Source of the DNA: an uncultured bacterium
Lineage (GTDB): Bacteria > Omnitrophota > Omnitrophia > Omnitrophales > Aquincolibacteriaceae
DNA length: 64,000 nucleotides
Assembly: GCA_964606385.1 (NCBI GenBank)
Contig: CAZSFZ010000004.1
Coordinates: 47,344-111,343, forward strand
Direction: 5' to 3'
Positions within the stretch are counted from its first letter, which is position 1. The number at the start of each line of letters is the position of its first letter. Shown here one piece after another: positions 1 to 64,000 of this stretch. The notes under the pieces were generated by a model. It was given only the letters and a program-made list of their open reading frames with translations. It did no database searches and had not been told where the DNA came from. The translations under genes were made by a program, and so were the position numbers.

Positions 1-256
1 GGTCGTCTCGATCGAGGAAAAGATGATCCAGATCCAGGCCTATCTCGAGGAGAAGAAAAAAGTCTCTTTTAACGATCTTTTCTCGGAGCGTTGGACGCGG
101 AACGAGCTGATCGCGACATTTCTCGCGATCCTGGAGCTGGTGAGGACGCGTTTTGCGTGGGTGCGCCAGGACAAGCAGTTCGGCGAGATCCTCATTGAAA
201 AACGGGAAGAGAATGAGTATAAAAGCGTTCCGCTTGCAGACGGCGGCGTTTCTTAA
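1..256 (+). CDS. scpA: Segregation and condensation protein A, C-terminal part (5' end outside window)
   Basis: Translation ends ...NELIATFLAILELVRTRF..., typical ScpA C-terminus. Directly upstream of scpB. Confidence 0.6.
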   Translation, partial: VVSIEEKMIQIQAYLEEKKKVSFNDLFSERWTRNELIATFLAILELVRTRFAWVRQDKQFGEILIEKREENEYKSVPLADGGVS

Positions 257-304
257 TCAAGTCCGGACGGATTTTATCCAAAGCTCAGAAGGGGTATCAG
301 GACC

Positions 305-1171
305 ATGAAATTGACCGCGGCACAGGAACGGGAAAAACAGGCGAAGCTTAAGACCCTGCGCAAGGAGCTCGACCAGGAGATCCAGGAACAGCTGGAGGAA
401 AAGAACGCCCTTGAAAGCCTCACGGGCGCTCAGAAATTCCAGATCGAGTCTTTGCGGGAGGAAGACCTGCAAGACCCGAAGAAAGCGAAGCTCGTGGTCG
501 AAGCGCTGATCTTCGCGTCCTCCAAACCGCTGACCCCGGCCGAGATCCGCAAGGTCACAAAAGTGCTGAGCGTGGCCCAGATCGAGAAGATCGTGGCCGA
601 GCTTAAAGAGGATTACCAGAAGTCGGAACGTTGTTTTGAGCTTCTCGAGATCGCGGGGGGATACGAGCTTTCGACAAAGAAGGAATTCGCGCCTTGGATC
701 CTGAAGATCGAGTTGCAGCGCAAGGCGCGTCAGGCGACGCAGTCGGCGCTTGAGACGCTGGCCATCCTGGCATACAAGCAGCCGCTCACGCGCGCCGAGA
801 TCGAGGCGCTTCGCGGGGTGGACACAAGCGGTGTCTTGAGCACGCTGATGGAAAAGAATTTCATCAAGATCGTCGGAAAAAAAGAAGTCCCGGGACGGCC
901 GTTCATGTACGGCACGACGGAGAAGTTCCTAGAACATTTCGGTTTGAAGGAATTGCAGGACCTTCCGAGCATTGACGAGATCAAAAAGATGGTGGAAAGT
1001 TCCGTGAAAAAAGAAGAACTGATGGGAACCAAGAAGATCGTGGACATGCCGCAGGACCCGACGGGCGGCACGCCGCAAGAAAGCGGGGAAGAGCCGGGAG
1101 CGACACCCGCTTCCGAAACGCCGCAAACGGATGAAGGAACCAGTGCCAGCGACAGCGAAGGGAAAATCTGA
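305..1171 (+). CDS. scpB: Segregation and condensation protein B with acidic C-terminal tail
   Basis: ScpB signature VEALIFASSKPLTPAEI and a winged-helix pair. Follows scpA. Confidence 0.85.
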   Translation: MKLTAAQEREKQAKLKTLRKELDQEIQEQLEEKNALESLTGAQKFQIESLREEDLQDPKKAKLVVEALIFASSKPLTPAEIRKVTKVLSVAQIEKIVAELKEDYQKSERCFELLEIAGGYELSTKKEFAPWILKIELQRKARQATQSALETLAILAYKQPLTRAEIEALRGVDTSGVLSTLMEKNFIKIVGKKEVPGRPFMYGTTEKFLEHFGLKELQDLPSIDEIKKMVESSVKKEELMGTKKIVDMPQDPTGGTPQESGEEPGATPASETPQTDEGTSASDSEGKI

Positions 1172-1172
1172 T

Positions 1173-2252
1173 ATGGACCTGAGCCAGATACGTAAGAAGA
1201 TCGACGAGTTGGACCAGAAGATCATCGGGCTTTTGAACGAACGCACGGAGTGCGCGCGGGAAGTCGGCAAGAAAAAGACGGAAGCCGGCAAGGAGATCTA
1301 CGCCCCCGAACGGGAAAGCGAGATCTACCGGAAGATCGACGCGCTCGCGGCGAAGGGAATCCTGCCGAAAGACGCTCTGAAATCCATCTACCGGGAGATC
1401 ATGTCGGCGGCGCTCGCCCTCGAGAAGCCGCTCGCGATCGCCTACCTCGGGCCCGAAGCGACCTTCACGCATCTCGCGTCGCTTTCCAAGTTCGGCTCCA
1501 GCGTGGAATACCGTTCCTGCTCGAGCATCGGCGAGGTGTTCCGGGAGGTGGAACAAGGGCGCGCGGATTACGGCGTGATCCCGATCGAGAATTCCATCGA
1601 CGGGGCCGTGAGCCACACGCTCGATATGTTCATTGACTCGGACCTCAAGATCTGTTCCGAGATCTATTTTGAGATCGCGCAGAACCTGATGTCGAATGTA
1701 AGGAGCCTCAAAGACATCCGGCGTGTGTATTCGAAAGCGGAGGCCTTCGGCCAGTGCCGCATGTGGATCGAGTCGCATCTCCATCACGCGGAGCTCATGG
1801 AAGCGTCCAGCACGGCCGCGGCCGCGAAGCGCGCGGCGGATGAGGACGGGGCCGCGGCGATCGGTTCGAAGCTCGCGGCGACGCTTTATAACGTGCCGGT
1901 CCTCGCGGAAGGCATTCAGGATTTCGCGAATAATGTGACGCGGTTCCTCGTGATCGGAAAGCAGATCCCGGCGAAAACGAAGAACGATAAAACTTCGATC
2001 CTTGTTTCGATCCGCGACAAGGTGGGAGCCCTCTATGAGATGCTTCTTCCCATCAAGAAATACCGCGTCAACATGACCAAGATCGAATCGCGTCCTTCGA
2101 AAAAGAAGGCGTGGGATTATTTCTTCTACATCGACCTCGAGGGCCATGTGCAGGACCCGAAGGTCCGCAAGATGCTCGCGGAGATGGAAAAGAAGGTCAA
2201 GTTCCTGAAGGTGTTGGGTTCCTATCCCGCGGCAGGAAAAACAAAAGACTAA
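1173..2252 (+). CDS. pheA: Bifunctional chorismate mutase / prephenate dehydratase
   Basis: N-terminal CM helix (LDQKIIGLLNER), PDT core (IAYLGPEATFTH) and C-terminal ACT domain. ATG at 1173 preferred over the ORF-track start 1131, which overlaps scpB. Confidence 0.85.
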   Translation: MDLSQIRKKIDELDQKIIGLLNERTECAREVGKKKTEAGKEIYAPERESEIYRKIDALAAKGILPKDALKSIYREIMSAALALEKPLAIAYLGPEATFTHLASLSKFGSSVEYRSCSSIGEVFREVEQGRADYGVIPIENSIDGAVSHTLDMFIDSDLKICSEIYFEIAQNLMSNVRSLKDIRRVYSKAEAFGQCRMWIESHLHHAELMEASSTAAAAKRAADEDGAAAIGSKLAATLYNVPVLAEGIQDFANNVTRFLVIGKQIPAKTKNDKTSILVSIRDKVGALYEMLLPIKKYRVNMTKIESRPSKKKAWDYFFYIDLEGHVQDPKVRKMLAEMEKKVKFLKVLGSYPAAGKTKD

Positions 2253-2275
2253 TTTCAAATCTCAGATTTAAAAAT

Positions 2276-3376
2276 ATGATTCCATTTAAAAAACACATCC
2301 AGGACATCAGCCCCTACGAACCGGGGAAGCCCATCAAGGAGCTCCAGCGGGAGTACGGGATTCGTCATGTCACCAAGCTCGCCTCGAACGAAAATCCGCT
2401 GGGCCCCTCGGGAAAGGCGGTTCGGGCGATGCGGAAGGCGATCCGGGAAGTTCACCTCTATCCGGAAGGGAGCTGCTACTACCTTCTGACGCGTCTGGCC
2501 AAAGAACTGGATATCGATCCGGCGCATCTTATTTTCGGGAACGGGTCGAATGAGATCATCGAGCTTTTGGCGCGCGGATTTCTTTCCGAAGGCGATGAGA
2601 TCATTTCTTCCGAGATGACCTTTCTGGTCTACCCGATCCTTTCGCAGGTCTGCGGCGCGACTTTTAAGGCGATTCAGATGAAAGATTACCGGTATGACCT
2701 TAGACGGATCCTTGAGGCGATCACGCCGAAGACAAAGCTCATTTTTATCGCCAATCCCAATAATCCGACCGGAACTTATGTGACGGCAAGCGAAGTCGAG
2801 GACTTCCTTTCCAAAGTGCCCGATCATGTGGTGGTATGCTTCGATGAGGCGTATGTGGATTTTGTGGACGCGGAAGATTTTCCGAAGATGTTTAAATACA
2901 TCAAGGATGGGAAAAAGAACGTGGTGGTTTTGCGGACTTTCTCCAAAGCCTACGGCCTGGCCGGGCTTCGTATCGGCTATGGCGTGGCTTCCAGGGAAAT
3001 GGTCGCGTATCTCCATAAAGTACGCCAGCCGTTCAACGTGAATTCGATCGCCCAGGCCGCGGCCGCGGCGGCGCTCGACGATACTTTTTTTCTGTGGCGT
3101 ACCAAGTGGCTCGTGGTGCGCGGCCGGAAATTCTTTTACCGCAAGTTCAAACAAATGGGGCTGCAATATCTTCCGAGCCAGGCGAATTTTATACTGGTGC
3201 ATATGCCGGCGGACGGACAGGAGGTGTTCCAGTATCTCCTGCGTCAAGGCATGATCGTCCGGGCGATGGGGTCTTACAAACTCGGGGAGTGGATCCGCGT
3301 CACGATCGGCCGCCGGAGCCAGAATGTGCAACTGATCAAATTGTTGAAGGCGTATCTAAGCAAAAAAGCTGCTTAG
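2276..3376 (+). CDS. hisC: Histidinol-phosphate / aromatic aminotransferase (class II PLP)
   Basis: Motifs KLASNENPLGP, NPNNPTG and the PLP-lysine region TFSKAYGLAGLRIGY. Start at ATG 2276 (MIPFKKHIQD). Confidence 0.8.
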   Translation: MIPFKKHIQDISPYEPGKPIKELQREYGIRHVTKLASNENPLGPSGKAVRAMRKAIREVHLYPEGSCYYLLTRLAKELDIDPAHLIFGNGSNEIIELLARGFLSEGDEIISSEMTFLVYPILSQVCGATFKAIQMKDYRYDLRRILEAITPKTKLIFIANPNNPTGTYVTASEVEDFLSKVPDHVVVCFDEAYVDFVDAEDFPKMFKYIKDGKKNVVVLRTFSKAYGLAGLRIGYGVASREMVAYLHKVRQPFNVNSIAQAAAAAALDDTFFLWRTKWLVVRGRKFFYRKFKQMGLQYLPSQANFILVHMPADGQEVFQYLLRQGMIVRAMGSYKLGEWIRVTIGRRSQNVQLIKLLKAYLSKKAA

Positions 3377-3390
3377 ATAGGGCTATGGGA

Positions 3391-3478
3391 CACGGTCCAC
3401 GGGCCAAGAAAATCTTGGACGAGGGACAGAAATAACGCATAACAAACCGTGGGGCGTGGCCCGCAGAGCGTGGCCCGA
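3391..3478. repeat. Family-2 palindromic element (CACGGGCC ... GTGGCCCG units) upstream of DAHP synthase
   Basis: cacggtccacgggccaag-spacer-ccgtggggcgtggcccgcagagcgtggcccg. A GGCTAT-like unit (atagggctatggg) lies immediately 5'. Confidence 0.65.
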
Positions 3479-3495
3479 ATAGAGGAGCTTAAAAT

Positions 3496-4512
3496 ATGAT
3501 CATCGTTCTTAAAAAGACCGCGACACCGCAGGAGCTGGAACACATCTGTCAAAAAGTGCGGGAGCTCGGGCTGACCCCGAACGTGTCCCGCGGCGTGGAA
3601 CGCACCGTGATCGGTGTGATCGGGGATGAGGAGAAACTCCAGGTCCAGCCGCTTGAGGTTTTCCCCGGCGTCGAATCGGTGATGTCGATCCTCAAGCCCT
3701 ACAAGCTCGCGAGCCGTGATTATAAGGCCGAAAACTCCGAGTTCGACATGGGGAACGGCGTCAAGGTTGGGGGCAAGAAGATCGTCGTGATGGCTGGGCC
3801 CTGTTCGGTGGAAAATTACGACATGCTGCTGGATCTTGCCAAGACGGTTAAAAAATCTGGAGCCACGTTTTTGCGAGGCGGTGCGTTCAAACCCCGCACT
3901 TCACCGTACTCTTTTCAGGGCCTTGGTGAAGAAGGTTTGAAGTATCTGCGTCAGGCGGCGGATGAAGTGGGGCTTCTGGTCGTGACGGAAGTCATGGACA
4001 CGCGTCAGGTGGAGCTTGTGTCGCAGTACGCGGATATGCTCCAGATCGGTGCGCGCAACATGCAGAATTTCGACCTGCTTAAGGAATGCGGGATGACCAA
4101 GAAGGCGGTTCTCCTGAAGCGGGGATTGGCGGCCACCGTCAAAGATCTTTTGATGTCCGCCGAATACCTGCTCTCCAAAGGGAATTTTAAGGTGATGCTC
4201 GGCGAACGGGGTATCCGGACCTTCGAGACCTCGACGCGGAACACACTGGACCTTAACGCGGTTCCCGTACTGAAGAAAGAAACCCACTTGCCGGTTCTTG
4301 TGGACCCTTCTCACGGGACCGGGTATCGTGATTTTGTGGCGCCGATGGGCATGGCCGGTGTGGCGGCCGGATGCGACGGGCTGATGGTGGAAGTGCATCA
4401 GAACCCCGAGGAAGCCAAAAGCGACGGCGAACAGTCGGTATTGCCGGAACAATTCGACGAAATGATGAAAAAAGTCCGCCTGATTGCGCATGCCGTCGGT
4501 CGCGATATTTGA
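3496..4512 (+). CDS. aroF: 3-deoxy-7-phosphoheptulonate (DAHP) synthase, type I-beta with N-terminal regulatory domain
   Basis: KDO8P/DAHP synthase I-beta core (GPCSVENYDML...LRGGAFKPRTSPYSFQGLG). RBS GAGGAG upstream. Confidence 0.8.
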   Translation: MIIVLKKTATPQELEHICQKVRELGLTPNVSRGVERTVIGVIGDEEKLQVQPLEVFPGVESVMSILKPYKLASRDYKAENSEFDMGNGVKVGGKKIVVMAGPCSVENYDMLLDLAKTVKKSGATFLRGGAFKPRTSPYSFQGLGEEGLKYLRQAADEVGLLVVTEVMDTRQVELVSQYADMLQIGARNMQNFDLLKECGMTKKAVLLKRGLAATVKDLLMSAEYLLSKGNFKVMLGERGIRTFETSTRNTLDLNAVPVLKKETHLPVLVDPSHGTGYRDFVAPMGMAGVAAGCDGLMVEVHQNPEEAKSDGEQSVLPEQFDEMMKKVRLIAHAVGRDI

Positions 4513-4522
4513 TCGCGACCGC

Positions 4523-4578
4523 GGGAAACGGCGAACGTGGAACGATAAATGCTTGCGTTACCCGTTCCATGTTTCCCG
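4523..4578. repeat. Family-1 palindromic element: tandem GGAACG/GAAACG units, spacer, inverted CGTTCC/CGTTTC units
   Basis: gggaaacggcgaacgtggaacg-ataaatgcttg-cgttacccgttccatgtttccc, between the DAHP synthase and tyrA. Confidence 0.7.
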
Positions 4579-4619
4579 AAATAGCCTGATAGGCATTATC
4601 ACGGTAAAGAGGTGAATTT

Positions 4620-5471
4620 GTGTTTAGAAAAATAGCAATTATTGGACTGGGTTTGATGGGTGGCTCTTTGGCGGCGGCCTGCCGCAAGAGATTTCCTGGA
4701 GCCCGGATCATCGGGATCAGCCGGAGCCGCGATGCTCTCGCGCTCGCCAAGAAAAAGAAATGGGTCCATGAGGCCACCCGGGACGTGCTGGCCGGTGTTC
4801 AAGGCGCGGAACTCATCGTCCTCTGTACCCCAGTGAACACGTACTTTCCTTATCTGAAGGCCATTGACCAGGTTTGCGCGAAAAACGCTCTCGTGATGGA
4901 CGTCGGAAGTGTCAAAGGCGCTGTTCTGAAAGAAGTAAAATCGCGTGCCTGGAAGAATTTCTCATTTGTCGGGTGTCATCCGATGGTCGGTTCTCACAAG
5001 CGGGGGATCCAGGCTGTGAATCCGGATCTTTATAGGGGAGGTCTCGTGCTGATGACCCCCGACCGTAAAACCTGCTCCTGCGGCCTAAAAAAAGCCGCAA
5101 AGTTCTGGAAAACTTTTACGCCTCGGATCGTGACATTAACTCCCCAGTCCCACGATAAGCTCGTGGGAGAAGCGAGCCATTTACCGCACGCCGTCGCGGC
5201 TTGCCTTATACACACCGTATCGGATCCCGCTTTTAAGGTGGGTTCCACCGGGCTGCGGGATACGACTCGCATCGCGGCCGCGGCATCCTCCGTTTGGGAG
5301 CCTATCTTTACCTCGAACCGGAAGGTCGTGTTGGCCGCTATGAGCCGTTTTGAACAAAAGCTCCGGGCATTCAAGAAACTCCTCCAGGACCGTGATCCCA
5401 AGAAACTGGTCCGGTTCCTCGATCAGGCGCAGCAGAAGCGGAATTCACTGCGGGGAACGGGAAACGGCTAA
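4620..5471 (+). CDS. tyrA: Prephenate dehydrogenase
   Basis: Rossmann motif IAIIGLGLMGGSLAAA and a TyrA-like core. GTG start. The last codons (LRGTGNG*) are supplied by a family-1 repeat element. Confidence 0.8.
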   Translation: MFRKIAIIGLGLMGGSLAAACRKRFPGARIIGISRSRDALALAKKKKWVHEATRDVLAGVQGAELIVLCTPVNTYFPYLKAIDQVCAKNALVMDVGSVKGAVLKEVKSRAWKNFSFVGCHPMVGSHKRGIQAVNPDLYRGGLVLMTPDRKTCSCGLKKAAKFWKTFTPRIVTLTPQSHDKLVGEASHLPHAVAACLIHTVSDPAFKVGSTGLRDTTRIAAAASSVWEPIFTSNRKVVLAAMSRFEQKLRAFKKLLQDRDPKKLVRFLDQAQQKRNSLRGTGNG

Positions 5472-5514
5472 CGGATAACGTAAAAGCCTTTTTCGTTTAT
5501 CGTTCCCCGTTCAT
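5452..5514. repeat. Family-1 palindromic element overlapping tyrA 3' end
   Basis: ggggaacgggaaacggctaacggataacg...cgtttatcgttccccgttcatcgttc. The left arm encodes the tyrA C-terminus RGTGNG*. Confidence 0.7.
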
Positions 5515-5539
5515 CGTTCTGCGCTTAGGAAAAATCCCC

Positions 5540-5568
5540 TTCCCAAAACCGAAAGATATGCTATACTC
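5540..5568 (+). promoter_or_regulatory. Candidate sigma70-type promoter with extended -10 for rpsA (about 120-nt leader)
   Basis: TTCCCA-17 nt-TATACT, preceded by TG (TGcTATACT). Confidence 0.35.
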
Positions 5569-5687
5569 CTCAAGTTCGCATCGATTTCAGTCCTGGCTAC
5601 CGCCAGACTGAGAGGGAAAAACGGTGCGGACCCCCATTTTCATGCAATCCCAATGAGAAGGGGACTCTCAAGGAGGTTTTCCCTATT

Positions 5688-7250
5688 ATGCAATCCAATT
5701 TCGCAGAGCTGTACGAGAAGTCTTTTCAGGACATCAAGATCGGTGAGGTGGTTAAAGGCACCGTGATCGCGGTTCATGAACGCGATGTGGTGGTCGATAT
5801 CGCCTACAAAGCCGAAGGCATTCTGCCCAAGGACGAGTTTTCCCAGCCGGAACTTTTGACCGTCGGGTCCGAGGTCGAGGTGCTTTTCGAAGGGTTTAAT
5901 GATGTGGAAGGTACGGCTATTCTTTCTAAGCGCAAGGCCGACCGGCAGAAGACCTGGAACGACATTCTCTCCAACGCCACCGAAGGCGCTATTGTGGACG
6001 GACGCATCTCCCGCAAAGTTCGCGGCGGGTTCATGGTCGATATCGGCATGGAAGCGTTCCTGCCGGCGTCGCTCGTGGATATCAAGCCGGTCCGCAATCA
6101 GGACATGTTCATCGGCCTGCAGAGCAAGTTCCTCGTCGTCAAGATCAATCATAAGCGCAAGAACGTTGTGGTTTCCCGCAAGGACCTCCTCGAAAAGAGC
6201 CGCAACGAAGCCCGCACGGAAAAACTGGGCACCCTCAAGGTGGGCCAGCTCGTGAAGGGCAAAGTGAAGAACATCACCGATTTCGGCGTGTTCATCGATA
6301 TCGGGAACCTCGATGGTCTTCTCCATATCACGGACATGAGCTGGGGACGCATTTCGCATCCCTCCGATCTCGTGAAGATCGGCGACGACATTGAAGTTGT
6401 TGTGATCGCGATCGATCAGGTCAAGCAGAAGATCTCCCTCGGCCTCAAGCAGAAGGGGACGGATCCCTGGACTTCGGTCGGCGACCGTTACTCGATCGGC
6501 AATCAGGTCCGCGGCAAGGTGGTGAACATCCTGCCGTACGGCGCTTTCGTGGAACTCGAGCCCGGCATCGAAGGGCTGGTCCACATTAGCGAACTTTCCT
6601 GGACGAAGCGCGTCAACCATCCGAGCGAGATCCTCTCGATTGGCATGGAACTCGACGTAGTGATCCTGAGCCTGGATACCGCCGCGAAGAAGATCTCGCT
6701 TGGCGCGAAGCAGGCGCAGGAAAATCCCTGGACCCAGGCCGCCAATAAATATCAGGTCGGCAGCCGTGTGAAAGGGACGATTCGGAACCTCACCGATTAC
6801 GGCGCGTTCATCGAGCTCGAGCCCGGTATTGAAGGGCTGCTCCACGTGTCCGATATCTCATGGACCCACAAGGTCGCCAAGCCGTCGGATGTCCTCAAAA
6901 AAGGGGATGCCGCGGAAGTGATGATCCTGGCGGTCGATACCGACGCGAAGAAGATCTCGCTCGGCATGAAACAGCTGAGCGATGACCCGTGGACGGACCT
7001 CACGAAGAATTTCCTGACCGGCCTGGAACTTCAGGGTAAGGTCACGAGGATCGTGAATTTCGGAGTGTTCGTGGAACTGGATAACGGCCTCGAAGGGCTG
7101 ATCCATGTTTCCGAGATCCCGGATTGCACGGCCCAGGAGCTTTCGAAGCGTTTCAACGTAGGCGACACGCTTCGTTGCAGCATCCTGAACGTCGACCATG
7201 AAGGGCGCAAGATCGCGCTGACCTGCAAGAACGAGCCGATCACGGCCTAA
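5688..7250 (+). CDS. rpsA: 30S ribosomal protein S1 (multiple S1 domains)
   Basis: Repeated S1 RNA-binding domains (VKGTV..., GxV.NI.DFGAFV...). RBS AAGGAGG 8 nt upstream. Confidence 0.9.
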   Translation: MQSNFAELYEKSFQDIKIGEVVKGTVIAVHERDVVVDIAYKAEGILPKDEFSQPELLTVGSEVEVLFEGFNDVEGTAILSKRKADRQKTWNDILSNATEGAIVDGRISRKVRGGFMVDIGMEAFLPASLVDIKPVRNQDMFIGLQSKFLVVKINHKRKNVVVSRKDLLEKSRNEARTEKLGTLKVGQLVKGKVKNITDFGVFIDIGNLDGLLHITDMSWGRISHPSDLVKIGDDIEVVVIAIDQVKQKISLGLKQKGTDPWTSVGDRYSIGNQVRGKVVNILPYGAFVELEPGIEGLVHISELSWTKRVNHPSEILSIGMELDVVILSLDTAAKKISLGAKQAQENPWTQAANKYQVGSRVKGTIRNLTDYGAFIELEPGIEGLLHVSDISWTHKVAKPSDVLKKGDAAEVMILAVDTDAKKISLGMKQLSDDPWTDLTKNFLTGLELQGKVTRIVNFGVFVELDNGLEGLIHVSEIPDCTAQELSKRFNVGDTLRCSILNVDHEGRKIALTCKNEPITA

Positions 7251-7266
7251 AACCTGACTTCGACCG

Positions 7267-8517
7267 ATGACGAGCCCCAGGAACCGTAGAGTCGTCATCA
7301 CGGGCCTGGGGGTCGTCTCGTCGGTCGGTTTTGGCAAAGAAGCCTTTTGGGATTCCATCTCTCAAGGCAAGAGCGGTGTTTCCAACATCAGCTCCTTCGA
7401 CACCACCCCGTTCACCACCCATTTTGCCGGCGAGATCAAGAATTTCGATGCGTCGGCTTTTATCCTTCCCAAAAAACTCAAACGCATGGACCGCACGACC
7501 CAGTTCGCGGTCGTCGCTTCCAAAATGGCCGTGGCAGACGCGAAACTTGATCTCGAGGAACCTACGGTCCGCGAACGGACCGGAGTGATCATCGGGACGG
7601 CTCTTGCCGGGGTGGGCTATATTCTTGAGCAAGCGGTGATCCTGCAGCAAAAGGGGCCGATGCGGTTGAATCCTTTTACGGCGCTGGCATCTTTTCCGGA
7701 CGCTTGCGCGGGAAATGTTTCGATCGAATTGGGACTGAAGGGTCCGAGTTTTTCTCTCGCGACGGCCTGTTCCTCGGCGTCCGACGCGTGCGGGTATGCC
7801 TTTGATGCGATCCGGAGCGGCGATTTGGATTTTCTTATCATGGGCGGCGCGGAAGCGACGATCTTTCCAGGCATTGTCGCTTCCTTTTGCGTGGCTCGCG
7901 CGCTCTCCACAAGGAATGACGCTCCTGAAAAGGCGTCACGGCCTTTCAGCATGGATCGCGATGGATTTGTGCTCGGGGAAGGTGCCGGGATGTTCGTTGT
8001 CGAAGAATACGAGCATGCAAAAAAACGGGGAGCGCATATTTACGCGGAGATCCTCGGTCACGGTATGACCTGCGACGCTTATCACATGACGGCGCCGGAC
8101 CCGGAAGGGACCCAGGCCGCCCGCGCGATGCAACTTGCCATGGAAACGGCGGGCATTACGCCGGACGAGGTCGATTACATCAATGCCCACGGGACTTCGA
8201 CGCCTCTTAATGATAAGACCGAAACTCTGGTCATCAAAAAGATCTTTGGTCCGCGGGCCTATGAGATCCCGATCAGTTCCATCAAATCCATGATCGGGCA
8301 TTTGATCGGCGCGGCCGGAAGCGTCGAGCTGATCGCGACGCTCCTTGCCATGGAACATCAACTGATCCCTCCGACCATCAATTACAACTCCAAAGACCCC
8401 GAATGCGATCTGGATTATGTGCCGAATGTGGCGCGTCCCGCAAAGATCCGGATTGCGATGAAGAATTCCTTCGGCTTCGGCGGCAAGAATTCCATCCTTG
8501 TTTTAAAAAAGGTCTAA
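7267..8517 (+). CDS. fabF: 3-oxoacyl-ACP synthase II
   Basis: KAS II motifs (RRVVITGLGVVS, active-site ATACSSA, HGTSTPLND, GHLIGAAG). Confidence 0.9.
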   Translation: MTSPRNRRVVITGLGVVSSVGFGKEAFWDSISQGKSGVSNISSFDTTPFTTHFAGEIKNFDASAFILPKKLKRMDRTTQFAVVASKMAVADAKLDLEEPTVRERTGVIIGTALAGVGYILEQAVILQQKGPMRLNPFTALASFPDACAGNVSIELGLKGPSFSLATACSSASDACGYAFDAIRSGDLDFLIMGGAEATIFPGIVASFCVARALSTRNDAPEKASRPFSMDRDGFVLGEGAGMFVVEEYEHAKKRGAHIYAEILGHGMTCDAYHMTAPDPEGTQAARAMQLAMETAGITPDEVDYINAHGTSTPLNDKTETLVIKKIFGPRAYEIPISSIKSMIGHLIGAAGSVELIATLLAMEHQLIPPTINYNSKDPECDLDYVPNVARPAKIRIAMKNSFGFGGKNSILVLKKV

Positions 8518-8530
8518 ACCTTTTTTAAAA
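8501..8530. terminator. A/T-rich 13-bp inverted repeat spanning the fabF stop codon (candidate bidirectional terminator for convergent fabF/lpxA)
   Basis: ttttaaaaaaggt-ctaa-accttttttaaaa. The loop contains the fabF TAA. T-runs on both sides. Confidence 0.35.
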
Positions 8531-8545
8531 CAAGGACCGTTTCTC

Positions 8546-8596
8546 GGAGAACGTCAAGCGGTTAACGTTTGCGTTCAACGTTACCCGTTTCCCGCG
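8546..8596. repeat. Family-1-like element (degenerate) between convergent fabF and lpxA
   Basis: cggagaacgtcaagcgg-ttaacgtttgcgttcaacgttacccgtttcccgcg. Confidence 0.5.
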
Positions 8597-8600
8597 TAGT

Positions 8601-9461
8601 TCAGGCGAGTTCTTCTTCAACTTCCGAATCAGTTTCCGCGGTGGTGCGGTTCTTGCGGTGGGAGAGGGTTTCTACGGCGGAGCCATCGAGGATGCCGCGC
8701 TTGGAGGCTTCGATGAACTCCACCATATGCGCGACTTCCTTTGAGTGGAGATTCTTTCGGATCTCTTCGAGCGCCTGACTCACATTGAGACCGGAACGGT
8801 AAAGAAGCCGGTAAGCGTTTTTGATATCCATACGGGTCTCAGGACCGATGCCGGCGCGTCGCATGCCCACCACATTGATCCCTTGAGCCACACCCGGTCG
8901 TCCGCCACAGACCACATAAGGCGGGATGTCCTTGTTGATCGCGGTGAGCGCGCTGACCATTGCCAAAGTGCCGATGCGCGTAAATTGATGGAACCCGGTC
9001 ATACCGGAAAGGAATGCCCGGTCTTCGACGGTGCAATGACCGGTGAGGGAAGCCTGGTTCACCATGATGATATTGTTGCCCAACAGGCAGTTGTGCGCGA
9101 TATGGCAATAAGCCATGATGAAATTGGAGTCCCCGATCACGGTCGCGGTGCCTTCTTTGGTGCCGCGGTGGATCGTCACGAATTCCCGGATGACGTTCTT
9201 TGAGCCGATCTTCGTGAAGGTCGGTTGCCCCTGATAGGCGAGGTCCTGGGGCTCATGACCGATCACGGCGTTCATATGGATCGTGTTATGGTCGCCGATC
9301 TCGGTGCCTTGGCAGAGAAAAGCGCCGGCAAGGATCTTGTTATGGGCCCCGATCTTGACGCCGTCCTCGATCACCACATTCGGACCGATCGTATTGCCGG
9401 CCCCGAGGACAGCGCTCTTTCCGATGATAGCAGATGGATGGATGCTGGATGTAGGTGACAT
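8601..9461 (-). CDS. lpxA: Acyl-ACP--UDP-N-acetylglucosamine O-acyltransferase
   Basis: Left-handed beta-helix hexapeptide repeats and an LpxA-type C-terminal helical domain. N-terminus MSPTSSIHPSAIIGKSAVLG. Confidence 0.85.
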   Translation of the reverse strand: MSPTSSIHPSAIIGKSAVLGAGNTIGPNVVIEDGVKIGAHNKILAGAFLCQGTEIGDHNTIHMNAVIGHEPQDLAYQGQPTFTKIGSKNVIREFVTIHRGTKEGTATVIGDSNFIMAYCHIAHNCLLGNNIIMVNQASLTGHCTVEDRAFLSGMTGFHQFTRIGTLAMVSALTAINKDIPPYVVCGGRPGVAQGINVVGMRRAGIGPETRMDIKNAYRLLYRSGLNVSQALEEIRKNLHSKEVAHMVEFIEASKRGILDGSAVETLSHRKNRTTAETDSEVEEELA

Positions 9462-9491
9462 AGGCCGGAATTATATCACAAGGCCATAACC

Positions 9492-9508
9492 CGGGGAACG
9501 GGAAACGC
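9492..9508. repeat. Family-1 half element (GGAACG arm only) in lpxA/giant-gene divergent region
   Basis: cggggaacgggaaacg, followed 10 nt later by a perfect GC-rich hairpin. Confidence 0.5.
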
Positions 9509-9518
9509 ATTTTTCAAC

Positions 9519-9543
9519 CCACCCCACCTCGTAGGTGGGGTGG
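9519..9543. promoter_or_regulatory. Perfect 11-bp GC-rich hairpin in lpxA/giant-gene divergent promoter region
   Basis: ccaccccacct-cgt-aggtggggtgg. Neither flanking gene ends here, so it is not a simple terminator. Confidence 0.4.
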
Positions 9544-9792
9544 TCATTGGGGATGTTAATGGAGGCTATTCGATGCTATATCCTGCCATTGATAGCGGGC
9601 ATATTTCGTAAGTCGTTTCAAATAGGCATTTTACAGCTGAAAAAAACGTGATTTTTTTCGGTCCCAACCCTTGTTTTTTCGAATCTCATCAGTTATATTT
9701 TCGGCAACTTTCTAAAACCTGAGAAAAATCCGTTTAAATCTATTTCGAAATCAGGGAATCAAAATCCATTTCCGCAAAGGACAAACTGCTGA

Positions 9793-9888
9793 ATGAATTC
9801 GCATAAAACATTCAAAGCGTTCGTTGCTGGTTTTACGGCCCTCATTTTTACCGTTACAAGTTTCGGAATTTCACCCAACGCTTTTGCG
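9793..9888 (+). other. Predicted Sec signal peptide of giant protein (cleavage near AFA/AAA)
   Basis: MNSHKTFKAFVAGFTALIFTVTSFGISPNAFA|AAA: n-region with K, hydrophobic core, AxA site. Confidence 0.6.
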
Positions 9889-12800
9889 GCCGCAGCCATG
9901 CCTGAAGTGTCTCTGCCGTATCAGGCCGCGCTCGGCCAAAGCCTGAATCTTGCGGTCCCTCAAAAACTTGGCAAACTCGAACATTTCAACGCGGGGCAAA
10001 GCGATAAGCCCGCGATCTTCCATCTCCAGACAGCTCACGGGCATTATGAAGCCCAACAGCAGATCCGCGAGATCCTTCATTATCTTGATAAACAATACGG
10101 TGTGCGGACCGTGCTGGTCGAAGGTAGCGCTTTCAAGCTCGAACCCGAGCTCCTGAATTTTTTCCCCAAAGATAAAGCGCTGACGCAGAAGGTGAATGAC
10201 GCGCTTACAAAACGCGCGATCGTCAAAGGCCCCGAACTGTATTTGCTCGATATGCTCGGGGAACGGGGAACGGGGAACGCAAACGTTAACCGTTCCACGC
10301 ATGACGTTTCCCGCGCTGCCGCACCGGCAGCGTACGGCATCGAAGACCTCAATGCTTATCGCGAGAACGGCGTTTCATTTGTAAACGTGCTCGAGGAAAA
10401 ACAGAAGACCGAACAATTCCTCGCGGACATGAACCTCCAGATCGACCGGCTTGCGAGCCAGCTCCTGAACAAAGACCTCCGCGATTTTCTTCGTCGCGTG
10501 GATGCCTTTGAAAAGAACCAGATCCCGCTCGATACCTGGCTTGCCCAGTTGAAAGGGGAGGCCGCCAAGCGCCTCGAGATCGATCTCGCTTCTCCCACCC
10601 AGCAGTTGGATTGGCCGATGATGGTACGTCTTTTCAAGGCCCAGGAGTTGACCGCGAAAATTGACCGCGAAAAACTCCCGAAGGAACGTGAGGAGTTTCT
10701 GAAAGCGATCCGGCGTTTTATGCCGGGGAACGTAAAACGTGGAACGCAGAACGATCCGTCAACCGTTTCCCGTTCACCGTTCATCGCGATCGAATCGTTG
10801 CTTCATAGCGATTCGATAAGCGTCCAGCTTCCAGATCCTGAAACCGGCATGCTTTTTGAAGATATGGTCACGCAACTTCCCGCGAATTTCAATTATGAAG
10901 CTTTCCCGAATGTCCGCAATTTTATCGCGACCCTGCTCCTTCAAAGCGAGTTGAAAGCCGACCTGGTGATGTTGGAAGTCCAGAAACTTACGGCAGCGGT
11001 CACGGAAAAGCTGACCCGCAACAAGACCGAGAAAAAACTGGTGACGCTGCTTGCCGACCACCGGTTGTTGCAGAAGCTCTTTGCGCTGGAGCTCACGCCG
11101 GCCGATTACGAAGCAATCGCGGGACACGATCCACGGTCCAAGGCCCACGAAAAAACTTTAAAGCCCTCAGCGATCGTAGCGCGGTTTAAAAACGTGGCCC
11201 GTGGCCCGGGAGCCGTGGCCCGGAGCAAGGCTGTTCAATTTGAAAACGTTCAAGAACTTGATCAGCTCGACCAGTTATATGAAAGCGCGATGAAGTTCTA
11301 TGAGGGCGTCAAAGGGCGCGACGAGCTCATGATGAAGCGCGTTGAAGAGCGTCTCAAGGAGACGGGGGATCAGAAAGTCGCTGTGATTACCGGCGGTTTC
11401 CATTCCGAGCCTTTCCATAAATATTTTGCGAACAAGCAATACACCTATGCCCTTATTTCTCCGCGCATCTCAGGCGCTGACGACAAAGGCCACGTTGCCT
11501 ACATCGAAAGCGTCATGGGCATCACGAAACGCGCGACACGCGAGTCCGTTTCTCCGGCGGACCGGCAGGTGCTCGCGGCGGAGAATTTATACGGGGTCGA
11601 TCAGGCAGCCTACCGGAACCTGGTCCGGAAAGTCATCGCGGATGTGACGCGGCCCCACCTTGCAGAAGCAGACGCGGCTCGTTTGAAATTTGCGGCTGGG
11701 CTTGCGACGGCGGGGAATTTCCGCGCTGAAATGCGTCAGACCGTGCCGGGCACGCCTCAGAACACCGGGGAGACGGCGGCCATTACCTTTACGGAAGCCA
11801 AAGATATCGTAGAAGCCCGTAAAGCCAAAGCGCGGGTCCAGGGGACGCGCGGGGCTTGGCCCAGTCTCGACTCTGTTTTTCGCGATTCCTCTTTTGTGTT
11901 CATTCCAATCGCTGTCGGGTCCGAATTTGCTGGAAATTATTTTCTCCGAAGCCGCTCCGAAGCGAGAGCAAACGATGAGGGATTGATAGAGCAAATTGTG
12001 AGGGACCTTAAAGAGAACATTCAAGCGGGTCCCGACTTTATCTTGACTGCTCTTCAAAACCGGCGCAGCTTGCTGACCCTTGAGCTCAATTATTATGATA
12101 TTGCGGAGCAAATTTACCAGACGCTTTCAAAAACCGGGATGAAAAAGGTGGAAGCCGAGATTTTTTTCAGCAAAAACTCCGATGCTATCCGCCAGGCATT
12201 TTCCCGTTCCGAGGCCCGTACCGAGGAAGAAGAAAGAGCTTTGAGTGTCGATATCCTGCTTGGGCAGTCGCCTCAAAAGTTGCCCCAGGATGTTATTCAT
12301 AAGCTCAAAGAAAACGGTTTTCAGACGTTTGGGGACATTCTGACGGCTCTTGATGAGAAGCTTCGGAAAGGGAAGAGAAGGTTTTCTTTTCTGGATTGGG
12401 TGACAGAAGTTGAATTCCTCGTCGCTGTGAAGCGCGAGGCGCCCATCAGCTATGCCAAAATTCAGAAAATCCGCACCCCCAAAAGCCGTGCGGAAGTACG
12501 CGAAGCAAGCGAATTCGGGATTGAGGAAGATGACAAGTTTCCAATGACCGATGCCGAGGCGGATCTTTCCCTCGACGATATCATCGGGGAACTGTATGCC
12601 GTAGCGGATGCGGATGAAAGCGATTCCGGCGATGCCAAGGCTGAAGCGCTTCAGCATATTGATTTGATCCAGAGCGCCAAGCATAAAAATCAACTTCTTC
12701 CGGCTATCGTTGATGCTCAGAAATTCCTCCGCAGTCCCTTAGCGGCCAATCGATCAGAAGTTCGAATCGATCCGAAAGAGCTTGAAGCAAAATTCCCGAC

Positions 12801-15800
12801 TGCGGCCGAACTCGGCATCAAAAGACCCGCCAAATGGCAGTTCTGGATGCAAGATCCCGTGATCGAACGCATGAAAGCCTATGCGACCGAATATCTTGCT
12901 TTTTATGGGTATGCTCCCAAGGCTGCTTGGCTCAAGAGTTTTGTGGATATGTATCTCGCTGGGAGCCGCCACTCCTTTCAGGCTTTTCAGCGCATGCTTC
13001 CCGCTGACAAGCTGGATGCTTTTGTCTACATCGGTGATCTGAAGAAACTTCCCACAGCTCCTCAGCCCGCCGCTAAATCTGAAGTTCAGTCCGCGCTCAA
13101 GAAGCCAGGCGCCAAGCGATCCGAAATCCGGTTAACGCCTGAACAGGAGACGCGGCCATTAGATATCGTAAAAGACCAAGCTGCAATTAGTCATGTTGTT
13201 GTGACCGCTGAGTCCCTTTATAGGCAATGGTCTTCAAAATGGTTTTGGCAGTTACGCATGGGAGAATTTTCTAATGCAAAAAAGCAAATAAAAGCCCTTC
13301 TTGAAAACAAAAAACTTACTTATAAAGACCGGAACTTCTATGGTCTCAACAGACAACCAATTACCGAAGAAGCATTTATTCTACAAGTCATTGTTTTAGG
13401 GCGTTTGGGTTATGGTATTGACGCTTCGATTGTTACCAATAAAGAGATCACACGCTCAGTGAGCCGCGCTGGAAAACGTGACAGCTGGGAGACGTCAGAA
13501 GATGTTGAGCATTGGGGGCGCGACGTGGAAGTGGTGAGTCCGGCTTCGCACAATATTTATTTAGTAGCAACTGCTCGTTCTGAAGTTCGCTTGACGGATG
13601 CCGTGGATGTTTCGAATCAAGCTTTGTTTAATGATATCCGGTCGGTGGCGGAGAACCGGGGTGCTGAGGCCGCGCTGGAGTTCATTCATGCCTATGAGCC
13701 ACGCATCACGGGAGACCAGGACCGCGCCGCGCTTGAGGCTTATCGCAAAGCTTTAGAGCAATCGATGCGCTCAGAGCTACGTAACGCTGGAGAAAAAGAA
13801 GCTAAACGCCTCCAGTTAATGGAAGAGGCGAAAGCGCTGTCAGCGCAATCTGAGGCGATGGCCAAGGATCCTGATGAGGAACGGTACGCTCCTTTATATG
13901 AAGGCTATGCCCGCGAGAGATTGCGTCAGGCCGCGCAGCTTGAAGCTGAAATGGATGCTTCAGCCCGAGCTGAATTACGGGTTGGTGCAGTCATTCAACG
14001 TGTAGCAATCTTTGCGGCGGTGGCTGCGATGACGGGTCTTGTCGGATGCGCTACGAGTCAGCCAGGCCTTTATCATCCGCCGGTTTATTATCCCGCTTCT
14101 CAAAAGACACCCATCTATCATCCGCCGACCTTACCGTCCAACTACAGAGCTCCAAAAATCAATACGGCTCCTGTGGTTCCTCCGGGGGGTATCCGTGTGA
14201 CGCCTCCCCGCCCGTCTGTTCCGCCTGCGCCCAAGCCGCCGGTGATCCGTCCGGGACGTTCGGAGGTTCGTAGTGCGTTCCATCATCTCAAAGAAGCCAA
14301 GACGCCCGCGGAAGTCGGGCATTATCTGGCGCAGCTTTTGGTGACAGGCCAGTTGAACGGTCAGGATAAAAAGATCCTCGAGAAAGCCCTACAAGATGAA
14401 TTTGCTTCAGAAACATCCGGGGAAAAAGTCCAGGATCCTTCAAAGATCACACGTCGTTCCGAATTAAGGGGACACTTGGATCGAATTCGAAAGGCCCAGC
14501 AGAGGCTCGAAGAGGAACGGACCAGCGCCAAATGGCTTGTGATCCTTGGTTTGGCCGGACTTATTTTTATCCTGCACGCTCTCGAAAAATCTTCCTCAGG
14601 AGAAATTGATGAAGCGCAGACGCAAGCCCCTTTGCTTGATCTTGGGCAGGCCCAGCCGCGTTCGGAATTACGTGAAACAACGCAGGAAGCGCTGAGGAGG
14701 ATCCATGCGGACCTGGATGGTGTTGACCGGTTGATCACGGAACTTAAGCGCGACCGAAAAGCACCGAACCGAGAGACCCGTTTGAGGGTGTTGAATGCGG
14801 CTTACCGCGAACTCGAGCAGGAACGGCTTCGCTTGGAGATCGAAAAAGCGGTTAAAGATTTTTGGGGCGAAGAACTCATTCAGTTTCTTGGCTCGGTGGC
14901 GACCGTTTCTCCGGCGACACTTGGGCGCGCTTTAGTTCTGGGTGCGGTCATGCATCCCGCCATGATTCGGAATTTCACAAAGCTGGACCGTTCGGAAGTG
15001 AGGGCGGAAGCGGACGTGGCAACTGCGGCAAAGATCGCCGAACGATGGAAGAGGATCACTTATGTTGAAAGCGATCCGGAAGGCGCGAAGCTCAAGGCCG
15101 AAGCCGAAGAGAAAGGCGCTGGCTTCTTAAACAATGCCCAGACGACCGTCCGTAAAGTCGCAGCCCAGATCAAGCTCGATCCCAAAGTTCTTGAAAAGCT
15201 CCTCCAGTTTACGAAAGCGATTCAGATCAAGATTCCCCTGACGCTCGATGAAGGCGGGGAGACGCGTTACATTGACGGTTACCGTATTGGTCACGCTCCT
15301 TATCGCGGTCCTTACAAGGGCGGCATCCGTTACGCGATCGCGGTTGTGCTGTCCATGATCAAGGCGCTCGCGACGGAAATGAGTTTCAAGAACGCGATCG
15401 CGGGGCTTCCGTACGGCGGCGGCAAGGGCGGCGTGGCGGTCAACCCGAAGGAACTTTCCGTGAAGGAGCTTGCGCGCTTGACCCGCGGGTATGTTTCAGA
15501 ATGCCTGAAGCAGGATCCCAAAGCTTTCGGGCCCCTTGACGATGTTCCGGCGGGAGATATCGGAACTACTTCCCGTGAAATGGGCTGGTTCGCGGATGAA
15601 TTCTTGAAGATCACGCGTCCGGATCTTTTTACTTCTTCGGAGTTCCTTGAAAAACTTGCCAAGTCCGATGAAACCTCCACTCCTTATCTTGAATACTATA
15701 TGGAAGCTTATTACGGCAAGAGGCATATCGATATGAGTGAAGGTTCGCCCATCGCGACCGTGACGGCGAAACCCGAAGGGAAGGGCGGGGCTATGGGCCG

Positions 15801-18800
15801 TACGCCGGCAACCGGACTGGGACTCTATTACGTAACGCGTGAGGCGCTAAAGGTCTACGGCGAACGTCTTGGGATTGGAACAAGTGTGAAGGGACAAAGA
15901 GTCGCGGTGGAAGCCTACGGGAACGTCGGGAGTTACGCTGCCCGGAGTTTTTATAAAGACGGTGCTTCGATCATGGCTCTCAAAGAATATGTTCGCGGAC
16001 AAAATGTAGCGGTCACGGCCGTGAAAGATTCGGGCATCGATCTTGATGCGTTAGACAAGCATTTGGCTGAGAAAAATGCCGATGGAACTTCAAAGGGAAA
16101 TACGGTCCTGACCTATGCGGCGGCGCATCCGGAAGATGCGCGAGTGGTGGATGTCGATCAGTTCTGGTCAAGCGATGTGACGATCCTTGCATTGGCCGCG
16201 AAGGAAAAGACGGTCAATAAGGAAATAGCCGCTCTTATCAAAGCAAAGATCATCTCGGAGGGCGCAAACGGGCCTCTGGAGCTTGACGGCTCCGAGCAGA
16301 TCCTCCTGGATAAAGGCGCGATCATTCTTCCGGACGTGGCCACGAACGATGGCGGTGTAGCATTCTCGTCGCTGGAATGGCGGCAGAACAATATCGGGGA
16401 GCTTTGGCCGGAAGTCGCCGGGAACGGTCTCATGGAAGACAAAGTCGTAAGCGCTTTTTATGACATCTCCCGCGTTTCCGAATCCCAGAAGATCACCTTG
16501 CGCGAAGCGGCCTATCAGATCGCGATCAGCAAGATCGTGGACGCAATGCTTGCCGAGGATTCCGAGCTGGCGTCTCTTTTTGACGAGAGCCATCCTCCCT
16601 ATGTTATGGATGCGGGGGCGAAACGTTGGCGTCCGGAAACCCTGCCGCAACTGAAGCAGGTCGATTCGACCGCTAAAAGGATCGAGTTGATCGAACGGGC
16701 AGATAGCGTCATGAGCAAAAAGGTTGATGAGCTCGTGGCGGAGGCCCTTCGTGAGCTTCCCCTGAAACGAGGGAGCGTGATCCTCCTCGGCGGGCAGCGT
16801 GCGGCCGGAAAGCCGATGCTTGCCGGGCAGATTATGAACAAGATCCGCGAAAAGGGGATCAAGGCGGATGTTCTTGATTTGGATTATCAGACGATTGAAG
16901 ACGTATCCCGCGTGCTTCAGGGCAAGACTATTTTTGTGCGCAAAGAGAACGGTTTGAGCGGAGGGGCTTTCAACCTGGAAGATAAAGAGATCCTTGTGGT
17001 CCACGGTTATTATGCCTTAGGCGACGAGATCCTTCGATTCGTCAAGGCGATGGGAGGCAAGGCTTATCCTGTCATGGCTTATAGTTCACCCGACATCCTC
17101 CTCGCCAATAATTGGGCGCTGACCGCCTACGACCTGCGTTTGATGCGGGATATTTTAACAAGTGTGGCTGTTGGTGAGGAAAACAATGCCCAGGAAGTGA
17201 TCCGTCGGTGGCAATGGCAACGCGTTTCTGAGACTGAAGCTGTTATGGCGACCTGGAAGAATGCCAGGCGTGCGATCAATACGTACCTTCCTTATGAGCT
17301 TCCGTTCCTGAAATCCCTGATCGCTCCCATGATCCGTGTTGCAACGCAGCAGGAAATGAAACGTCCGGATAGCGACGTTTTCACCATGAATGTATTGCAT
17401 CATCTGGACAAGCTGTTGGTCGGCGTCGAGGGTTGGGATGTTTCACTTCTTGACGGCCATCATAATTCCGTGCTGTGGGAGTATGTACAACGCTATGCCC
17501 CGAATGGTATTTATGCGGAATCAGCCGACGACGATATCAAAAAAGTTGCGAACGCGTTGGTCAAGGAAGCCAAAGACACGGTTTTCCTTCTCACTAGCTT
17601 ACAAGACGCTGAAAATTTAACACAGTTGCCCGCGTGGCTCTCTGCCTCGATCGAGCGGATCCTGTTGGCCTTAGAAGTCCAGAAAGATGCCGCAAGCTGG
17701 TATGTCGAAAATCGCGGAAATCTAGTGAGGCTTTTGTCCGGCCGTTCGGAAATGAGGACGATGCCCGCTTTGGGGTCGCCCCACCAAGAACGCTCCGGGG
17801 CAAGGTTAAATGTGCTGATCCTCGGTCGGGGGAGTGATGCTGGGGTCCTGGGAGAGGATATTTGGAAGGGTTTGGGCCGTCCGGATCAAGGGATCTATAT
17901 GCCGGAGACGGAACGCGAAGCCAGAAGTGCTTTGCGGAATGTCCGCGGTTCATTTGATGCCGTGGTGGTAACGATCCCGGACGGAAATCAGACGCTTCCT
18001 CGATGGATGTTCGATCTTGTCCTGGAAATGCGCGGACAAATGCCCGAAATCCCCGTCTTGATCAGTGCGAGCGATAAAAGTATGGTCAGCCCCGCTGCGA
18101 TCTACACCATCAGGGCGCCGATTAAGCTGTTTGTGAAGACTCAAGGGTCTCCCGCGCTTGTTGCAACCCTGAAGGATATCCCGGCGCGTTCTGAAGCGCG
18201 GGCGATACCTGTGTTGGGGGCGACGCATCCGGAGTTGGAAGCCAAGTATAAAGATCAGGTGGAAGCCTCAACCCCCGCTTATGTGAAGCGGGGGAATCCT
18301 ATTTTTGATATCACAACCCCCGGGCAGTTCGAGGCCGTTTTGAAGTACGCGCATTTGTATGCGTACAAAAAAGACGTGGCTTTCGATCCTGCGAATCCCG
18401 GACCCAATGACGAGGGGCTCGGGCTCATGGCTTGGCTAGAGGACTATGAAGCCGAAGCCAAAGTGGCAACCGCGGGTATTCGTTTGACGCAGAATATTCT
18501 TTATCCTTGGGATACCCGGAACCGCATCAATGAGATCGGGATCGCATTCGCAACGCTCGCTAAAGCGTCGGTAAGTAAGGAACAGTTCTCCGGCAAGGAC
18601 CTGGAGAAACTAACGGGTGGGGAATCCCGTTATAACACCAAACGGTTCGTGGACATGATCGCCCGTATCCAGGCCGCACAGGGGATCAGGACCTATGTTC
18701 CCGTCAAACGCCATACGACACCGATCTGGATGGTGTCCATGCTGGCTTTTATGTTCGATCTTGTTGGTGCGGAACACGTGACCTCTTCTCACGCCGGCAG

Positions 18801-21800
18801 CAATTTTTCGGCGACCAAGGACATCAATAATCAAGGGAGCCAATACCTGCCTGAGGAATCAGGACGATTTGTCGCTAAGATCCGTGACATGTTCGAAGTA
18901 GCTAAAAAACAGGGCGAATTCCGTTTCGCGATCGCTGCAGCGAATGATCCTCTCATCGATGAAGAATTGATGAAAGCGACGGATGACGGAACGGATGTCT
19001 ATGTGGACTACCTGAAGAACGGTGTTGCGACGGGCGTCAATTTAGACCGCATCCGCAACGTCAAAGATAAGATCATTGTCGATAGTGTCGGAGGGTCCAT
19101 GTACCGGACCATGACGCGTATCTTTGCGAAACTCGGGATTGCGGACGCGTTCCAGTGGTTGCATACAGAAGAAGACCCGTTCTTTCACGGGATTGGTAAG
19201 GAATTGACCTCTGCGGGGAAGGTGAACGACTACACGCAGGACACGACGGTCATTAAACGTGACAAGAAAACCGGGGAAACGACTTCGATCCCTGTCATGG
19301 AACGTATGGGGTATGACACGCTTCTTAAGGACGCGCCGATCGGGAAAGTAGTGCTTATGACGGACCCGGATGGAGACCGTCTGGTAACGGGACAGGTGGA
19401 ATCCGCGGACCGTGCCGCATACTTGAAACAGCTTGGAGTGGAAGTCCTGAAGCTGGACGAGAATCGGATCCTCGCGGTCTACTCTCCAAACCAATCCTTT
19501 TTCATGTCGATGGTTTATCACGCGGATTCGCTCAAGGCCGCGGGACTGTGGGATAAGCACCCGCGTTTTATCATCATGACGACCGCTTCGTCGCCGGCGT
19601 GGCGCGAATGGGCCGAGAAGAACGGCGTCCAAGTCCTGAACGTGCCGGTCGGTTTTAAAGAGATCGCCGCGATGATGAAGAAGGTCGAATACCAGATGAA
19701 GAAAAATCCGGGAAAACCGGTCGTTGTGAAGGACGTCTTTGGGCGAGAAGTGAACCTGGGTTTGGACCCCCGGATGCTTTTTGCAGGAGAGGAGTCCGGC
19801 GGGATGATCATCGGGCCTGAAGAGCTTATCCAGAGCCGGAGCGGCCGTTTGGCGATCGCGATGCGGGAAAAGAGCGCGGGCGAAGCACTCGTGATCCAAG
19901 CAGCGATGGCGGCTTATTTGGAATCCAAAGGCCAGCCTTTGTCCGGTTATCTCAGTGAACTATTTGATAAGAACCGGATCGCAAGCCGTTTTGATGTGCG
20001 TCATGACCAGACTTTCTACAATCAAAGCGAGCCGGATCCCGATGAACTGAAGAAAGAAAAAGCGAAAGGCGAGATCGCCCGCGAAAAGAATTACGCGTTC
20101 TTTGTGAATATGGTGCTTTCGAAGCTTTCGGGGAAGACGACCACTCAACAGATCATCGAGATATTGAATGAGGTTTTCGCCCCTCAAGGGCTCCGCTTCG
20201 ATGATCTTCAGGACATGATCTTCGTGGGAGATGGTGTTTACCTTCAGTTTCCGGACAAAATCATGGAGATCCGGCCTTCCGGGACTGACGCGAAATCAAA
20301 ATCCTATGGTTACGGGAATGACAAGTTGCGTTTGGCGGTTTATGCGCAGGCCGTGGGTGCCTATAGCGGCGATCCGACGGCTCTTTACCGGCAGTATGTT
20401 GATATGAGCAATTTTGAAGAGGTTAGGGTCGTAAATGGGAAGCCTGTGTTTCGCGGCGAAGATGTTCGCTGGGAGCTTTATCAGGCTTATTACCGGGAGG
20501 GACTTCCGGAAGAGGACTATCAGCCGGCTATGGTTTCCGTCGGCTCAAATCTCGTGACCCCGGCTCAGTCGGAAATCCTGAAAGCGCGTGCGGAAATGCG
20601 TTCGAAACTTGATCTCGAGCAGGCCGCGAAAGCTATGACGATCTCGGCCGCGGTGATCTTGGGTCTTGTGGTCCTGGGCCAGCTCTCTGAAGTCGCTAAG
20701 CTGACGCTTGGCCTTGCCACACTCGGTCTTGCGGGAGCCTTCTGGAACATCCGGAATTTCAGCTTCAAACCGGAGGATCTTTCAAGCCGTTATCCTCAAG
20801 CGACTTCTCTGATCCGGGAGAAGATCCAAAAGATCCTCGCCATCGATCCGCATTTTACGGGTTATGCCTTGGACAGGATCGATTGGAAAAAGATCGATCG
20901 TGATCTTGTGGAGCTTGCTTCCTTAGAAGCGCTCATTGCGCATGGAAGTCAGCACGTTCTGACGGATAGCGGCATCAAGCTTGTTCGGGATGACCGCAAA
21001 GGTGCTGTGACGGTCTTTTCAGCGCAGTCCGTCCGTGACCAGCTCAAGAAGACAGGCGGGGAGATCGTTGAGGCGGGTCACCGGTACCGGCAAGCGGCGC
21101 GCGAACGCTATAGCGTTCAACTGGCTTCGCGTAGTGAGGCGCGCGCAGAAGGGGAAACAGAAGTAAAGCCTGCGGCAAACGCGGCCGTTTCGGCAGAGAA
21201 GCCGGTTGAGGAAAAGCCGGCGCCCAAGATCGATCCCACGAAACCGCTTTATGAAGCTACCTCGTCTCCTCGCGAAGAAAAATCTGCCGTGCTTGAAGGC
21301 GGGGCTATCTTGTTCTGGGGATTTATTGGCATTCTGACCGTGGCCGGATTAGTGGGCGCTCTGATCTTTATTCATAAGGAAGCGGCGCATGATGGTATGT
21401 CTCGCGCGATCATGGTCACGATCTATGGCGTGCTCGCGATCACCGGAACTGTCGCTGGGTGGTTAATCTATGGCATGAGTCGGGATAACCAAAAAATCGC
21501 GGGAGCGGAGGCGAGTTCCAAGTCTGAGGTGGTTTCTCCCGTTAAGGCAGGTAGTCAGCCGTTCCAGCCTTCCGATGCGCCCAAGATCCCCGCGGAAGCC
21601 GCGACGGAAAGCCGTTCCGAAGTGCGTCAAAACGTTGAACAGGAAATGAACGATCTTTTGTCCCGCCGGGACGACCTCATGAAAACCGAAAAATATACGG
21701 CCCAGGTTGCGGTCGAACTTCAGCAGGTCAACGACCGGATCGCGGAGATTCGCCGCAATGTTCAGCAATCCAGAGAGCGTTCGGAAATTCGTAATCCGGA

Positions 21801-24513
21801 AAAAACAATAGATCGAGAAATTGTTCCCGCCCTGATGAAAAGAATTGTCGACCGGGAAATGACGCTTCAAAAGATAGTGGTGGATGAAAAAACCCGTCTT
21901 GAAATAGAAGTTTCTTTGCGTGAACGCGCGATAAACGCTTATCACGCGATCTTTCCCGTTGCAGTCTCAAAAGGATTGGACCCCATAGCGGCTCTAAGGT
22001 TTTTTTATGGGCTGGTTCCTTCGGAAACGGATAGCGATAGAAAATTCATGGACGTCTATGCCGGATTTCTGGCGAAGGATGAAGAAAAGATTCGGGATGC
22101 GAACCGTCAAATATTCGGCACTCCGATCAAGGACCTGGCGACGGCTCGTGAGATCTTTGGGGAAAAATTCTCGTCATGGCTTGGCGTGTTGCTCGCTTTG
22201 CCTCAGGACCTTCTTGAGCAGCGGTTTGCCAAAAAGCTCAGCGGGGACCGCTATGAGCCGGTTGATGAAAATATCTCCGTAATGGCGAACTTCCTTGAGA
22301 ACTTGACGGGGCTTCGTTTGGGGGACGATCGCGAGGTTCTGATCGGGGAAGCCGGTCGGTTGTGGAATGCCTGGAATGATTGGGTCAATCCATCCCGGTC
22401 GATCCCGGTGGCGTCCCGTGTGCTCCAGGTGGGGGGCCTTCAGGTCGTCCAGCATTCCACAGGGTCTTTCATCGCGAAACGGTCTGAGACGCGGATCAAT
22501 CTTATGCAAGTGGCGCCTCAGTTACGGCCTGCGGCAGAATTTCTTGTGGCCACTTTGACGGCCGCAAAAGCAAGCCCGAGGATCGTGACCGCAACGGCTC
22601 GTGAAGTGAAGATCGGAATCACCGATCACGCGGAACGTCAGAATTTGGGGATCATCCTGGCTTATCATCCCGGGAAAACAGGGGTTCTCTATAACAATAG
22701 TGCTCAGCTGCCTGCCGCGGTGGATTTTGAGGTTCGCATTGAACGCGGGGCGGATGAAGCGGAAATGACCACATATGCTTTTGGAGCGGTCAGCGCCGAG
22801 GGCGACGCCCAGGCCAGGGATCTCGTGAATCAATCCTACAGATTGCTTGATACCCTGAGTAAGCTGGAACCTTCCTGGAGCAATGTGCTTCCGGATGGGT
22901 ACTACCCCGGGCGTGGTACCGAAACGGTTTCGCTGGGGACTGAAAAAGATGTCGGACAGACGCGCGCGGAAGTCCGCATCAATGATTTCCGCTATTCCAT
23001 AACCCCGCTGTCCGCGGATGAGAAACGGGTTCCGGGATCGATCAAACGTGAGATGAGTGATGAGGCCCAGCAACCCAATGTTCGCTGGAGCCGGGAGGAG
23101 CTCGAAGGTCTTTCCCAAAAGGTTGTGGATGCGATGAAATACTGGACCCCGAGGCTCTATACCTCCAAGGCTCCGGATGTTCAAACAGCCAAGATGGTTC
23201 AGGAACGGTTATACTCCGAACATTATAGCTATGAGATACCTCTCGCGGCCCATATGTTAAAGGAGATAGCCTTAAAAGCATTGGCCGGAAGAGGTCCTCA
23301 GATCAATGAACTGGGAGAAGGTGACTTGATGTGGGTGGCCAGGGTGCTTCGAGCAGGTGCCGAACATGGCCGCATCCTTCAGAAATACCGGGAAAACTAC
23401 CAGGGGTGGGGGAACTACGACCAGCTGGAATATCTGGCAAGCTCGTCCTCCTATCTGAGAAACGTTCTGAGGAAATTAACCGAGATTTATCAGGCAGAGG
23501 CGCGCCAGGCCGGATCGAATCAGCCCGTGGCTCCTTCCGCGACTGTTCGCTCGGAAGTCCGTGCCGAGGCTCAAGCGGTCTCGCCTGCCGATCAGGGGAA
23601 TTTCATCGTATGGCAGGATGTCCTCGAGGATGTCTACGAGGGTGTCCGTTATGAAGAGACGATCGTTGAAAAAGTGACGCGCTGGTTTCGCGCCGGCATC
23701 CTGCCGTTGCGTGTGGCGTTCTCAGCATCTTACCAGAGAGCGGTGGAGTTGTTGGAACGCATGGGGATCCGTAAAGATGAAGCCGTGGTGCTGGCGAGCC
23801 GTCTTACGGCGGAAGATATGCGGCTGCTTGAGGCGATCAATGCCAAGAGCTTGGCGATCCCCAGGGATCAGACAGGCAAAACCCTTGCCGGCGGTGTTGT
23901 GTTCATGGATGCCGAAGGGCTTCTGGGATTCGCTAAAAATGATAGCCGTGGTTTTTATGCCATGGTGGAAGAACTTGCCGCGGAACAGACGGCAAATGGC
24001 GTTACCGCTAAGCCGATCCTGACCGCGGGAGATGCCGCGTTGATCGGGAAGATCGCCCAAGTATTGAACAACAAGAATTCCGAACTTTTGCCGGCCGAAA
24101 AAGTAAAGGCCCAGGGCTTGATCGATCAAATCCTTCAGGTCGAGGCCCTCAAAGGGGATCAGGCCGCCACGATCAATGGATTGGCCGCGGCAAGACCCGG
24201 GGGGATGGTCACCGTTCTTTCTTCCGCAGAGATGCTGGCGGGCCTTAGCGAAGGAGCGAACTTCGCCTTCAAAGACCGCTTGGCCAAGGAGAACGTGAAA
24301 CTGGTCGTGCGGGCACTTTTGGGACGGATGAGAACGCTGGCAGCCCAATTGGATGGCGCTCCGGCCGCCGATCGGGTCAAGCTTCTTGAAGAGTTCAATG
24401 CGCGTCGCATGGGGGGTCTCAAGAAGACACAGGGCGGATTCGTTTTCGACAATGTCCTCTTGCTCGTCCAGAGCTTTCTCGCTCAGGAAAAAGCGACCGC
24501 GAAATCCGCATAA
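9793..24513 (+). CDS. Giant multidomain secreted/membrane protein, 4906 aa, with embedded amino-acid-dehydrogenase-like and phosphohexomutase-like domains and a recurring R-[SA]-E-x-R motif
   Basis: Uninterrupted 14.7-kb ORF, while neighbouring genes stop at TAA/TGA/TAG. N-terminal signal peptide. No similar-length antisense ORF. Internal enzyme-family motifs. See sub-features and findings. Confidence 0.85.
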   Translation: MNSHKTFKAFVAGFTALIFTVTSFGISPNAFAAAAMPEVSLPYQAALGQSLNLAVPQKLGKLEHFNAGQSDKPAIFHLQTAHGHYEAQQQIREILHYLDKQYGVRTVLVEGSAFKLEPELLNFFPKDKALTQKVNDALTKRAIVKGPELYLLDMLGERGTGNANVNRSTHDVSRAAAPAAYGIEDLNAYRENGVSFVNVLEEKQKTEQFLADMNLQIDRLASQLLNKDLRDFLRRVDAFEKNQIPLDTWLAQLKGEAAKRLEIDLASPTQQLDWPMMVRLFKAQELTAKIDREKLPKEREEFLKAIRRFMPGNVKRGTQNDPSTVSRSPFIAIESLLHSDSISVQLPDPETGMLFEDMVTQLPANFNYEAFPNVRNFIATLLLQSELKADLVMLEVQKLTAAVTEKLTRNKTEKKLVTLLADHRLLQKLFALELTPADYEAIAGHDPRSKAHEKTLKPSAIVARFKNVARGPGAVARSKAVQFENVQELDQLDQLYESAMKFYEGVKGRDELMMKRVEERLKETGDQKVAVITGGFHSEPFHKYFANKQYTYALISPRISGADDKGHVAYIESVMGITKRATRESVSPADRQVLAAENLYGVDQAAYRNLVRKVIADVTRPHLAEADAARLKFAAGLATAGNFRAEMRQTVPGTPQNTGETAAITFTEAKDIVEARKAKARVQGTRGAWPSLDSVFRDSSFVFIPIAVGSEFAGNYFLRSRSEARANDEGLIEQIVRDLKENIQAGPDFILTALQNRRSLLTLELNYYDIAEQIYQTLSKTGMKKVEAEIFFSKNSDAIRQAFSRSEARTEEEERALSVDILLGQSPQKLPQDVIHKLKENGFQTFGDILTALDEKLRKGKRRFSFLDWVTEVEFLVAVKREAPISYAKIQKIRTPKSRAEVREASEFGIEEDDKFPMTDAEADLSLDDIIGELYAVADADESDSGDAKAEALQHIDLIQSAKHKNQLLPAIVDAQKFLRSPLAANRSEVRIDPKELEAKFPTAAELGIKRPAKWQFWMQDPVIERMKAYATEYLAFYGYAPKAAWLKSFVDMYLAGSRHSFQAFQRMLPADKLDAFVYIGDLKKLPTAPQPAAKSEVQSALKKPGAKRSEIRLTPEQETRPLDIVKDQAAISHVVVTAESLYRQWSSKWFWQLRMGEFSNAKKQIKALLENKKLTYKDRNFYGLNRQPITEEAFILQVIVLGRLGYGIDASIVTNKEITRSVSRAGKRDSWETSEDVEHWGRDVEVVSPASHNIYLVATARSEVRLTDAVDVSNQALFNDIRSVAENRGAEAALEFIHAYEPRITGDQDRAALEAYRKALEQSMRSELRNAGEKEAKRLQLMEEAKALSAQSEAMAKDPDEERYAPLYEGYARERLRQAAQLEAEMDASARAELRVGAVIQRVAIFAAVAAMTGLVGCATSQPGLYHPPVYYPASQKTPIYHPPTLPSNYRAPKINTAPVVPPGGIRVTPPRPSVPPAPKPPVIRPGRSEVRSAFHHLKEAKTPAEVGHYLAQLLVTGQLNGQDKKILEKALQDEFASETSGEKVQDPSKITRRSELRGHLDRIRKAQQRLEEERTSAKWLVILGLAGLIFILHALEKSSSGEIDEAQTQAPLLDLGQAQPRSELRETTQEALRRIHADLDGVDRLITELKRDRKAPNRETRLRVLNAAYRELEQERLRLEIEKAVKDFWGEELIQFLGSVATVSPATLGRALVLGAVMHPAMIRNFTKLDRSEVRAEADVATAAKIAERWKRITYVESDPEGAKLKAEAEEKGAGFLNNAQTTVRKVAAQIKLDPKVLEKLLQFTKAIQIKIPLTLDEGGETRYIDGYRIGHAPYRGPYKGGIRYAIAVVLSMIKALATEMSFKNAIAGLPYGGGKGGVAVNPKELSVKELARLTRGYVSECLKQDPKAFGPLDDVPAGDIGTTSREMGWFADEFLKITRPDLFTSSEFLEKLAKSDETSTPYLEYYMEAYYGKRHIDMSEGSPIATVTAKPEGKGGAMGRTPATGLGLYYVTREALKVYGERLGIGTSVKGQRVAVEAYGNVGSYAARSFYKDGASIMALKEYVRGQNVAVTAVKDSGIDLDALDKHLAEKNADGTSKGNTVLTYAAAHPEDARVVDVDQFWSSDVTILALAAKEKTVNKEIAALIKAKIISEGANGPLELDGSEQILLDKGAIILPDVATNDGGVAFSSLEWRQNNIGELWPEVAGNGLMEDKVVSAFYDISRVSESQKITLREAAYQIAISKIVDAMLAEDSELASLFDESHPPYVMDAGAKRWRPETLPQLKQVDSTAKRIELIERADSVMSKKVDELVAEALRELPLKRGSVILLGGQRAAGKPMLAGQIMNKIREKGIKADVLDLDYQTIEDVSRVLQGKTIFVRKENGLSGGAFNLEDKEILVVHGYYALGDEILRFVKAMGGKAYPVMAYSSPDILLANNWALTAYDLRLMRDILTSVAVGEENNAQEVIRRWQWQRVSETEAVMATWKNARRAINTYLPYELPFLKSLIAPMIRVATQQEMKRPDSDVFTMNVLHHLDKLLVGVEGWDVSLLDGHHNSVLWEYVQRYAPNGIYAESADDDIKKVANALVKEAKDTVFLLTSLQDAENLTQLPAWLSASIERILLALEVQKDAASWYVENRGNLVRLLSGRSEMRTMPALGSPHQERSGARLNVLILGRGSDAGVLGEDIWKGLGRPDQGIYMPETEREARSALRNVRGSFDAVVVTIPDGNQTLPRWMFDLVLEMRGQMPEIPVLISASDKSMVSPAAIYTIRAPIKLFVKTQGSPALVATLKDIPARSEARAIPVLGATHPELEAKYKDQVEASTPAYVKRGNPIFDITTPGQFEAVLKYAHLYAYKKDVAFDPANPGPNDEGLGLMAWLEDYEAEAKVATAGIRLTQNILYPWDTRNRINEIGIAFATLAKASVSKEQFSGKDLEKLTGGESRYNTKRFVDMIARIQAAQGIRTYVPVKRHTTPIWMVSMLAFMFDLVGAEHVTSSHAGSNFSATKDINNQGSQYLPEESGRFVAKIRDMFEVAKKQGEFRFAIAAANDPLIDEELMKATDDGTDVYVDYLKNGVATGVNLDRIRNVKDKIIVDSVGGSMYRTMTRIFAKLGIADAFQWLHTEEDPFFHGIGKELTSAGKVNDYTQDTTVIKRDKKTGETTSIPVMERMGYDTLLKDAPIGKVVLMTDPDGDRLVTGQVESADRAAYLKQLGVEVLKLDENRILAVYSPNQSFFMSMVYHADSLKAAGLWDKHPRFIIMTTASSPAWREWAEKNGVQVLNVPVGFKEIAAMMKKVEYQMKKNPGKPVVVKDVFGREVNLGLDPRMLFAGEESGGMIIGPEELIQSRSGRLAIAMREKSAGEALVIQAAMAAYLESKGQPLSGYLSELFDKNRIASRFDVRHDQTFYNQSEPDPDELKKEKAKGEIAREKNYAFFVNMVLSKLSGKTTTQQIIEILNEVFAPQGLRFDDLQDMIFVGDGVYLQFPDKIMEIRPSGTDAKSKSYGYGNDKLRLAVYAQAVGAYSGDPTALYRQYVDMSNFEEVRVVNGKPVFRGEDVRWELYQAYYREGLPEEDYQPAMVSVGSNLVTPAQSEILKARAEMRSKLDLEQAAKAMTISAAVILGLVVLGQLSEVAKLTLGLATLGLAGAFWNIRNFSFKPEDLSSRYPQATSLIREKIQKILAIDPHFTGYALDRIDWKKIDRDLVELASLEALIAHGSQHVLTDSGIKLVRDDRKGAVTVFSAQSVRDQLKKTGGEIVEAGHRYRQAARERYSVQLASRSEARAEGETEVKPAANAAVSAEKPVEEKPAPKIDPTKPLYEATSSPREEKSAVLEGGAILFWGFIGILTVAGLVGALIFIHKEAAHDGMSRAIMVTIYGVLAITGTVAGWLIYGMSRDNQKIAGAEASSKSEVVSPVKAGSQPFQPSDAPKIPAEAATESRSEVRQNVEQEMNDLLSRRDDLMKTEKYTAQVAVELQQVNDRIAEIRRNVQQSRERSEIRNPEKTIDREIVPALMKRIVDREMTLQKIVVDEKTRLEIEVSLRERAINAYHAIFPVAVSKGLDPIAALRFFYGLVPSETDSDRKFMDVYAGFLAKDEEKIRDANRQIFGTPIKDLATAREIFGEKFSSWLGVLLALPQDLLEQRFAKKLSGDRYEPVDENISVMANFLENLTGLRLGDDREVLIGEAGRLWNAWNDWVNPSRSIPVASRVLQVGGLQVVQHSTGSFIAKRSETRINLMQVAPQLRPAAEFLVATLTAAKASPRIVTATAREVKIGITDHAERQNLGIILAYHPGKTGVLYNNSAQLPAAVDFEVRIERGADEAEMTTYAFGAVSAEGDAQARDLVNQSYRLLDTLSKLEPSWSNVLPDGYYPGRGTETVSLGTEKDVGQTRAEVRINDFRYSITPLSADEKRVPGSIKREMSDEAQQPNVRWSREELEGLSQKVVDAMKYWTPRLYTSKAPDVQTAKMVQERLYSEHYSYEIPLAAHMLKEIALKALAGRGPQINELGEGDLMWVARVLRAGAEHGRILQKYRENYQGWGNYDQLEYLASSSSYLRNVLRKLTEIYQAEARQAGSNQPVAPSATVRSEVRAEAQAVSPADQGNFIVWQDVLEDVYEGVRYEETIVEKVTRWFRAGILPLRVAFSASYQRAVELLERMGIRKDEAVVLASRLTAEDMRLLEAINAKSLAIPRDQTGKTLAGGVVFMDAEGLLGFAKNDSRGFYAMVEELAAEQTANGVTAKPILTAGDAALIGKIAQVLNNKNSELLPAEKVKAQGLIDQILQVEALKGDQAATINGLAAARPGGMVTVLSSAEMLAGLSEGANFAFKDRLAKENVKLVVRALLGRMRTLAAQLDGAPAADRVKLLEEFNARRMGGLKKTQGGFVFDNVLLLVQSFLAQEKATAKSA
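10256..10315. repeat. Family-1 palindromic element inserted in-frame inside the giant ORF
   Basis: ggggaacggggaacggggaacgcaaacgttaaccgttccacgcatgacgtttcccgcg. Translates GERGTGNANVNRSTHDVSRA without a stop. Confidence 0.7.
10724..10790. repeat. Family-1 palindromic element inserted in-frame inside the giant ORF
   Basis: ggggaacgtaaaacgtggaacgcagaacgatccgtcaaccgtttcccgttcaccgttcatcg. Translates GNVKRGTQNDPSTVSRSPFIA. Confidence 0.7.
11193..11223. repeat. Family-2 direct tandem (GTGGCCCG x3) in-frame inside giant ORF
   Basis: cgtggcccgtggcccgggagccgtggcccgg, translated VARGPGAVAR. Confidence 0.6.
13981..14260 (+). other. Predicted TM helix followed by a Pro/Tyr-rich low-complexity segment in giant protein
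   Basis: VGAVIQRVAIFAAVAAMTGLVGCA, then PGLYHPPVYYPASQKTPIYHPPTLPSNYRAPKINTAPVVPPGGIRVTPPRPSVPPAPKPPVIRPG. Confidence 0.55.
14527..14585 (+). other. Predicted TM helix in giant protein
   Basis: AKWLVILGLAGLIFILHAL hydrophobic stretch. Confidence 0.5.
15190..16560 (+). other. Glu/Leu/Phe/Val dehydrogenase (GDH-family) domain inside giant protein
   Basis: Family motifs in canonical order: PYKGGIRYA (substrate Lys), GGGKGG (catalytic Lys loop), DVPAGDIGTTSREMGWFADEF, and NAD(P) fingerprint AYGNVGSYAARSF. Confidence 0.75.
16770..16890 (+). other. P-loop kinase-like segment (degenerate Walker A) inside giant protein
   Basis: GSVILLGGQRAAGKPMLAGQIMNKIREKGIKADVLDLD resembles a uridine-kinase/PRK-type N-terminus, but GKP replaces GK[ST]. 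Confidence 0.3.
18430..20400 (+). other. alpha-D-phosphohexomutase (PGM/PMM)-like domain inside giant protein
   Basis: All four family motifs in order: Ser loop TSSHAGSN (~18790), metal loop TDPDGDRL (~19365), sugar loop AGEESGGM (~19790), phosphate loop IRPSGTDAKSK (~20275). Confidence 0.7.
20620..20752 (+). other. Predicted pair of TM helices in giant protein
   Basis: AAKAMTISAAVILGLVVLGQL...LTLGLATLGLAGAFWNI. Confidence 0.5.
21298..21480 (+). other. Predicted cluster of ~3 TM helices in giant protein
   Basis: GGAILFWGFIGILTVAGLVGALIFI...AIMVTIYGVLAITGTVAGWLIYGM. Confidence 0.5.
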
Positions 24514-24515
24514 TA

Positions 24516-24551
24516 CCGCGCAAAGCGCGGCGTGTTGCGAGGATTGTCCTC
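24516..24551 (+). terminator. Two short hairpins just after the giant-gene stop (weak terminator candidates)
   Basis: ccgcgc-aaa-gcgcgg, then gagga-ttgt-cctc. No clear U-tract. Confidence 0.25.
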
Positions 24552-24633
24552 ACACTAAGTCCTTTCCATTCCTGGGCTTCATTGCTAAAATACCTCTCCA
24601 GTTCGTAACTTGTTGAACAAAGGGGAGATAGCA

Positions 24634-25845
24634 GTGTTTCCATCCGTCCAAGAACAGCTCGAGATCTTCAAGGAAAATCTCGTCGAACTTATCTCTGAGC
24701 GAGAACTTATCACAAAACTTGAAGCCTCGATCAAGAAGAACCGTCCTCTTCGGGTCAAATACGGCGCCGATCCCTCCGCTCCGGACCTTCATTTAGGCCA
24801 TACTGTACCGCTTCGTAAGCTCAGGCAATTACAGGACTTAGGGCATACCGTCGTTTTCATTATCGGGGATTTTACGGCACGCATCGGGGATCCTTCGGGA
24901 AAGTCCGAGACGCGGCCGATGCTTTCCGAAGAGCAGGTCCATGCTAACGCAAAGACCTATCAGGAGCAGGTCTTCCGCATTCTTGACAAGAAAAAGACCG
25001 AAGTCCGGTACAACTCCGAATGGCTCGGAACGATGCGTTCCGAGGATTTCCTGAAACTGACGGCGCAATATACGGTGGCGCGGATCCTGGAACGCGATGA
25101 TTTTTCAAAGCGCTACAAGGCCGGGGAGCCGATCGCTCTTGTTGAGTTCCTTTATCCTCTGATGCAGGGGCATGATTCCGTGGAGATCGAATCCGACATC
25201 GAGATCGGGGGCACGGACCAGAAGTTTAATCTTCTCGTGGGGCGGGAACTTCAAAAGACCGACGGCCAGGAAGCGCAGGTCGTGATGACCCTGCCTTTGA
25301 TCGAAGGAACGGACGGCGTTCAAAAGATGTCGAAGAGCCTCGGGAACCATATTGCCCTTAAAGATACGCCGCGCGAAATGTTCGGCAAGGTGATGTCGAT
25401 CCCGGACGCGCTTATGGAGCGGTATTATCGTTACGTGGCGGCACTGCCTCCCGCGGAAGTCAAGACGATCCTGGCCCAGCTCAAGAGCGGGGCACTCCAT
25501 CCCCGTGAGGCGAAAGCGCAGCTCGCGGAGCGGATCGTCTCGCTTTTTCACTCGGAAGAAGAAGCGACGAAGGCGCGCGCGGAGTTCGACGAGATCTTCA
25601 AGAATAAAGGGACGCCGGATGAGATGCCTGCGGTCAAGATCCATCAAAAAACGATCGATATTGTGACCCTTCTGGCCGAGGCCAAACTTGTAACAAGTAA
25701 ATCCGAAGCCCGGCGCCTCATGGAGCAGGGGGGTGTGAAGATCGGCCACGAGAAGATCACGGACCCCAAGGCTGTGATCACGATTGGAGCGCCGTTCGTT
25801 TTGCAATGCGGCAAGCGGAAATTCGCCCGCATCGAACCCGCCTGA
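24634..25845 (+). CDS. tyrS: Tyrosine--tRNA ligase
   Basis: Class I motifs HLGHTVPL and KMSKSLGN, plus a C-terminal S4-like domain. GTG 24634 follows RBS AGGGGAG. The ORF track gives TTG 24610. Confidence 0.85.
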
Positions 25846-25854
25846 AACTTTCCT

Positions 25855-26838
25855 ATGACCGACACTCCGGATTCTTCCTGCGCGATCGAGTTTGAGCATG
25901 TGTCCAAAAAATACGGCTCGTTCTACGCGCTTCGCGACGTTTCTTTCGATGTCCGGGAAGGCGAGATCGTAGGATTTCTCGGGCCGAACGGCGCCGGGAA
26001 AACGACGGCCATGCGCATTCTTTCCGGGTTCTTTCCTCCGACGAGCGGGCGCGTCTCCATTTGCGGGACGAATATGTTCAAGAATCCTCACAAGGCCAAA
26101 CGTTTTTTGGGCTATCTTCCCGAGGTTGTGAGCCTTTATCCCGACATGAAGGTGATCGAATACTTGCGTTTTGTGGCGAAGCTTAAAGGGGTTCCGGCGC
26201 ATGAGATCAAGGGGCATGTAAGAAGTAAAATGAATTTCTGCGGACTCCAGGAGACCGGTCACCGTTTGATCGGGCGGCTTTCCAAAGGTTATCGCCAGAG
26301 GGTCGGCCTCGCGCAGGCGTTGATCGGAGACCCGCGGGTCCTGATCCTGGATGAACCGACGACGGGGCTCGACCCGACCCAGATCAAGGAGATCCGTGAT
26401 CTTATTCGTGCGTTGGGGCAGAACCGCGCGGTGATCCTTTCGACGCACATCCTTCCGGAAGTTTCCATGCTTTGCAGCCGGGTGATGATGATCAATCAGG
26501 GCGAGATCCTCGCGAATGGGACTGTTCCGGAACTGGCCTCCTGCCTGGAGGACCGTGAAGCGATCCACATCAAGATCAAGGACCGCAAAGACCAGGCGCG
26601 GGCGCTCAAGCTCCTGAGCGCGATCCCCGGCATTGAGGCCCTGAAAGTGGCGGAGGAGGTCCGAGGCGAGACCTTTATTTCCTTCGAAACTTCGCCCGAT
26701 CAGGACCTCCGGCCCCGCATCATGAAACTTTTTGTGGATGAGAAGATCTCGCTTGCGGAGATCCAGCGCGTTCAGTTGTCGCTCGAGGATATCTTTCTTG
26801 GGCTTTTGAAGAACGGGAAGCTCGGGAGGCGTTCGTGA
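25855..26838 (+). CDS. ABC transporter ATP-binding protein (ABC-2 / gliding-motility-associated type)
   Basis: Walker A GPNGAGKTT, signature LSKGYRQRV, Walker B LILDEPTTGLD. Confidence 0.85.
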   Translation: MTDTPDSSCAIEFEHVSKKYGSFYALRDVSFDVREGEIVGFLGPNGAGKTTAMRILSGFFPPTSGRVSICGTNMFKNPHKAKRFLGYLPEVVSLYPDMKVIEYLRFVAKLKGVPAHEIKGHVRSKMNFCGLQETGHRLIGRLSKGYRQRVGLAQALIGDPRVLILDEPTTGLDPTQIKEIRDLIRALGQNRAVILSTHILPEVSMLCSRVMMINQGEILANGTVPELASCLEDREAIHIKIKDRKDQARALKLLSAIPGIEALKVAEEVRGETFISFETSPDQDLRPRIMKLFVDEKISLAEIQRVQLSLEDIFLGLLKNGKLGRRS

Positions 26839-27611
26839 AAAAGGTCCTGACGATCGCGCGCAAGGAATTCGGGAGCTGTTTTCACTCCTGGCTGGGGGTG
26901 TTAGCATCGGGGCTTTTTTATCTGGCCTCCGGGATCTTTTTCGTAGTCTTGGTGCTCAGCTATGTCAAGATCTCCATGAACCCGCAGCAATACGGTCTTT
27001 CGAATTTCAGCGGGATCAACCAGACCCAATACGTTTTTGGATCCTTTTTCTCGAACATCAGCATTATGTTGCTTTTCCTAGTGCCGATCCTGACCATGCG
27101 CTCCTTTTCGGAGGAGAAGCGCCAGGAAACCCTCGAGCTGCTTTTCACGTACCCCCTGTCCGATTTTGAGATCGTTGCCGGCAAACAATTGGGGATCCTC
27201 TGGTTCTATGAAGCGATGATCCTGCCGCTTTTGGGCTATGTGGCGGTCTTTCACGGGATCGGCGGGGAATGCGACTGGGGGCCGGTCGTTCTCGGTTTTG
27301 TAGGCTTCTGGCTGCTCGGGTGTTCGTACCTGGCGGCGGGGGTCTTCATTTCAAGCCTCACGCGGAGCCCGGTCCTGAGTGCGCTCGGGACGTTCGGGGT
27401 CTTGCTCATGTTCTGGATCCTGGACTGGGTGGATGATATCTCGACGGGTTATTGGGCCCGCATTTTTTCCGAGCTGTCGCCGCTTGCGCATTACAAGAAT
27501 TTCACGCTCGGGATCCTGGACCTGAGGGATGTGGTCTATTTTGTTTTCTTTTTCTTTTACTTTGTTTTTCTGACACTCCGTTCGATCGAAACCCGGAACT
27601 GGAAAAGCTGA
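26835..27611 (+). CDS. ABC-2 family transporter permease
   Basis: Six hydrophobic segments. GTGA overlap with the upstream ATPase. Confidence 0.75.
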   Translation: MKKVLTIARKEFGSCFHSWLGVLASGLFYLASGIFFVVLVLSYVKISMNPQQYGLSNFSGINQTQYVFGSFFSNISIMLLFLVPILTMRSFSEEKRQETLELLFTYPLSDFEIVAGKQLGILWFYEAMILPLLGYVAVFHGIGGECDWGPVVLGFVGFWLLGCSYLAAGVFISSLTRSPVLSALGTFGVLLMFWILDWVDDISTGYWARIFSELSPLAHYKNFTLGILDLRDVVYFVFFFFYFVFLTLRSIETRNWKS

Positions 27612-28969
27612 TGCGGCAATTCCTTCTCAAATTTCAACTTTTATTCGAGGCGGTGATCCTTCTGGCGACGATCGCGCTCATTTATGTGGTGATCTATCCT
27701 TTTCCCGAACGCTGGGACCTTACCCATGAAAAGATCTATTCGCTCCCGCGCGCCACGACCGGTGTCTTGAGGGACCTCAAGGATCGCAGGGTCGAACTGC
27801 TTCTTTTCTTTGCCCAGGACGATCCCCAGCGCCAGGGGCTCGAGGTGTTCCTCAAAGAATGCCGCCGGCATCACCCCGACTTTCATTATGATTTTTACGA
27901 CCCGGTCCGACGCCCGCAATTAGCGCGTAAGTTCAGCATCTCGTCGCCAAAAACGGTGGTCTTCCGTTCGGAGGGACGTGAAGAACGTCTGGTCGGGCCG
28001 ACTGAGGAGGGTTTCACGAACGCTTTCCTGCGGCTGCTTTATCCCAAAGACCTGGATGTTTGTTTTGTCTCAGGGCATGGTGAGGTGGAGCTTGATGATG
28101 ATTCAACGGGTGGGTACCAGCGGTTCCGGGACACCTTGCAGGGATACAACGCCAAGGTTCACGGGATCGTTCTCACGCGTGACCATGTGCCGGAGGCCTG
28201 TCAGGTCGTCGTTTTGGGCGGTCCCCGGTGGGAACTGACACCCGAGGAATTCTCGGATTTGGACAAGGCCTTCGAAAAGGGTAAAGGTGTCATGCTCCTG
28301 ATCGACCCAATGGATCCGGGAGCGGGAAGGGCGTTTATGGAGTTCGCTCAAAAATACAGCGTGGCGCTCGGGCAGAACGTGATCGTGGACAAGGTCAGCC
28401 GTATGGTGGGAGGGGATTTTCTGATGCCTCTCGTGAGCCGGTATGTCATGACGCATCCGGCGACCAAAGCCATGAAGCAGGCGACGTTTTTTCCTCTTGT
28501 GCGTACGGTCCAGCCTTCTACCGATACGAATCCCGGTCTGGAGGTGACCCCTCTGGCCATGACAAGCGAGGGGAGTTGGGGAGAGACCGATCTCGTGGCT
28601 TTGGAGAACGGGAATGCTTCCTTTCAGATGCAAGCGGACATCGCCGGCCCCTTGCCGGTGATCGTGGCGGTCGAAAAGAGACAAGACGAAAAAACCGCGG
28701 GACGGATGATCATCGCCGGAGACGGGGATTTCCTGACAAACGGTTATATCGATCTTTCCGGGAACAAGGATCTGGGGCTCAGTCTGGTCCGCTGGCTTGC
28801 TAATGATGACCGTTTCATGGATGTAAAAAGGGCCGAGCTCCGTTTCAAGCCTCTTTTGCTCAACGTGACGCAGCGGGCCCGGCTGATGATCCTCCTGCTC
28901 GCCGTGTATCCGCTTTCATTTTTTGTCCTGGGCGGGATGTATCTTGTGATCCGCTTCAGAACGTCATAA
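27611..28969 (+). CDS. GldG-like ABC-transport auxiliary component
   Basis: N- and C-terminal TM anchors around a large periplasmic domain. ATG 27611 overlaps the permease stop (ATGA). The ORF-track start 27452 is rejected. Confidence 0.65.
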   Translation: MRQFLLKFQLLFEAVILLATIALIYVVIYPFPERWDLTHEKIYSLPRATTGVLRDLKDRRVELLLFFAQDDPQRQGLEVFLKECRRHHPDFHYDFYDPVRRPQLARKFSISSPKTVVFRSEGREERLVGPTEEGFTNAFLRLLYPKDLDVCFVSGHGEVELDDDSTGGYQRFRDTLQGYNAKVHGIVLTRDHVPEACQVVVLGGPRWELTPEEFSDLDKAFEKGKGVMLLIDPMDPGAGRAFMEFAQKYSVALGQNVIVDKVSRMVGGDFLMPLVSRYVMTHPATKAMKQATFFPLVRTVQPSTDTNPGLEVTPLAMTSEGSWGETDLVALENGNASFQMQADIAGPLPVIVAVEKRQDEKTAGRMIIAGDGDFLTNGYIDLSGNKDLGLSLVRWLANDDRFMDVKRAELRFKPLLLNVTQRARLMILLLAVYPLSFFVLGGMYLVIRFRTS

Positions 28970-28983
28970 GAGGTTCATGCCCG

Positions 28984-29994
28984 ATGAAGTTGATCCGCAC
29001 CCTTGTTTTCATGCTTGTCTTTGCCGCCGTTCTGACGGTTTATTTTATCCAGGTCCGGCTTGCCAAACAGACCTTGATGATCCTGCCCGACGAAGTGAAC
29101 CGCACGGTCAACATCTCCAAAAGCGATCTGGTCGATCGCGTGGAATTACGCGACCACGTCCAAAAAACCAAGATCGCGCTCAGGAAAAAGGACGGGGCAT
29201 GGATGATGGAGCGGCCCGTTCGCTATCCGGCCGAAAGCCAGATCGTCGAGGGATTCGCGGTCGCGGCGCGCATGGCTTCCCAGCAGGCGCGGTTGAGGGC
29301 CGAAAAAAACTGGGAGGAATACGGCCTCGAAAAACCGGAAATGGAAGTATTGTTCGGCCTGCCCGGAAAAAGGACCGTAACGCTGCTTTTTGGGGGGCCT
29401 TCGCCGATCGGGAAAGCTGTTTTCGCGCGCTGGAAGGAAGAACGGGGATTTTTCCTGCTACCTCCCGAAATGAAAGCCATGTTCCGTCAAACCGTTTATG
29501 CCCTGCGCCAAAAAAGTCTATTCCGCCTTTCTCCGGACCTGATCCGGAAGGTCACTGTCGAAATGGGCCCCAATATTTACCAGTGGAAGAAGGAAGGCGA
29601 CACATGGTATTGGCTTGAACCCGTATCGAGGTTCGGCCAAACGTTCCCGGCTGAGTCTATGGCCGCCGTGTTGGGAGGCCTGGGACATTTGAATGTCCGG
29701 GAATTCCAGGATCAGAACCAGAAGCCCAAGTCCGAGCTCGGGTTTTTCATGATCCATGACCTGATCCGCATCGAAGCGGAGGACGGCAAAAAAGAAACGT
29801 TCTATTTCGGTAACGAAGTGCCGGAGAAAAACGCCTATTACGGATTCCGCGAGGGGGAAGAGGCGGTCTTCCTCGTCGACCGGGCCAATGTGATCGCATT
29901 CATGGACCTCATCAAGATGGTTCAGACCGAGAAGCCGAAACTTGAAACAAAAGATCTGAGCGCGGCCACGCCAGAACAGCCGCCTGCGTCATGA
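28984..29994 (+). CDS. DUF4340-like membrane-anchored protein (partner of GldG/ABC-2 systems)
   Basis: N-terminal TM (LVFMLVFAAVLTVYFI). In operon after GldG-like. Confidence 0.55.
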   Translation: MKLIRTLVFMLVFAAVLTVYFIQVRLAKQTLMILPDEVNRTVNISKSDLVDRVELRDHVQKTKIALRKKDGAWMMERPVRYPAESQIVEGFAVAARMASQQARLRAEKNWEEYGLEKPEMEVLFGLPGKRTVTLLFGGPSPIGKAVFARWKEERGFFLLPPEMKAMFRQTVYALRQKSLFRLSPDLIRKVTVEMGPNIYQWKKEGDTWYWLEPVSRFGQTFPAESMAAVLGGLGHLNVREFQDQNQKPKSELGFFMIHDLIRIEAEDGKKETFYFGNEVPEKNAYYGFREGEEAVFLVDRANVIAFMDLIKMVQTEKPKLETKDLSAATPEQPPAS

Positions 29995-30680
29995 GCATCG
30001 CGCAAGCCATCAAGGATCTTCGGAATTCTATCAAGGAAACGGCGCTGCGCTCCGGCCGTGGCCCCGAAAGCATCCGGCTTGTCATTGTGACGAAGACCAT
30101 CGAACCGGAGCGCATTCTAGAGGCTTATCAGACAGGCGAGCGGGATTTCGGCGAGAACCGTGTCCAGGAGTGGCAGGAAAAGAAAGATGCCCTTCCGCAG
30201 GATATCCGCTGGCATTTGATCGGCCATCTGCAGACGAATAAAGTGAAGTACGTGATCGATCGGGTCGCGCTCATCCATTCGTTGGACCGGGTTGATCTCG
30301 CGGACGCTATTGAAAAGCAGGCGAAGGCCAGGGGGATCAAAGAGATCCCGTGCCTTGTTCAGGTGAATATGTCGGGAGAAGAAAGCAAGTTCGGTCTTGC
30401 TCCGGGAATGGCCGAAGATTTTGTAAGGCAAATGTCCTTGCGGCCTTCGGTCAAGATCTTGGGGCTCATGAGCATCGGACCCTTAACGGAGGATGAAGCA
30501 AGGATCCGGGAGTGCTTTCGTCAAACGAAGGCGCTCATGGAAGATCTGAAGAGACAATTCCCGCAACATGCCTGGGATATCCTGTCCATGGGCATGTCGT
30601 CAGATTATAAGATTGCCATTGAAGAAGGCGCAAATATGCTTAGAATTGGATCTTTAATCTTTCCGAGGGATACCAAATAA
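29991..30680 (+). CDS. yggS: YggS-family pyridoxal-phosphate homeostasis protein
   Basis: Alanine-racemase-N-like fold motifs (VTKTIEPERI, IGHLQTNKVKY). ATGA overlap with upstream gene. Conserved YggS-ProC-YggT neighbourhood. Confidence 0.8.
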   Translation: MSIAQAIKDLRNSIKETALRSGRGPESIRLVIVTKTIEPERILEAYQTGERDFGENRVQEWQEKKDALPQDIRWHLIGHLQTNKVKYVIDRVALIHSLDRVDLADAIEKQAKARGIKEIPCLVQVNMSGEESKFGLAPGMAEDFVRQMSLRPSVKILGLMSIGPLTEDEARIRECFRQTKALMEDLKRQFPQHAWDILSMGMSSDYKIAIEEGANMLRIGSLIFPRDTK

Positions 30681-31496
30681 ATGAAGACTTTAGGCCATAA
30701 AAGGATCGGTGTGATCGGCGTCGGCAATATGGGGGCCTCGATCCTGGAGGGTGTGCTCAAAAATCGCCTCACAACTCCTTCCCGCGTATGGGTTTATGAC
30801 AAGATCGAAGGAAAGGCAAGGGCTTTTGCCGCCCGATATCATGTCGGACGGGCTTCTTCCGTCCAGGAGCTTCTGAAGAAAGTGGACGTGGTGTTGCTCG
30901 CCATGAAACCCCAGGATTTTCTGAATTTTGCTATCGAGTGTCGCTCTTCGTTCAAGCGGGGACAGACCGTCCTATCCATTCTTGCCGGGATGACGACGGA
31001 GAGGATTCAAAAGGCGCTTGGGCGCCATGTCGTGGCTGTGCGGGCCATGCCGAATTTGGGGGCCCAGGTGGGGCAATCGATGACCGTTGTGTGCGGGAAA
31101 GACAAAACGGCGCTTTCTTTCGCTCAAAGACTTTTTGCGGGTTGCGGGGAAGTCGTGGTCCTTCCCGAGAATAAACTGGATCTTGTGACCGCCGTGAGCG
31201 GCAGCGGGCCGGCCTACTTTTTTCATTTGATGGAAATTTTAACGGACTTCGGCGTGAAACAAGGGCTTTCTCCTAAAGTTGCCCGCGTGCTGGCCGTTCA
31301 AACGGGGCTCGGGGCCGCGCTTCTCGCGAAACATTCCGAAACATGCTGCGGCGAGCTTCGCCAACGAGTCACTTCCAAAAAGGGAACTACGGAAGCGGCC
31401 CTCAAGACTTTGAAGCGGGGAAAGTTTTCGGGGCTTTTCCAACGGGCGCTTAAGGCGGCCATGGCCCGGAGCCGCGCGTTGCGGAAGGGGAACTGA
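30681..31496 (+). CDS. proC: Pyrroline-5-carboxylate reductase
   Basis: Rossmann IGVIGVGNMGASIL and a ProC C-terminal dimerisation domain (SKKGTTEAAL). Confidence 0.85.
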   Translation: MKTLGHKRIGVIGVGNMGASILEGVLKNRLTTPSRVWVYDKIEGKARAFAARYHVGRASSVQELLKKVDVVLLAMKPQDFLNFAIECRSSFKRGQTVLSILAGMTTERIQKALGRHVVAVRAMPNLGAQVGQSMTVVCGKDKTALSFAQRLFAGCGEVVVLPENKLDLVTAVSGSGPAYFFHLMEILTDFGVKQGLSPKVARVLAVQTGLGAALLAKHSETCCGELRQRVTSKKGTTEAALKTLKRGKFSGLFQRALKAAMARSRALRKGN

Positions 31497-31792
31497 TGTT
31501 CGTATTGGGCATTATTTTTCAAGGATTAGCGATGCTGGTGAACGGGATCTGCACGATCCTTTATTGGCTTCTTTTCGCGAGGATCCTTGTCTCGTGGTTC
31601 CCAGTCGATCCTTACTCGGGTCCAATGCAATTCCTGAGGCAGGTCACGGATCCGATCCTGGAGCCGCTCCGGCGGCTTCCGCTGCGGATCGGGATGATGG
31701 ATTTTTCACCCCTGGTCGCTTTTTTCATGATCTACGTGACGAACAAGGTGCTTGTTACGATCCTTATAAGGCTTGCCTACCAATTCCAATAG
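31496..31792 (+). CDS. yggT: YggT-family membrane protein
   Basis: ILYWLLFARILVSWFP...DPYSGP...LRRLP, typical YggT. ATGA overlap with proC. Confidence 0.75.
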   Translation: MFVLGIIFQGLAMLVNGICTILYWLLFARILVSWFPVDPYSGPMQFLRQVTDPILEPLRRLPLRIGMMDFSPLVAFFMIYVTNKVLVTILIRLAYQFQ

Positions 31793-31805
31793 GAGATATT
31801 TGATT

Positions 31806-32654
31806 ATGCCGATGAAACGCACTCAAAAACCCCAAGGCCCACTTTTGCAGAAGATCGATGCCTGTGTTGCGGCCATCCGGGAAAAAACGGATTTTGTCCC
31901 GGAGATCGCGCTGGTGCTTGGGACGGGGCTCGGGAATCTCGCGAAGAGGATCAAGGCGGAAAAGGTCCTGACGTATGAACAACTGCCGCATTTCCCGAAA
32001 TCGACCGTGGAATCCCATAAGGGACAGCTCGTGCTTGGTGAACTTTCCGGGAAAAAGATCGCGGCGATGGAAGGCCGGTTCCATTTTTACGAAGGATATG
32101 CCCTTGAGGATGTGACGTTCGGGGTGCGCGTTCTCAAACAACTGGGCGCCAAGACGCTCATTGTTTCGAACGCGGCAGGCGGACTCAATTTGAATTATAA
32201 AAAAGGCTCCATCGTCCTGATCAAGGATCACATCAATTTTATGGGTGTGAATCCGCTTGTGGGCCCGAATGAGAATAAACTGGGCCCCCGGTTCCCGGAC
32301 ATGTATGAACCTTATTCCCAGCGCTTGATCGATCTTACGGTGAAGGCTTCCAAGGAAGTTAAAGTGCCTGTGGAACAAGGCGTCTATATCGGGGTGACGG
32401 GGCCCTGCCTCGAGACGCGGGCGGAATACCGCATGATGCGTCAGTGGGGCGCGGACCTCGTCGGGATGTCCACGGTGCCCGAAGTGATCGTGGGCGTGCA
32501 TATGGGGATGGAGATCCTGGGTTTCAGTATTGTGACCGATACGTGTGACCCGGACCATCTGGAGCCCTGCAATATCCAAGAAATTATCAAGACGGCGAAC
32601 GAGGCCGGCCCGAAGCTGGATAAACTGATCACGGCGGCGATCGCGAAATTCTAA
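31806..32654 (+). CDS. punA: Purine nucleoside phosphorylase (PNP family 2 / PunA-type)
   Basis: LVLGTGLG, GRFHFYEGY and VSNAAGGLN motifs. Start uncertain (ORF-track 31773; ATG 31806/31812). Confidence 0.75.
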   Translation: MPMKRTQKPQGPLLQKIDACVAAIREKTDFVPEIALVLGTGLGNLAKRIKAEKVLTYEQLPHFPKSTVESHKGQLVLGELSGKKIAAMEGRFHFYEGYALEDVTFGVRVLKQLGAKTLIVSNAAGGLNLNYKKGSIVLIKDHINFMGVNPLVGPNENKLGPRFPDMYEPYSQRLIDLTVKASKEVKVPVEQGVYIGVTGPCLETRAEYRMMRQWGADLVGMSTVPEVIVGVHMGMEILGFSIVTDTCDPDHLEPCNIQEIIKTANEAGPKLDKLITAAIAKF

Positions 32655-32660
32655 AGCCCA

Positions 32661-32730
32661 GGAAACGGGAAATGGCGAACGGGAAACGGACTACAGCTTG
32701 CGTTCAACGTTCCCCGTTATCCGTTTCCCC
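32661..32730. repeat. Family-1 palindromic element between PNP gene and ileS
   Basis: ggaaacgggaaatggcgaacgggaaacgg-actacagcttg-cgttcaacgttccccgttatccgtttcccc. Confidence 0.7.
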
Positions 32731-32762
32731 ATTTAACATGTAAAGATTCAAGACCTGAACAT

Positions 32763-35591
32763 ATGGCAGAAGAAAAATCGTATAAAGAAACTTTGAATCT
32801 TCCCCAGACAAGCTTTCCCATGAAAGCGAATCTGGCCCAGCGTGAGCCGGAGATGCTCAAGGCCTGGGAAGCTCAGGACCTGCATGCGGCGATCCGCGCG
32901 AAGTCCGCGGGGAAGCCCAAGTACATCCTTCACGACGGGCCTCCTTACGCGAACGGACACATCCACATTGGTCACGCGCTGAATAAAGTGCTGAAAGACC
33001 TCATCGTGAAATACCAGACGATGCGGGGCCATGACGCGCTCTATGTGCCGGGCTGGGATTGCCACGGGCTTCCGATCGAGCATGCCTGTCTCAAGGAGAT
33101 GGGAAAGCGCAAGGAAGAAGTAGACCGGGTCGAATTCCGGAAACAGGCCCGCAAATACGCCGAAAAATTCGTCGGGATCCAACGCGAGGAGTTCAAGCGG
33201 CTCGGGATCTTCGGGGAGTGGGATGCGCCGTACCTCACGATGAACTACGGCTACCAGACCGCGATCGCGGCGTCTTTCCTGAAACTTTACGAAGACGGTT
33301 TTATTGAACAGCGTTTGAAGCCCGTTCCGTGGTGCCATGATTGCGATACGGCGCTCGCGGAGGCCGAGCTTGAATATGAAGACAAGATCTCCAAGTCGGT
33401 TTATGTGAAATTTCCCGTCGAACATACCTCAAGCTCTTTAAAACTTCCGTCCGGTGCTAAAGTTTATTTGCTGGTATGGACCACGACGCCCTGGACGCTC
33501 CCGGCCAACGTCGGTTCGGCCGTGCATCCCGAACTCGAGTACGGATTATTTCAGAAGGGCGACGAGTTTTACATCTTTGCCAAAGCGCTCGAGGCGAAGC
33601 TTAAAGAGAAGGTCGATCTTGCCGGATTCAATCTTGTGAAGACCCTGGCAGGTCAGGAACTCAACGGGATGGAGTACCATCATCCCTTCCTCGACCGTAA
33701 AGGAAAAGTGATCACGGCGGATTATGTTTCCAGCGAAGACGGCACGGGGATCGTGCATATCGCGCCGGGACACGGCGAGGACGACTACAAGCACGGGCAT
33801 CTCGAGCATGGGCTCGCGATCATTTCGCCGGTGGACCACCGCGGAAGGTTTACGGAAGAATTCCCGTTCTGCAAAGGCGAGCATGTTTTCAAGGCGAACC
33901 CCAGGATCACGGCGCTTTTGGCTGAAAAAGGGCTGCTTCTCAAGGAAGAGGATTACTCGCACAGCTACCCTCATTGCTGGCGCTGCAAAAAACCGATCCT
34001 TTTTCGCGCGACCACGCAATGGTTCATGAAGATCGACCACAAAGATCTCCGCAAACGCATGAAACACGCGATCGATAAGGATATCCAGTTCATTCCGGAT
34101 TGGGGAAGGAACCGCATCGGGGCGATGGTGGAAACGCGTCCGGAATGGTGCCTGTCGCGCCAGCGGTATTGGGGCGTGCCGATCCCGGTGATCCGCTGCA
34201 AAAATTGCTCCGGCGTTCATTTTGTGAAAGAGTCCAAGGCGAAGATCCTCGGGCTTTTCGAAAAAGAGGGGGCCGATGCCTGGTTCGCGCATCCGGCGGA
34301 GGCTTTTCTGCCTCCGGGGATCAAGTGCCCGAAATGTCACCGATCCGAATTTGAAAAGGAGAGTGATATTATCGATGTCTGGTTCGATTCGGGAGTGAGC
34401 CATCAGGCCGTGCTCCGCCGCCATCCGGGCTTGCGCTATCCCGCGGATCTTTATCTCGAAGGTTCCGACCAGCACCGGGGATGGTTCCAAAGCGCGCTCA
34501 CGACGGCGATGGCGCTCGAGAACAAGAGCTCGTTTAAAAGCGTCCTGACGCACGGGTTCGTGATGGACGGCCAGGGAAAGAAAATGTCCAAGTCCGCCGG
34601 GAATGTCGTGACGCCGCAGGATGTGATGAAGGAGTTCGGCGCCGACGTGCTGCGGCTTTGGGTGACCTCGTGCGATTATCAGTTCGATGTCCGGCTCTCC
34701 AACGAGATCCTGAAGCAGCTTGTGGACACGTACCGCAAGATCCGCAACACGTTCCGTTATTTTCTTTCGAACCTTTACGATTTTGAACACGTGAAGCATG
34801 CTGTCCCTTATGAAAAACTGCATCCGCTCGACCGATGGGCGATGGCTCGGGCGGATCATCTGGTCGCGTCGGTCACGGGACTTTATGAGCGTTTTGAATT
34901 TCATGAGATCTACCGCGAGGTCTACGATTTCTGCGTGGTAGACCTGAGCGCTTATTATCTGGACGCGCTGAAGGATACGCTTTATACCGCGGCGCCGGTT
35001 TCCTGGCTTCGCCGTTCGGCCCAGACGGCGTTTCTCTATATCCTTTCGAGGCTCGTGAAGATCGTGGCGCCGGTCCTGCCTTTTACGGCGGATGAGGTAT
35101 GGAAATCGTACAAGCTCGAGGAGGGAGTGACGACGGTGCACGCGAGCGCGTGGCCGGAAATATCGAAAGACAAGAACGCGAAGGAATTCCGCGATTGGGA
35201 ACATCTCCGCGAGGTCCGGAATGCCGTCACACCGTTCCTTGAAAAGAAGCGGGAAGCCAAGGAGATCGGCGCGGGACTGGAGGCGAAGGTGATCCTGACT
35301 GCAGAAGATCCGGAATCTGCCGAAATATTACATAGATATGAAAAAGAACTCGCTCGCGTTTTTGTCGTGTCCCAGGTCGCTCTGGAGACTCAGACCGTGG
35401 AGGGTATGGAGGCCGCAGAAAGTGTTTCCGCGGTGCTCCAGAAAAAGTTCGGACTGAAGGTCCTTGTGACCCGGGCCGAAGGCGCGAAATGCGCCCGCTG
35501 TTGGAATTATTCCTCCTTCCTCGGTCAGGATCCCGAACACGGGACGCTTTGTCCCAAATGCACCGAAGCGATCCGGGAAAGCCGTTCTTAA
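32763..35591 (+). CDS. ileS: Isoleucine--tRNA ligase
   Basis: HIGH motif (PYANGHIHIGHALN), KMSKS (KMSKSAGN), CP1 editing region, C-terminal Zn-finger (CARCWNY...CPKC). Confidence 0.9.
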   Translation: MAEEKSYKETLNLPQTSFPMKANLAQREPEMLKAWEAQDLHAAIRAKSAGKPKYILHDGPPYANGHIHIGHALNKVLKDLIVKYQTMRGHDALYVPGWDCHGLPIEHACLKEMGKRKEEVDRVEFRKQARKYAEKFVGIQREEFKRLGIFGEWDAPYLTMNYGYQTAIAASFLKLYEDGFIEQRLKPVPWCHDCDTALAEAELEYEDKISKSVYVKFPVEHTSSSLKLPSGAKVYLLVWTTTPWTLPANVGSAVHPELEYGLFQKGDEFYIFAKALEAKLKEKVDLAGFNLVKTLAGQELNGMEYHHPFLDRKGKVITADYVSSEDGTGIVHIAPGHGEDDYKHGHLEHGLAIISPVDHRGRFTEEFPFCKGEHVFKANPRITALLAEKGLLLKEEDYSHSYPHCWRCKKPILFRATTQWFMKIDHKDLRKRMKHAIDKDIQFIPDWGRNRIGAMVETRPEWCLSRQRYWGVPIPVIRCKNCSGVHFVKESKAKILGLFEKEGADAWFAHPAEAFLPPGIKCPKCHRSEFEKESDIIDVWFDSGVSHQAVLRRHPGLRYPADLYLEGSDQHRGWFQSALTTAMALENKSSFKSVLTHGFVMDGQGKKMSKSAGNVVTPQDVMKEFGADVLRLWVTSCDYQFDVRLSNEILKQLVDTYRKIRNTFRYFLSNLYDFEHVKHAVPYEKLHPLDRWAMARADHLVASVTGLYERFEFHEIYREVYDFCVVDLSAYYLDALKDTLYTAAPVSWLRRSAQTAFLYILSRLVKIVAPVLPFTADEVWKSYKLEEGVTTVHASAWPEISKDKNAKEFRDWEHLREVRNAVTPFLEKKREAKEIGAGLEAKVILTAEDPESAEILHRYEKELARVFVVSQVALETQTVEGMEAAESVSAVLQKKFGLKVLVTRAEGAKCARCWNYSSFLGQDPEHGTLCPKCTEAIRESRS

Positions 35592-35678
35592 AAAAAGGAT
35601 CGACCTATTTTTAAAAAACAAGCGTCTTTCCATATAAGAACTCCGAAGATCGTCCTGAAGAAAGTCCTGGTCGGGCTT

Positions 35679-37157
35679 GTGCTTTTTTCATTGGGAGCCT
35701 TGGCGGTCTACCTGCTGCCTTTTGTGATCCCCGCCTCCCGGGTTTCGGGCGCCTGGGTGCATCATCCGCTGCTCCCGATCCTTGTGATGACCGTGATCTT
35801 CCTGGCGGCGTATAAGCCCACCGAAAGGCTGGTCAAAAAATTCCTCGAGAAATACTTTTTCCACAAGAAAACATTCGCCCAAATGACCCTGATGGACCTG
35901 GCGGGCGACCTGGCCGTGAATCTGGACCTTCAGGAGATCGCGAACCTGGTAGTGAACACGTTCGGGGAAGTGCTGCAGCTGAAGACCGTGGCGCTTCTTG
36001 TTTCGGATCCGCTACAGAATAATTTTGAGGTCAGCTCCGCCTACGGATGGACGATCTCGGCTTCCAAAAGGGTGAGGCTTGGATCGGAGACGCCTCTCGT
36101 TCGGATGATCCATCAGACAGGGCACCATACCCTGGTGCGCGGTCCCGTGCTGCAAAGCCTGACCTGGCAGGAAGCCAACGCGCTCGCGAAGGACCTTGAT
36201 TCCTTGCAGGCTGCTTGGGTTACCCCGCTTTTCGTCAAAGGGGAGCTGGTGGGGCTTCTGGCGTTCGGGTCGCTTGTGCCGGACAGGGTTTTTGACCAGT
36301 GGGATTTTCAGTTCTTCCGGGAGTTCGCGGCCGCGATCGCTCCGTGCGTGCATAACGCGATGGTCGTAAAACGCCTGAGGCAGCTTAATTTCGAGCTTCA
36401 GGATACCCAATCGCATTGGGTCCAGAAGACCAAATTGAACGCGATCGAGAAACTGGCGGCAGGCATCGCTCACGAGATCCATAATCCGCTCGCGATCATT
36501 TCCGGAAAGGCGCAGGTCCTGCTCATGCAAAAAGGCCCCAGGCAGTTGGAGCCGAATGTCCAGGACGCCCTCAATACGATAGTGAAGCAAACGCGGCGGG
36601 CGGCCGATATAACTAGAAAGCTTCTGATGTATTCCCAAGGTTCCCGGGGTCCCCAAGAGTGGATCTCGCTCGAAAAGGTCCTGGATGAGACTTTGGCGCT
36701 TTTGGCGTACCAGGCGACGATCGATAAGATCGAGATCGTCAGGAACCTGGACCCGGAACTGCCGCAGTTCTTCGCGAACATGCAGGAGATCCGGGAGATC
36801 TTTCTGAACCTGCTTTTGAACGCCGTCGAGGCGGTGGGCTCGGAAGGGAAGATCGTCGTGGAACTCAAGTATTACCGGGATGAGGAAGTGATCGAGATCG
36901 TGTGTTCGGACACGGGGAGAGGGATCCCGGCCGATCATCTGGATAAGGTCTTTAACCCGTTTTACACGACGCGTCATGAGGCGGTGGGGCTCGGGCTTTT
37001 TGTGACAAAGCAGATCGTGCACCGTTACGGCGGTTCGATCCGGGTCGAGAGTCAGGTGGGGATCGGCAGCATGTTCGTTTTGCAGCTGCCCTGCACGGCC
37101 AAGGATGTTCCGGCCGCGGAAATTGAAAAAACGGGAGCGCAGGTTTCAGGTAATTAA
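35679..37157 (+). CDS. Sensor histidine kinase (membrane + GAF-like + HisKA/HATPase)
   Basis: H-box LAAGIAHEIHNPLAII. N, G1 and G2 boxes (LNLLLNAVEA, DTGRGIP, GLGLFV). N-terminal TM segments. GTG start, tentative. Confidence 0.75.
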   Translation: MLFSLGALAVYLLPFVIPASRVSGAWVHHPLLPILVMTVIFLAAYKPTERLVKKFLEKYFFHKKTFAQMTLMDLAGDLAVNLDLQEIANLVVNTFGEVLQLKTVALLVSDPLQNNFEVSSAYGWTISASKRVRLGSETPLVRMIHQTGHHTLVRGPVLQSLTWQEANALAKDLDSLQAAWVTPLFVKGELVGLLAFGSLVPDRVFDQWDFQFFREFAAAIAPCVHNAMVVKRLRQLNFELQDTQSHWVQKTKLNAIEKLAAGIAHEIHNPLAIISGKAQVLLMQKGPRQLEPNVQDALNTIVKQTRRAADITRKLLMYSQGSRGPQEWISLEKVLDETLALLAYQATIDKIEIVRNLDPELPQFFANMQEIREIFLNLLLNAVEAVGSEGKIVVELKYYRDEEVIEIVCSDTGRGIPADHLDKVFNPFYTTRHEAVGLGLFVTKQIVHRYGGSIRVESQVGIGSMFVLQLPCTAKDVPAAEIEKTGAQVSGN

Positions 37158-37226
37158 CGAGGGTGATAGGGGGGATCCATGTCCTTTATCAATATCGGCC
37201 ACAAGCACTCAGGGAGGAATCCGGGA

Positions 37227-37601
37227 ATGAATAAATTGTTGATCGTGGATGACGAGATCGAGATCTGTGAATTCTTAAAATCCTTTTTCGAGGACCGCGA
37301 TTTCAAGGTCGCGACCGCCTGTGATGGGAACAAGGCCCTGGAGCAAATGAACGTTTTTCAGCCCGAAGTCGTCCTTTTGGATATCCAGATGCCGGGGTTG
37401 GACGGTCTTCAAACCCTCAAAAGGATCAAGGAAGCTTATCCCAAGGTCAAAGTCATCATGGTGACCGCCGTCGAGACCCAGGAAAAGATCGAAGAGGCCA
37501 TGCGGCTCGGAGCTGATAATTACATCACGAAGCCCCTCAGCCTCGAATATCTGGAAAAAGACGTCCAGGACAAGATCGATATTTTGGCCAAAGGCTCTTA
37601 G
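37227..37601 (+). CDS. Single-domain response regulator (CheY-like receiver)
   Basis: KLLIVDDE...VLLDIQMPGLDG...KVIMVTA receiver motifs. RBS AGGGAGGA before ATG 37227. Confidence 0.8.
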   Translation: MNKLLIVDDEIEICEFLKSFFEDRDFKVATACDGNKALEQMNVFQPEVVLLDIQMPGLDGLQTLKRIKEAYPKVKVIMVTAVETQEKIEEAMRLGADNYITKPLSLEYLEKDVQDKIDILAKGS

Positions 37602-37677
37602 GTCCCGATCCTCGGACCGAATAGGCGTTCTCATCTTTCCAGGATGAGGACCCGGAAAGCGACCCCGCCAGCCGGGG

Positions 37678-38961
37678 ATGATCTTAATGCCGACAAAAGC
37701 GGATCCTCGCAGTACTCAAAAACTTGATTATCAGGAAGTTCTTCGGGATGTGGCCCGCAGCATGGTCCGCCTCAAACGCCCGGACCGGCTCCTCAAGCTG
37801 ATCACCCGGTTTATTGACCGTCAGTTCGGTCTGGTTCACGCCTCGCTTCTGATTTTCGACCCCAAAAAGGACCATTACTTTTTTGTCCATTCCAAGGGCG
37901 CCAAACGTCTGCCGATGGGCCTCGTGAAATTCGACGCCGACCACCCGTTGGTCCAGTGGTTCTCCGCGCCGCAGAAAAAACTTCCGGTCCAAAAAGAGTA
38001 CCTGTTCTTCTCCGATGTTAAGAAGATGCTGACGCGCGCCGAATTCCGCTTAGCGTCGAATTCCCGGGCCGATCAGCTTGAGGGGATCCGGAAGACCATG
38101 AAGAACCTGAAGGTCGAGCTGGTGGTCCCGGGTTACTTCAAGGACGCCCTGGTCGGGCTCCTGATGCTTGGGCCGCGCGTGAACGGCCGCTGTTTTACGG
38201 CTCAGGAAGTCACGTTCTTCCAGACACTCGCGCATGATTGTTCCATGGCCATCAAGACTGCCGAGTACAACCAGAACCTTGTGGAGCAGAACCATGAACT
38301 TGCCAAACGCCTTGAAGAAATTGAGCGGATGCGGAACAAGGAGCAACGGACTTATTACGAGATCATGCGGTCTCTCGCCGAAGAAGTCCACGCGAAAGAA
38401 CCTTACATCTTCGGTCATGTTTCGGAAGTGGAGCGCCTCGGCATGATGACGGCCCGAGAGATGGGGATGGACCTTACGGGTAAGACCAAGGACCTGCTTT
38501 CGGCGGCCCTCATCCTGCACGATGTCGGTAAGATCGGGATCCCCGACAATATCCTCTGCAAGCCCGGGCAGCTTACTCGTGACGAGTGGGAAGTCATGAA
38601 AACCCACGTCGAGAAGGGCGCGAGGATCCTTGAGCCGCTTACGGATTTCAAAAAAGTCCGAGAGATCATTATGGCTCATCATGAGCGTTTTGACGGAAGC
38701 GGTTATCCCCGCGGCCTCAAAGGGGACGAGATCTCGATCGAGGCGCGCATCATTTGCGTGGTGGACAGTTTTCACGCGATCGTGTCATCCCGCTGCTACC
38801 GGGAAGGCCGCTCGATCGACTCAGCGATCCATGAGATCCGGAATTGCGCCGGGACCCAATTCGATCCCGTTGTGGTGGACGCCTTCCTGCGGGCCCTTAA
38901 AAAAGAACTCCAGAAAAAAGGCGAAGTTCCCAAGGCGCTGGCCGAACTCGCCGTCGACTGA
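37678..38961 (+). CDS. GAF-domain HD-GYP phosphodiesterase (c-di-GMP related)
   Basis: HD motif LILHDVGKIGIPDNIL and HD-GYP signature HHERFDGSGYPRGLKG. Confidence 0.75.
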   Translation: MILMPTKADPRSTQKLDYQEVLRDVARSMVRLKRPDRLLKLITRFIDRQFGLVHASLLIFDPKKDHYFFVHSKGAKRLPMGLVKFDADHPLVQWFSAPQKKLPVQKEYLFFSDVKKMLTRAEFRLASNSRADQLEGIRKTMKNLKVELVVPGYFKDALVGLLMLGPRVNGRCFTAQEVTFFQTLAHDCSMAIKTAEYNQNLVEQNHELAKRLEEIERMRNKEQRTYYEIMRSLAEEVHAKEPYIFGHVSEVERLGMMTAREMGMDLTGKTKDLLSAALILHDVGKIGIPDNILCKPGQLTRDEWEVMKTHVEKGARILEPLTDFKKVREIIMAHHERFDGSGYPRGLKGDEISIEARIICVVDSFHAIVSSRCYREGRSIDSAIHEIRNCAGTQFDPVVVDAFLRALKKELQKKGEVPKALAELAVD

Positions 38962-39096
38962 TTCTCTTTCATTTTTCTGGACTTATCGCTTGCTTCTCCG
39001 GAGGCGCATCAGTATAATGCCGCCCTCGATTGAGTGAAAGCAGGCCTGCCCCAGAGGCGGTTGCCTTAATTTCCAAGGAAAGTGGGTTAAAATTTT

Positions 39097-39582
39097 ATGG
39101 CAAAAGCTAAAAAATCATCAAAGAAATCATCCAAAAAATCATCCCGGAAACCCGTCAAGCGGTCCGCTAAAAAGCCGGCCAAGGCGCCCAAGGCGTCTAA
39201 AGTTTCGCGTCTTTCCAAGAGGGATCTCGAACTTTACAAGAAAATGCTTCTCCACCTCCGCGGCAAGATCGCCGGGGACCTCCAGCAGATCGAAGGGGAC
39301 ACCCTCAGCGCGAACCAGCCCGGCAATACCGGAGAGCTTTCCGATGTGGCGGATATGGCCACTGACAATTATGACCGGGAACTGAATATCGGTCTTGCCA
39401 CCAATGAGCAGCAGCTCTTGAACGATATCGATATGGCCCTCAAAAAGATCGACGATGGCACCTACGGTATTTGCGAGATCTACGGGACGCCGATCCCCAA
39501 GAAGCGTCTCATGGCCATGCCGTATACCCGCCTTTCAATGAAGGCGCAGGAAGAAGAGGAGAAGAACAAACGTCATCAGTAA
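39097..39582 (+). CDS. dksA: DksA/TraR-family protein with Lys-rich N-terminal tail and degenerate zinc finger
   Basis: DksA coiled-coil and a C-terminal TYGICEIYGTPIPKKRL in place of CxxC...CxxC (one Cys only). N-terminal KKSSKKSSKKSSRKPVKRSAKKPAKAPKASK tail. Confidence 0.65.
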   Translation: MAKAKKSSKKSSKKSSRKPVKRSAKKPAKAPKASKVSRLSKRDLELYKKMLLHLRGKIAGDLQQIEGDTLSANQPGNTGELSDVADMATDNYDRELNIGLATNEQQLLNDIDMALKKIDDGTYGICEIYGTPIPKKRLMAMPYTRLSMKAQEEEEKNKRHQ

Positions 39583-40037
39583 TCTTCTTCTACGGCCTTG
39601 TCGGGTCTGTAGTTCTCATTGACCAGTTTTCCAAATTCTTCGCGCTTCGCTATCTTTCTCCTGAAAGCTCGGTCCCTGTCATTCCCCAGATCCTGGACCT
39701 GACGCTTGTCAGGAATTCCGGCGTTGCCTTCGGGCTTTTCAGCGGCTACGCGCCCGCGCTTTTCACGGTGATCACGATCAGCCTTGTTTTCCTTTTCATG
39801 ATCGCGAACCGTTCTCATGGCACAGCGGCCCATGGGACCTCGACGGTGGACCGGTGGGCGCTCAGCCTTATCCTCGGAGGCGCGATCGGCAACTGGATCG
39901 ACCGGCTCCGCTTTGAAGCCGTGATCGATTTCATCGACTTCCGCGTTTGGCCGGTCTTTAACATCGCGGACACCGCCATCACAGTCGGCGTTTGCCTTTA
40001 TTTTTTCCGCGTTCTCTTTCATAAAGAAAAAGCATGA
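39471..40037 (+). CDS. lspA: Lipoprotein signal peptidase II (N-terminus uncertain)
   Basis: LspA motifs VRNSGVAFGLF, IDFIDF and FNIADTAI. ORF-track TTG 39471 would overlap dksA by 112 nt. No canonical start lies near the first TM helix (VIFFYGLVGS). Confidence 0.7.
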   Translation: MRDLRDADPQEASHGHAVYPPFNEGAGRRGEEQTSSVIFFYGLVGSVVLIDQFSKFFALRYLSPESSVPVIPQILDLTLVRNSGVAFGLFSGYAPALFTVITISLVFLFMIANRSHGTAAHGTSTVDRWALSLILGGAIGNWIDRLRFEAVIDFIDFRVWPVFNIADTAITVGVCLYFFRVLFHKEKA

Positions 40038-40771
40038 AGCCCATCCTTTTTTCCTTCGGTTCGATCCACATTTATACCTATGGCCTGAGCGTGGCCCTCG
40101 GCGTACTTCTTTCGGTGTTCCTGATGCAGCGTCAAAGCCGCCGGACAGGGTTCCCGAAACCCGACGAAGTCTTTGATATGGCTTTTGTCGTGCTGGTGTG
40201 GGGATTTATCGGGGCCCGGCTTTTTTATGTGTTCCAGAACCTGTCTTTTTATCTGGAAGAGCCCTTCAAGATTTTTGCGGTGTGGGAAGGAGGGCTGATC
40301 TTTTACGGCGGCGCGGTCGCTGCATTCCTGGGCCTCTGGATCATGGGCCGGAAGAAAAAATGGCCTTTTTGGAAATCGCTCGATTTTCTCGCTCCGTACG
40401 CCGCCCTGTCCCATGTATTTGGCCGGATCGGATGTTTTCTGAACGGATGCTGTTTCGGCAAGGCCTGTGATCTGCCCTGGGCCGTCCGTTTTCCCGAAAT
40501 GTCCTACCGCGTGCATCCGGCCCAGATCTACGAAGCGTGTTATGACCTGTTGCTCTATGTTTTTCTCATCAAGCGCGCGAAGAAGGTCCGCTTCGAGGGC
40601 GAGATCATTCTGCTCTATTTTCTCTTTTACGGGATGGGCCGTTACACGATCGAATTTGTCCGGGAACCCAGCTGGACATGGATGGGGCTTACCTCGAACC
40701 AGTGGCTGAGCGTTGCCATCATGACCGCCGCTTTTGTTCTTTTTCAACGGCGCCGTTACAAAGCCTCCTAG
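40034..40771 (+). CDS. lgt: Prolipoprotein diacylglyceryl transferase
   Basis: Lgt N-terminus (IHIYTYGLSVALGVL), G-rich loop and the conserved H/Y residues. ATGA overlap with lspA. Confidence 0.85.
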   Translation: MKPILFSFGSIHIYTYGLSVALGVLLSVFLMQRQSRRTGFPKPDEVFDMAFVVLVWGFIGARLFYVFQNLSFYLEEPFKIFAVWEGGLIFYGGAVAAFLGLWIMGRKKKWPFWKSLDFLAPYAALSHVFGRIGCFLNGCCFGKACDLPWAVRFPEMSYRVHPAQIYEACYDLLLYVFLIKRAKKVRFEGEIILLYFLFYGMGRYTIEFVREPSWTWMGLTSNQWLSVAIMTAAFVLFQRRRYKAS

Positions 40772-40773
40772 CC

Positions 40774-41697
40774 ATGCCCAAGAACCGATTCACGGAGTTT
40801 ATCGTTGAGGATCAGGAAGCTGAGCAGCGCCTCGATATTTTTCTCGCCCAAAAGATGTCCAGCCAGCATTCCCGGGCACATCTCCAGAAAATGATCAAGA
40901 ACGGCGGTGTGCTTGTGGACGGGAAGAGCGTGACGCCGCATTACGCGGTCAAAGCGGGGGAGAGGATCCGCGTGGAGAAACTCGACATGCCGGTCGAGGA
41001 GCTTCCGGCGGAGGCGATCCCGCTTAATATTGTTTATGAAGACGATGACTGTTTGGTCGTGAACAAACCGGCAGGCATGGTCGTTCACCCGGCGATCGGA
41101 AATCCGCGGCATACGCTCGTGAACGCGCTTTTGTTCCACGTGCAAAATCTCGGGAACGCCGAAGATAAGGTTCGGCCGGGGATCGTTCACCGGCTCGACA
41201 AAGACACCTCCGGCCTTCTCGTGGTCGCGAAAAATGATTACGCCCATGACAAACTCGCCCGGCAGTTCAAAGAACACTCGATCGACCGTGTCTATAACGC
41301 GATCGTGCGCGGCGTGGTCCAGCATAACGAAGGGATGTGCGAAGAGCCGGTCGGCCGCGCCTTCCTGAACCGGAAAAAAGTGGTGATCCGCCCGTCCGGG
41401 GGGAAAGACGCCTTGACTTTCTTCCGCGTGCTGAAACGCTTCAAGAACGCGACGTTCGTGGAGATCCGTCCTCAGACCGGCCGGACGCATCAGATCCGCG
41501 TTCATTTCGCCCACATGGGGCATCCGGTCCTGGGCGATACGCTCTACGGAATCCCGTTCCCGCCGATCCGGCGCCAGGCGCTTCATGCCCTATCCATCGG
41601 CTTTGAACAACCCCGCACGAAGAAGTGGATCCATCTGACAAGCGAGCTCCCGGAGGACATGCAGGACCTCTTGCGCTTTCTTGAATCACACCCCTGA
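40774..41697 (+). CDS. rluD: 23S rRNA pseudouridine synthase (RluD family)
   Basis: S4 domain then catalytic HRLDKDTSGLLVVAKN. ATG 40774 chosen over overlapping ORF-track start 40678. Confidence 0.8.
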   Translation: MPKNRFTEFIVEDQEAEQRLDIFLAQKMSSQHSRAHLQKMIKNGGVLVDGKSVTPHYAVKAGERIRVEKLDMPVEELPAEAIPLNIVYEDDDCLVVNKPAGMVVHPAIGNPRHTLVNALLFHVQNLGNAEDKVRPGIVHRLDKDTSGLLVVAKNDYAHDKLARQFKEHSIDRVYNAIVRGVVQHNEGMCEEPVGRAFLNRKKVVIRPSGGKDALTFFRVLKRFKNATFVEIRPQTGRTHQIRVHFAHMGHPVLGDTLYGIPFPPIRRQALHALSIGFEQPRTKKWIHLTSELPEDMQDLLRFLESHP

Positions 41698-41825
41698 TTG
41701 GCTTATAATCAAAAGCCGTGAACCCCGTTCGATCTCTTGAATGACGGGGATGCCTTCCGGAGAATACATTTCTGTGGGATTTTCTTCCAAGGTCACAACT
41801 GCGGTGAATTAGGAGGTCTAACGGG

Positions 41826-42500
41826 GTGAACCCTGTTCATTGGTTTTTCCTCATCGGGACCGTCGGTGTCTCTCTGGTCTTCGCTCTCTACGGACAGTGG
41901 GTGCTCTGGAAATACAAGGCGCCTGCGTACAGCACGGCTGTGACCGGATGCGAGATCGCCCGGTTCGTTCTCGACAAGGCGGGCCTGGTCCAGGTTCCCG
42001 TGACCCCGATCAAGCCTTCGGAGGAATATCCCTCCACGGAAGGCCTGTTCCTGGGGGCCGGGATCTATGAAGGCCGTGATTTTCTTTCCATTCTTGAAGC
42101 CGCGCGCCAGGCATTCCTCAAGAGCCAGCTCTCGAACATGACCTTCTGGGTCCGTCTCAAGCGGCGCATGGCTTTTGTGATCCGTTTCACGGTGCTTGCG
42201 GGCTGGGTGCTCCTGATCCTTGGAAATGTTTCCCCCCTTCTCCGGTTTCTCGTGAACCTCGGGCTGGGTTGTTTTACCGTCGTGATGGCCCTTGTGATCT
42301 TCGACCTTCCGTTCGAGCTTGAGGTGGAGGAGAAAACCTCCAGGCTCCTTAAACATTCCGGGAACTTTCAGCCCAATGAGATCGTTCATCTCAAGAAGCT
42401 GAGCCAGGCGCTGGCGCTCTGGGGTCTTGCGGTGATCATCCGCTCGCCCTTTGATCAATATTTCCTCCTAAGAAAAAAGGGGATGGCCCATGGGTTATAA
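41826..42500 (+). CDS. YugP-like putative membrane zinc metallopeptidase
   Basis: N-terminal TM, then KAPAYSTAVTGCEIARFVLDKAGL, as in the YugP/Zn-dependent membrane protease family. Confidence 0.5.
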   Translation: MNPVHWFFLIGTVGVSLVFALYGQWVLWKYKAPAYSTAVTGCEIARFVLDKAGLVQVPVTPIKPSEEYPSTEGLFLGAGIYEGRDFLSILEAARQAFLKSQLSNMTFWVRLKRRMAFVIRFTVLAGWVLLILGNVSPLLRFLVNLGLGCFTVVMALVIFDLPFELEVEEKTSRLLKHSGNFQPNEIVHLKKLSQALALWGLAVIIRSPFDQYFLLRKKGMAHGL

Positions 42501-44043
42501 AAATCTAAGGGAATTCCTGAAAGCTTTGCGCGAAGCGGACGAGCTTGTCGAGGTGAAGGCTCCGGTGGATCCCGTGCTGGAAGTGACGGAGATCTACGAC
42601 CGCATCGTAAAGAAAGAAGGCCCCGCGCTGCTTTTTTCGAACGTGAAGGGGTCCTCGATCCCGCTTGCGATCAATCTCTTTGGTTCTCAAAAACGGATGA
42701 GCATGGCGCTCGGGGTGGGATCCATTTCCGAGATCGCGGAACGCATTCATTCCTTCCTGGACTTAAAACCCCCTCGCGGCCTTTTTGAAAAACTCGCGAT
42801 GATTCCCAAACTTTCGGAGCTGAACGCGGTACTCCCGAAATTCGTCAAACGCGCACCTTGCCAGGAAAAAGTGATCCTCGCGGGGGAAGGCAAGTCCAAT
42901 CCTCCATTAGAAAATTTAAAGGTTAATTGGACTAGTCCTGGCAACCTTCTACCAGAAGAAAATAGATGCCAGGGCAAGATGCTGGACGCGCTGCCTCTGA
43001 TTCAATGCTGGCCCAAGGACGGAGGAAAATTCATCACATTCCCGCTCGTGATCACCAAAGATCCCGAAACGAACCAGCGTAATTGCGGGCTTTACCGGAT
43101 GCACGTCTATGACGACCGGACGACCGGGATGCATTGGCAGATCCATAAGGACGGCGCGGAGCACTTCCGCAAGCTCGGTAAAGGAAGCAAGGGGCGCTTA
43201 CCGGTGGCTTGTGTGATCGGGGCCGATCCGGCGACCATGTTCGCGGCGGCCTGCCCGCTCCCGAGCGGTCTGGATGAGCTGATGCTTGCGGGGTTCCTGC
43301 GCAAGAAATCCGTGGAGCTTGTGAAATGCAAGACGATCGATCTGGAGGTGCCCGCGGAGGCTGAGATCGTGCTCGAAGGTTATGTCGAAGAAGGGGAGAT
43401 GCGGCTGGAAGGGCCTTTTGGCGACCATACGGGGTTTTACTCCCGCGCGAAAGATTTTCCGGTGTTCCATCTCACCTGCATAACGCACCGCAAGGACCCC
43501 GTCTACGTGACGACCGTGGTGGGCCGGCCCCCGATGGAAGACTGCTATATGGGCAAGGCCATTGAACGGATCTTTTTACCGATGATCCAGAAACAATTTC
43601 CCGAGATCACCGACATTCATCTTCCGTGGGAAGGGGCGTTCCACAATTGTCTGATCGTCGCGATCAAGAAAAGTTATCCCGAACAAGGCAAAAAGATCAT
43701 TCACGCGATCTGGGGCCTGGGACAGATGATGTTCTCCAAAATGATCGTGGTGCTCGACCACGACACGAACATTCAGGATCTGAAAGAAGTTTCATGGCGG
43801 GTGCTGAACAATATGGACCCGAAGCGCGACATTGTTTTCGGGGAAGGGCCGCTCGATGAGCTGGACCACGGGGCTGCCAAGGATTTCGCGGGCTCCAAGA
43901 TCGGGATCGATGCTACGCGTAAAAACGAAACGGAAGGGATGCAGCGTCCCTGGCCCGAAGATATCAGCATGACGGATGAGATCAAACGCAGGGTCGAGGA
44001 CCGCTGGCGCGAGTACGGGCTGGATGAAAAATATCTTCGCTAA
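42490..44043 (+). CDS. UbiD-family (prFMN-dependent) decarboxylase, menaquinone-pathway type (MqnL-like)
   Basis: UbiD N-terminus MGYKNLREFLKALREADELVEV. About 500 aa. Clustered with ubiX and ubiA homologues. Confidence 0.75.
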   Translation: MGYKNLREFLKALREADELVEVKAPVDPVLEVTEIYDRIVKKEGPALLFSNVKGSSIPLAINLFGSQKRMSMALGVGSISEIAERIHSFLDLKPPRGLFEKLAMIPKLSELNAVLPKFVKRAPCQEKVILAGEGKSNPPLENLKVNWTSPGNLLPEENRCQGKMLDALPLIQCWPKDGGKFITFPLVITKDPETNQRNCGLYRMHVYDDRTTGMHWQIHKDGAEHFRKLGKGSKGRLPVACVIGADPATMFAAACPLPSGLDELMLAGFLRKKSVELVKCKTIDLEVPAEAEIVLEGYVEEGEMRLEGPFGDHTGFYSRAKDFPVFHLTCITHRKDPVYVTTVVGRPPMEDCYMGKAIERIFLPMIQKQFPEITDIHLPWEGAFHNCLIVAIKKSYPEQGKKIIHAIWGLGQMMFSKMIVVLDHDTNIQDLKEVSWRVLNNMDPKRDIVFGEGPLDELDHGAAKDFAGSKIGIDATRKNETEGMQRPWPEDISMTDEIKRRVEDRWREYGLDEKYLR

Positions 44044-44884
44044 ATTCGATCTGTTTTTTGAGATGATCAAGTTCGAGCATTCGGTCTTTGCGCTGCCGTT
44101 CGCTTATCTCGGACTTTTCTTTGCGGAAAAGAAGGTCCCAAGTTTTTTTCTTTTCTTCTGGATCACGGTGGCGATGGTCAGTTTTCGAACGATGGCCATG
44201 AGCCTTAACCGGTTGCTGGACCGGGAGATCGACGCGGAAAATCCGAGAACCCGGGAGCGGGCGCTTCCACGGAAGAAAATTAAGACAAGTTTCGTATGGG
44301 CGGCCGCATTTCTTTCGCTCCTTGTTTTTGAATGGAGCGCCTGGCGGCTCGGGCTTTTGTGTTTCCGGCTTTCTCCCGTCCCGGTGGCGTTGGCGTGTTT
44401 TTATCCCTTCACCAAGCGTTTTACCTGGTTTTCGCATTTTGTGCTGGGGCTGATCCTCGGGATCGCGCCTTATGGCGCCTGGATCGCAAGCCGCCAGGCT
44501 TTCGGATGGGTGCCGGCATTCCTGACCGCGGGCGTGATGATGTGGGTTGCGGGTTTTGATATGATCTACGCGTTGCAGGACACCGAATTTGACCGAAAAC
44601 GGGGTCTTTACTCCGTGCCGGCAAAATTCGGTGAGAGCCGCACGCTCGGGTTCACCCCATTATTGCACGCCGCGACAGTACTTTGCTGGGCCATGGCCGG
44701 TTTTTTGAACGGTTCGGGTTGGATCTTTTGGCTGGGGCTGGTGCTGGTCGCGTATTTTTTGATCCGGGAACACCGGTTGATCCGTTCTTTCGGGATCGCC
44801 AAAATAAACGAAGCTTTTTTTGTGATGAACGCCGTGGTGAGTCTTATGATCTTCGCGGCCGCCGTTTTGGACATCCTTCTTTAA
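44024..44884 (+). CDS. UbiA-family polyprenyltransferase (MqnP-like)
   Basis: Asp-rich NRLLDREIDAENPRT, multiple TM helices. ATG 44024 overlaps ubiD-like stop. Confidence 0.75.
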   Translation: MKNIFAKFDLFFEMIKFEHSVFALPFAYLGLFFAEKKVPSFFLFFWITVAMVSFRTMAMSLNRLLDREIDAENPRTRERALPRKKIKTSFVWAAAFLSLLVFEWSAWRLGLLCFRLSPVPVALACFYPFTKRFTWFSHFVLGLILGIAPYGAWIASRQAFGWVPAFLTAGVMMWVAGFDMIYALQDTEFDRKRGLYSVPAKFGESRTLGFTPLLHAATVLCWAMAGFLNGSGWIFWLGLVLVAYFLIREHRLIRSFGIAKINEAFFVMNAVVSLMIFAAAVLDILL

Positions 44885-44898
44885 CCAGGGAGTCGATT

Positions 44899-45507
44899 TT
44901 GAAACCTTACATTATCGCGATGACAGGAGCAAGCGGGTCGACTTACGGAGTGCGGCTCCTGCAGACCCTCATTGAAATGAAAATCCCTGTGGAGTTTGTT
45001 GTTTCGGACACGGCGAAGATCGTTCTCAGAGAAGAGCCGGTGTATATTCCAGACCACCTCCGAGGTGTGTTTGATCGCACCTCGGAGGTGTCCGGGGTTC
45101 ATTGGAACGACTTTCATGACTTCACGGCGCCGATCGCGAGCGGTTCGTACCCGGCGGAGGGGATGGTCGTGATCCCGTGCAGTATGGGAACGCTTGGGGC
45201 GATCGCCTCGGGGCTTAGCCAGAATCTCATCCATCGCGCGGCGGACTGCACGATCAAGGAGGGGCGCAAGCTCATCCTGGTGCCGCGGGAAACACCGCTT
45301 TCAGCCATCCATCTTGAGAACATGCTGAAACTTTCGCGGCTCGGGGTCCGGATCGTTCCGGCAATGCCCGCCTTTTATTCAGGTCAGCAGACGGTGCAGG
45401 AACTTGTGGATTTTATGGTGGGAAAGACGCTCGATCAGATGGGGATCCCGCATGCGCTTTATCCCCGATGGGTCGGGAAAATACAGCCTATAGCTGATGG
45501 CCAATAG
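44899..45507 (+). CDS. ubiX: Flavin prenyltransferase UbiX
   Basis: Flavoprotein fold MKPYIIAMTGASGSTYGVRLL. TTG 44899 or ATG 44920 start. The C-terminal codons come from a GGCTAT-family repeat. Confidence 0.75.
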   Translation: MKPYIIAMTGASGSTYGVRLLQTLIEMKIPVEFVVSDTAKIVLREEPVYIPDHLRGVFDRTSEVSGVHWNDFHDFTAPIASGSYPAEGMVVIPCSMGTLGAIASGLSQNLIHRAADCTIKEGRKLILVPRETPLSAIHLENMLKLSRLGVRIVPAMPAFYSGQQTVQELVDFMVGKTLDQMGIPHALYPRWVGKIQPIADGQ

Positions 45508-45556
45508 CCGATAGCACCCGTTTTGCTATAGGCTATGAGCTGAGGGCTATAAGCTG
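45484..45556. repeat. Family-3 palindromic element (ATAGCC / GGCTAT units) overlapping ubiX 3' end
   Basis: cagcctatagctgatggccaatagccgatagcacccgttttgctataggctatgagctgagggctataagctg. Supplies the ubiX C-terminal codons and stop. Confidence 0.6.
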
Positions 45557-45567
45557 AAAAGGGTCTT

Positions 45568-46416
45568 ATGAAAACGCAAACCAAACTTCGGATCGGGAAG
45601 ATCCGGTATCTCAACTGCGTTCCATTCTTTTTCGGTCTCGAAGAAACGCTTCGGGCGAAAGGGCTCGAGATGGATATGAATTTTTTTGAGTCCTATCCGG
45701 TCGAAATCAATCAGGCGATGGAGCGGGGGGAGGTCGACGCGGCACCGGTCTCGTCCCTCGAGTACCTCCAGCATCAGGAGGATTATCTTCTGTTGCCGGA
45801 CCTCGCGATCGGAACGCGTCTTTTCGTGCGCAGCGTGCTCCTTCTCTCCAAGAAAAAGATCGAACAGCTCAATCACGCGGTGATCGCTCTTTCCAGGGAA
45901 AGCATGAGCTCCGCCGGGCTGGTGCGGATCCTTCTTTCAAAAAAATATGACCACCAGAACACTTTCGAGGTCACGGACCAGGATCCCGAGGCGATGCTTC
46001 AGAAATATCCGGCGGCGCTTGTGATCGGCGATCAGGCCCTTTTTTGCCAGCCTAAAGAATTGATCTATAAGTATGATCTCGGGGAGCTATGGCAATCCTG
46101 GTCGGGAAAACCCTTCGTGTTCTCGCTCTGGGTCGTGCGGAGGGACTTTGCCTCCAAAAATCCGGACATGCTGCGCGCCTTTGTCGACGGCTTGAAAGAG
46201 AACCTGCTTGGGAACCTGGCGGATCCGGAAGGCCTCCTGAAAAAAGCGCTCGGGATCGCCCCTTCCGATAAAAAATTCTGCCAGCTCCTGGGTTATCTTG
46301 TGAATCTTCAGTATACGCTCGATCAGGACATGAAAGATGGCGTCACGCGTTTTTTTGAGTTGGCCCATGGAGAAGGCCTCGCGCCGGCACCCCAGCCCCT
46401 GCAATTTTTTTCCTAA
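45568..46416 (+). CDS. mqnA: MqnA/MqnD-family protein (probable chorismate dehydratase MqnA, futalosine pathway)
   Basis: N-terminal LRIGKIRYLNCVPFFFGL is characteristic of MqnA-type proteins. Adjacent radical-SAM Mqn gene. Confidence 0.65.
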   Translation: MKTQTKLRIGKIRYLNCVPFFFGLEETLRAKGLEMDMNFFESYPVEINQAMERGEVDAAPVSSLEYLQHQEDYLLLPDLAIGTRLFVRSVLLLSKKKIEQLNHAVIALSRESMSSAGLVRILLSKKYDHQNTFEVTDQDPEAMLQKYPAALVIGDQALFCQPKELIYKYDLGELWQSWSGKPFVFSLWVVRRDFASKNPDMLRAFVDGLKENLLGNLADPEGLLKKALGIAPSDKKFCQLLGYLVNLQYTLDQDMKDGVTRFFELAHGEGLAPAPQPLQFFS

Positions 46417-47535
46417 ATGCCTGATTATCCGAGAATCCTTGAAAAACGCCTGAATGGCGAACGCCTTTCTCCGGAGGAGGGGCAGGAGCTTTATGGCTGC
46501 GATCTTTTAACGCTGGGTCAGGCCGCCCAAAAGCTTACCCGGCGGCTCATGCCAAATGCGGTGACCTTTGTCGTGGACCGCAATATCAGTTATACAAATG
46601 TTTGCACGATCGGCTGCGATTTCTGCGCCTTTCATTGTTCTCCCGACGCTCCTGAGGCCTATGTGCTATCCCGGGATCAAATTCTTGAGAAAGTCCGTGA
46701 GCTGGCCGAACTCGGGGGGACCCAGGTCCTGATCCAGGGCGGCATCCATCCGGATCTTGGTCTCGATGACTATCTTGATGTGGTCGGGGCCATTCATCAA
46801 AAATTCCCAAAGATCCACATTCATTCGTTTTCCGCGATCGAGATGGATGTGCTCGCGAAAAAAAGCGGCATTTCTTTACCCGAGCTTTTCCGGAGGTTCA
46901 AAGAGGCAGGCCTTAGTTCTCTGCCGGGAGGCGGAGCGGAGATCCTGGTGGAACGGGTCCGGAAACGGATCAGTCCCGCAAAGATATCCTCCGAGCGATG
47001 GCTGGAGGTCATGAGGACGGCGCATGAGGCGGGGCTGAAGTCGACGGCCACCATGGTATTCGGGCATGTCGAAACCAAAGAAGAACGCATCACGCATCTG
47101 GTCCGGCTGCGTGCATTGCAGGATGAAACGAAGGGCTTCCGGGCGTTCATTCCCTGGAGCTTCGTCCCACCCAAAAATACCTCCGAGGTGAAATCGGGTG
47201 AGCGGCACGCCACACCCCGGGGGTGGAGTATGGCGGGGCTGTCTTCCGTCGGGGGCGATGATTATCTCAAAACCGTGGCGATCTCAAGGCTCATGCTCGA
47301 CAATATCGAACACATCCAAAGCGGCTGGCTGACCGAGGGGATGAAGCTCGGGCAGATCGCGCTTGCGTTCGGCTGCGATGACATGGGCGGGACATTGATC
47401 GAAGATAAGGTGTTGGAGCCGACCGGCATCAAGGTCCGCACGCGCCGGGAAGACCTGATCCGGCTGATCCGGGATGCGGGTTTTATTCCGGTCCAGCGGG
47501 ATACCCACTATAACAAGGTCAGGATCTGCGGATGA
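46417..47535 (+). CDS. Radical SAM menaquinone biosynthesis enzyme (MqnC/MqnE family)
   Basis: CxxxCxxC cluster CTIGCDFCAF. About 370 aa TIM-barrel radical SAM. Context with mqnA. Confidence 0.7.
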   Translation: MPDYPRILEKRLNGERLSPEEGQELYGCDLLTLGQAAQKLTRRLMPNAVTFVVDRNISYTNVCTIGCDFCAFHCSPDAPEAYVLSRDQILEKVRELAELGGTQVLIQGGIHPDLGLDDYLDVVGAIHQKFPKIHIHSFSAIEMDVLAKKSGISLPELFRRFKEAGLSSLPGGGAEILVERVRKRISPAKISSERWLEVMRTAHEAGLKSTATMVFGHVETKEERITHLVRLRALQDETKGFRAFIPWSFVPPKNTSEVKSGERHATPRGWSMAGLSSVGGDDYLKTVAISRLMLDNIEHIQSGWLTEGMKLGQIALAFGCDDMGGTLIEDKVLEPTGIKVRTRREDLIRLIRDAGFIPVQRDTHYNKVRICG

Positions 47536-48026
47536 AGATCACGGCTGTATCGGGTCCTGAAGCGATTGAGAGGGTCTCGCGCCTGGCGGGGGAGATATGG
47601 CCGGAACACTATGCGCCGATCGTGGGGCCTGATCAGGTCGCGTATATGCTTCAAAAGTTCCAGACACCGGAGGCGATCGCCGCGAGTATCGAGGACGGCA
47701 CGCTTTATTATCTTGTTCAGATCCGCGGCAAGGATGCGGGATACCTCGCGGTCCGCGCCCAAAAAGATCAGGACGAATTATTCTTGAGCAAGATCTACCT
47801 GAGAGCGGATGAGCGGGGCGAAGGTTTCGGCCGCCGGATGCTGGATTTTGCGGAAACGCTCGCCGGGAAAATGAACCTGTCAAAGATCGGCCTGAAGGTC
47901 CATAAAAAGAACCCCAGCGTACGGATCTATGAGAAAATGGGTTTTAGGATCACCGAACCGGTCACCCAGGATATCGGGGGCGGGTTCATCCTTGATGATT
48001 TTAAAATGGAGAAGATCCTTTCATGA
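47532..48026 (+). CDS. GNAT family N-acetyltransferase
   Basis: Motif A region RGEGFGRRMLDFAE and a ~160 aa size. Confidence 0.6.
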   Translation: MKITAVSGPEAIERVSRLAGEIWPEHYAPIVGPDQVAYMLQKFQTPEAIAASIEDGTLYYLVQIRGKDAGYLAVRAQKDQDELFLSKIYLRADERGEGFGRRMLDFAETLAGKMNLSKIGLKVHKKNPSVRIYEKMGFRITEPVTQDIGGGFILDDFKMEKILS

Positions 48027-48733
48027 CAGAGCGGAATTATATTTCTCCCGATAAAAAATTTATCCGGGACGCTTTTGATTCGATCACGCCGCGTTATGAT
48101 CAGTTGAACCAGATCCTGAGTTTCGGGATGTCGGAGGCATGGCGCAAGAAATCCGCCAAGATCATTCTCGCCGATCCCGGTTTTTCTCCCAAAACGATCC
48201 TCGATCTCGGTTGCGGGACGGGGAAGTTCCTGGATTGTTTCCTGCGAAGCAGGTCCTGGGAAAACGCGACCGGGGTGGATTTTTCGGTCTCCATGCTTCA
48301 AAAAGCGCGCGAGACGGTCCGGGGGAATGTCCTGTGGCTTCAGGAAGATTTTGAAAGCCTGCCATTCCTTGAATCGAGTTTTGATCTCGTGATCTCAGGG
48401 TTCACGCTCCGCAGTGTTCAGAAGCTTCCCGAATTCCTGACGGGTGTTCACCGTGTCCTGACCCCGGGTGGGAAGGCGGCATTTCTCGACCTGACAAGAC
48501 CCAGGAATTTTTGGATCCGGCTCTTTTTTTATCCTTATGTGAAATTCATCCTACCGTTCTTAGGTTGGCTTATCTCGGGTCAGCTGAAGGCCTATGGCTT
48601 TCTTTCGGGATCCGTCCGGCAATTCCAGCCTCCGGAAGAAACGGTCAAGGCGATGCAGGCGGCCGGATTCAGGGACCTTACGACTAAAAGCTTTGCTTTT
48701 GGGTCCGCTACGCTTATCATAGGGCGAAAATAA
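48023..48733 (+). CDS. ubiE: Class I SAM-dependent methyltransferase (UbiE/MenG-like demethylmenaquinone methyltransferase)
   Basis: SAM motif I ILDLGCGTGKF. N-terminal FDSITPRYDQLNQILS, typical of UbiE/MenG. Confidence 0.7.
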   Translation: MTERNYISPDKKFIRDAFDSITPRYDQLNQILSFGMSEAWRKKSAKIILADPGFSPKTILDLGCGTGKFLDCFLRSRSWENATGVDFSVSMLQKARETVRGNVLWLQEDFESLPFLESSFDLVISGFTLRSVQKLPEFLTGVHRVLTPGGKAAFLDLTRPRNFWIRLFFYPYVKFILPFLGWLISGQLKAYGFLSGSVRQFQPPEETVKAMQAAGFRDLTTKSFAFGSATLIIGRK

Positions 48734-48741
48734 CCCCGAAC

Positions 48742-49200
48742 ATGACGACTCCAGACGAAAAAATCACACAATTGGGACTGTCTTTGCCCCCCGCGCCGAA
48801 ACCTTTGGGGATCTATAAGCCATTCGTGGTTTCAGGAAAACTGGCATTCCTGAGCGGCCAGATCTCCAAAGACGCCGACGGCAAGGTTTTGACTGGGAAG
48901 GTTGGGAAAGAACTTTCCTTGGACCAAGGAAAGGCGGCGGCGAGACTTGCGGCGCTCAATGCCTTGAGCATCATGAAGCACTTGATCGGTTTTGAAAAGA
49001 TCGAACGGGTCGTCAAAATGACGGGTTTTGTGAATGCCGCGCCTGATTTTTATGAGATCCCCGCGGTAGTCAATGGAGCCTCGGAACTATTGGCGGAGGT
49101 TTTCGGGGAAGCGGGGTCTCATGCACGGTCGGCCGTTGGGATGGCCAGCCTTCCGATGAACGCCGCGGTCGAGATCGAGCTTGTCGTAGAACTCAAATAA
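48742..49200 (+). CDS. ridA: RidA/YjgF-family protein
   Basis: About 150 aa with the RidA C-terminal region (ARSAVGMASLPMNAAVEIE). Confidence 0.7.
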   Translation: MTTPDEKITQLGLSLPPAPKPLGIYKPFVVSGKLAFLSGQISKDADGKVLTGKVGKELSLDQGKAAARLAALNALSIMKHLIGFEKIERVVKMTGFVNAAPDFYEIPAVVNGASELLAEVFGEAGSHARSAVGMASLPMNAAVEIELVVELK

Positions 49201-49214
49201 CAGAAAGGTCTTTC

Positions 49215-50099
49215 GTGAAAGGTTTTTTAAAATTCATTGCGATCTTTGGGGCGATCTTGATCCTGAGCGCGGCTTTGGCGCCGCTTTTTTACTATTTTTT
49301 CCAGACATTCCATCCCTACAAATTCGAGCGGATCTTCCAACGGATCGTGATGATCCTCTCTCTTGTCGCGGTCGCCTTTTTCGTCCGGGTCAAAAAAGAA
49401 ACCCTCGTAAGCTACGGGATCCTCTGGAAGCCGCAAAGCCTTGGGCTTCTTTTGAAGGGATTCCTGCTCGGCATGCTCGTCTTGGGAACGGTGGGAGTGC
49501 TCCGGGTGATCTTCGGCAAAGCGGTTTTTGATCCCGACACTTTTACCGTATGGCAATGGGCCGGGAAATTCTTTGCGGCGCTGGCGACCGGCCTTTTGAT
49601 CGGGGTCATGGAAGAGTTCTTCTTCCGGGGTTTTATTTTCCGCTCGCTCATGCATCTCCTGAAGAACCGCGTGTTCCTGAGCGTTCTCATTACGACTTCG
49701 TTCTACGCGATCATTCATTTCATCGGGATGAAAAAGATCTTTGTCGATTCCACCCCGGATTTCATCGATGGCCTGCGACTGATCGGCGCGCCTTTTCTCT
49801 CGCTCGCGCAATGGCCGCAATTTTGGCCGGAGGCGGTCGGTCTTTTCATGTTCGGCCTGGCCCTGAACGGCGCCGCCTACAAAAGCGGCTCTCTTTATCC
49901 GTCGATCGGGCTCCACGCGGGTTGTGTTTTTTTTGTGAAGCTTGACGATTCCTTTCTTCAGTTCCATTCTGACCGGACTTTTTTCTGGGGCTCCAAGATC
50001 CTCTATGACGGTCTCATGGGATGGCTCTTTTTGGGATTGATGGCGCTCATCCTGTGGACGATGCTCAAACCCTCCGGGTCTTCGGCTCCCCAAGGCTAG
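49215..50099 (+). CDS. CPBP-family (CAAX) intramembrane metalloprotease
   Basis: Motif 1 GVMEEFFFRGF, motif 2 FYAIIHF, multiple TM helices. GTG start. Confidence 0.7.
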   Translation: MKGFLKFIAIFGAILILSAALAPLFYYFFQTFHPYKFERIFQRIVMILSLVAVAFFVRVKKETLVSYGILWKPQSLGLLLKGFLLGMLVLGTVGVLRVIFGKAVFDPDTFTVWQWAGKFFAALATGLLIGVMEEFFFRGFIFRSLMHLLKNRVFLSVLITTSFYAIIHFIGMKKIFVDSTPDFIDGLRLIGAPFLSLAQWPQFWPEAVGLFMFGLALNGAAYKSGSLYPSIGLHAGCVFFVKLDDSFLQFHSDRTFFWGSKILYDGLMGWLFLGLMALILWTMLKPSGSSAPQG

Positions 50100-50101
50100 C
50101 C

Positions 50102-51142
50102 GTGACCACTTTCAACAAGATCACCCGCGAGAAGATCCTCGAGTGCCTGAAAGGCGTTCAAGAGCCTGTGCTCAAGGATGACATTATCTCCCTGGGGCTT
50201 GTGCGCGAGATCGAGATCGATAAGAACCGTGCTTTTATTCATCTGGAATCCTCGCTTGAGGATCCGGAGCTTGTCGAGAGGTTACGCCAGGCGATCTTGG
50301 ATACCGTGCGCGCCGCCGGGGCCAGTGAATGCGATGTTCATTTTTCGGGGCCATCTGAAAAGCAGAATGATAAATCGAAATGCGGCGTGAGCGCTTCCGC
50401 GATCCAGCCGATCCCCGGGGTGAAGCACGTGATCGCCGTCGCGAGCGGGAAGGGCGGTGTCGGAAAATCGACCGTGGCCGTGAATCTGGCGCTTGCTTTA
50501 AAACAGCTGGGCGCCAGGGTGGGTTTGATGGACGCGGATATCTATGGCCCGAATATTCCCATCATGCTGGGGATCTCGCCGGACAAGCGTCCTGGCGGGG
50601 ATGTCCAAGCGAAGATCCTGCCGCTTGAGGCGCATGGCGTGAAAGCGATCTCGATCGGATTTTTTACGAACCCCGAACAGCCGGTGATCTGGCGCGGGCC
50701 CATGCTTCACAAGACAATGGAGCAGTTCCTGCACCGGGTCGATTGGGGAGAGCTTGATTATCTTGTGGTGGACCTACCGCCAGGGACGGGGGATGTGCAG
50801 CTTTCCCTTTCGCAATGGGTCCATTTGTCGGGCGCGGTGGTGGTGACCACGCCGCAGGAAGTGGCTTTAAGCGATGTGCGGAAAGCCGTGAACATGTTCC
50901 GTCAGTTGGAAGTTTCGATCCTGGGCGTTGTGGAAAATATGACCGGTGCGATCTTTGGGCGCGGCGGCGGAGAAAAGATGGCGGAAGTATTCCAGATCCC
51001 TTTTCTCGGGGATATTCCTCTCGAGGCGCAAGTGCGGGAATGCGGGGATTCGGGGCTTCCGGTCGTGGCGGGGTATCCCAAAAGTTCTGTCAGTGAAAAG
51101 TTCGTGAAGATCGCGGAAGCGGTCCGTAAAGTCTTAAAATAA
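50102..51142 (+). CDS. apbC: Mrp/NBP35-family Fe-S cluster carrier ATPase (ApbC)
   Basis: N-terminal DUF59-like segment, then deviant Walker A VASGKGGVGKSTVAVNLA. GTG 50102, just after the CPBP stop, is preferred over ORF-track 50021. Confidence 0.8.
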   Translation: MTTFNKITREKILECLKGVQEPVLKDDIISLGLVREIEIDKNRAFIHLESSLEDPELVERLRQAILDTVRAAGASECDVHFSGPSEKQNDKSKCGVSASAIQPIPGVKHVIAVASGKGGVGKSTVAVNLALALKQLGARVGLMDADIYGPNIPIMLGISPDKRPGGDVQAKILPLEAHGVKAISIGFFTNPEQPVIWRGPMLHKTMEQFLHRVDWGELDYLVVDLPPGTGDVQLSLSQWVHLSGAVVVTTPQEVALSDVRKAVNMFRQLEVSILGVVENMTGAIFGRGGGEKMAEVFQIPFLGDIPLEAQVRECGDSGLPVVAGYPKSSVSEKFVKIAEAVRKVLK

Positions 51143-51157
51143 AATCTCGAGGATCCC

Positions 51158-51748
51158 ATGAAAAAACAAAAGAATTCGCAGGGTGAGGATAAATTTGAAG
51201 GATTGGTCCGGGACATGCTCAGGCTTTTGGGCGAGGATCCCAAACGTGAGGGCCTGCAAAGGACCCCAGTGCGCGTCGCAAAGTCGCTTCGGTACCTGAC
51301 CCAGGGCTATCAGAATGATGCCAAGGAGATCCTGGCTCACGCGGTCTTCAAGGAGCCTTACGATGAAATGGTGATCGTGAAGGATGTCGAGATCTTCTCA
51401 CTCTGTGAACACCACCTGCTGCCTTTTTATGGTAAAGCCCATGTTGCTTATATTCCCAACGGAAAGATCATCGGGCTTTCCAAGATCCCGCGCCTTGTCG
51501 AGGTGTTCTCGAGGAGGCTTCAGGTCCAGGAACGGCTTACGACCCAGATCGCGGAATGCCTGATGGATGCCTTAAAACCCAAGGGGGTGGCGGTCGTGAT
51601 CGAGGCGCTGCATCTTTGCATGTCCATGCGCGGCGTCAAAAAAGCCGACGCTTATACCATCACGAGCTCCATGCTTGGAGCCTTCCGCAGGGACGCCCGC
51701 TCCCGAAGTGAGTTCTTGAGCCTGATCCGGCTGAAAAGGGAAGAGTAA
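51158..51748 (+). CDS. folE: GTP cyclohydrolase I
   Basis: [35 protein letters not shown] core motif. Confidence 0.9.
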
Positions 51749-51754
51749 ATATCA

Positions 51755-51806
51755 GTGCCACGGGCGCACGGGCCAAGGTCCACGACGTGGTGCGTGGATC
51801 GCGGGG
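51755..51806. repeat. Family-2 palindromic element between folE and lpxD (convergent)
   Basis: gtgccacgggcgcacgggccaaggtccacgacgtggtgcgtggatcgcgg. Confidence 0.6.
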
Positions 51807-51813
51807 AGGATCT

Positions 51814-52857
51814 TTAGGAAGTTTTTTCTAGTTTCTTTTCCAATTCCGCGACTTTTTTCTTGAGAGCGCGGACATCCTCGAGGGTTTCCGCGGCGCGAAG
51901 CTGGGCGCCGATCTGGCGGCGGGCTTCGGCGTAAGGGCGCGCGGGCTGACCGAAGACGATCTGCTTGCCGGGGACTTTCTTGTTGGAAGGGAATCCGGCG
52001 CCGGCTCCGACCATGGTCCAGTCGCCGATCTCCACGTGATCTCCTACCCCGACACTGCCGCCCATCGTGACGTGGGAACCGATCTTGCAGCTTCCCGAAA
52101 TGCCGGTTTGAGCCGAAATGACCGTGTGAGGTCCCAACACGACATTGTGGGCGATCTGCACGAGGTTGTCGATCTTGCAGCCTTTGCCGATACGCGTGGA
52201 GCCGATCGCCGCGCGATCCACCGTGACACAGGCGCCGATCTCCACATCATCTTCGATCACGACGTTACCGATCTGAGGGAGCTTTTCATGCGCGGCCGGT
52301 GTCGCGACATAACCGAAACCATCCGCTCCGATGACCGAACCTGCGTGAATGATGACCTTCGCACCCAACTCACAGTTCTCATAGAGCGTCACATTCGGGT
52401 GGATCACGGAATCCGCGCCGATCTTGACGTTCTCACCGATGAAGACATGCGAACAAAGGACCGTGTTGTCGCCGATCACGGCATTTTCACCGATCGTGAC
52501 AAAAGGTTCGACCGTAACGTTCTTGCCGAGTTTTGCCGTTTTGGCGATGGAGGCTTGAGGGGAGACCGTCCCCGGGAATTTCCGGGCAGGGAAGAGCTCC
52601 CGGAGGATCTGCGCCCAGGCCCGCTTGGGGTACTCGACCTGAATAAGGACTTTGGAAGATTTCGCGATCTGCTTGGGGACGATCATGCAGGCGATCTCGG
52701 AGGATTCAAGGGCATTGAAGCCGCGTTCGTCCTGCACAAATGAAATATGCCCTTTGAGCGGGTTTTCGAAGTTCGTAATACCTTCGATCACCATGGAGGC
52801 ATTCCCGATCACCGTACCGCCGATAAGGTCCGCGAATTCCTGAACAGTTTTTTTCAT
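51814..52857 (-). CDS. lpxD: UDP-3-O-acylglucosamine N-acyltransferase
   Basis: LpxD N-terminal domain ([11 protein letters not shown]) then a long hexapeptide-repeat beta-helix. C-terminal coiled coil. Confidence 0.85.
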
Positions 52858-52976
52858 AGGGGAGCAAGTATAACAAGAAGAACAGACGTCTTCAAAATGA
52901 ATTTTATATAAAGAGTTATGGTTTTAATCTATAATTCAAATCGTCTTTAACAATATTTAAATCGGAGGAAATTGAA

Positions 52977-53249
52977 ATGACCAAAGAACAGATTAACTAT
53001 CTGCTGGCGCTCGCAACGCTTTTTGTCGTCTGGCTTTATTTCAATACTTTTTATGCTAATGCAGCAAAGAGGGGGTATAGTGGGAATCCTCTTGCTGGAT
53101 TAAAAGCCGTTGTCGCTAAAGCTCCTAATGCTCCTGTCTTTCCCAAAATTCCTGAGGCACCTTTCACGAAGATATCCCAAGTCAATAGAGCTGACGCGCC
53201 AGCGTCTGCAATCCCCGTGATGCCAGCCGGCGACGCGGATAAAAGCTAG
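52977..53249 (+). CDS. Small membrane protein of unknown function (90 aa)
   Basis: Strong RBS GGAGGA 8 nt upstream. One TM helix (LLALATLFVVWLYF), then a Pro/Ala-rich tail. Confidence 0.45.
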   Translation: MTKEQINYLLALATLFVVWLYFNTFYANAAKRGYSGNPLAGLKAVVAKAPNAPVFPKIPEAPFTKISQVNRADAPASAIPVMPAGDADKS

Positions 53250-53325
53250 TTTCTTTTTTAACGTTGATTTATGAAGGGACCCAAAGAAGTTAAAAAGCGG
53301 CAGGCTGGATTTTCGGCCTGTTTTG

Positions 53326-54000
53326 CTAAGGGTTGTTTTCTTCCGGAGAATCGGAGTTAGAAGGTTCTTCCTGGGGAGCTTCGGGAAGGGCAAGATAATC
53401 TTCCAGATTGGCGCGGTTGTTCACGTCACTCGTCCACGTCATGAAATCGAGTCGTTGTTTTTCGGCCGCCTCTTCCTTGGCCTTTGTGTCCGTCAGTTGG
53501 TCGTAGCCCGGAGGGACAAAACTCGCGATCTGGATGCGTAAGAGTTTCTGGATGCGCATGAACTCCCGGAGCCCTTCCTCGAATTCCCGCGGGGAGATGT
53601 GCAGGGTCCGGGTAAGCCAGATCTTGTACTGTTCTTCGTTCGCGTTGACCAATCCCTGGTCCTTCAGGATCTTGGCGATCTCTTTCTGGACCTCGTCATC
53701 CGAGATCTTGATGCCTTTCCGTTTGGCTTCACGCGAGTAGATGATGTTTTGCCACGTGTAATCACGCAAGATCTCGGGGTCGTCAGCCGCTTTTTCGGTG
53801 GGCATGAAAAGCTGCGTGGAGCGGTAGAATTGGTTGTATTCCTGGAATGTGACCGGCTTGCCGAAGGCCTTGCCCGCGTATCGGCCGTCCTTCTTGTTCG
53901 TGACCAGGTCCACAATCGAGCCAGCCCCAAAGAGAAGGGCAAGCGCCACGACCGTGATCCAGACAATGGCTTTTGTGTTGCTGCGTAGCACCTTGAGCAT
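53326..54000 (-). CDS. SurA-N-domain (PpiD/SurA-like) periplasmic chaperone, membrane-anchored
   Basis: N-terminal anchor (AIVWITVVALALLF) then a SurA_N-type helical domain. Internal ATG at 54000 (MLKVLRS) chosen. The ORF-track extension to 54105 translates AT-rich promoter DNA. Confidence 0.6.
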   Translation of the reverse strand: MLKVLRSNTKAIVWITVVALALLFGAGSIVDLVTNKKDGRYAGKAFGKPVTFQEYNQFYRSTQLFMPTEKAADDPEILRDYTWQNIIYSREAKRKGIKISDDEVQKEIAKILKDQGLVNANEEQYKIWLTRTLHISPREFEEGLREFMRIQKLLRIQIASFVPPGYDQLTDTKAKEEAAEKQRLDFMTWTSDVNNRANLEDYLALPEAPQEEPSNSDSPEENNP

Positions 54001-54155
54001 AACTGCGGATACTGTAGCATAAGAAAAAATGCGGAGAAAGTAAAAATATGTAGAAAGTATGCGAAAAAAGTGCCGAAAACAACTTAGTATGTATTTCCAT
54101 AGCAACTTTCGATAAAACTATTGAAATGGTCTTGGGGGCCATATATCATTACTGT

Positions 54156-54638
54156 ATGAACGCTAAAGGGTTATCGCTTGTCGAGATCGTTGCGAGCATC
54201 GTCGTTTTGTCAGTCATTGCCCTCGGAGCCACAGCGACAGTTACGGTAGTGAATAGTGATCAGGTTCGGATGGCCGGGGGCAGCACCCTTGAACTTCAGG
54301 CGCTCAGTTTCGCGCGACAAACGATTGAAGAGCTTCGAAACGATGTGAGGGGCACGACTGAAGAGATGTGGTATGCGAACAATTCCACGGCTTGGAGTTT
54401 GGCCGATAATAGTTACGCGATACCGTGCACTTCAGCTCTTGGTCAACCATGCGGAGTGGGGACATGGTATACCCCCCAGGGTGCTGGATTTGTGAACGGG
54501 CTTCCCCCGGGCAACCTCGCGACTCGCGGAGGCCGGAGGCGTTATCTTGTACAAGATATGTCTACCGGGGTCGGTACTGCCGGCATGGACGTTGCATATA
54601 AACGAATCATAGTGCAGGTGGACCAATGGGCCGATTGA
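54156..54638 (+). CDS. Prepilin-type (type IV pilin / pseudopilin) protein
   Basis: Short basic leader MNAK, then G|LSLVEIVASIVVLSVIAL (class III signal, Glu+5). Confidence 0.65.
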   Translation: MNAKGLSLVEIVASIVVLSVIALGATATVTVVNSDQVRMAGGSTLELQALSFARQTIEELRNDVRGTTEEMWYANNSTAWSLADNSYAIPCTSALGQPCGVGTWYTPQGAGFVNGLPPGNLATRGGRRRYLVQDMSTGVGTAGMDVAYKRIIVQVDQWAD

Positions 54639-55246
54639 AGAGAGCCTCCTCAGGTTTTACTCTCCTGGAGCTGGTCATTGCTTCGACGTTGGCTTTCATA
54701 GTGATCCTTGCAGCTTCCAACCTTCTCATCAACTTTGGCCGCTTTACTTCCACGACCATCCGCGCGGAAGCCACTCTGATGGATGCCGCTCTTGCCGCAG
54801 TTGAAGATGTTGTGGCTTGCATCAATGGGGCGAACGCGGTATCGATTATTCCGGACGGTCAGCTTGCCGCCCGCCCCGCCGGCTGCGTCGGCAGTAGTTG
54901 CATTCAGGTCCGAACGGATCAAAAAATGCCGCTCGGGTGTGTTGGTAACAACTGCAGTTACTCCCCAACTGATTTCACGAATGATGTGGTTCACACTTAT
55001 TGGCGGGAGTTTCTTAACAACAATTGGGCCATACGGTATTCATCGCGGAATTTGGTGAATAATACAACTGTCGGGCCGATCTCTCTAGCCGATAGAGGCA
55101 TTACAAGCCTCAGTTTTGCGCGCAACGCGGCGGACAGGAACAAAATCACGATCACTTTAATAGTACAAGCCGCCAGCGGTCCGTCAGGCGCCCTGTCTAC
55201 TGAGAACCTGGTTACGACTGCTACGATGCGGGGGGCGACGGGATAA
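54626..55246 (+). CDS. Prepilin-type protein
   Basis: MGRLKRASSG|FTLLELVIASTLAFIVIL. 4-nt overlap with the upstream pilin gene. Confidence 0.65.
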   Translation: MGRLKRASSGFTLLELVIASTLAFIVILAASNLLINFGRFTSTTIRAEATLMDAALAAVEDVVACINGANAVSIIPDGQLAARPAGCVGSSCIQVRTDQKMPLGCVGNNCSYSPTDFTNDVVHTYWREFLNNNWAIRYSSRNLVNNTTVGPISLADRGITSLSFARNAADRNKITITLIVQAASGPSGALSTENLVTTATMRGATG

Positions 55247-55250
55247 ACTT

Positions 55251-55610
55251 ATGTCCAGAGGTTTTGCTTTGATCACTGTTTTGGCTGTTGCGATCATGGT
55301 TGCGTTGGGAGCCGCCACGGTGCTTCAGTCCATGTCAAGCTATGGCGTCATGAAAGCGACGACCATTAAAGAGACGCAATTTAAATACCTTGCTGAGGCG
55401 GCCATGCAGCATGCTCTTTATCGATGCAGGACCAATACGAACGGTTGTGCCGCGGGATTATTGACTTGTTGTGTTAATGAGTCTAATTTTACTGTCAATA
55501 CCACCGTGAACGGCGTTTCTGTTAATATACCGGCACCTATTTCAATTGCGAATGTGGGCTCGGGTACGAGAGAAGTGAATACTACAATTCAATATGCGGA
55601 GAGTTACTAA
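55251..55610 (+). CDS. Pilin-like protein lacking Glu+5 (GspK/PilX-like minor pseudopilin?)
   Basis: MSRG|FALITVLAVAIMVAL hydrophobic N-terminus without the conserved Glu. Four Cys in the C-terminal part. Confidence 0.5.
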   Translation: MSRGFALITVLAVAIMVALGAATVLQSMSSYGVMKATTIKETQFKYLAEAAMQHALYRCRTNTNGCAAGLLTCCVNESNFTVNTTVNGVSVNIPAPISIANVGSGTREVNTTIQYAESY

Positions 55611-55652
55611 CGGGGCGAAGAACGACTAAAACCACCTTAAGGGGAGGAAGTT

Positions 55653-56048
55653 ATGAGCGTCCGGAGAGGGTTCACGTTAACTGAAATTATCGTCACCATC
55701 GCCATCGTGGCTGTGATCGCGGTGGTCGCATTGCCCAATTTCACCAAAGCCCGGCAGAGAGCCTCGGCAAGGCAAGCGGCGGATTATTTGCGGACTATCG
55801 CCACCGCTGAGAAGCTGTATTACGCAAAATGGAAATCGTTTATTGGCCTCCCCAATGCCGCTACAATTCAGGGGCTGACCGGCGCGGAAGTCAGTTCAAG
55901 AGATTTTAACTTTGCGGTAGCAGCAACTCCCACCAGCTTTACCGCAACGGCTACGAGGATAGGCGGTAGCGGCGGGACGATTACGTTAAATCAGAACGAT
56001 GCCTGGGGAGCAACAGGTTCTGAATCGAGATATTTGCCGCAAGGGTAA
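55653..56048 (+). CDS. Type IV pilin (PilA/GspG-like)
   Basis: MSVRRG|FTLTEIIVTIAIVAVIAVVALPNF. About 130 aa. Confidence 0.75.
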   Translation: MSVRRGFTLTEIIVTIAIVAVIAVVALPNFTKARQRASARQAADYLRTIATAEKLYYAKWKSFIGLPNAATIQGLTGAEVSSRDFNFAVAATPTSFTATATRIGGSGGTITLNQNDAWGATGSESRYLPQG

Positions 56049-56114
56049 GACCCAAAGCGGAATTTTGAAAAGGATATTCGCGGTCTATTCCCCGCGAAGG
56101 AAGCGGGGGCGCGC

Positions 56115-56522
56115 ATGATGAAAATGAGGAGCAAAATGAAAAAAGGATTCACGCTGACGGAGATTCTGATAACGATATGTATCTTGGCGATCATGGCCGC
56201 GATCGCCGTCCCGACCTTCAATGCTGCCAGAACGAAGAACCAGGCGGCTCAAGCGATGTCTTATCTTCGTGCGATCCGTATGGCGGAAATGATGAATTAC
56301 TCGAAATGGGGGACCTACCAGTCCAACATCGCATCGTTGGGGGTTGAAACAGCCGGTTCTCCCTACGCTTTCACTTATCAGGTGTTGAACGCCGGAAATC
56401 CTACGGCCATTCCTCCTGTAAGACCGAGTTTTCGCCTTACTGCGACGGGGCCCGGAGGAACGATTACGCTCGATTCGGATGGGACTTGGGGCGGGACTTA
56501 CGCCCCATTGCCTGCGGCCTGA
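56115..56522 (+). CDS. Type IV pilin (PilA/GspG-like)
   Basis: ...MKKG|FTLTEILITICILAIMAAIAVPTF. Paralogue of the preceding gene. Exact start among four nearby ATGs is uncertain. Confidence 0.75.
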   Translation: MMKMRSKMKKGFTLTEILITICILAIMAAIAVPTFNAARTKNQAAQAMSYLRAIRMAEMMNYSKWGTYQSNIASLGVETAGSPYAFTYQVLNAGNPTAIPPVRPSFRLTATGPGGTITLDSDGTWGGTYAPLPAA

Positions 56523-56627
56523 CGATTGATCAAAGGTGGGGTCCTACAAGACGGCTTCATCTTGCGGTAAGGTGACTCAACGCGGGTTTTGAGTTTTTTT
56601 ATGAGATTCAAAATTGAGGGGAAAAAG

Positions 56628-57263
56628 ATGTTCTATCGGAATATTGGGATTTTAGCGGCTGTGTCCGTGTTTTTGTTTCTTGCTACTGCCCAAGCTGCCC
56701 GCTTGGAAAGGACAACGCAATACCCCTCTCCTGAGGGGGACTATCGAAGTTTGCTGACTACGGATCAGTCGTTTTTCATGACCAATAATACCGCGGGCAC
56801 GAGTTTGGGGATTGGGACCTCGGCCCCGACGAATATTACCGCCAATGATGGCGGTGCCAATGTTGATCTGCATATTACCGGGTCGATAGTTCAGGACGGA
56901 TGGGTGAATGTCATTGATGCTGGCGCGCCGAACTTCCAAAACAGTTGGACGGATTGTGCAAGCGCCTTGGGTTTCAATTCGGCCGGTTATTTCAGGGACA
57001 GAAATGGGATCGTCCACCTGAAGGGGGCCGTGCGGGGGGGAACGATCGATTCGACAATATTTACGTTGCCAGCCGGTTTCAGACCGAGCATGAACCAACT
57101 CTTTATTGTGCCTGTTCAGGCCTCAGGATCGACGTGTGCCGGTTATCGATACGGACGGCTTACTGTACTAACCAACGGCCGAGTGTACGCGGAACATCCC
57201 GTCGGAGTGACGCCCGTTGCGTTTGGCTTGGACGGAGTCACATTTAGAGCCGATGGATATTAA
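56628..57263 (+). CDS. Secreted protein, paralogue 1 of a tandem triplet (unknown family)
   Basis: RBS GAGGGG before ATG 56628. Signal peptide ending AQA. Conserved blocks GIGT.AP.NI..ND, GIVHLKG, LPAGFRP, LDGVTFRADGY shared with the next two genes. Confidence 0.65.
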   Translation: MFYRNIGILAAVSVFLFLATAQAARLERTTQYPSPEGDYRSLLTTDQSFFMTNNTAGTSLGIGTSAPTNITANDGGANVDLHITGSIVQDGWVNVIDAGAPNFQNSWTDCASALGFNSAGYFRDRNGIVHLKGAVRGGTIDSTIFTLPAGFRPSMNQLFIVPVQASGSTCAGYRYGRLTVLTNGRVYAEHPVGVTPVAFGLDGVTFRADGY

Positions 57264-57309
57264 AACCATGGGAAACGGCAAAAAAGGTTTTTTAGGAGGA
57301 TCCAAAGAA

Positions 57310-57933
57310 ATGCCTTGGAAGAAGATGTTTATAGCATTCAAGATATTTGTGATATTTGTGCTGCCAGCCGGCCTTGCGGATACAGGAAGCGTTGATGTTG
57401 CGACGTACTATCCTTCGTCGGATGCGACATATCCGACATTGCTTACCACGGGAACAACAACGATCGCCACGGACAATTCTTTCGGGAGAAACGTCGGCAT
57501 CGGGACCGCAGCGCCCGGAAATATTGGTGAGAACGACGCAGGAGGGGCTGGGGTCGATCTCAATGTGACCGGGACGATAGTTCAGGAACCGTGGACAAAT
57601 ATCGGTGCTATCAGTGCACCCGCCTTTCAGGGCGCTTGGGCTAATTATCCCGGTGCAACCTGGAATCAGGCCGGTTTTTTTCGTGATAAAAGCGGTATTG
57701 TGCATTTGAAGGGGTTGATCCGTTCAGGGGTTGTTCCTTCAACGGTCTTTAATTTGCCTGCAGGATATCGCCCTGCGCGAGAGGAGCATTTTTTCGTTTT
57801 GTCGCACAACAATTTAAACTATATAGACGGTCTGGTTGTTGTTTCGTCTGCGGGGGCCGTTTCCGTGGATTGCGGGGCCAGCGCCAATTTTGTTTCATTG
57901 GACGGTATTTCGTTTCGGGCAAATGGATATTAG
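57310..57933 (+). CDS. Secreted protein, paralogue 2 of a tandem triplet
   Basis: RBS AGGAGGA 8 nt before ATG 57310. Signal peptide. Same conserved blocks, ending LDGISFRANGY. Confidence 0.65.
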   Translation: MPWKKMFIAFKIFVIFVLPAGLADTGSVDVATYYPSSDATYPTLLTTGTTTIATDNSFGRNVGIGTAAPGNIGENDAGGAGVDLNVTGTIVQEPWTNIGAISAPAFQGAWANYPGATWNQAGFFRDKSGIVHLKGLIRSGVVPSTVFNLPAGYRPAREEHFFVLSHNNLNYIDGLVVVSSAGAVSVDCGASANFVSLDGISFRANGY

Positions 57934-57971
57934 CAGATAATTTCGCGATGGTTTGCGACTTGAGGTGGAAA

Positions 57972-58583
57972 ATGTCGTTTCGGAGCTTTGCTTGGATGAT
58001 CGTTTTGGCGTTGATGCTGCCGGCGCGAGGATGGGCCGGTTCGGTGGAACTGACCACCTATTTGCCCATGCCGCATGGCCGTTATAAGCGAGTGACCACC
58101 ACGGGGCAAACCAATTTTGCGACCGGTAATAATGCGGGACAAGCCGTTGGCATCGGGACTGCGACCCCTACGAATATTGCGGCGAACGATAGTGTTCCTA
58201 ATATCGATCTGCACATTACGGGAAATATCATGCAGGAGAATTGGAAGCTTATCGGAGCCGCGGGGCAGCCGGGTTTTCAAAGCGGTTTTGAAAATTGTCC
58301 CTCGGGATGGGGTTATAATTCAGCGGGTTTTTTTCGGGATAAAAACGGGATCGTGCATCTGAGGGGTTTGGTGCGAGGACCGCTTAACAGTACGGTTTTT
58401 CAATTGCCGGCGGGATACACGCCGGCGAGGAATGAACTTTTCGCTGTGATGTCCGCCGGTTCCGGTTCTCATAGCTGGTCGCGCCTTACGGTTCAATCCA
58501 ATGGGGTCGTGCTATTTCAGCACAACGGAGGCCCCGATTGGTACTGTCTGGATGGCATTACGTTTCGGGCGAGCGGATATTAG
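57972..58583 (+). CDS. Secreted protein, paralogue 3 of a tandem triplet
   Basis: RBS GAGGTGG before ATG 57972. Signal peptide (ARGWAGS). Same blocks, ending LDGITFRASGY. Confidence 0.65.
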   Translation: MSFRSFAWMIVLALMLPARGWAGSVELTTYLPMPHGRYKRVTTTGQTNFATGNNAGQAVGIGTATPTNIAANDSVPNIDLHITGNIMQENWKLIGAAGQPGFQSGFENCPSGWGYNSAGFFRDKNGIVHLRGLVRGPLNSTVFQLPAGYTPARNELFAVMSAGSGSHSWSRLTVQSNGVVLFQHNGGPDWYCLDGITFRASGY

Positions 58584-58655
58584 GATTTTCAAAGGCATTT
58601 GATTTTTTGAGAAGTAAAGTAAGGGTGAAGTTCCGTCCTTTTTATTTTGAGTTTG

Positions 58656-58684
58656 TTGACATTCCCGAAGTGCTTTTGTATGAT
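58656..58684 (+). promoter_or_regulatory. Near-consensus sigma70-type promoter upstream of guaB-like/guaA
   Basis: TTGACA-17 nt-TATGAT, about 110 nt upstream of ATG 58796. Confidence 0.5.
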
Positions 58685-58795
58685 ACCGCAAATGGGACAC
58701 GAATCATTTCGAGTTACTCACCTTTTTAAGCAAAATTCCGCAGGTGTTTCTTCTGCCCGCTCACTACTTTTTCACGACTAAGGGAGGAATCTGTC

Positions 58796-59956
58796 ATGTC
58801 AGTTTTTATCGGTAAGGACCGCAAAGCACGCAGGGCCTATGGTTTTGATGAGATCGCGCTCGTCCCGGGGGATATCACCATCAACCCCGAGGAAGTGGAT
58901 ATTCAGATGAAGATCGGGAAGATCATCTTTGATATCCCGTTCCTGGCATCCGCCATGGACGGTGTGGTGGACCCGAAATTCGCCGTTGCGATGGGGAAAC
59001 TTGGGGGTTTAGCCGTGCTGAACCTCGAAGGCATCTATACTCGCTACGACGATTATGAGACGATCTTGGATGAGATCGCGAAATCGTCCCCGGAAAAAGC
59101 GACGGAGCTTGTCCAGAAGCTCTACGTGAAGCCGATCGACGAGAAGTTGATTGCCAAGCGTATCCGGGAGATCAAAAAGGCCAAAGTGCCGTGTGCCGTG
59201 AGCGCGATCCCGCAGCGTGCTGAGAAATTCGGCAAGATCGCCGAAGAGGCCGGGGCGGATATCTTTGTGGTGCAGTCGACTGTTACGACGGTGCATCACA
59301 TCGCGAAAGCCTACAAGGTCGTGGATTTCAAGAAACTTTGTAAAGGGATGAAGATCCCCGTGATCCTCGGGAACTGCGTGACTTACAAGGTCGCGCTGGA
59401 ACTCATGGAAACCGGTTGCGCGGGACTTTTGGTCGGGATCGGGCCCGGTTCGGCCTGTACGACGCGCGGCGTGCTCGGGATCGGCGTGCCGCAGGTGACG
59501 GCCATCGCGGATTGCGCGGCGGCCCGCGAATTCCATCACAAGAAGACCGGTAAGTATGTTTCCATCATCGCGGACGGCGGCATGTCCACCGGCGGCGATA
59601 TCTGCAAATCCATCGCTTCCGGTGCGGACGCGGTGATGGTGGGATCCGCTTTTGCCCGCAGCAAGGAAGCGCCGGGCCGTGGTTTTCACTGGGGGATGGC
59701 GACACCGCACGCGAATCTGCCGCGCGGCACCCGGATCCGGGTTGGGACGACGGGGACGCTTGAAGAGATCCTGGTCGGGCCCGCGAAACTGGATGACGGG
59801 ACGCAGAACCTTGTAGGAGCGCTCCGCACTTCGATGGGGAACGTCGGCGCCCAGACCATCCGTGAGATGCAGCTGACCGAGATCGTGATCGCTCCGGCCA
59901 TCAAGACCGAAGGCAAAGTGTTCCAGTCCGCTCAAAAATTAGGAATGTGTAAGTAA
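58796..59956 (+). CDS. IMP dehydrogenase-family protein lacking the CBS subdomain (GuaB-related)
   Basis: IMPDH/GMPR TIM-barrel motifs (catalytic loop GIGPGSACTTR, phosphate loop GGMSTGGDICKSIASGADAVMVGS). Only 386 aa, so no room for a CBS pair. Confidence 0.7.
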   Translation: MSVFIGKDRKARRAYGFDEIALVPGDITINPEEVDIQMKIGKIIFDIPFLASAMDGVVDPKFAVAMGKLGGLAVLNLEGIYTRYDDYETILDEIAKSSPEKATELVQKLYVKPIDEKLIAKRIREIKKAKVPCAVSAIPQRAEKFGKIAEEAGADIFVVQSTVTTVHHIAKAYKVVDFKKLCKGMKIPVILGNCVTYKVALELMETGCAGLLVGIGPGSACTTRGVLGIGVPQVTAIADCAAAREFHHKKTGKYVSIIADGGMSTGGDICKSIASGADAVMVGSAFARSKEAPGRGFHWGMATPHANLPRGTRIRVGTTGTLEEILVGPAKLDDGTQNLVGALRTSMGNVGAQTIREMQLTEIVIAPAIKTEGKVFQSAQKLGMCK

Positions 59957-59958
59957 AA

Positions 59959-60034
59959 CAGGGACACGAGCTTCGGGCCACGCACCCCCTAGAACAAAGA
60001 GTGATCGTGGCTCGTGGATCGTGGCCCGTGGACC
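59959..60034. repeat. Family-2 palindromic element between guaB-like gene and guaA
   Basis: gggacacgagcttcgggccacgcacc-spacer-cgtggctcgtggatcgtggcccgtggacc. Confidence 0.65.
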
Positions 60035-60045
60035 GAGAAAATATT

Positions 60046-61584
60046 ATGGAAGAAACCATCGTCGTTCTGGATTTTGGATCGCAATACACGCAGCTCATTG
60101 CCCGCCGCGTTCGTGAGAACAAGGTCTTCTCGAAGGTCTATCCCTATTATGTGCCTTTTGAGCAGGTGCTTGCGGACAAGCCGAAAGGGATCATCTTTTC
60201 AGGGTCACCCGCCAATGTGTACGCCAAGAACGCTCCGATCCCGGACCGGCGTTTTTTTGTAAGCGGGATACCGATCCTCGGGATCTGCTACGGCATGCAG
60301 CTGCTTTCCCACAAGTTGGGCGGCCGGGTTCACAAATCCAAGAAGCGTGAATACGGCCTCGCCAAGCTCCATGTCGCCGGGAAAAGCCCTCTTTTTTCCG
60401 GGGTCCCAAAGGCCATCAATTGCTGGATGAGTCATGGAGATAAACTGGACCGCCTGCCCACGGGTTTTGAACGGCTGGCGTATACCGAGAACGCGCCCTT
60501 TGCCGCCATGGGGAACGCGAAGCTTAAAACATACGCGATCCAATTCCATGCCGAGGTCGTGCACACCGAATTCGGTTCCAAGATCCTTGGGAACTTCCTG
60601 ACCGGGATCTGCGGCTGCCGCCGGCACTGGACCCCCAAATCTTTTATCAAGGAAAGCGTTCGGAAGATCCGCCAGCAGGTCGGCAGCGACCGCGTCGTGC
60701 TCGGGCTTTCGGGCGGCGTGGATTCATCCGTCGCCGCGGGGCTGATCCATAAAGCCATCGGGAAAAAACTGACCTGTATCTTTGTGGATAACGGGTTGCT
60801 TCGCATGAATGAGGTCGCCCGGGTCGACAAGACCTTTCGCGGGCATTTCAAAATGAACCTCAAGGTGGTGGATGCCGAAAAGATCTTTTTGAAGCGCCTG
60901 AAGGGCGTGATCGATCCCGAGAAAAAACGGAAGATCATCGGAAAGACCTTTATCGATGTGTTTCAAAAGGAAGCCAACAAGCTCGGGAAGGTGCCGTTCC
61001 TCGCGCAGGGGACGCTTTATCCGGACGTGATCGAGTCGGTATCCTATTTTGGCGGGCCCACGAGCACGATCAAAAGTCATCACAACGTCGGCGGACTTCC
61101 CAAAGACATGAAGTTCAAGCTTGTCGAACCCCTCAAAGAACTTTTCAAAGACGAGGTTCGCGCGGTGGGATACGCGCTTGGGATCGATAAGGATATTGTC
61201 GGGCGCCAGCCTTTCCCGGGTCCAGGGCTTGCGGTGCGTATCCTGGGCGAGGTCCGCAAGGACCGTTGCGATCTTCTCCGGAAGGCCGACTGGATCGTGA
61301 TCGATGAGATCAAAAAGGCCGGCTATTATGACAAGGTATGGCAGTCTTTCGCCGTGCTGCTTCCGATCCAGAGCGTCGGTGTGATGGGGGATGAACGGAC
61401 CTACGAGAACGCCGTGGCGGTACGCGCCGTGACCTCCCAAGATGGCATGACCGCGGATTGGGCCAAACTGCCCCCGGAACTTTTGGGCAGGATCTCCAAC
61501 CGCATCATCAACGAAGTCCGCGGCATCAACCGCGTCTGTTACGATATCTCCTCAAAGCCCCCGGCCACGATCGAGTGGGAGTAA
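60046..61584 (+). CDS. guaA: GMP synthase (glutamine-hydrolysing)
   Basis: GATase N-terminus IVVLDFGSQYTQLIARRVRE, PP-loop SGGVDSSV, C-terminal dimerisation domain. ATG 60046. Confidence 0.9.
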   Translation: MEETIVVLDFGSQYTQLIARRVRENKVFSKVYPYYVPFEQVLADKPKGIIFSGSPANVYAKNAPIPDRRFFVSGIPILGICYGMQLLSHKLGGRVHKSKKREYGLAKLHVAGKSPLFSGVPKAINCWMSHGDKLDRLPTGFERLAYTENAPFAAMGNAKLKTYAIQFHAEVVHTEFGSKILGNFLTGICGCRRHWTPKSFIKESVRKIRQQVGSDRVVLGLSGGVDSSVAAGLIHKAIGKKLTCIFVDNGLLRMNEVARVDKTFRGHFKMNLKVVDAEKIFLKRLKGVIDPEKKRKIIGKTFIDVFQKEANKLGKVPFLAQGTLYPDVIESVSYFGGPTSTIKSHHNVGGLPKDMKFKLVEPLKELFKDEVRAVGYALGIDKDIVGRQPFPGPGLAVRILGEVRKDRCDLLRKADWIVIDEIKKAGYYDKVWQSFAVLLPIQSVGVMGDERTYENAVAVRAVTSQDGMTADWAKLPPELLGRISNRIINEVRGINRVCYDISSKPPATIEWE

Positions 61585-61588
61585 AACC

Positions 61589-61670
61589 GGGGGAACGGGG
61601 AACGTTGAACGGGCAACGTTAAAAAACCTATGATAAAATCTTTTTTTCGTTCCCCGTTAGCCGTTCCCCG
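61589..61670. repeat. Family-1 palindromic element between guaA and dnaE
   Basis: ggggaacggggaacgttgaacgggcaacgtt-A/T-rich spacer (aaaaaacctatgataaaatcttttttt)-cgttccccgttagccgttcccc. Confidence 0.7.
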
Positions 61671-61685
61671 AGAGACGCGTCAGTT

Positions 61686-64000
61686 ATGAGCCACAGCGAT
61701 TTCGTCCATCTTCACTGTCACACCGAATACAGCCTTCTTGACGCCACCTGCAAGATCCATGAGCTCATGACGCGCGCCAAGGAGCTCCGTTTTCCGGCGC
61801 TCGCTATGACCGACAACGGCAATCTCTTCGGCGCCATCCAGTTCTATTCCAAGGCCATGAAAGAAGGGGTCAAGCCCATCATCGGCATGAGCACCTACGT
61901 CGCGCCCGGTTCCCGTTTGGAGAAACAAGCGCACGGGATCAAGGAAGCCTCCTTTCACCTCACGCTTTTGGCGACGGATGAACAAGGTTATAGAAATCTG
62001 ATGAAGCTTGCGAGCATCGGGTACACCGAGGGCTTTTATTACCGTCCCAGGGTCGATAAAGAGGTCTTAAAAGAATACTCGAAGGGCCTTATCGCGCTTT
62101 CCGGCGGCCTGAAGGGCGAAGTCCCGTATTATCTTTATCATGATGAAATGCACGACGCGCGGAAAGTCGCGGAGGAATACGCCGGGATCTTCGGCAGGGA
62201 CCGTTTTTTCCTCGAGATCATGGAACACGGCCTCGAACCCCAAAAGAAGGTGATCCAGGGCTCCCAGAAGCTCGCCAAAGACCTCAAGCTCGGCATCGTG
62301 GCCACCAATGACGTGCATTACATTCACCAGAATCAGGCCATGGCGCACGACGCGTTGATCTGTATCGGGACCGGCGCGAAGCTCGATGAGCCGAACCGCA
62401 TGCGTTACCAGGGGGACCAGTATTACCTCCGGTCCGCGGAAGAAATGAAAAGCCTTTTTAAGGACATCCCGCAGGCGATCAGATCCACGATCGAGATCGC
62501 GGAGCGCTGTAACCTGGAACTCGATTTTAACAAGATCTTTCTTCCGCAGTTCGCGCCGCCGGACGGAAAGACGCAATCCCAGTACATGGAAGAACTTTGC
62601 TTCCGCTTCCTGCGCGAGCGTTTCGGCGGCGATATTCCTCCTGAGTATGAAGCGCGTCTCCGGACCGAGATCACGCTGATCAATAAAATGGGCTATATCA
62701 GCTACTTTTTGATCGTCTGGGATTTTATCCGGTTCGCCCGGGAAAAAGGGATTCCCGTGGGCCCGGGCCGCGGCTCCGCGGCGGGAAGTCTGGTCGCTTA
62801 TTCGCTCCATATCACGGATATCGATCCGATCAGGCACCATCTCTATTTTGAGCGGTTCCTGAACCCCGAACGCGTCAGCATGCCTGATATTGATATCGAT
62901 TTTTGCTATGAGCGCCGGGATGAAGTGATCGATTACGTGAAACGCAAATACGGGACCCAGAACGTCGCGCAGATCATCACGTTCGGGACGATGGCGGCCA
63001 AAGCGGCCGTGCGGGACGTGGGACGCGTGATGGGGATCCCTTATGGGGAAGTGGACCGGATTGCGAAGTTGATCCCGCTGGAGCTCAAGATCACGATCAA
63101 ACAGGCGCTGGAGCGTGAACCGGCGCTTAAAGAAATGGTTTCTTCGGATGCCCGGGTCGCGCAGCTCGTAGAAACATCCCAGGCGCTTGAGGGGCTTTCG
63201 CGCCACGCATCGATCCACGCGGCGGGTGTGGTGATCTCGGATGTGCCGCTCACGGAACATGTGCCGCTCTACAAGACCGAGGACCAGATCTGCACGCAAT
63301 ACACGATGAAGGACCTCGAAAAGATCGGCCTTCTCAAAATGGACTTTTTGGGCCTTAAAACCCTTACGGTGATCAGCGAGGCCGTGAAGATCGTTCAGAA
63401 GATGCGCGGCGTGAAGGTCGATATTGATCACCTCCCGGAAGACGATCCCGAGACCTACGAGATGCTCGCCAAGGGTGATGCGTTAGGCGTGTTTCAGCTT
63501 GAAAGTTCGGGGATGCGGGACCTGCTCAAGAAGATGAAACCGAGCCGTTTTGATCACTTGGTGGCCCTCCTTGCGCTTTACCGTCCGGGGCCTCTCGGAA
63601 GCGGCATGGTGGACGATTTCATCAAGCGCATGCGGGATCCCAAGCTTATTAAATATGATCATCCGGCCCTCGAGCCGAGCTTAAAGGAAACTTACGGCGT
63701 GATTCTTTACCAGGAACAGGTCATGCGCATCGTCAGCGACCTGGCCGGTTTTACGCTGGCCCAAGCCGACTCCTTGCGACGCGCGATCGGGAAAAAGATC
63801 CCGGAGGTCATGGCCAAGGAAAAGAAAGCTTTCATGGACGGCGCCATGAAGCGGGGCGCGAAGGAAAAGGTCGCGGAAAAGATCTGGGAACTTATCGATT
63901 ACTTTTCAGGATATGGTTTTAATAAATCCCATTCGACCGCGTACGCGGCGGTATCTTATCAGACCGCTTACCTTAAAGCGCATTTTCCCGTGGAATTTAT
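61686..64000 (+). CDS. dnaE: DNA polymerase III alpha subunit, N-terminal part (runs out of window)
   Basis: PHP domain MSHSDFVHLHCHTEYSLLD, then polymerase core motifs (GPGRGSAAGSLVAYSLHITDIDP). No stop before 64000. Confidence 0.85.
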   Translation, partial: MSHSDFVHLHCHTEYSLLDATCKIHELMTRAKELRFPALAMTDNGNLFGAIQFYSKAMKEGVKPIIGMSTYVAPGSRLEKQAHGIKEASFHLTLLATDEQGYRNLMKLASIGYTEGFYYRPRVDKEVLKEYSKGLIALSGGLKGEVPYYLYHDEMHDARKVAEEYAGIFGRDRFFLEIMEHGLEPQKKVIQGSQKLAKDLKLGIVATNDVHYIHQNQAMAHDALICIGTGAKLDEPNRMRYQGDQYYLRSAEEMKSLFKDIPQAIRSTIEIAERCNLELDFNKIFLPQFAPPDGKTQSQYMEELCFRFLRERFGGDIPPEYEARLRTEITLINKMGYISYFLIVWDFIRFAREKGIPVGPGRGSAAGSLVAYSLHITDIDPIRHHLYFERFLNPERVSMPDIDIDFCYERRDEVIDYVKRKYGTQNVAQIITFGTMAAKAAVRDVGRVMGIPYGEVDRIAKLIPLELKITIKQALEREPALKEMVSSDARVAQLVETSQALEGLSRHASIHAAGVVISDVPLTEHVPLYKTEDQICTQYTMKDLEKIGLLKMDFLGLKTLTVISEAVKIVQKMRGVKVDIDHLPEDDPETYEMLAKGDALGVFQLESSGMRDLLKKMKPSRFDHLVALLALYRPGPLGSGMVDDFIKRMRDPKLIKYDHPALEPSLKETYGVILYQEQVMRIVSDLAGFTLAQADSLRRAIGKKIPEVMAKEKKAFMDGAMKRGAKEKVAEKIWELIDYFSGYGFNKSHSTAYAAVSYQTAYLKAHFPVEF

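Follow-up and report, generated by a model that had tools for sequence, protein, structure and literature searches.

The short tandemly repeated repetitive (STRR) heptanucleotides of the cyanobacteria Calothrix and Anabaena are described as direct tandem arrays. Rickettsia palindromic elements (RPE) measure 100-150 bp and have a conserved full-length consensus with no heptamer periodicity; as Ogata et al. are said to have reported in 2000, they lie in-frame in protein-coding genes, are tolerated at surface-exposed positions and comprise several families. The STRR work is cited (as ref. 39) in the report on the intergenic heptameric repeats of Xanthomonas, GGGAATC or (GGGANTN)n, and of Nostoc sp. 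PCC 7120, GGGGA(C/T)T (Rehm et al. 2015, PMC4692102). These repeats are about 90% intergenic and nearer the end of the upstream ORF, mostly contain about four units per array, frequently occur as convergent pairs able to form stem-loops, and vary in length and sequence between close relatives (PMC4692102). The TAACTGA heptamer repeats of Beggiatoaceae, cyanobacteria and Bacteroidetes are dispersed and intergenic, with 2-6 units (MacGregor 2015, PMC4679880); they are direct and stand just upstream of start codons (169 sets were direct and 1 indirect), and a post-transcriptional role has been proposed (PMC4679880). In the REP/REPIN sequences that accompany RAYT transposases, each REP forms an imperfect palindrome on its own, and the spacing within REPINs is conserved (Bertels and Rainey 2011, PMC3116915).

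The closest known relatives of the repeats described here are those of Xanthomonas and Nostoc. Family 2, present at four loci in the 64,000-nucleotide stretch of DNA that was analysed (the window), likewise has a 7-nt unit with conserved and free positions and few, heterogeneous units per array (three to four per arm in nine copies, from the window and related contigs), and is mainly intergenic near the end of the upstream ORF, as two close convergent arrays. It differs in that the host belongs to another phylum, Omnitrophota; several unrelated unit families coexist and replace one another at orthologous sites; family 2 is unable to form a G-quadruplex; and recurrent loop sites of a protein-coding gene carry in-frame copies. 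STRR sequences share the dispersed, mostly non-coding tandem heptanucleotides and the several unit sequences per genome, but the obligatory convergent pairing, degenerate units and coding insertions seen here are absent from their description. REP/REPIN sequences are similar in being short extragenic inverted doublets with a spacer and predicted hairpins, in forming several families per genome and in placing new copies beside old ones, at gene 3' ends or between cistrons; here, however, the arms are direct heptamer arrays rather than palindromic halves and, although the doublet is present, spacing and spacer are not conserved. Unlike in a MITE, internal sequence is not conserved. With RPE the elements share in-frame insertion into an ORF at tolerated positions (three copies in one giant ORF) and a division into several families, whereas their length of 52-103 nt and the conservation of the arms alone depart from the size and full-length consensus of RPE. 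TAACTGA repeats are also dispersed intergenic heptamer arrays, but the arrays here converge in pairs and follow closely on stop codons.

Family 2 consists of convergent arrays of degenerate heptamers

A preliminary description of this DNA had placed a second short unit, read as an octamer, at four loci. All four were recovered, with refined coordinates, but the period returned by TRF was 7 (at 11193-11222 and 60005-60031) and the unit is a degenerate heptamer, GGNCCAC / GTGGNCC, with a conserved 5-nt core (CCACG in the left arm, CGTGG in the right arm) and two free bases; the supposed octamer is one heptamer extended by the base that opens the following unit. Core spacing was 7 or 14 nt at all four loci, each of which is a convergent pair of arms, with three to four units per arm, around an unrelated spacer (1, 16, 39 and 43 nt in the window, 3-17 nt elsewhere, unrelated in sequence). 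The arms are direct tandem heptamers without an internal dyad. This arrangement of tandem short units, spacer and inverted units parallels that of family 1, as had been proposed.

Coordinates are given here without a strand, except for the in-frame elements, which are on the + strand. Element 1 (3387-3477) lies between the stop codon of an aminotransferase gene (3376) and the ATG of the DAHP synthase gene (3496); its left arm (3387-3408; GGGACAC GGTCCAC GGGCCAA G) and right arm (3448-3477; CGTGGGG CGTGGCC CGCAGAG CGTGGCC CG) are separated by 39 nt, and its RNA fold was -34.2 kcal/mol (z = -2.7). Element 2 (11121-11223, + strand) is in-frame in the giant ORF, with arms at 11121-11149 and 11193-11223. 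Element 3 (51755-51806), between the convergent folE (stop 51748) and lpxD (stop 51814) genes, has arms at 51755-51784 and 51786-51806 around a 1-nt spacer and is the weakest copy, with a short stem and a fold z of -0.2. Element 4 (59961-60035; fold z = -1.9) has a left arm at 59961-59986, a 16-nt spacer, and a right arm at 60003-60035 made of four perfect-period units (CGTGGCT CGTGGAT CGTGGCC CGTGGAC). It starts 4 nt past the stop codon (59956) of an IMPDH-like gene and stops 10 nt short of the guaA ATG (60046), so that it abuts the guaA start without containing it. A GTG at 60001 was rejected as the guaA start, being an ORF-finder artefact inside the right arm. Asymmetric ends, GGGACACG on the left and CGTGGCCCG on the right, are common to three of the four copies, the in-gene one included.

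Clusters with at least four CCACG/CGTGG cores numbered exactly four in the window, all left-type then right-type, while 300 Markov-1 simulations gave means of 0.14 clusters and 0.02 convergent clusters (maxima 2 and 1). The sequence GTGGCCCG occurred 8 times in the window against 2.55 expected, a count reached in 0 of 100 shuffles. Short GC-rich motifs in a sequence of 54% GC could resemble one another by chance or through composition, but this explanation is refuted by the simulation, by the 8-mer enrichment and by an independent Logan assembly (L001) in which element 4 is identical; orthologous copies in other genomes speak against it as well, and its probability is negligible. Further family-2 copies were found outside the window in related contigs (two in L106, others in L167, L142 and L172, besides an L016 remnant); their contexts are unrelated, and local duplication is therefore no explanation. 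With four convergent clusters where 0.02 were expected, asymmetric ends shared by three of them and further copies elsewhere, the four loci are copies of one family, within a clade-wide class of small imperfect palindromes.

Heptamer palindromes at gene ends

In total the window holds 12 two-arm heptamer palindromes of three families, of which nine, including three of the four family-2 copies, are intergenic; of the 19 intergenic gaps that measure 60 nt or more, 9 contain such palindromes. Intergenic elements occupy intercistronic or 3' gaps, either beginning 2-10 nt past a stop codon or overlapping one. Family-1 (GGGGAAC-type) palindromes are found after the DAHP synthase stop codon at 4512 (4520-4578; fold z = -3.6); at the 3' end of the prephenate dehydrogenase ORF (4620-5471), which the left arm overlaps together with its stop codon (5450-5522); between the convergent fabF-like and lpxA genes (8545-8596); between a phosphorylase-family ORF (stop 32654) and ileS (ATG 32763) (32659-32730; fold z = -3.6); and between guaA (stop 61584) and the next gene (ATG 61686, MSHSDF...) (61587-61672; fold z = -2.9). 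A palindrome of the third family, with ATAGCNN units (45487-45556), overlaps the stop codon of a ubiX-like ORF (44683-45507), and the next ATG (45568) is 11 nt past its end. The divergent lpxA / giant-gene region contains a lone family-1 half array (CCGGGGAACGGGAAACGC; 9491-9508). An ordinary perfect hairpin (8495-8536) adjoins the palindrome at 8545-8596.

Position directly past stop codons, where relatives have classical terminators, and the G-richness of family 1 would suit intrinsic terminators of the ordinary kind, or else G-quadruplex elements such as have been suggested in Xanthomonas. The stems, however, lack a T-run (absent after the right arm at all four family-2 copies), and a terminator scan called no terminator-like site at 51755-51806, 59961-60035 or 61587-61672; moreover, most elements separate closely spaced genes that run in one direction in apparent operons, and some are within coding sequence. 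Family-1 arrays have at most three of the four or more G3+ tracts per array that define a G-quadruplex, and family-2 units have GG runs only, so that four G3 tracts are never present. We consider both forms of this explanation very improbable. Rfam covariance models gave no match at the gathering threshold across the whole window.

Family 2 can be read as a dispersed, REP-like hairpin element at the positions of terminator hairpins. These positions are taken to be equivalent because elements start 2-10 nt past stop codons and because classical hairpins occur at the folE/lpxD site of relatives: L003, L005 and L006 carry ordinary terminator hairpins with A/T tracts and no heptamer element there, while L016 has a family-2-like remnant and L009, L015 and L019 have other heptamer families. 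Folding itself was uneven, as two of the four family-2 copies folded no better than shuffled sequences (z = -0.9 and -0.2). Complementarity of an arm to its own partner, compared with arms of other copies, was 0.47 versus 0.53 in family 2 and 0.45 versus 0.55 in family 1; no co-variation was found between paired arms, and there was no sense/antisense bias in stability (n = 42, p = 0.33). With neither an excess of own-arm complementarity nor a strand bias, there was no positive evidence that selection sees pairing or RNA-level structure.

In-frame copies in the giant gene

Three in-frame heptamer palindromes are contained in the giant ORF (9793-24513): two of family 1, at site A (10255-10315, + strand) and site B (10723-10788, + strand), and element 2. 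The last had been taken for direct copies; the tandem and its translation, NVARGPGAVARS, encoded by the right arm, were confirmed, but the inverted left arm, which encodes GHDPRSKAH, had been overlooked, and because it lies 43 nt upstream the element has the same palindromic architecture. Its 43-nt "spacer" encodes a protein segment, (T)LKPSAIVARF, that is conserved in homologs without any arms, and P458 is invariant in the alignment of the giant protein. Arms on either side of ancestral coding sequence were seen both here and in L084, and ordinary copy-paste of a whole palindrome cannot yield such a split copy.

Site A is a 21-aa (63-nt) insertion, residues 154-174, missing from all seven homologs that cover the site. 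In the AF2 model, pLDDT is below 50 at residues 160-173 of site A and 314-327 of site B, and the arms of element 2 map to low-confidence loops. The encoded residues are thus modelled as low-pLDDT, non-helical segments, and the elements appear to be tolerated in loops of the giant protein. At site B, relatives carry the GTACGG family (L082), the GGATGG family (L084) or family 2 (L142), or are empty (L085 and L186).

Occupancy and turnover in related genomes

In 18 genomes of related Omnitrophota, elements of the same architecture stand at these intergenic and in-gene sites, made from at least seven different unit families, and period-7 arrays number 11.6 per 100 kb in the clade, against 0.3-2.4 for periods 4, 5, 8, 10 and 11. 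This enrichment, and the number of unit families at orthologous sites, support the earlier suggestion that one process generates several families. The site 3' of guaA (61587-61672 in the window) carries a heptamer palindrome in 17 of 18 relatives, and among 14 syntenic relatives, 13 have other unit families at the site of element 4. L016 has families 1 and 2 like the window, with a guaA only 83% identical in amino acids; L002 is closer (94%) and carries GTACGG at the guaA site. L008, with a guaA 90% identical, has no heptamer elements in 12 kb and both guaA-flanking sites are empty, from which the elements would seem to be individually dispensable. At one site, occupancy (17 of 18) is higher than a purely selfish element would lead one to expect.

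Identity between orthologs is 95-97% in the arms (80% in one right arm), 67-79% in the spacers and about 78% in flanking DNA. The L016 ortholog of the family-1 palindrome at 61587-61672 has arms 96-97% and a spacer 79% identical, and the L106 ortholog of element 1 has a spacer 67% identical and one extra left unit. Conserved above the spacers at orthologous sites, the arms are probably under constraint. L106 and the window also differ by a filled/empty family-2 site, at which no target-site duplication was visible, the flanks being too diverged for one to be recognised.

Constraint of this kind might reflect binding sites of sequence-specific proteins, one factor per unit family, which would recognise the 5-nt cores at 7-nt spacing in double-stranded DNA or single strands; with arrays paired convergently, binding at gene ends would be symmetric and might serve, for instance, roadblock termination, nucleoid organisation or translational control. 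Consistent with this, the core is conserved at a fixed period while arm-to-arm complementarity is not, conservation is symmetric between strands, shared sites are very highly occupied, and the dominant families differ from genome to genome, which co-evolution of arrays with a factor would predict; for the TAACTGA repeats, proteins of the S1, Csp and CsrA type have been put forward as binders (PMC4679880). We nevertheless regard protein binding as possible but unlikely, since neither guaA-flanking site of one close relative has an element, a single genome contains several unrelated families, in-frame and stop-overlapping copies suit tolerated insertions better than designed sites, and no candidate protein was identified.

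Proposed origin of the elements

The best explanation as a whole, to which we give about an even chance, is that arms are copied between loci, that families turn over, and that the hairpin has a role at gene ends. The arms would be the unit copied and the spacer local sequence, because spacers of 1-43 nt are unrelated and the in-gene spacer is conserved in arm-less homologs. New copies would prefer sites that already hold or tolerate a hairpin, that is, gene 3' ends and protein loops; arrays would gain and lose 7-nt units and decay at the outer ones. Families would displace one another at given sites over time, and this replacement at shared sites would leave a few dominant families per genome. 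The element may fold, in the transcript or as single-stranded DNA, into a hairpin with bulges, and at a gene end would take the place of the ordinary 3' or terminator hairpin, like enterobacterial REP elements. Candidate agents for the copying of arms are a trans-acting enzyme, or gene conversion with slippage.

No transposase or retron-like gene was found among 39 Pfam-scanned ORFs of the window, all housekeeping, and a phmmer search of 1.9 Mb of related DNA for an IS200 transposase, a crude one with a single query and weak as evidence, gave no match; neither a target-site duplication nor a sharp insertion boundary was shown. These searches weigh against non-autonomous palindromes of the REPIN/RAYT type, whose single-stranded hairpins would be moved by a domesticated Y1 (IS200/IS605-like) transposase, one per family, with its gene elsewhere in the genome, as do arms that are direct heptamer arrays instead of palindromic REPs, spacers conserved in neither length nor sequence, and the copy split by coding sequence. 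Doublets in inverted orientation around a spacer, able to form hairpins, and several distinct families per genome would fit that type, as would clusters in L018, L142 and L159 that look like insertions beside existing elements, all of which parallel REPINs (PMC3116915); on balance it is improbable.

The split copy and the lone half arrays would be explained by a purely local, microsatellite-like origin with no copying between loci, in which 7-nt polymerase slippage expands seeds where they lie and an array is carried across a pre-existing hairpin by intrastrand (quasipalindrome) template switching. Unit numbers do differ between orthologs, as in the extra left unit of L106, heptamer arrays are widespread across phyla, and slippage has been proposed for heptamer over-representation (PMC4692102). 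Arms, however, are not copies of their partner arms, units are degenerate and not identical, arm order is constant across all copies of a family, and many sites within a genome share the same small set of families, with family-specific irregularities and asymmetric ends common to unrelated loci, all of which makes a local origin quite improbable beside copying of arms between loci. GTACGG elements of five genomes have in common an irregular right-arm unit, CCGTAC-gccttNcN-CCGTAC, a probable master-copy signature in this sister family.

The repeat unit and reality of family 2

All four family-2 loci named in the preliminary description are present in the window, at 3387-3477, 11121-11223, 51755-51806 and 59961-60035. 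The 8-mer GTGGCCCG, which had been taken as their unit, is enriched (8 occurrences in the window against 2.55 expected), but the true unit is a degenerate heptamer, GGNCCAC in the left arm and GTGGNCC in the right; put differently, successive copies of a 5-nt core, CCACG or CGTGG, are set at a 7-nt period and separated by two free bases. The 64 kb contain exactly four clusters of four or more cores, each with left-type preceding right-type cores; 300 Markov-1 simulations yielded a mean of 0.14 core clusters and 0.02 convergent ones, and chance can practically be dismissed as an explanation. The architecture proposed for the family, arms, a spacer and inverted arms, is common to 4/4 loci. This extends to the in-gene locus, where the direct copies reported at 11193-11223 are present but an inverted left arm at 11121-11149 had been overlooked. 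The copy at 59961-60035 does not carry the start of guaA, as had been supposed; the real start is the ATG at 60046, 10 nt past the element, and the GTG at 60001 was rejected as an ORF-finder artefact lying within the right arm. Window 51526-60300 is 100% identical in an independent Logan assembly, which excludes an assembly artefact for that region.

Further copies were found by a metagenome scan. L106, a contig 78-80% identical to window 1875-4376, holds the orthologue of the 3387-3477 element and a second family-2 element in a gap that is empty in the window; other copies lie between two co-directional genes in L167, in-frame within a giant-protein homologue in L142, and in L172. With these copies in related contigs, the family extends beyond the window and local duplication alone does not explain it. 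Family 2 is real and dispersed, one family of a clade-wide class of heptamer-array palindromes.

The spacers of family 2 range from 1 to 43 nt and are unrelated to one another. Asymmetric ends, GGGACACG on the left versus CGTGGCCCG on the right, are common to three of the four window copies, the split in-gene copy included; because the search pattern used on the metagenomes contained GGGACACG, end conservation among metagenome copies is biased, and the unbiased observation consists of the three window copies only. An argument from orientation, by which all copies point one way relative to transcription, was dropped since a palindrome reads alike on both strands, so that strand is defined solely by the asymmetric ends; the L142 copy, inside a gene, has the opposite orientation.

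Elements at gene ends

Apart from a secreted giant protein of 4906 aa (9793-24513), the window encodes housekeeping genes, almost all of them on the + strand. Pfam hits served to curate the gene map, greedy longest-ORF calling having picked antisense ORFs, and elements were identified by periodic-core detection, strict period-7 autocorrelation with a partner search being too insensitive for degenerate units. Twelve two-arm heptamer palindromes were recovered (four of family 2, seven of the GGGGAAC-type family 1 and one of the ATAGCNN family), together with one lone half array. Nineteen intergenic gaps in the window are 60 nt or longer, and nine of them hold a complete element; elements start 2-10 nt past the upstream stop codon or overlap it, and end 10-40 nt short of the next start. 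The ATAGCNN-family element at 45487-45556 and the family-1 element at 5450-5522 overlap the stops of a ubiX-like ORF and a prephenate dehydrogenase ORF, respectively; thus their left arms supply the final codons and stop of those genes.

The elements fold as bulged hairpins, with z of about -3 to -3.6 for family 1 and of -2.7, -1.9, -0.9 and -0.2 for the four copies of family 2. In some relatives the place of the heptamer palindrome between the convergent folE and lpxD genes is taken by ordinary hairpins with A/T tracts, which indicates that the palindromes at gene ends occupy the position of terminator-type hairpins. No T-run was present at the window elements, a promoter/terminator scan detected no canonical terminator at them, and the G-quadruplex property proposed for the heptameric repeats of Xanthomonas and Nostoc is not found in family 2. 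We consider it very unlikely that the elements are themselves terminators or G-quadruplexes. An Rfam scan of the whole window returned no match, and a tRNA scan of the window found none.

Several other features of the window were recorded. Between the convergent fabF-like gene and lpxA, a perfect 19-nt palindrome with A/T tracts (TCCTTGTTTTAAAAAAGGT / ACCTTTTTTAAAACAAGGA, 8495-8536) looks like an ordinary bidirectional terminator, and a family-1 element follows it directly. The 331-nt divergent stretch between lpxA and the giant gene contains the lone family-1 half array (9491-9508) and then a hairpin, cccaccccacctcgtaggtggggtgg (region about 9491-9545). The 5' end of a dksA-like ORF (39097-39582) carries three in-frame copies of a 12-nt tandem repeat, AAAAAATCATCC (39109-39144). 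A strong sigma-70-like promoter match (TTGACA-17-TATGAT, 11/12) lies upstream of the IMPDH-like gene at 58656-58684; this is consistent with a single operon of the IMPDH-like gene, guaA and the next gene, interrupted by two heptamer palindromes.

Occupancy and family turnover in related genomes

The best guaA relatives were MAGs of Candidatus Omnitrophota with 82-94% amino acid identity (L002-L019), available mostly as pieces of 2-21 kb, in which unit families were assigned by inspecting printed sequences. Inverted period-7 arrays were found between the IMPDH-like gene and guaA in 13/14 syntenic relatives and between guaA and the next gene in 17/18 relatives. The units comprised GGGGAAC, GTACGGN, GGGACTC, CAACGNN, GGATGGC, GGATAGG/ATAGCG, an AT-rich family and family 2, and one genome tends to reuse one unit family at several sites. 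Across the clade, period-7 arrays number 11.6 per 100 kb, versus 0.3-2.4 for periods 4, 5, 8, 10 and 11.

The same sites have been colonised repeatedly, by different families. L016 carries families 1 and 2 as in the window, whereas L002, whose guaA is the nearer of the two, has GTACGG there, indicating that families are replaced at occupied sites. The elements are also individually dispensable: in L008 (guaA 90% identical at the amino acid level, GC 0.47), the spacers at both guaA-flanking sites are short and free of arrays, and its 12.2 kb contain no array; L008 may represent a natural 'knock-out' lineage for the element system.

In all seven clade families, neighbouring units join at a CG dinucleotide (AACG, CACG, TACG, CTCG, GGCG, AGCG), giving a CpG every 7 nt on both arms (window, L002-L019 and L082-L084); among the unit families of other phyla this is not universal.

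Conservation of arms

What the copies have in common is the arms and not the spacers. In two orthologous pairs, arms were 95-97% identical (one right arm, 80%) and spacers 67-79%, the surrounding, mostly coding, DNA being about 78% identical. When co-variation was tested with seven copies per family, the arms of a copy were no more complementary to each other than to the arms of other copies, and among 42 elements sense and antisense folds did not differ in stability (p = 0.33), so that this comparison bears no signature of RNA-level selection specifically. Since arms are more alike than spacers, own arms are not better matched and there is no strand bias, what is conserved is the core of the family, repeated at a 7-nt period on both arms, rather than compensated pairing. 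It is possible, though doubtful, that the arms are family-specific protein-binding arrays, for which conservation confined to the core and the genome-specificity of the families both speak.

The GTACGG copies of five genomes have an irregular right-arm unit in common. Purely local slippage with quasipalindrome template switching, which accounts for the split copy, leaves such shared irregularities unexplained, and we regard it as quite unlikely.

In-frame colonisation of the giant protein

Nine homologues were aligned with the first 636 residues of the giant protein, and DNA was fetched for six of them. At site A (10255-10315), a family-1 palindrome gave rise to a 63-nt insertion in the window (residues 154-174) that is absent in 7/7 covering homologues. 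Site B (10723-10788) is occupied by family 1 in the window, GTACGG in L082, GGATGG in L084 and family 2 in L142, and by nothing in L085 and L186. At site C (11121-11223), the family-2 arms of the window flank a segment encoding (T)LKPSxIVxRF, which is kept in homologues without arms; GGATGG-family arms flank the same segment in L084, while a complete GTACGG element is found in the right position only in L082 and L083, and a complete CTCCCCT/AGGGGAG element in the left position only in L186. AlphaFold2 modelling (mean pLDDT 72.5) places the element-encoded residues in low-confidence, non-helical segments between confident helices. Copies are tolerated within protein loops.

A rule by which the 5' arm is G-rich was rejected; family 2 is not G-rich, and in L186 the C-rich arm comes first. 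At site A of the L142 homologue (903-1052), a partial GGGACAC array is followed by three consecutive small perfect hairpins, tccccctttcgcaaaggggga, gggggatttctaaatctcccc and cccctctttacgaaagagggg, all in-frame. About 600 N-terminal residues of the giant protein are conserved in Omnitrophota, with motifs HIQTAHGxYEAQ ... VITGGFH, and L085 encodes this domain on its own, in a 616-aa ORF that overlaps the following one. The domain had no Pfam hit, and a Foldseek search against the PDB gave nothing significant, the best weak matches being 2rad/3b55 (BcR135).

Relation to known repeats and a possible copying process

The closest described system is that of the heterogeneous heptameric repeats of Xanthomonas and Nostoc, all of whose structural features are shared by the window elements: a 7-nt unit in arrays of about four, intergenic placement near the end of the upstream ORF, often as convergent pairs, and variability between close relatives, with a function left unexplained (PMC4692102). 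The palindromic halves and conserved spacing of REP/REPIN sequences, in contrast, are not those of the window elements, nor are the characters of MITEs. Rickettsia palindromic elements reportedly insert in-frame; the present elements are alike in this respect, and differ in size and in the full-length consensus of the former. A literature search for such repeats in Omnitrophota returned nothing relevant. New relative to known repeats are several coexisting, mutually replacing unit families, the conservation of arms only around local spacers, coding sequence included, the repeated in-frame entry of elements into the same loops, and the phylum.

REPIN/RAYT-like mobilisation would call on a transposase, and we judge it unlikely. 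Pfam searches of 39 window ORFs for a transposase, reverse transcriptase or nuclease found none, all being housekeeping; a weak search for Y1 transposases (phmmer, a single IS200 TnpA query, against stop-to-stop segments of 1.9 Mb) gave no match. We give about even weight to a joint proposal in which arms are copied between loci and the bulged hairpin acts in a REP-like manner. Arms would be copied from locus to locus into sites already forming or tolerating hairpins, arrays would gain and lose 7-nt units and decay at their outer units, and the resulting bulged hairpin would form a REP-type 3' or intercistronic structure. More tentatively, an undescribed templated process might flank a pre-existing segment, be it a hairpin, a gene end or even coding sequence, with family-specific arrays, and might overwrite one family with another. 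The unit would then be dictated by a 'specifier' in each genome, either a protein or a nucleic-acid template, and the same process would underlie the heptameric repeats of Xanthomonas, of cyanobacteria and of the PVC-group bacteria seen here.

The excess of 7-nt repeats between bacterial genes is a long-standing, unexplained observation. The Omnitrophota clade is an unusually informative natural experiment, offering many families with one architecture, turnover at orthologous sites, an element-free close relative, arms kept where spacers are not, arms bracketing ancestral coding sequence, and loops recolonised in-frame. It makes testable what is copied as a unit, whether some trans-acting factor determines the heptamer, and whether hairpins act at gene ends. 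In practice, the elements create spurious GTG starts, extend or truncate the ends of ORFs, insert low-complexity peptides in proteins and interrupt short-read assembly for uncultured lineages.

Heptamer arrays in other phyla

Outside this clade, the guaA loci of Planctomycetia, Verrucomicrobia (the cultured Cerasicoccus frondis among them), FCPU426 and Lentisphaeria likewise have inverted heptamer arrays beside the gene, with units CAATTAC, CAATTAT, GTCGACA, TTAGGAG, AATTAGG, GAAGGCA and GAGTTGG (L028, L032, L037, L062, L064, L072, L077 and L078); the architecture is thus far wider than the Omnitrophota clade. In soil contigs of higher GC, the metagenome scan also hit numerous CACGGNC arrays that were lone or long. 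Long or abutting arrays of this type were noted in contigs of other GC content (L159 1-102, L150 1394-1547, L155 861-934, and three arrays in L164), one example among these contigs being (AAGGGGA)x5 joined directly to (GGCCCAC)x6.

Follow-up and report, generated by a model that had tools for sequence, protein, structure and literature searches.

Phased-heptad palindromes between and within genes of an Omnitrophota genome

In the 64-kb stretch of Omnitrophota DNA analysed here, which is called the window throughout, short palindromic elements built of phased heptads (family-1) are shown to come and go as units, without duplication of the target. They accumulate at the permissive spots of a compact genome, namely the first bases past stop codons and the surface loops of proteins, and their constraint is limited to a 4-nt AACG core at a 7-nt phase. 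The turnover of the elements is shown to be fast, and therefore relatives carry different unit families at these sites. With confidence a little short of even, we regard the elements as insertional palindromes similar to REPs and to Rickettsia palindromic elements (RPEs), maintained via recognition of the phased cores and representing a local form of heptad-array palindromes that are widespread. A trans-acting protein would read the phased cores, with a REP-type mobilising enzyme or a cooperative DNA binder as candidates, and would propagate, homogenise or select the elements; a role of the hairpin at the 3' ends of transcripts would be secondary, if there is one.

The over-representation of heptamer repeats in bacterial genomes has been known since 2007, without explanation. 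The present lineage is an unusually clean comparative system, with many unit families at conserved sites, insertions verified against orthologues (in-frame ones included) and constraint only on the phased 4-nt core, and these features make a reader or writer of 7-nt phased arrays directly testable.

Architecture and location of the elements

On the whole, the window holds seven full family-1 elements and one half element (Table 1). All eight palindromic loci proposed in an initial annotation of this DNA exist, and their boundaries are refined here by setting the termini as CG/GGGAACG...CGTTYCC/CG (slashes mark the ends). The hexamer given there as the repeat unit is replaced by a heptamer: the strict GGAACGGGAACG pattern has no match in the window with at most one mismatch, and the hexamer model is thereby rejected. 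The arms are tandem heptamers NNNAACG with the consensus GGGAACG (also written GGR-AACG). Their period is seven, as read from chains of AACG at 7-nt spacing and as given also by TRF. With at most one mismatch, the AACGNNNAACGNNNAACG pattern has 23 matches in the window against 0.53 expected; the full hairpin pattern has five against 0.00 expected. An element is laid out as 3-4 phased heptads, a loop of 0-29 nt and 3-4 inverted heptads (CGTT-YCC), 50-85 bp in total. This convergent pairing, with 3-4 units per arm and loops within that range, is found at seven of the eight loci, and no CGTT array lies downstream of the half element. Eight copies thus lie in the 64-kb window, and Omnitrophota loci elsewhere have a density of about one copy in 8 kb. 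In addition, window positions 2746-5656, two family-1 copies included, recur with 100% identity in an independent Logan assembly (L001).

Table 1. Coordinates, context and predicted RNA folding of family-1 features in the window (MFE in kcal/mol)
Feature	Coordinates	Strand	Context	Heptads (left + right)	Loop	MFE	z
Family-1	4522-4578	.	aroF-tyrA gap	3 + 3	ATAAATGCTTG	-26.2	-3.6
Family-1	5451-5519	.	overlaps tyrA 3' end, tyrA-rpsA gap	4 + 4			
Family-1	8545-8594	.	convergent fabF/lpxA gap	3 + 3	TTTG		-1.6
Family-1 half element	9492-9507	.	divergent lpxA/giant-gene gap	2, left arm only			
In-frame insertion	10252-10314	+	63 nt, 21 codons, encodes MLGERGTGNANVNRSTHDVSR; holds family-1 element 10257-10313			-33.3 (element)	-4.6 (element)
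Family-1	10724-10786	+	in frame in giant ORF, encodes GNVKRGTQNDPSTVSRSPF	4 + 3			+0.63
Family-1	32661-32730	.	PNP-ileS gap, starts 7 nt past stop codon	4 + 4		-30.3	-2.9
Family-1	61588-61670	.	guaA-dnaE gap, starts 4 nt past stop codon	4 + 3	29 nt, A/T-rich	-32.7	-2.2

The initial annotation placed six copies in gaps between co-directional genes. Four do lie in such gaps (aroF-tyrA, tyrA-rpsA, PNP-ileS and guaA-dnaE), whereas the fabF/lpxA copy is in a convergent gap and the half copy, between lpxA and the giant gene, in a divergent one. By crude ORF calls, the median gap from the upstream stop codon to the element is 4 nt, and 28 elements lie in convergent gaps against 13 in divergent gaps.

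Copies in coding sequence and turnover at orthologous sites

Elements change the C-termini of proteins and add loops to conserved proteins, which matters for annotation. The tyrA ORF (4620-5471) ends in ...NSLRGTGNG, and the element at 5451-5519 codes for RGTGNG and the stop codon, in agreement with the earlier proposal that the last six tyrA codons and the stop derive from it; the TAA lies within the third heptad, GCTAACG. Among the 120 TyrA homologues listed, most end in ...KRxxL without an extension, which is present in a minority only. This copy is orthologous in L150, L153 and L154, being kept in four genomes, and the same site in L056, L149 and L151 has a GGATGGA-family array sited past the normal stop codon. 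CTGCG flanks the copy on both sides and is repeated at no other copy.

The giant ORF (9793-24513, 4906 aa) reads through both of its family-1 copies in frame, as had been claimed; the consensus unit GGGAACG has a stop codon in none of the frames. The further claim that elements persist in coding DNA without breaking the frame is well illustrated by the copy at 10257-10313, a clean insertion that is missing in all eight homologues covering the site, with conserved flanks. In the AlphaFold model the inserted peptide lies in a low-confidence coil (159-175). At this site L150 has an AGTCTCC-family array; one in-ORF site has been hit independently by two unit families in distant lineages, which supports the insertion reading. 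The copy at 10724-10786 lies in a variable linker and likewise in a low-confidence coil of the model (313-327), and its site in relatives carries GTACGGA-family arrays (L122 and L123) or a GGATGGA-family array (L152), or is empty (P0004, P0005 and P0008). The in-ORF elements, two of family-1 and one of family-2, all lie inside the first 480 codons. The idea that such elements offer a mechanism for the expansion of the giant gene is unsupported, because the three add about 60 of the 4906 residues, or about 1% of the gene length.

Between genes, the comparison of orthologous loci likewise reveals presence and absence. The aroF-tyrA gap measures 107 nt with its element in the window and 14 nt in L149, where it is empty; in other relatives it holds a GGATGGA-family (L056), a family-2 (L150) or a family-1 array (L154). 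In the fabF/lpxA gap, L122 and L150 have an octad array and L149 has AT-rich arrays, and the place of the half element is taken in L122 by a full (GTACATA)3 hairpin. In fact, an inverted heptad (or octad) array, mostly of another unit family, stands at nearly all orthologous gaps and in-gene sites of relatives; among the further families in these genomes are GTACATA, GTCACNNN octads and AT-rich arrays. Family-1 itself occurs at non-orthologous sites in the Omnitrophota genomes L040, L056, L109, L110, L144/L148, L146 and L154. Target-site duplications, which the initial annotation had proposed to look for, are absent: no direct repeat surrounds any of 13 copies, as found by reading the flanks, with the in-ORF boundaries read against L122.

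The copies differ considerably from each other, none being near-identical and the loops varying in both sequence and length. The right arm of the PNP-ileS copy, CAA-CCC-ATC-TCC, has the majority unit order, which is found also in L110, L144 and L146. A recent burst from a master copy is rejected, since, despite the majority order CAA-CCC-ANC-TCC, the 19-mer CGTTCAACGTTCCCCGTTA common to two copies is present at only five loci in JGI metagenomes. Beyond this lineage, inverted heptad arrays are identified at more than 120 loci across many phyla, against about 0.1 expected. In bacterial flanks, AACG heptads favour the convergent arrangement 6 to 1. In viral contigs, 18 of 20 loci with the CGTT..AACG pattern are true divergent pairs, and the only two convergent matches are simple AACGTTG tandem arrays that fit both patterns; the divergent pairs rule out a universal rule of polarity. 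A literature search by the unit sequences themselves returned nothing relevant.

Constraint, folding and rival readings

The AACG core is intact in 50-51 of the 52 units, with about 1.8 bits, and unit positions 1-3 have 0.4-0.8 bits. Compared with the orthologous copy in L150, 29 of 32 core positions match, against 12 of 24 variable positions (p = 0.0016). The RNA MFE ranges from -17.6 to -33.3 kcal/mol across the elements, and five of the seven have z values between -2.2 and -4.6; the hairpin of the fabF/lpxA copy is weak, and the copy at 10724-10786 forms no stable hairpin, folding no better than its shuffles. Compensatory evolution of the arms was tested and none was found: there is no arm-to-arm co-variation, and cognate arms are not more complementary than non-cognate or chimeric ones (-25.6 vs -29.9 kcal/mol; -25.0 vs -28.7). 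The word hairpin therefore denotes a potential, with no demonstrated constraint. Among 46 co-directional elements the RNA of the sense strand folds no differently from the antisense RNA (24 vs 21, p = 0.95), and strand-specific selection on RNA is rejected on this ground. Rfam covariance models have no match in the window, and with 18 related loci they gave only a tRNA.

One rival reading, which we hold to be somewhat unlikely, is that the elements are host-functional arrays. A DNA-binding protein acting cooperatively would occupy the heptads, one subunit or dimer on each, in a head-to-head layout. The role of the arrays would be to label gene ends, for instance as a roadblock, for nucleoid organisation or for regulation. 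Without moving, they would evolve through point mutations and slippage, and the family would switch together with its cognate binder. A phased core that alone is conserved, persisting in orthologues while the flanks randomise, agrees with such binding, and so do the arms without co-variation, the equal folds of the two strands, the mostly convergent AACG heptads of bacterial flanks, and the conserved sites where unit families are swapped, including arms exchanged around a kept loop. Precedents by analogy may be the omega repressor of pSM19035, whose sites are 7-bp heptads set end to end in direct or inverted orientation, and MetJ, which binds tandem 8-bp boxes. However, clean whole-element insertions and empty sites do occur, the in-ORF copies crowd into the opening 1.4 kb of a single gene with no obvious regulatory logic, several families per genome would require several binders, and a candidate binder is not found in the window. 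In fact, none of the roughly 40 ORFs annotated in these 64 kb codes for a transposase, a recombinase or an evident DNA binder. The insertion reading, too, has evidence against it, consisting of the missing mobiliser among the window ORFs, the missing near-identical copies, and the swaps of arms around shared centres.

These swaps bear most on the possibility, to which we give a low probability, that arms are rewritten in place by a templated, site-directed process that exchanges both arms and leaves the loop untouched. Such a heptad-writing system may resemble a reverse transcriptase or a recombinase in its activity, to give two examples, and would use a short template. Its main support is an in-ORF site where the family-2 arms of the window and the GGATGGA arms of L152 flank one conserved coding segment, LKPSxxVxRF; the hisC-aroF gap, with a centre common to the genomes and differing arms, is a similar case. 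At both sites the arms differ while the centre is retained, and therefore whole-element insertion explains neither. Telomerase-like addition at breaks was considered as well, and is rejected because arms that flank retained host DNA stay unexplained.

That the elements work as RNA stem-loops, either terminators or 3'-end stabilisers against exonucleases with a stem lengthened by slippage, is unlikely, in spite of the stable hairpins predicted for most copies. Their position a few nucleotides past stop codons, their excess in convergent over divergent gaps and the keeping of some hairpin array in nearly all orthologous gaps of relatives speak for this reading, as does the transcription of most of the Xanthomonas arrays (PMC4692102). 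However, no T-run follows any copy (the sequences there are GAAATAGCC, TGCGCTTAGG, GCGTAGTTC, CATTTAAC and GAGAGACG), and an intrinsic (Rho-independent) terminator, made of a GC-rich hairpin with a T-run directly behind it, is rejected. Further, the sense strand has no folding advantage, cognate arms pair no better than non-cognate or chimeric ones, the in-ORF copy at 10724 does not fold stably, a strong terminator in a 14.7-kb gene would be harmful, and it is the AACG core that is conserved rather than pairing. A G-quadruplex formed by the G-rich heptamers, as proposed for the GGGNATC repeats of Xanthomonas and Nostoc, is hardly credible. GGGAACG does resemble GGGAATC, and 3-4 units are preferred, but conservation within the unit is lowest at the G positions (1-3), four intact G-tracts are missing in most arms, and the same genomes hold the families without G-tracts named above.

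Comparison with known systems

Among the closest likenesses are two bacterial heptamer systems. In Xanthomonas, GGGAATC units form convergent pairs with a preference for four units, near stop codons and with 7-11% intragenic (PMC4692102), and Geobacter metallireducens has multicopy families of heptanucleotides both within and between genes (PMC2700814). Family-1 shares with them the 7-nt unit, the number of about four units, the convergent pairs with stem-loop potential and no known function, as well as the location mainly between aligned genes, at most 50 bp from stop codons, rare in divergent gaps and in a minority intragenic (PMC4692102, PMC2700814). It differs in unit sequence and phylum, and since it conserves AACG and not a G-tract, the G-quadruplex rationale of Xanthomonas is not transferable. 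What is new relative to both is the presence of several families per genome, the re-use of sites by different families, the insertions verified to lie in frame within conserved proteins, and arms without co-variation.

The initial annotation took the elements for a hairpin family of REP/BIME or MITE type. The dispersed occurrence, the capacity to form hairpins and the REP/MITE-like size all stand, whereas arm co-variation and target-site duplication are absent. As with REPs, BIMEs and REPINs, family-1 elements are short dispersed palindromes, largely extragenic in the 64-kb window, which favour the 3' ends of genes and convergent gaps and make no target-site duplication, and several families may coexist per genome. 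Upkeep of the REP-like systems depends on a trans-acting protein that reads a short conserved motif; for family-1 such a protein is putative. Unlike REPs and REPINs, family-1 has no GTAG or CGTC tag and its arm is a tandem heptad array, no single arm being palindromic; its copies are also far more divergent among themselves than those of typical REPINs. No RAYT (Y1 HUH transposase) gene was seen among the roughly 40 ORFs of the 64-kb window. Likeness to MITEs such as Correia/NEMIS lies in the small size, the non-autonomous nature, the inverted-repeat ends, the intergenic location and possible effects on transcripts; family-1, however, has neither target-site duplication nor a related autonomous IS, its loops are not conserved, and its arms are tandem arrays.

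RPEs are in-frame insertions in conserved genes, tolerated at surface or loop positions; with about 100-150 bp they are longer than family-1, and they are unrelated in sequence and have no phased heptads. Family-1 resembles them in having in-frame copies within conserved genes whose homologues lack the element, all eight of them at 10252-10314 and most of them for the tyrA extension, and differs in that its copies are mostly intergenic. By analogy, the contiguous 7-bp or 8-bp units of omega (RHH) and MetJ operators, direct and inverted and with the unit only partly specified, may also be compared. Those operators are limited to a handful of sites, promoters or centromeres of plasmids or regulons, whereas family-1 occurs about once in every 8 kb, both at the ends of genes and in ORFs, with no binder found in the window. 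The architecture of family-1 and its core-only conservation fit RHH-type heptad operators.

Unit and gene context of family 1

The arms of family 1 are shown to repeat every 7 nt at all eight loci read, with left units NNNAACG and right units CGTTNNN, rather than in the hexamers described by the initial annotation. The strict hexamer pattern has zero matches in the window, and AACGNNNAACGNNNAACG with at most 1 mismatch has 23 against 0.53 expected; the complete left-spacer-right pattern matches 5 times against 0.00 expected. When AACG and CGTT are chained at a spacing of 7 nt, the loci of that annotation are recovered exactly, with almost nothing besides; they are seven complete elements and one half element. 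In a logo of 52 units, AACG is near-invariant (50-51/52) and positions 1-3 are merely G-biased (0.4-0.8 bits). The greatest regularity is found in the outermost units, GG(G/A)AACG and CGTT(T/C)CC, and the termini read CG/.../CG. No direct repeat, and hence no target-site duplication, is seen flanking the copies. Family 2 (left arm GGNCCAC-G, right arm CGTGGNC) has 20 pattern matches against 2.2 expected.

Arrays, neighbouring genes (named by Pfam) and other features of the window
Feature	Coordinates	Remark
Family 2	3377-3477	hisC-aroF gap
aroF	3496-4512	Pfam
Family 1, complete	4522-4578	
tyrA	4620-5471	Pfam
Family 1, complete	5451-5519	
rpsA-upstream stretch	5560-5687	
rpsA	5688-7250	Pfam
fabF	7267-8517	Pfam
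Perfect 19-bp inverted repeat	8495-8536	TCCTTGTTTTAAAAAAGGT / ACCTTTTTTAAAACAAGGA; fabF stop codon within its 4-nt loop; immediately precedes the next element
Family 1, complete	8545-8594	copy 8546
lpxA	8601-9461	minus strand; Pfam
Family 1, half	9492-9507	left arm alone
GC-rich hairpin	9517-9545	CCACCCCACCTCGTAGGTGGGGTGG; directly behind the half element, lpxA/giant-gene divergent gap
4906-aa (giant) ORF	9793-24513	
Family 1, complete	10257-10313	
Family 1, complete	10724-10786	
Family 2	11117-11222	inside giant ORF; arms either side of conserved coding segment
PNP-family gene	31773-32654	Pfam
Family 1, complete	32661-32730	
ileS	32763-35591	Pfam
12-mer, three in tandem	39109-39144	AAAAAATCATCC; start of dksA-like ORF
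Third 7-nt-period array	45508-45567	intergenic; GCTATAG GCTATGA GCTGAGG GCTATAA GCTGAAA, preceded by a partial inverse
Family 2	51764-51804	convergent folE/lpxD gap
Family 2	59961-60040	just upstream of guaA
guaA	60001-61584	Pfam
Family 1, complete	61588-61670	
dnaE	from 61686	Pfam

Of the family-1 elements, four lie behind a stop codon in co-directional gaps, one is in a convergent gap and the half element in a divergent one, which corrects the initial description of six intergenic copies as all co-directional. The remaining annotated ORFs of the window are all housekeeping genes, with no transposase or recombinase among them. The TyrA and giant-protein homologues carry the annotation Candidatus Omnitrophota, and positions 2746-5656 are identical in an independent Logan assembly.

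Upstream of rpsA, about 110 nt are nearly identical in the window and four syntenic relatives (L056, L149, L150 and L151), in contrast to the TyrA proteins of the same genomes, which are only 71-81% identical. This stretch includes a TATACT -10-like box and GAGAGGGAAAAACGGTGCGGACCCCCATTTTCATGCAATCCCAATGAGAAGGGGACTCTCAAGGAGG, has no Rfam match, and is probably a structured S1 leader. The guaA ORF is listed with a GTG start inside the family-2 right arm; its start is more likely ATG 60047, behind AATATT.

Copies in coding sequence and re-use of sites

The window TyrA ends in KRNSLRGTGNG with its stop codon inside the heptad GCTAACG, in accordance with the initial suggestion that an element supplies the C-terminus, and this extension is absent from most homologues listed. 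Among the 120 TyrA homologues listed, most have 277 aa and end in KRxxL, and at least 12 bear family-1-like extensions such as RGTRNGER, RGTGNGEC, AGER and AGNG. The two in-frame copies of the giant ORF are likewise confirmed: copy 10257 is a clean 21-residue insertion between the conserved flanks ELYLLE and AYGIEDL, missing from 8/8 homologues covering the site, and copy 10724 sits in a linker of variable length. Read from the sequence, the consensus unit has no stop codon in any frame. In an AlphaFold model of residues 1-536 of the giant protein (mean pLDDT 65), the element-encoded peptides fall in low-confidence coils, at 159-175 and at 313-327, with a family-2 right arm at 474-482. The three in-ORF elements together make up about 60 of 4906 residues, all in the first 480 codons; the size of the giant gene, for which they had been offered as a mechanism of expansion, is not explained by them.

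In seven syntenic loci (L056, L122, L123, L149, L150, L151 and L152), nearly all orthologous gaps hold an inverted heptad or octad array, mostly of another family. The families at orthologous sites are GGCCACG (family 2), GGATGGA, GTACGGA, GTACATA, GGGACTC, GCGCAAC, AGTCTCC and AT-rich units, and likewise the octads GTCACNNN and GTRTCAAN. The octads form 8-nt-period inverted arrays, (GTCACNNN)4 and (GTRTCAAN)4, at L122:1283-1362, L150:13901-13989 and L150:5507-5638, in gaps where the window holds heptad arrays. The aroF-tyrA gap of L149 has 14 nt and no element, an empty site like that of the 10257 insertion in the homologues.

Within the giant ORF, the site behind RRFMP is occupied by family 1 in the window, by GTACGGA in both L122 and L123 and by GGATGGA in L152, and is empty in more distant homologues. 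Behind ELYLLE, the window has a family-1 element and the distant L150 an AGTCTCC array, the site being empty elsewhere; the two arrays look like independent insertions at one permissive site. At the third site, one conserved coding segment, LKPSxxVxRF, has family-2 arms on either side in the window and GGATGGA arms in L152; in L122 and L123, a complete GTACGGA hairpin stands to one side of it alone. This arm pattern is not accounted for by whole-element insertion.

Dispersal, constraint and interpretation

Family-1 copies are also found at non-orthologous sites in further Omnitrophota contigs (L040, L056, L109, L110, L144/L148, L146 and L154), as expected of the dispersed family initially proposed. 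Their right arms have the majority unit order CAA-CCC-ANC-TCC in common, and some loops have GCTTG or TAAAAG..CTTTTT in common, which argues for common ancestry over purely local slippage. The copies are divergent, a 19-mer common to two of them being found at five metagenome loci only, and family 1 gives no sign of a recent burst.

As RNA, 5 of 7 elements fold clearly better than shuffles (z -2.2 to -4.6), so the hairpin-forming capacity first claimed for all copies is clear in these, but weak at copy 8546 (z -1.6) and no better than shuffles at copy 10724 (z +0.63). Cognate arms are not more complementary than non-cognate ones (mean MFE -25.6 vs -29.9 kcal/mol; variable positions paired, 45% vs 52%), and the four orthologous tyrA 3'-end copies show the same lack (-25.0 vs -28.7). 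This copy is kept, with differing numbers of units, in the window and the loci L150, L153 and L154; between window and L150, core identity is 29/32 and variable-position identity 12/24 (p = 0.0016). Therefore the phased core is under maintenance, while particular base pairs are not.

The best fit, which we put somewhat short of an even chance, is that of insertional REP/RPE-like palindromes, which would fill the small number of permissive sites in a compact genome and turn over fast, a putative trans-acting factor keeping them recognisable through their phased cores. The main rival, rather unlikely, takes them as host protein-binding arrays evolving in place; it has the core-recognition inference in common with the insertional reading and is the stronger of the two on the arm swaps, but the weaker on the clean insertions and in-ORF copies. 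A role in RNA structure alone is improbable, with neither arm co-variation nor T-runs nor any strand asymmetry of folding (sense and antisense equal, 24 vs 21, p = 0.95, among the matches listed from the scan described below), and a G-quadruplex reading of family 1 is hardly credible.

A wider class of inverted heptad arrays

Descriptively, the array architecture is already known. Among the Xanthomonas GGGAATC arrays are 70-75 convergent pairs, with four units preferred, and their gene-context bias is similar to that of the arrays here (PMC4692102); heptanucleotide families lie inside and between genes of Geobacter metallireducens (PMC2700814), and Beggiatoa has TAACTGA repeats (PMC4679880). 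The window and related loci match no Rfam family in their arrays. What is new are the Omnitrophota heptad families, the re-use of fixed sites by multiple families, in-frame insertions verified against orthologues, constraint on the core only, and arms swapped around a retained loop.

When one genome per species is scanned, at least 120 loci match the hairpin pattern against about 0.1 expected by chance. The matches listed include Acidobacteriota, Chloroflexota, Verrucomicrobiota, Bacteroidota, Gemmatimonadota, Planctomycetota, Xanthomonadales, Omnitrophota and others, with lineage-specific units such as GATGAAC, GTGAAAC, GTCCAAC and GCTGAAC; conservation of AACG across phyla is an ascertainment effect, because the search pattern imposed it. 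By crude ORF calls, the matches listed fall in 50 co-directional, 28 convergent and 13 divergent gaps at a median of 4 nt from the upstream stop codon, and 24 fall inside called ORFs, many of which are probably spurious.

Across phyla (L002-L121), the outermost unit tends toward AAACG/CGTTT even where inner units differ; this base is found in 35 of 64 outer units unlike the inner ones, where one third would be expected. In addition, phage contigs from IMG/VR (L126-L143) have the opposite order, (CGTTNNN)3-6 - spacer - (NNNAACG)3-5, with 18 of 20 loci being genuine divergent pairs. The convergent order has just two matches there, both of them simple AACGTTG tandem arrays that fit both patterns.

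Follow-up and report, generated by a model that had tools for sequence, protein, structure and literature searches.

A five-residue boundary motif divides a giant Omnitrophota gene into unrelated cassettes and points to a probable cellular polyprotein

The window, a 64,000-nucleotide stretch of a metagenomic contig from an uncultured Omnitrophota bacterium, contains a single reading frame on the forward strand (9793..24513) that starts with ATG, ends with TAA and encodes 4906 aa with zero internal stops. It lies among housekeeping genes, with lpxA upstream on the minus strand and tyrS downstream. Since neighbouring genes terminate with TAA, TGA and TAG, a recoded stop codon does not explain the length of the frame, as the original prediction had argued. 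Two contigs assembled independently from other sequencing runs (SRR15237811 and SRR15237810) encode exactly the same 4906-aa product, which speaks against a chimera or a masked frameshift, and composition is uniform along the whole ORF. The frame, the identical product in other assemblies and the normal stops of the neighbours thus bear out the claim of one uninterrupted giant gene. A search for syntenic homologues beside lpxA and tyrS, proposed together with that claim, retrieved 49 from Omnitrophota genomes at the same site, so that lpxA-giant-tyrS represents a conserved core locus. Retrieved family members range from ~1 to 7.8 kaa, more than 100 relatives being 1.5–7.8 kaa long, and a 79%-identical orthologue (P0011) has 4781 aa. 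Every homologue with a name and each of the 49 genome loci comes from an Omnitrophota/Omnitrophica MAG or an unnamed MAG.

The product had been described as a string of mutually dissimilar, unrelated modules and not a repeat adhesin, and both statements hold. No cassette resembles another, no repeat arrays were detected with Pfam, tandem arrays of homologous domains of the RTX, Ig or cadherin kind are absent from the window protein and the only DNA repeat in the ORF is a trivial 26-nt tandem repeat. Three features escaped the first reading: a boundary motif, conserved first and last cassettes and the near-absence of cysteine (Table 1).

Table 1. Features of the giant ORF, with positions in the window and residues of the encoded protein
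Feature	Position	Strand	Residues (aa)	Remarks
Sec-type signal peptide	9793..9888	+	1-32	ends ...NAFA, followed by A
First cassette core, putative TIKI/TraB/erythromycin-esterase-fold domain	9955..11532	+	~55-580	
Motif 1, RAEMR	11722..11736	+	644-648	closes first cassette
Motif 2, RSEAR	11953..11967	+	721-725	starts homology block shared with L014 (at 2274)
Motif 3, RSEAR	12205..12219	+	805-809	ends block shared with L014
Motif 4, RAEVR	12487..12501	+	899-903	block shared with L036, 434-526
Motif 5, RSEVR	12751..12765	+	987-991	block shared with L003, 700-827
Motif 6, RSEIR	13117..13131	+	1109-1113	precedes cassette S06
Motif 7, RSEVR	13576..13590	+	1262-1266	orthologue comparison
Motif 8, RSELR	13768..13782	+	1326-1330	orthologue comparison
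Motif 9, RAELR	13966..13980	+	1392-1396	lipoprotein-type signal peptide next
Internal lipoprotein-type signal peptide (predicted)	13981..14049	+	VGAVIQRVAIFAAVAAMTGLVG-C1419	lipobox LVGC; starts at motif 9 +1
Pro/Tyr-rich spacer of lipoprotein cassette	14050..14256	+	1420-1488	read from sequence
Motif 10, RSEVR	14257..14271	+	1489-1493	
Motif 11, RSELR	14455..14469	+	1555-1559	
Hydrophobic helix, cassette S11	14527..14583	+	1579-1597	N-flank 5 K/R, C-flank none
Motif 12, RSELR	14659..14673	+	1623-1627	
Motif 13, RSEVR	14989..15003	+	1733-1737	GDH cassette begins after motif
Glutamate dehydrogenase (GDH)	15217..16554	+	1809-2254	Pfam PF02812, PF00208
Degenerate P-loop, kinase-like region	16729..16935	+	~2313-2381	GGQRAAGKP; second half of GDH cassette
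Motif 14, RSEMR	17743..17757	+	2651-2655	
Cassette S14	17758..18186	+	2656-2798 plus motif	no Pfam match
Motif 15, RSEAR	18187..18201	+	2799-2803	
PGM-family cassette S15	18202..20586	+	2804-3598	0 Cys
Motif 16, RAEMR	20587..20601	+	3599-3603	
Hydrophobic helix pair, start of cassette S16	20623..20754	+	3611-3654	
Motif 17, RSEAR	21130..21144	+	3780-3784	
Hydrophobic helix pair, cassette S17	21310..21474	+	3840-3894	
Motif 18, RSEVR	21613..21627	+	3941-3945	
Motif 19, RSEIR	21778..21792	+	3996-4000	
Motif 20, RSETR	22480..22494	+	4230-4234	
Motif 21, RAEVR	22963..22977	+	4391-4395	
Motif 22, RSEVR	23548..23562	+	4586-4590	last cassette follows
Last cassette	23563..24510	+	4591-4906	alpha/beta core; ends ...AKSA

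The motif R-[S/A]-E-[V/A/L/M/I/T]-R occurs 22 times in the 4906-aa protein, against 0.27 occurrences expected from shuffling, and divides it into 23 unrelated cassettes. When k-mers were searched without bias, RSE.R likewise came out on top, with 17 occurrences where 0.098 were expected (p 2e-32). In other frames and other genes of the window, the motif is found at chance level only. It is specific to the family: the syntenic giants (n=50, 120 kaa) hold 309 motifs (2.6 per kaa) and an independently retrieved set (n=144, 432 kaa) holds 929, giving a density of 2-2.6 per 1000 aa in more than 190 relatives against ~0.05 in ordinary genes of the same loci. Motif count increases with protein length (r = 0.71). 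Between 10 and 20% of family members (approximately) have few or no motifs and no detected substitute; when motif-poor giants were searched for substitute motifs, a variant was recovered in P0072 only. The lineages of L046, P0121 and P0074, for instance, lack the motif. In the P0072 lineage, [R/H]xELR is present 18 times, a drift expected for a site that co-evolves with its protease. Literature searches for the motif strings returned noise only.

The motif marks cassette boundaries. Homology blocks occur at shuffled positions between giants, and 29% of them start and 17% end within 3 aa of a motif, against 2.7% at random. In 79%-identical orthologues, whole cassettes have been gained or lost exactly at motifs; cassette S06 (aa 1114-1266), for instance, is missing from P0011. 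No Pfam domain holds a motif in the window protein or the giants scanned. The motif itself is 82% identical between orthologues and the flanking 10 residues are ~50% identical and indel-rich. Flanks are less hydrophobic than average, and motif-adjacent residues have low pLDDT in both AF2 models. In these respects it behaves like a short linear motif that is conserved within flexible linkers. At the residue following it (+1), S, T, A and N are enriched and Pro and aromatics depleted, so that from its residue preferences this position looks like a protease P1' position. A minimal member of the family, P0155, obeys the same grammar, consisting of leader, motif, PGM, motif and last cassette.

Among 943 cassettes compared, only two families are common across the giants, the first and the last. 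The Sec-type signal peptide reported originally is readily seen (K5, K8, a hydrophobic core at 9-27 and AFA at 30-32), and an equivalent hydrophobic leader is present in 101/106 family members with a complete N-terminus. The first cassette has the parallel beta-sheet alpha/beta core fold of the TIKI/TraB/Ere/ChaN superfamily. This link came only from the fold search; no Pfam match was obtained even at E <=10 (TraB_PrgY_gumN, Erythro_esteras and Cofac_haem_bdg included), nor any match in a PDB sequence search with the first-cassette family profile. Conserved residues comprise H77, H82, E110, R509/D510 and T533-G-G-F-H537, of which H82, E110 and H537 are >=98% conserved. The H82-E110 spacing of 28 equals that in Bcr135 and RRSP, and a Thr occupies the position of RRSP E3900. 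With these residues, the first cassette retains its His-Glu-His signature intact and is a putative TIKI-fold hydrolase. The first motif of relatives comes a median of 111 aa behind TGGFH. The last cassette, modelled with AF2 at pLDDT 74 (85-96 in the core), returned generic fold matches only in a fold search. Its C-terminal [A/S/M]-A is found in 93/144 relatives. The C-terminal ~900 aa had been described as helical or coiled, which is not simply so: this region comprises five separate cassettes, the last of which is a 316-aa alpha/beta domain.

Several internal cassettes correspond to whole proteins. The GDH domain (Pfam E 3e-43 and 4e-38; catalytic-Lys motif GGGKGG at 1875) aligns with PDB GDHs at E 4e-69, PDB residues 7-10 pairing with cassette residues 32-34, so that the natural GDH N-terminus falls ~25 residues past its motif. 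GDH cassettes of L013 and L007 likewise begin at a motif, and in L007 a complete PGI (profile positions 1-486 of 486) fills one cassette; 6PGL is also represented among the cassettes of the family. In the PGM cassette, only domain III scored above the Pfam cut-off, and all four phosphohexomutase signature loops are present (TSSHA, DPDGDR, GEESGG and RPSGTD). Free-standing proteins of 753-775 aa share 50-53% identity with it over >90% of its length; residue 4-10 of these proteins aligns with aa 2808-2815, their first residues matching motif+1. By alignment, this 800-aa PGM-type cassette corresponds from end to end to an entire free-standing protein of ~760 aa. With GGGKGG and the four loops in place, both enzymes look intact, in agreement with the original prediction, which also held for the degenerate P-loop: GGQRAAGKP is present, and the region has weak matches to APS_kinase, AAA_16 and nSTAND3 (E 0.016-0.07), all under Pfam cut-offs. 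Judged by eye from its sequence, cassette S14 looks receiver-like. Pfam searches on individual dark cassettes and four further giants yielded almost nothing, and no protease.

The four clusters of hydrophobic helices and the Pro/Tyr-rich spacer noticed earlier were located at residues 1399-1417, 1579-1597, 3611-3654 (a pair) and 3840-3894 (a pair), with the spacer (1420-1488) behind the first internal helix. Hydrophobic helices are only ~1.8-fold enriched in the first 20 residues past a motif; alternation of helix orientation across motifs was not significant (p = 0.14). By charge bias, the helices at 1399, 1579 and 3611 are all N-in, and no helix lies between the first two, an arrangement that a continuous chain cannot satisfy. 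Cassette S09 begins with a predicted lipoprotein signal (VGAVIQR-VAIFAAVAAMTG-LVGC), with a positive n-region, a hydrophobic core and a lipobox of the form [LVI][ASTVI][GAS]C, and an Lgt gene is present within the window. The same arrangement after a motif is found in L007 (twice), L009, L048, P0011, P0012, P0020 and P0030, and 4/5 internal lipobox-type cysteines in the independent set occupy this position behind a motif (p 5e-5). Internal lipoprotein signal peptides are rare across the family.

The giant protein has just two Cys (C1419 and C1904), that is, 0.04% against 1.25% in 28 neighbouring genes, a ~30-fold depletion (P about 3e-24). Free-standing homologues of the cassette enzymes have 2-6. 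This near-absence, which extends to the cassette enzymes, counts for export of the whole chain, as does P0155, where a signal peptide immediately precedes PGM. Enzymes that depend on NAD(P) and sugar phosphates count for a cytoplasmic location, as do internal signal peptides, which require N-in orientation.

Since a five-residue motif repeated 22 times divides the gene into gene-sized cassettes, with a conserved short motif at the junctions as in a polyprotein, the product is most likely a polyprotein. We consider it reasonably probable that the chain is a cellular polyprotein, which an endopeptidase would cut behind the second Arg of the motif to give ~23 separate proteins. Some 23 unrelated, gene-sized proteins would be encoded in one reading frame, spaced by R-[S/A]-E-[V/A/L/M/I/T]-R, and a site-specific endopeptidase recognizing P5 Arg, P3 Glu, a hydrophobic P2, P1 Arg and a small P1' would free each cassette with its natural N-terminus, linker and motif remaining attached to the C-terminus of the product upstream. 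The first cassette, with its signal peptide and TIKI-fold hydrolase, would reach the periplasm, and S09 would become a membrane lipoprotein; S11, S16 and S17 would be inserted in the membrane, and the GDH-kinase, the PGM-type enzyme and many small proteins would be soluble. The cut, its side, the enzyme and the compartment are what we infer from these features. An example peptide for the candidate cleavage site is LSGRSEMRTMPA. The signal peptide and the helices of the 540-kDa chain are supported, and the label 'secreted/membrane protein' originally given to it as a whole is probably too simple, ~23 separately targeted products being favoured over one such chain.

No candidate processing protease is encoded in the window or recurs as a cassette among the 943. 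The TIKI-fold domain, the only shared enzyme-like cassette, was considered as a motif-specific protease. Its signature does not track the presence of the motif: motif-less giants retain the catalytic residues, which neither backs nor excludes the idea. With the signature kept in such giants and a predicted periplasmic location, the first cassette is not clearly the processing enzyme. A more specific version of the polyprotein, which we put forward only tentatively, has it take the place of an operon: a conserved chromosomal locus with a hypervariable interior would specify, in a single frame and with no boundaries between genes, dozens of complete, unrelated products, from metabolic enzymes, lipoproteins and membrane proteins to small peptides. 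Export would be indicated by the near-absence of Cys, the signal peptide and the conserved terminal cassette. An Arg-specific protease dedicated to R[S/A]E-hydrophobic-R would cut the chain after its export in unfolded form, and functional enzymes might thereby reach the surroundings of the cell or enter a host or prey cell.

Alternatively, the giant may stay uncut as a membrane-anchored multi-enzyme scaffold, with R[SA]ExR as a non-proteolytic linker motif that docks, for example, a partner, a chaperone or a translocon factor at every boundary between domains. This is the default in published Omnitrophota work, which treats giants as single SP+TM or TM proteins; it agrees with the failure to find a protease and with motif-less members that keep the same overall architecture, and the exposed-linker position would suit any short linear motif. 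We nevertheless regard it as unlikely, as lipoprotein signal peptides beginning exactly past a motif make little sense in an uncut scaffold, the three N-in helices would break the positive-inside rule in one continuous chain, cassettes correspond to complete free-standing proteins with natural N-termini at motif+1, and Pro and aromatics are depleted at +1.

It is improbable that the motif is a scar or joint of cassette insertion and shuffling, left by recombination at a short site and without a present protein function. The gain, loss and shuffling of cassettes exactly at motifs would fit such a joint, as would a position-specific codon bias among the 309 motifs of the syntenic giants (Arg-1 is CGY in 252/309 and Ser-2 is TCN in 226/238). 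However, third codon positions vary, with all four or six synonymous codons in use, neither the remaining frames nor the opposite strand is enriched in the DNA pattern, and position 4 is limited by residue type (V/A/L/M/I/T), not by nucleotides. Conservation of the motif at 82% while its flanks drift to ~50% indicates selection on the peptide, and the codon bias is explicable by selection-locked codon families (TCN to GCN for Ser/Ala and CGY to CAY for Arg/His). An explanation by DNA-level repeats was rejected, given the varying synonymous codons and the chance level in other frames.

Another possibility is that the motif acts in translation, as a nascent-peptide ribosome pause or a StopGo/2A-like chain break at each boundary, by which cassettes would be separated, or folded and targeted singly. 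Such a protease-free break would explain the boundary punctuation, the missing protease and the targeting signals right past the motif. To our knowledge, though, the motif bears no likeness to 2A (NPG-P) or to bacterial arrest peptides. It has no conserved Pro, and its tolerance of S-to-A and V/A/L/M/I changes looks like a protease subsite profile. The lack of a conserved start codon or Shine-Dalgarno sequence after the motif, together with position-4 codons GTA, GTT, GTC, GCN and ACN, excludes internal initiation. We find the translational explanation hard to credit. That the long frame is an artefact, through misassembly or sequencing errors hiding stops between ordinary genes, is practically untenable: nothing was found in its favour except that the window is itself a metagenomic assembly, and against it stand the uniform composition, the identical protein in two further independent assemblies, the orthologue, the >100 relatives and equally long frames at the 49 syntenic loci.

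For the giants of Omnitrophota, function as a single chain or as cut pieces is an explicit open question, and the main paper on them says that missing cleavage points blocked further analysis. The enriched boundary motif makes this question directly testable, since the N-termini of hundreds of products can be predicted from it to the residue, for example A2804, V1397 and A1738. It also provides a rule for splitting giants into cassette-sized pieces for structure prediction and annotation, and suggests that internal signal-peptide calls earlier dismissed as artefacts are real. How such chains are handled is hinted at separately by the ~30-fold depletion of Cys and by the conserved cassettes at either end. 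If cleavage is confirmed, these genes would form a large natural family of cellular bacterial polyproteins with housekeeping enzymes, a strategy so far tied to viruses and a few toxins, and fuse-and-cleave expression tools could be built on the site and its protease.

The architecture had been presented as unrecognised, which is not supported, as giant genes have already been described in Omnitrophota (bioRxiv 10.1101/2023.11.21.568195; bioRxiv 10.64898/2026.06.07.730766), and the window gene is a smaller member of this group. The phylum, one huge ORF, a signal peptide, scattered TM helices and many unrelated domains, including PGM/PMM and sugar-metabolism enzymes amid mostly sequence-unique content, are shared with multi-enzyme giants. 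In the 'multi-enzyme metabolic cluster' class, PGM and receiver domains rank with the most frequent contents (bioRxiv 10.64898/2026.06.07.730766), and the window protein likewise combines a GDH, a PGM-type enzyme, a kinase-like P-loop and dark cassettes with no dominant repeated domain. However, the giants studied in these papers measure at least 10-30 kaa, and the window protein, with 4906 aa (4.9 kaa), falls short of the 10,000 aa set as the operational limit in the 2026 catalogue. The papers speculate that giants are cleaved into smaller products and report no sites; one of the two states that the cleavage points are unknown, and the other discarded internal signal-peptide calls as artefacts (bioRxiv 10.1101/2023.11.21.568195; 10.64898/2026.06.07.730766). 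The boundary motif, the Cys depletion, the lpxA/tyrS locus and the two conserved end cassettes, the first with its TIKI fold, are reported in neither. Archaeovorin- or dockerin-type features (dockerin, TSP3, C39 or S8 peptidase, SecA-like) gave no Pfam hit at E <=0.1 over the whole protein.

TIKI, TraB/PrgY, erythromycin esterase and ChaN proteins, whose fold has peptidase and esterase members as well as a haem binder, have in common with the first cassette a His-Glu pair spaced by 28 residues and a distal GxxH histidine. Unlike them, the first cassette carries a ~340-residue helical insertion and is in every case joined, behind a signal peptide, to the N-terminal end of a giant protein. The same fold is found in RRSP, an effector of the MARTX toxins of Vibrio and relatives. 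These are also 3.5-5 kaa long, with conserved ends and variable, recombining, unrelated internal effector cassettes that are released by cleavage in the linkers between them, analogous to the release proposed here. MARTX toxins are autoprocessed by a cysteine protease domain. Pfam detected no RTX/glycine-rich repeats and no such domain (CPD, Peptidase_C80) in the window protein, and with only two Cys one is unlikely. The locus has no T1SS partner, the downstream transporter being of ABC-2/GldG-like/DUF4340 type and not HlyB/HlyD. MARTX cleavage sites, after Leu, do not form a fixed five-residue motif as R[S/A]ExR does. Moreover, the cargo of the giant includes housekeeping-type enzymes where that of MARTX consists of toxins, and its gene occupies a core chromosomal locus, unlike MARTX.

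In P0072, five 12-residue units (TAQNSHAELPSS) are each flanked by motifs, resembling the repeated cores flanked by protease sites in cyanobactin PatE-type multi-core RiPP precursors. They differ in that they occur in one relative only, inside a 6.5-kaa protein, with no modification enzymes identified.

The window gene differs from those of viral polyproteins (picorna- and flavivirus), Kex2/furin-processed repeat proteins and nematode polyprotein allergens in being a cellular gene from a bacterial phylum with a free-living or epibiotic way of life, with mutually unrelated products and no cis-encoded protease found. Its R-S/A-E-hydrophobic-R motif also departs from the furin/Kex2 consensus (R-x-K/R-R, K-R). 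Nevertheless, it shares with these precursors a single ORF and a short motif at every junction, with Arg last and little prime-side specificity, and their products are released with native N-termini, as we propose for the cassettes of the window protein.

The giant ORF, whose product we call the window protein, is one uninterrupted frame, in agreement with the original prediction, and has a uniform composition. It is surrounded, also as predicted, by ordinary housekeeping genes: the order is DAHP synthase, tyrA, rpsA, fabF and lpxA, then the giant gene, tyrS and an ABC-2-type exporter, with lpxA near the giant on the opposite strand and ordinary TAA, TGA or TAG stops ending 28 neighbouring genes. 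Two contigs from independent assemblies of other sequencing runs encode the identical 4906-aa protein, and an orthologue of 4781 aa is 79% identical; it is therefore very unlikely that the frame results from misassembly or hides frameshifts. The protein features expected from the sequence were also recovered: a signal peptide, clusters of hydrophobic helices (near aa 1399, 1579, 3611-3654 and 3840-3894), a Pro/Tyr-rich spacer after the first internal helix, a degenerate P-loop, a glutamate dehydrogenase (GDH) with the catalytic GGGKGG motif and a phosphohexomutase-type (PGM) domain with all four signature loops. No internal repetition was found in the giant protein, as had been claimed from the dissimilarity of its segments.

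Coordinates of the features discussed in the text (nucleotide positions in the window)
Feature	Position	Strand	Remarks
Giant ORF	9793-24513	+	4906 codons, single unbroken frame
Second domain of the GDH cassette	16555-17757 (aa 2255-2655)		about 400 aa, degenerate P-loop; no motif between it and GDH
Shared C-terminal tail of the window protein	24466-24510 (last 15 codons)		ends ...AKSA
ABC-2-type exporter set after tyrS	25855-29994		ATPase, permease, GldG-like auxiliary protein, DUF4340
Lgt (prolipoprotein diacylglyceryl transferase) gene	40034-40771		E 2e-68
454-aa ORF	62067-63431	minus	no Pfam family at E<=1e-5; neighbours are well-annotated housekeeping genes

The giant frame contains 22 copies of the motif R-[S/A]-E-x-R, where shuffling expects 0.27. 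In an unbiased gapped k-mer search, no pattern was more strongly over-represented than RSE.R (17 vs 0.098 expected, p about 2e-32), and all six frames of the rest of the window hold only 17 scattered matches, which is the chance level. Cutting the window protein at the motifs yields 23 segments of 55-918 aa, the segments between motifs being referred to here as cassettes. Among 50 syntenic giants, the consensus is R100 [S77/A23] E100 [V34 A22 L13 M10 I8 T6] R100, with weak flanks. The copies differ in their codons and hence do not constitute a DNA repeat. Across 309 motifs of the loci (in the window, for example, the motif codons at 11722-11736), Arg-1 is encoded by CGC or CGT in 252 cases (138 expected), Ser-2 by TCN in 226 of 238, with AGY almost missing, while Arg-5 shows a slight NGG excess and Glu no bias. 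In our reading, prolonged selection on the peptide has fixed the codon families: a single step leads from TCN to the allowed Ala (GCN) and from CGY to the His (CAY) of a variant lineage. In that lineage, represented by the relative P0072, [R/H]xELR replaces the motif in 18 copies, including a run of 12-residue mini-cassettes. This run (P0072 aa 5076-5158) consists of tandem units (TAQNSHAELPSS) with the variant motif between them and looks like a multi-copy peptide precursor.

Motif density per 1000 aa is 2.6 in the 50 syntenic giants and 2.15 in 144 independently retrieved proteins vs about 0.05 in ordinary genes of the same loci, a seeming excess in the latter control being due entirely to more giant Cys-poor ORFs adjoining the main giant. 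Motifs are few or absent in about 10-20% of giants, some of which also have no substitute; the giant architecture can therefore exist without the motif. Homology blocks common to different giants occupy differing positions from protein to protein, and 29% of their starts and 17% of their ends fall within three residues of a motif (random, 2.7%). Identity of the window protein to its orthologue is 82% in the motif and only about 50% in the ten residues on either side, where indels are many; cassettes have been gained or lost whole, exactly at motifs (e.g. aa 1114-1266). Most cassettes lack a recognisable family. Every Pfam domain detected in six giants lies between motifs, including a complete phosphoglucose isomerase as well as 6-phosphogluconolactonase-type, 2-hydroxyacid dehydrogenase, ACP-like and DUF218 domains.

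Homologues of the first 643 residues were found only in Omnitrophota. An exhaustive profile search returned 8068 representative clusters at E<=1e-3 (2588 of these at <=1e-30), and the best 150 of the 8068 are nearly all proteins of 1-7.8 kaa starting with the first-cassette domain, which has a TIKI-type fold. A scan covering one genome per species gave 49 loci, all from Omnitrophota or unnamed MAGs. lpxA lies just upstream of the giant in 19 of the 49, and tyrS followed by the same ABC exporter lies downstream in all three loci reaching that side; the ABC-2-type exporter set is conserved downstream in L017, L020 and L038. This makes the giant a core gene passed on by vertical inheritance, its ends conserved and its interior hypervariable. 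Division of 100 proteins at their motifs gave 943 cassettes, 601 of them singletons, the only recurrent ones being the first cassette (100/100) and a few related last-cassette families.

The last cassette is modelled as a generic alpha/beta domain; its C-terminus is -[S/A/M]-A in 93 of 144 proteins. Complete members share a tail composed of G-x-[S/G]-[F/Y]..., an amphipathic helix and [S/A/M]-Ala-COOH, possibly a signal for sorting, secretion or degradation. Giants also occur in tandem (L021, L042 and L043, upstream of the N-domain ORF; L010, L018 and L050; the P0155 locus, where this 1057-aa relative lies directly upstream of a 4605-aa giant). In these arrays, the shared tail ends one giant and, a few hundred bases on, a signal peptide and TIKI-fold cassette begin the next. 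The first cassettes of P0001 (= L004) and P0006 carry in-frame inserts of about 25 residues (..EYGVRST...TPYAFRRT.. type; three in P0001), perhaps a small mobile or repeat element that keeps the reading frame. Their insertion sites correspond to short low-confidence loops in the window protein model (near aa 159-173, 314-327 and 447-453).

The PGM-type cassette (800 aa) matches free-standing proteins (753-775 aa) of unrelated bacteria at 50-53% identity, and more than 90% of the cassette is covered. In the alignment, aa 2808-2815 lie opposite residues 4-10 of these proteins, which puts their first residue at about aa 2804, the preceding motif being 2799-2803. By this alignment, the cassette is equivalent to a whole protein with its N-terminus directly behind the motif. 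Solved glutamate dehydrogenases start about 25 residues past the motif preceding the GDH cassette. The 918-aa fusion of GDH and the P-loop domain is also conserved in three relatives, suggesting a stable two-domain product. C1419, one of only two Cys in the window protein, is the lipobox Cys of a canonical lipoprotein signal peptide starting at the residue after motif 9. Relatives have the same layout, e.g. RSELR followed by GKFAKSIILGIIALAAGC, and in an independent set four of five internal lipobox-type Cys lie 16-27 residues past a motif (p about 5e-5). The window contains an Lgt gene; therefore, the organism encodes the machinery that an internal lipobox needs. The position directly following the motif is enriched in Ser, Thr, Ala and Asn and depleted in Pro and aromatics, and motif-adjacent residues have low confidence in both structure models. 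P0155 shows the minimal grammar of leader, motif, PGM, motif and last cassette.

Taken jointly, gene-sized products, native N-termini at junctions, a short conserved Arg-ending site and flexible variable linkers give the giant the appearance of a polyprotein, and on these sequence features we propose that it would be cleaved after the second Arg of the motif. The conserved site would place specificity on the non-prime side, with Arg as its last residue. As to the compartment, there is evidence for export of the whole chain before processing. A signal peptide begins nearly every member (101/106), and in P0155 it directly precedes the PGM cassette. A strong lack of Cys is a typical trait of proteins translocated across membranes in unfolded form or residing in oxidising compartments. 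Of the 4906 residues of the window protein, 2 are Cys, about 30-fold fewer than in neighbouring genes of the window (0.04% vs 1.25%, P about 3e-24), and relatives L003-L051 and P0011-P0154 average 0.07-0.09% vs about 1-1.25% in neighbouring genes; the depletion reaches the enzyme cassettes, though their free-standing homologues have 2-6 Cys. There is also evidence that the chain is cut before membrane insertion: the cassette enzymes depend on NAD(P) and on sugar phosphates, charge bias favours an N-in orientation for each of the helices at 1399, 1579 and 3611, the first two of which have no other helix between them, and N-in insertion is obligatory for lipoprotein signals. Across the family, helix pairs within cassettes alternate in 6/6 cases and 9/23 pairs across motifs do not, a difference in the expected direction that is not significant (p = 0.14).

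No candidate gene for the protease that proposed cleavage would need is encoded in the 64-kb window, and none recurs as a cassette among the 943 from 100 proteins. The TIKI-fold domain of the first cassette is unlikely to be the motif-specific processing enzyme, as this type of fold also covers esterases and a haem-binding protein, the domain is placed behind a signal peptide and its catalytic residues are retained in motif-less giants.

Giant genes of Omnitrophota have already been described (bioRxiv 10.1101/2023.11.21.568195), and the one studied here is a new, smaller member of them. Their cleavage into smaller products has been suggested from C39 and S8 peptidase domains (bioRxiv 10.1101/2023.11.21.568195), and PGM and receiver domains are frequent in a 'multi-enzyme metabolic cluster' class (bioRxiv 10.64898/2026.06.07.730766). 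This 2026 preprint mentions no motifs, linkers, cleavage or cysteine and down-weights internal signal-peptide calls as artefacts (bioRxiv 10.64898/2026.06.07.730766). Our literature search found no paper linking Omnitrophota with polyproteins, and the punctuation grammar of the motifs, which makes the finding interesting, appears to be undescribed so far. Dockerin, TSP3, C39, S8, SecA, RTX and CPD domains were not found in the window protein by Pfam; therefore, it is neither an Archaeovorin nor a MARTX toxin. The closest functional analogy is nevertheless with MARTX toxins, in which the ends are conserved, the cassettes are unrelated and shuffled, and the linkers are cleaved.
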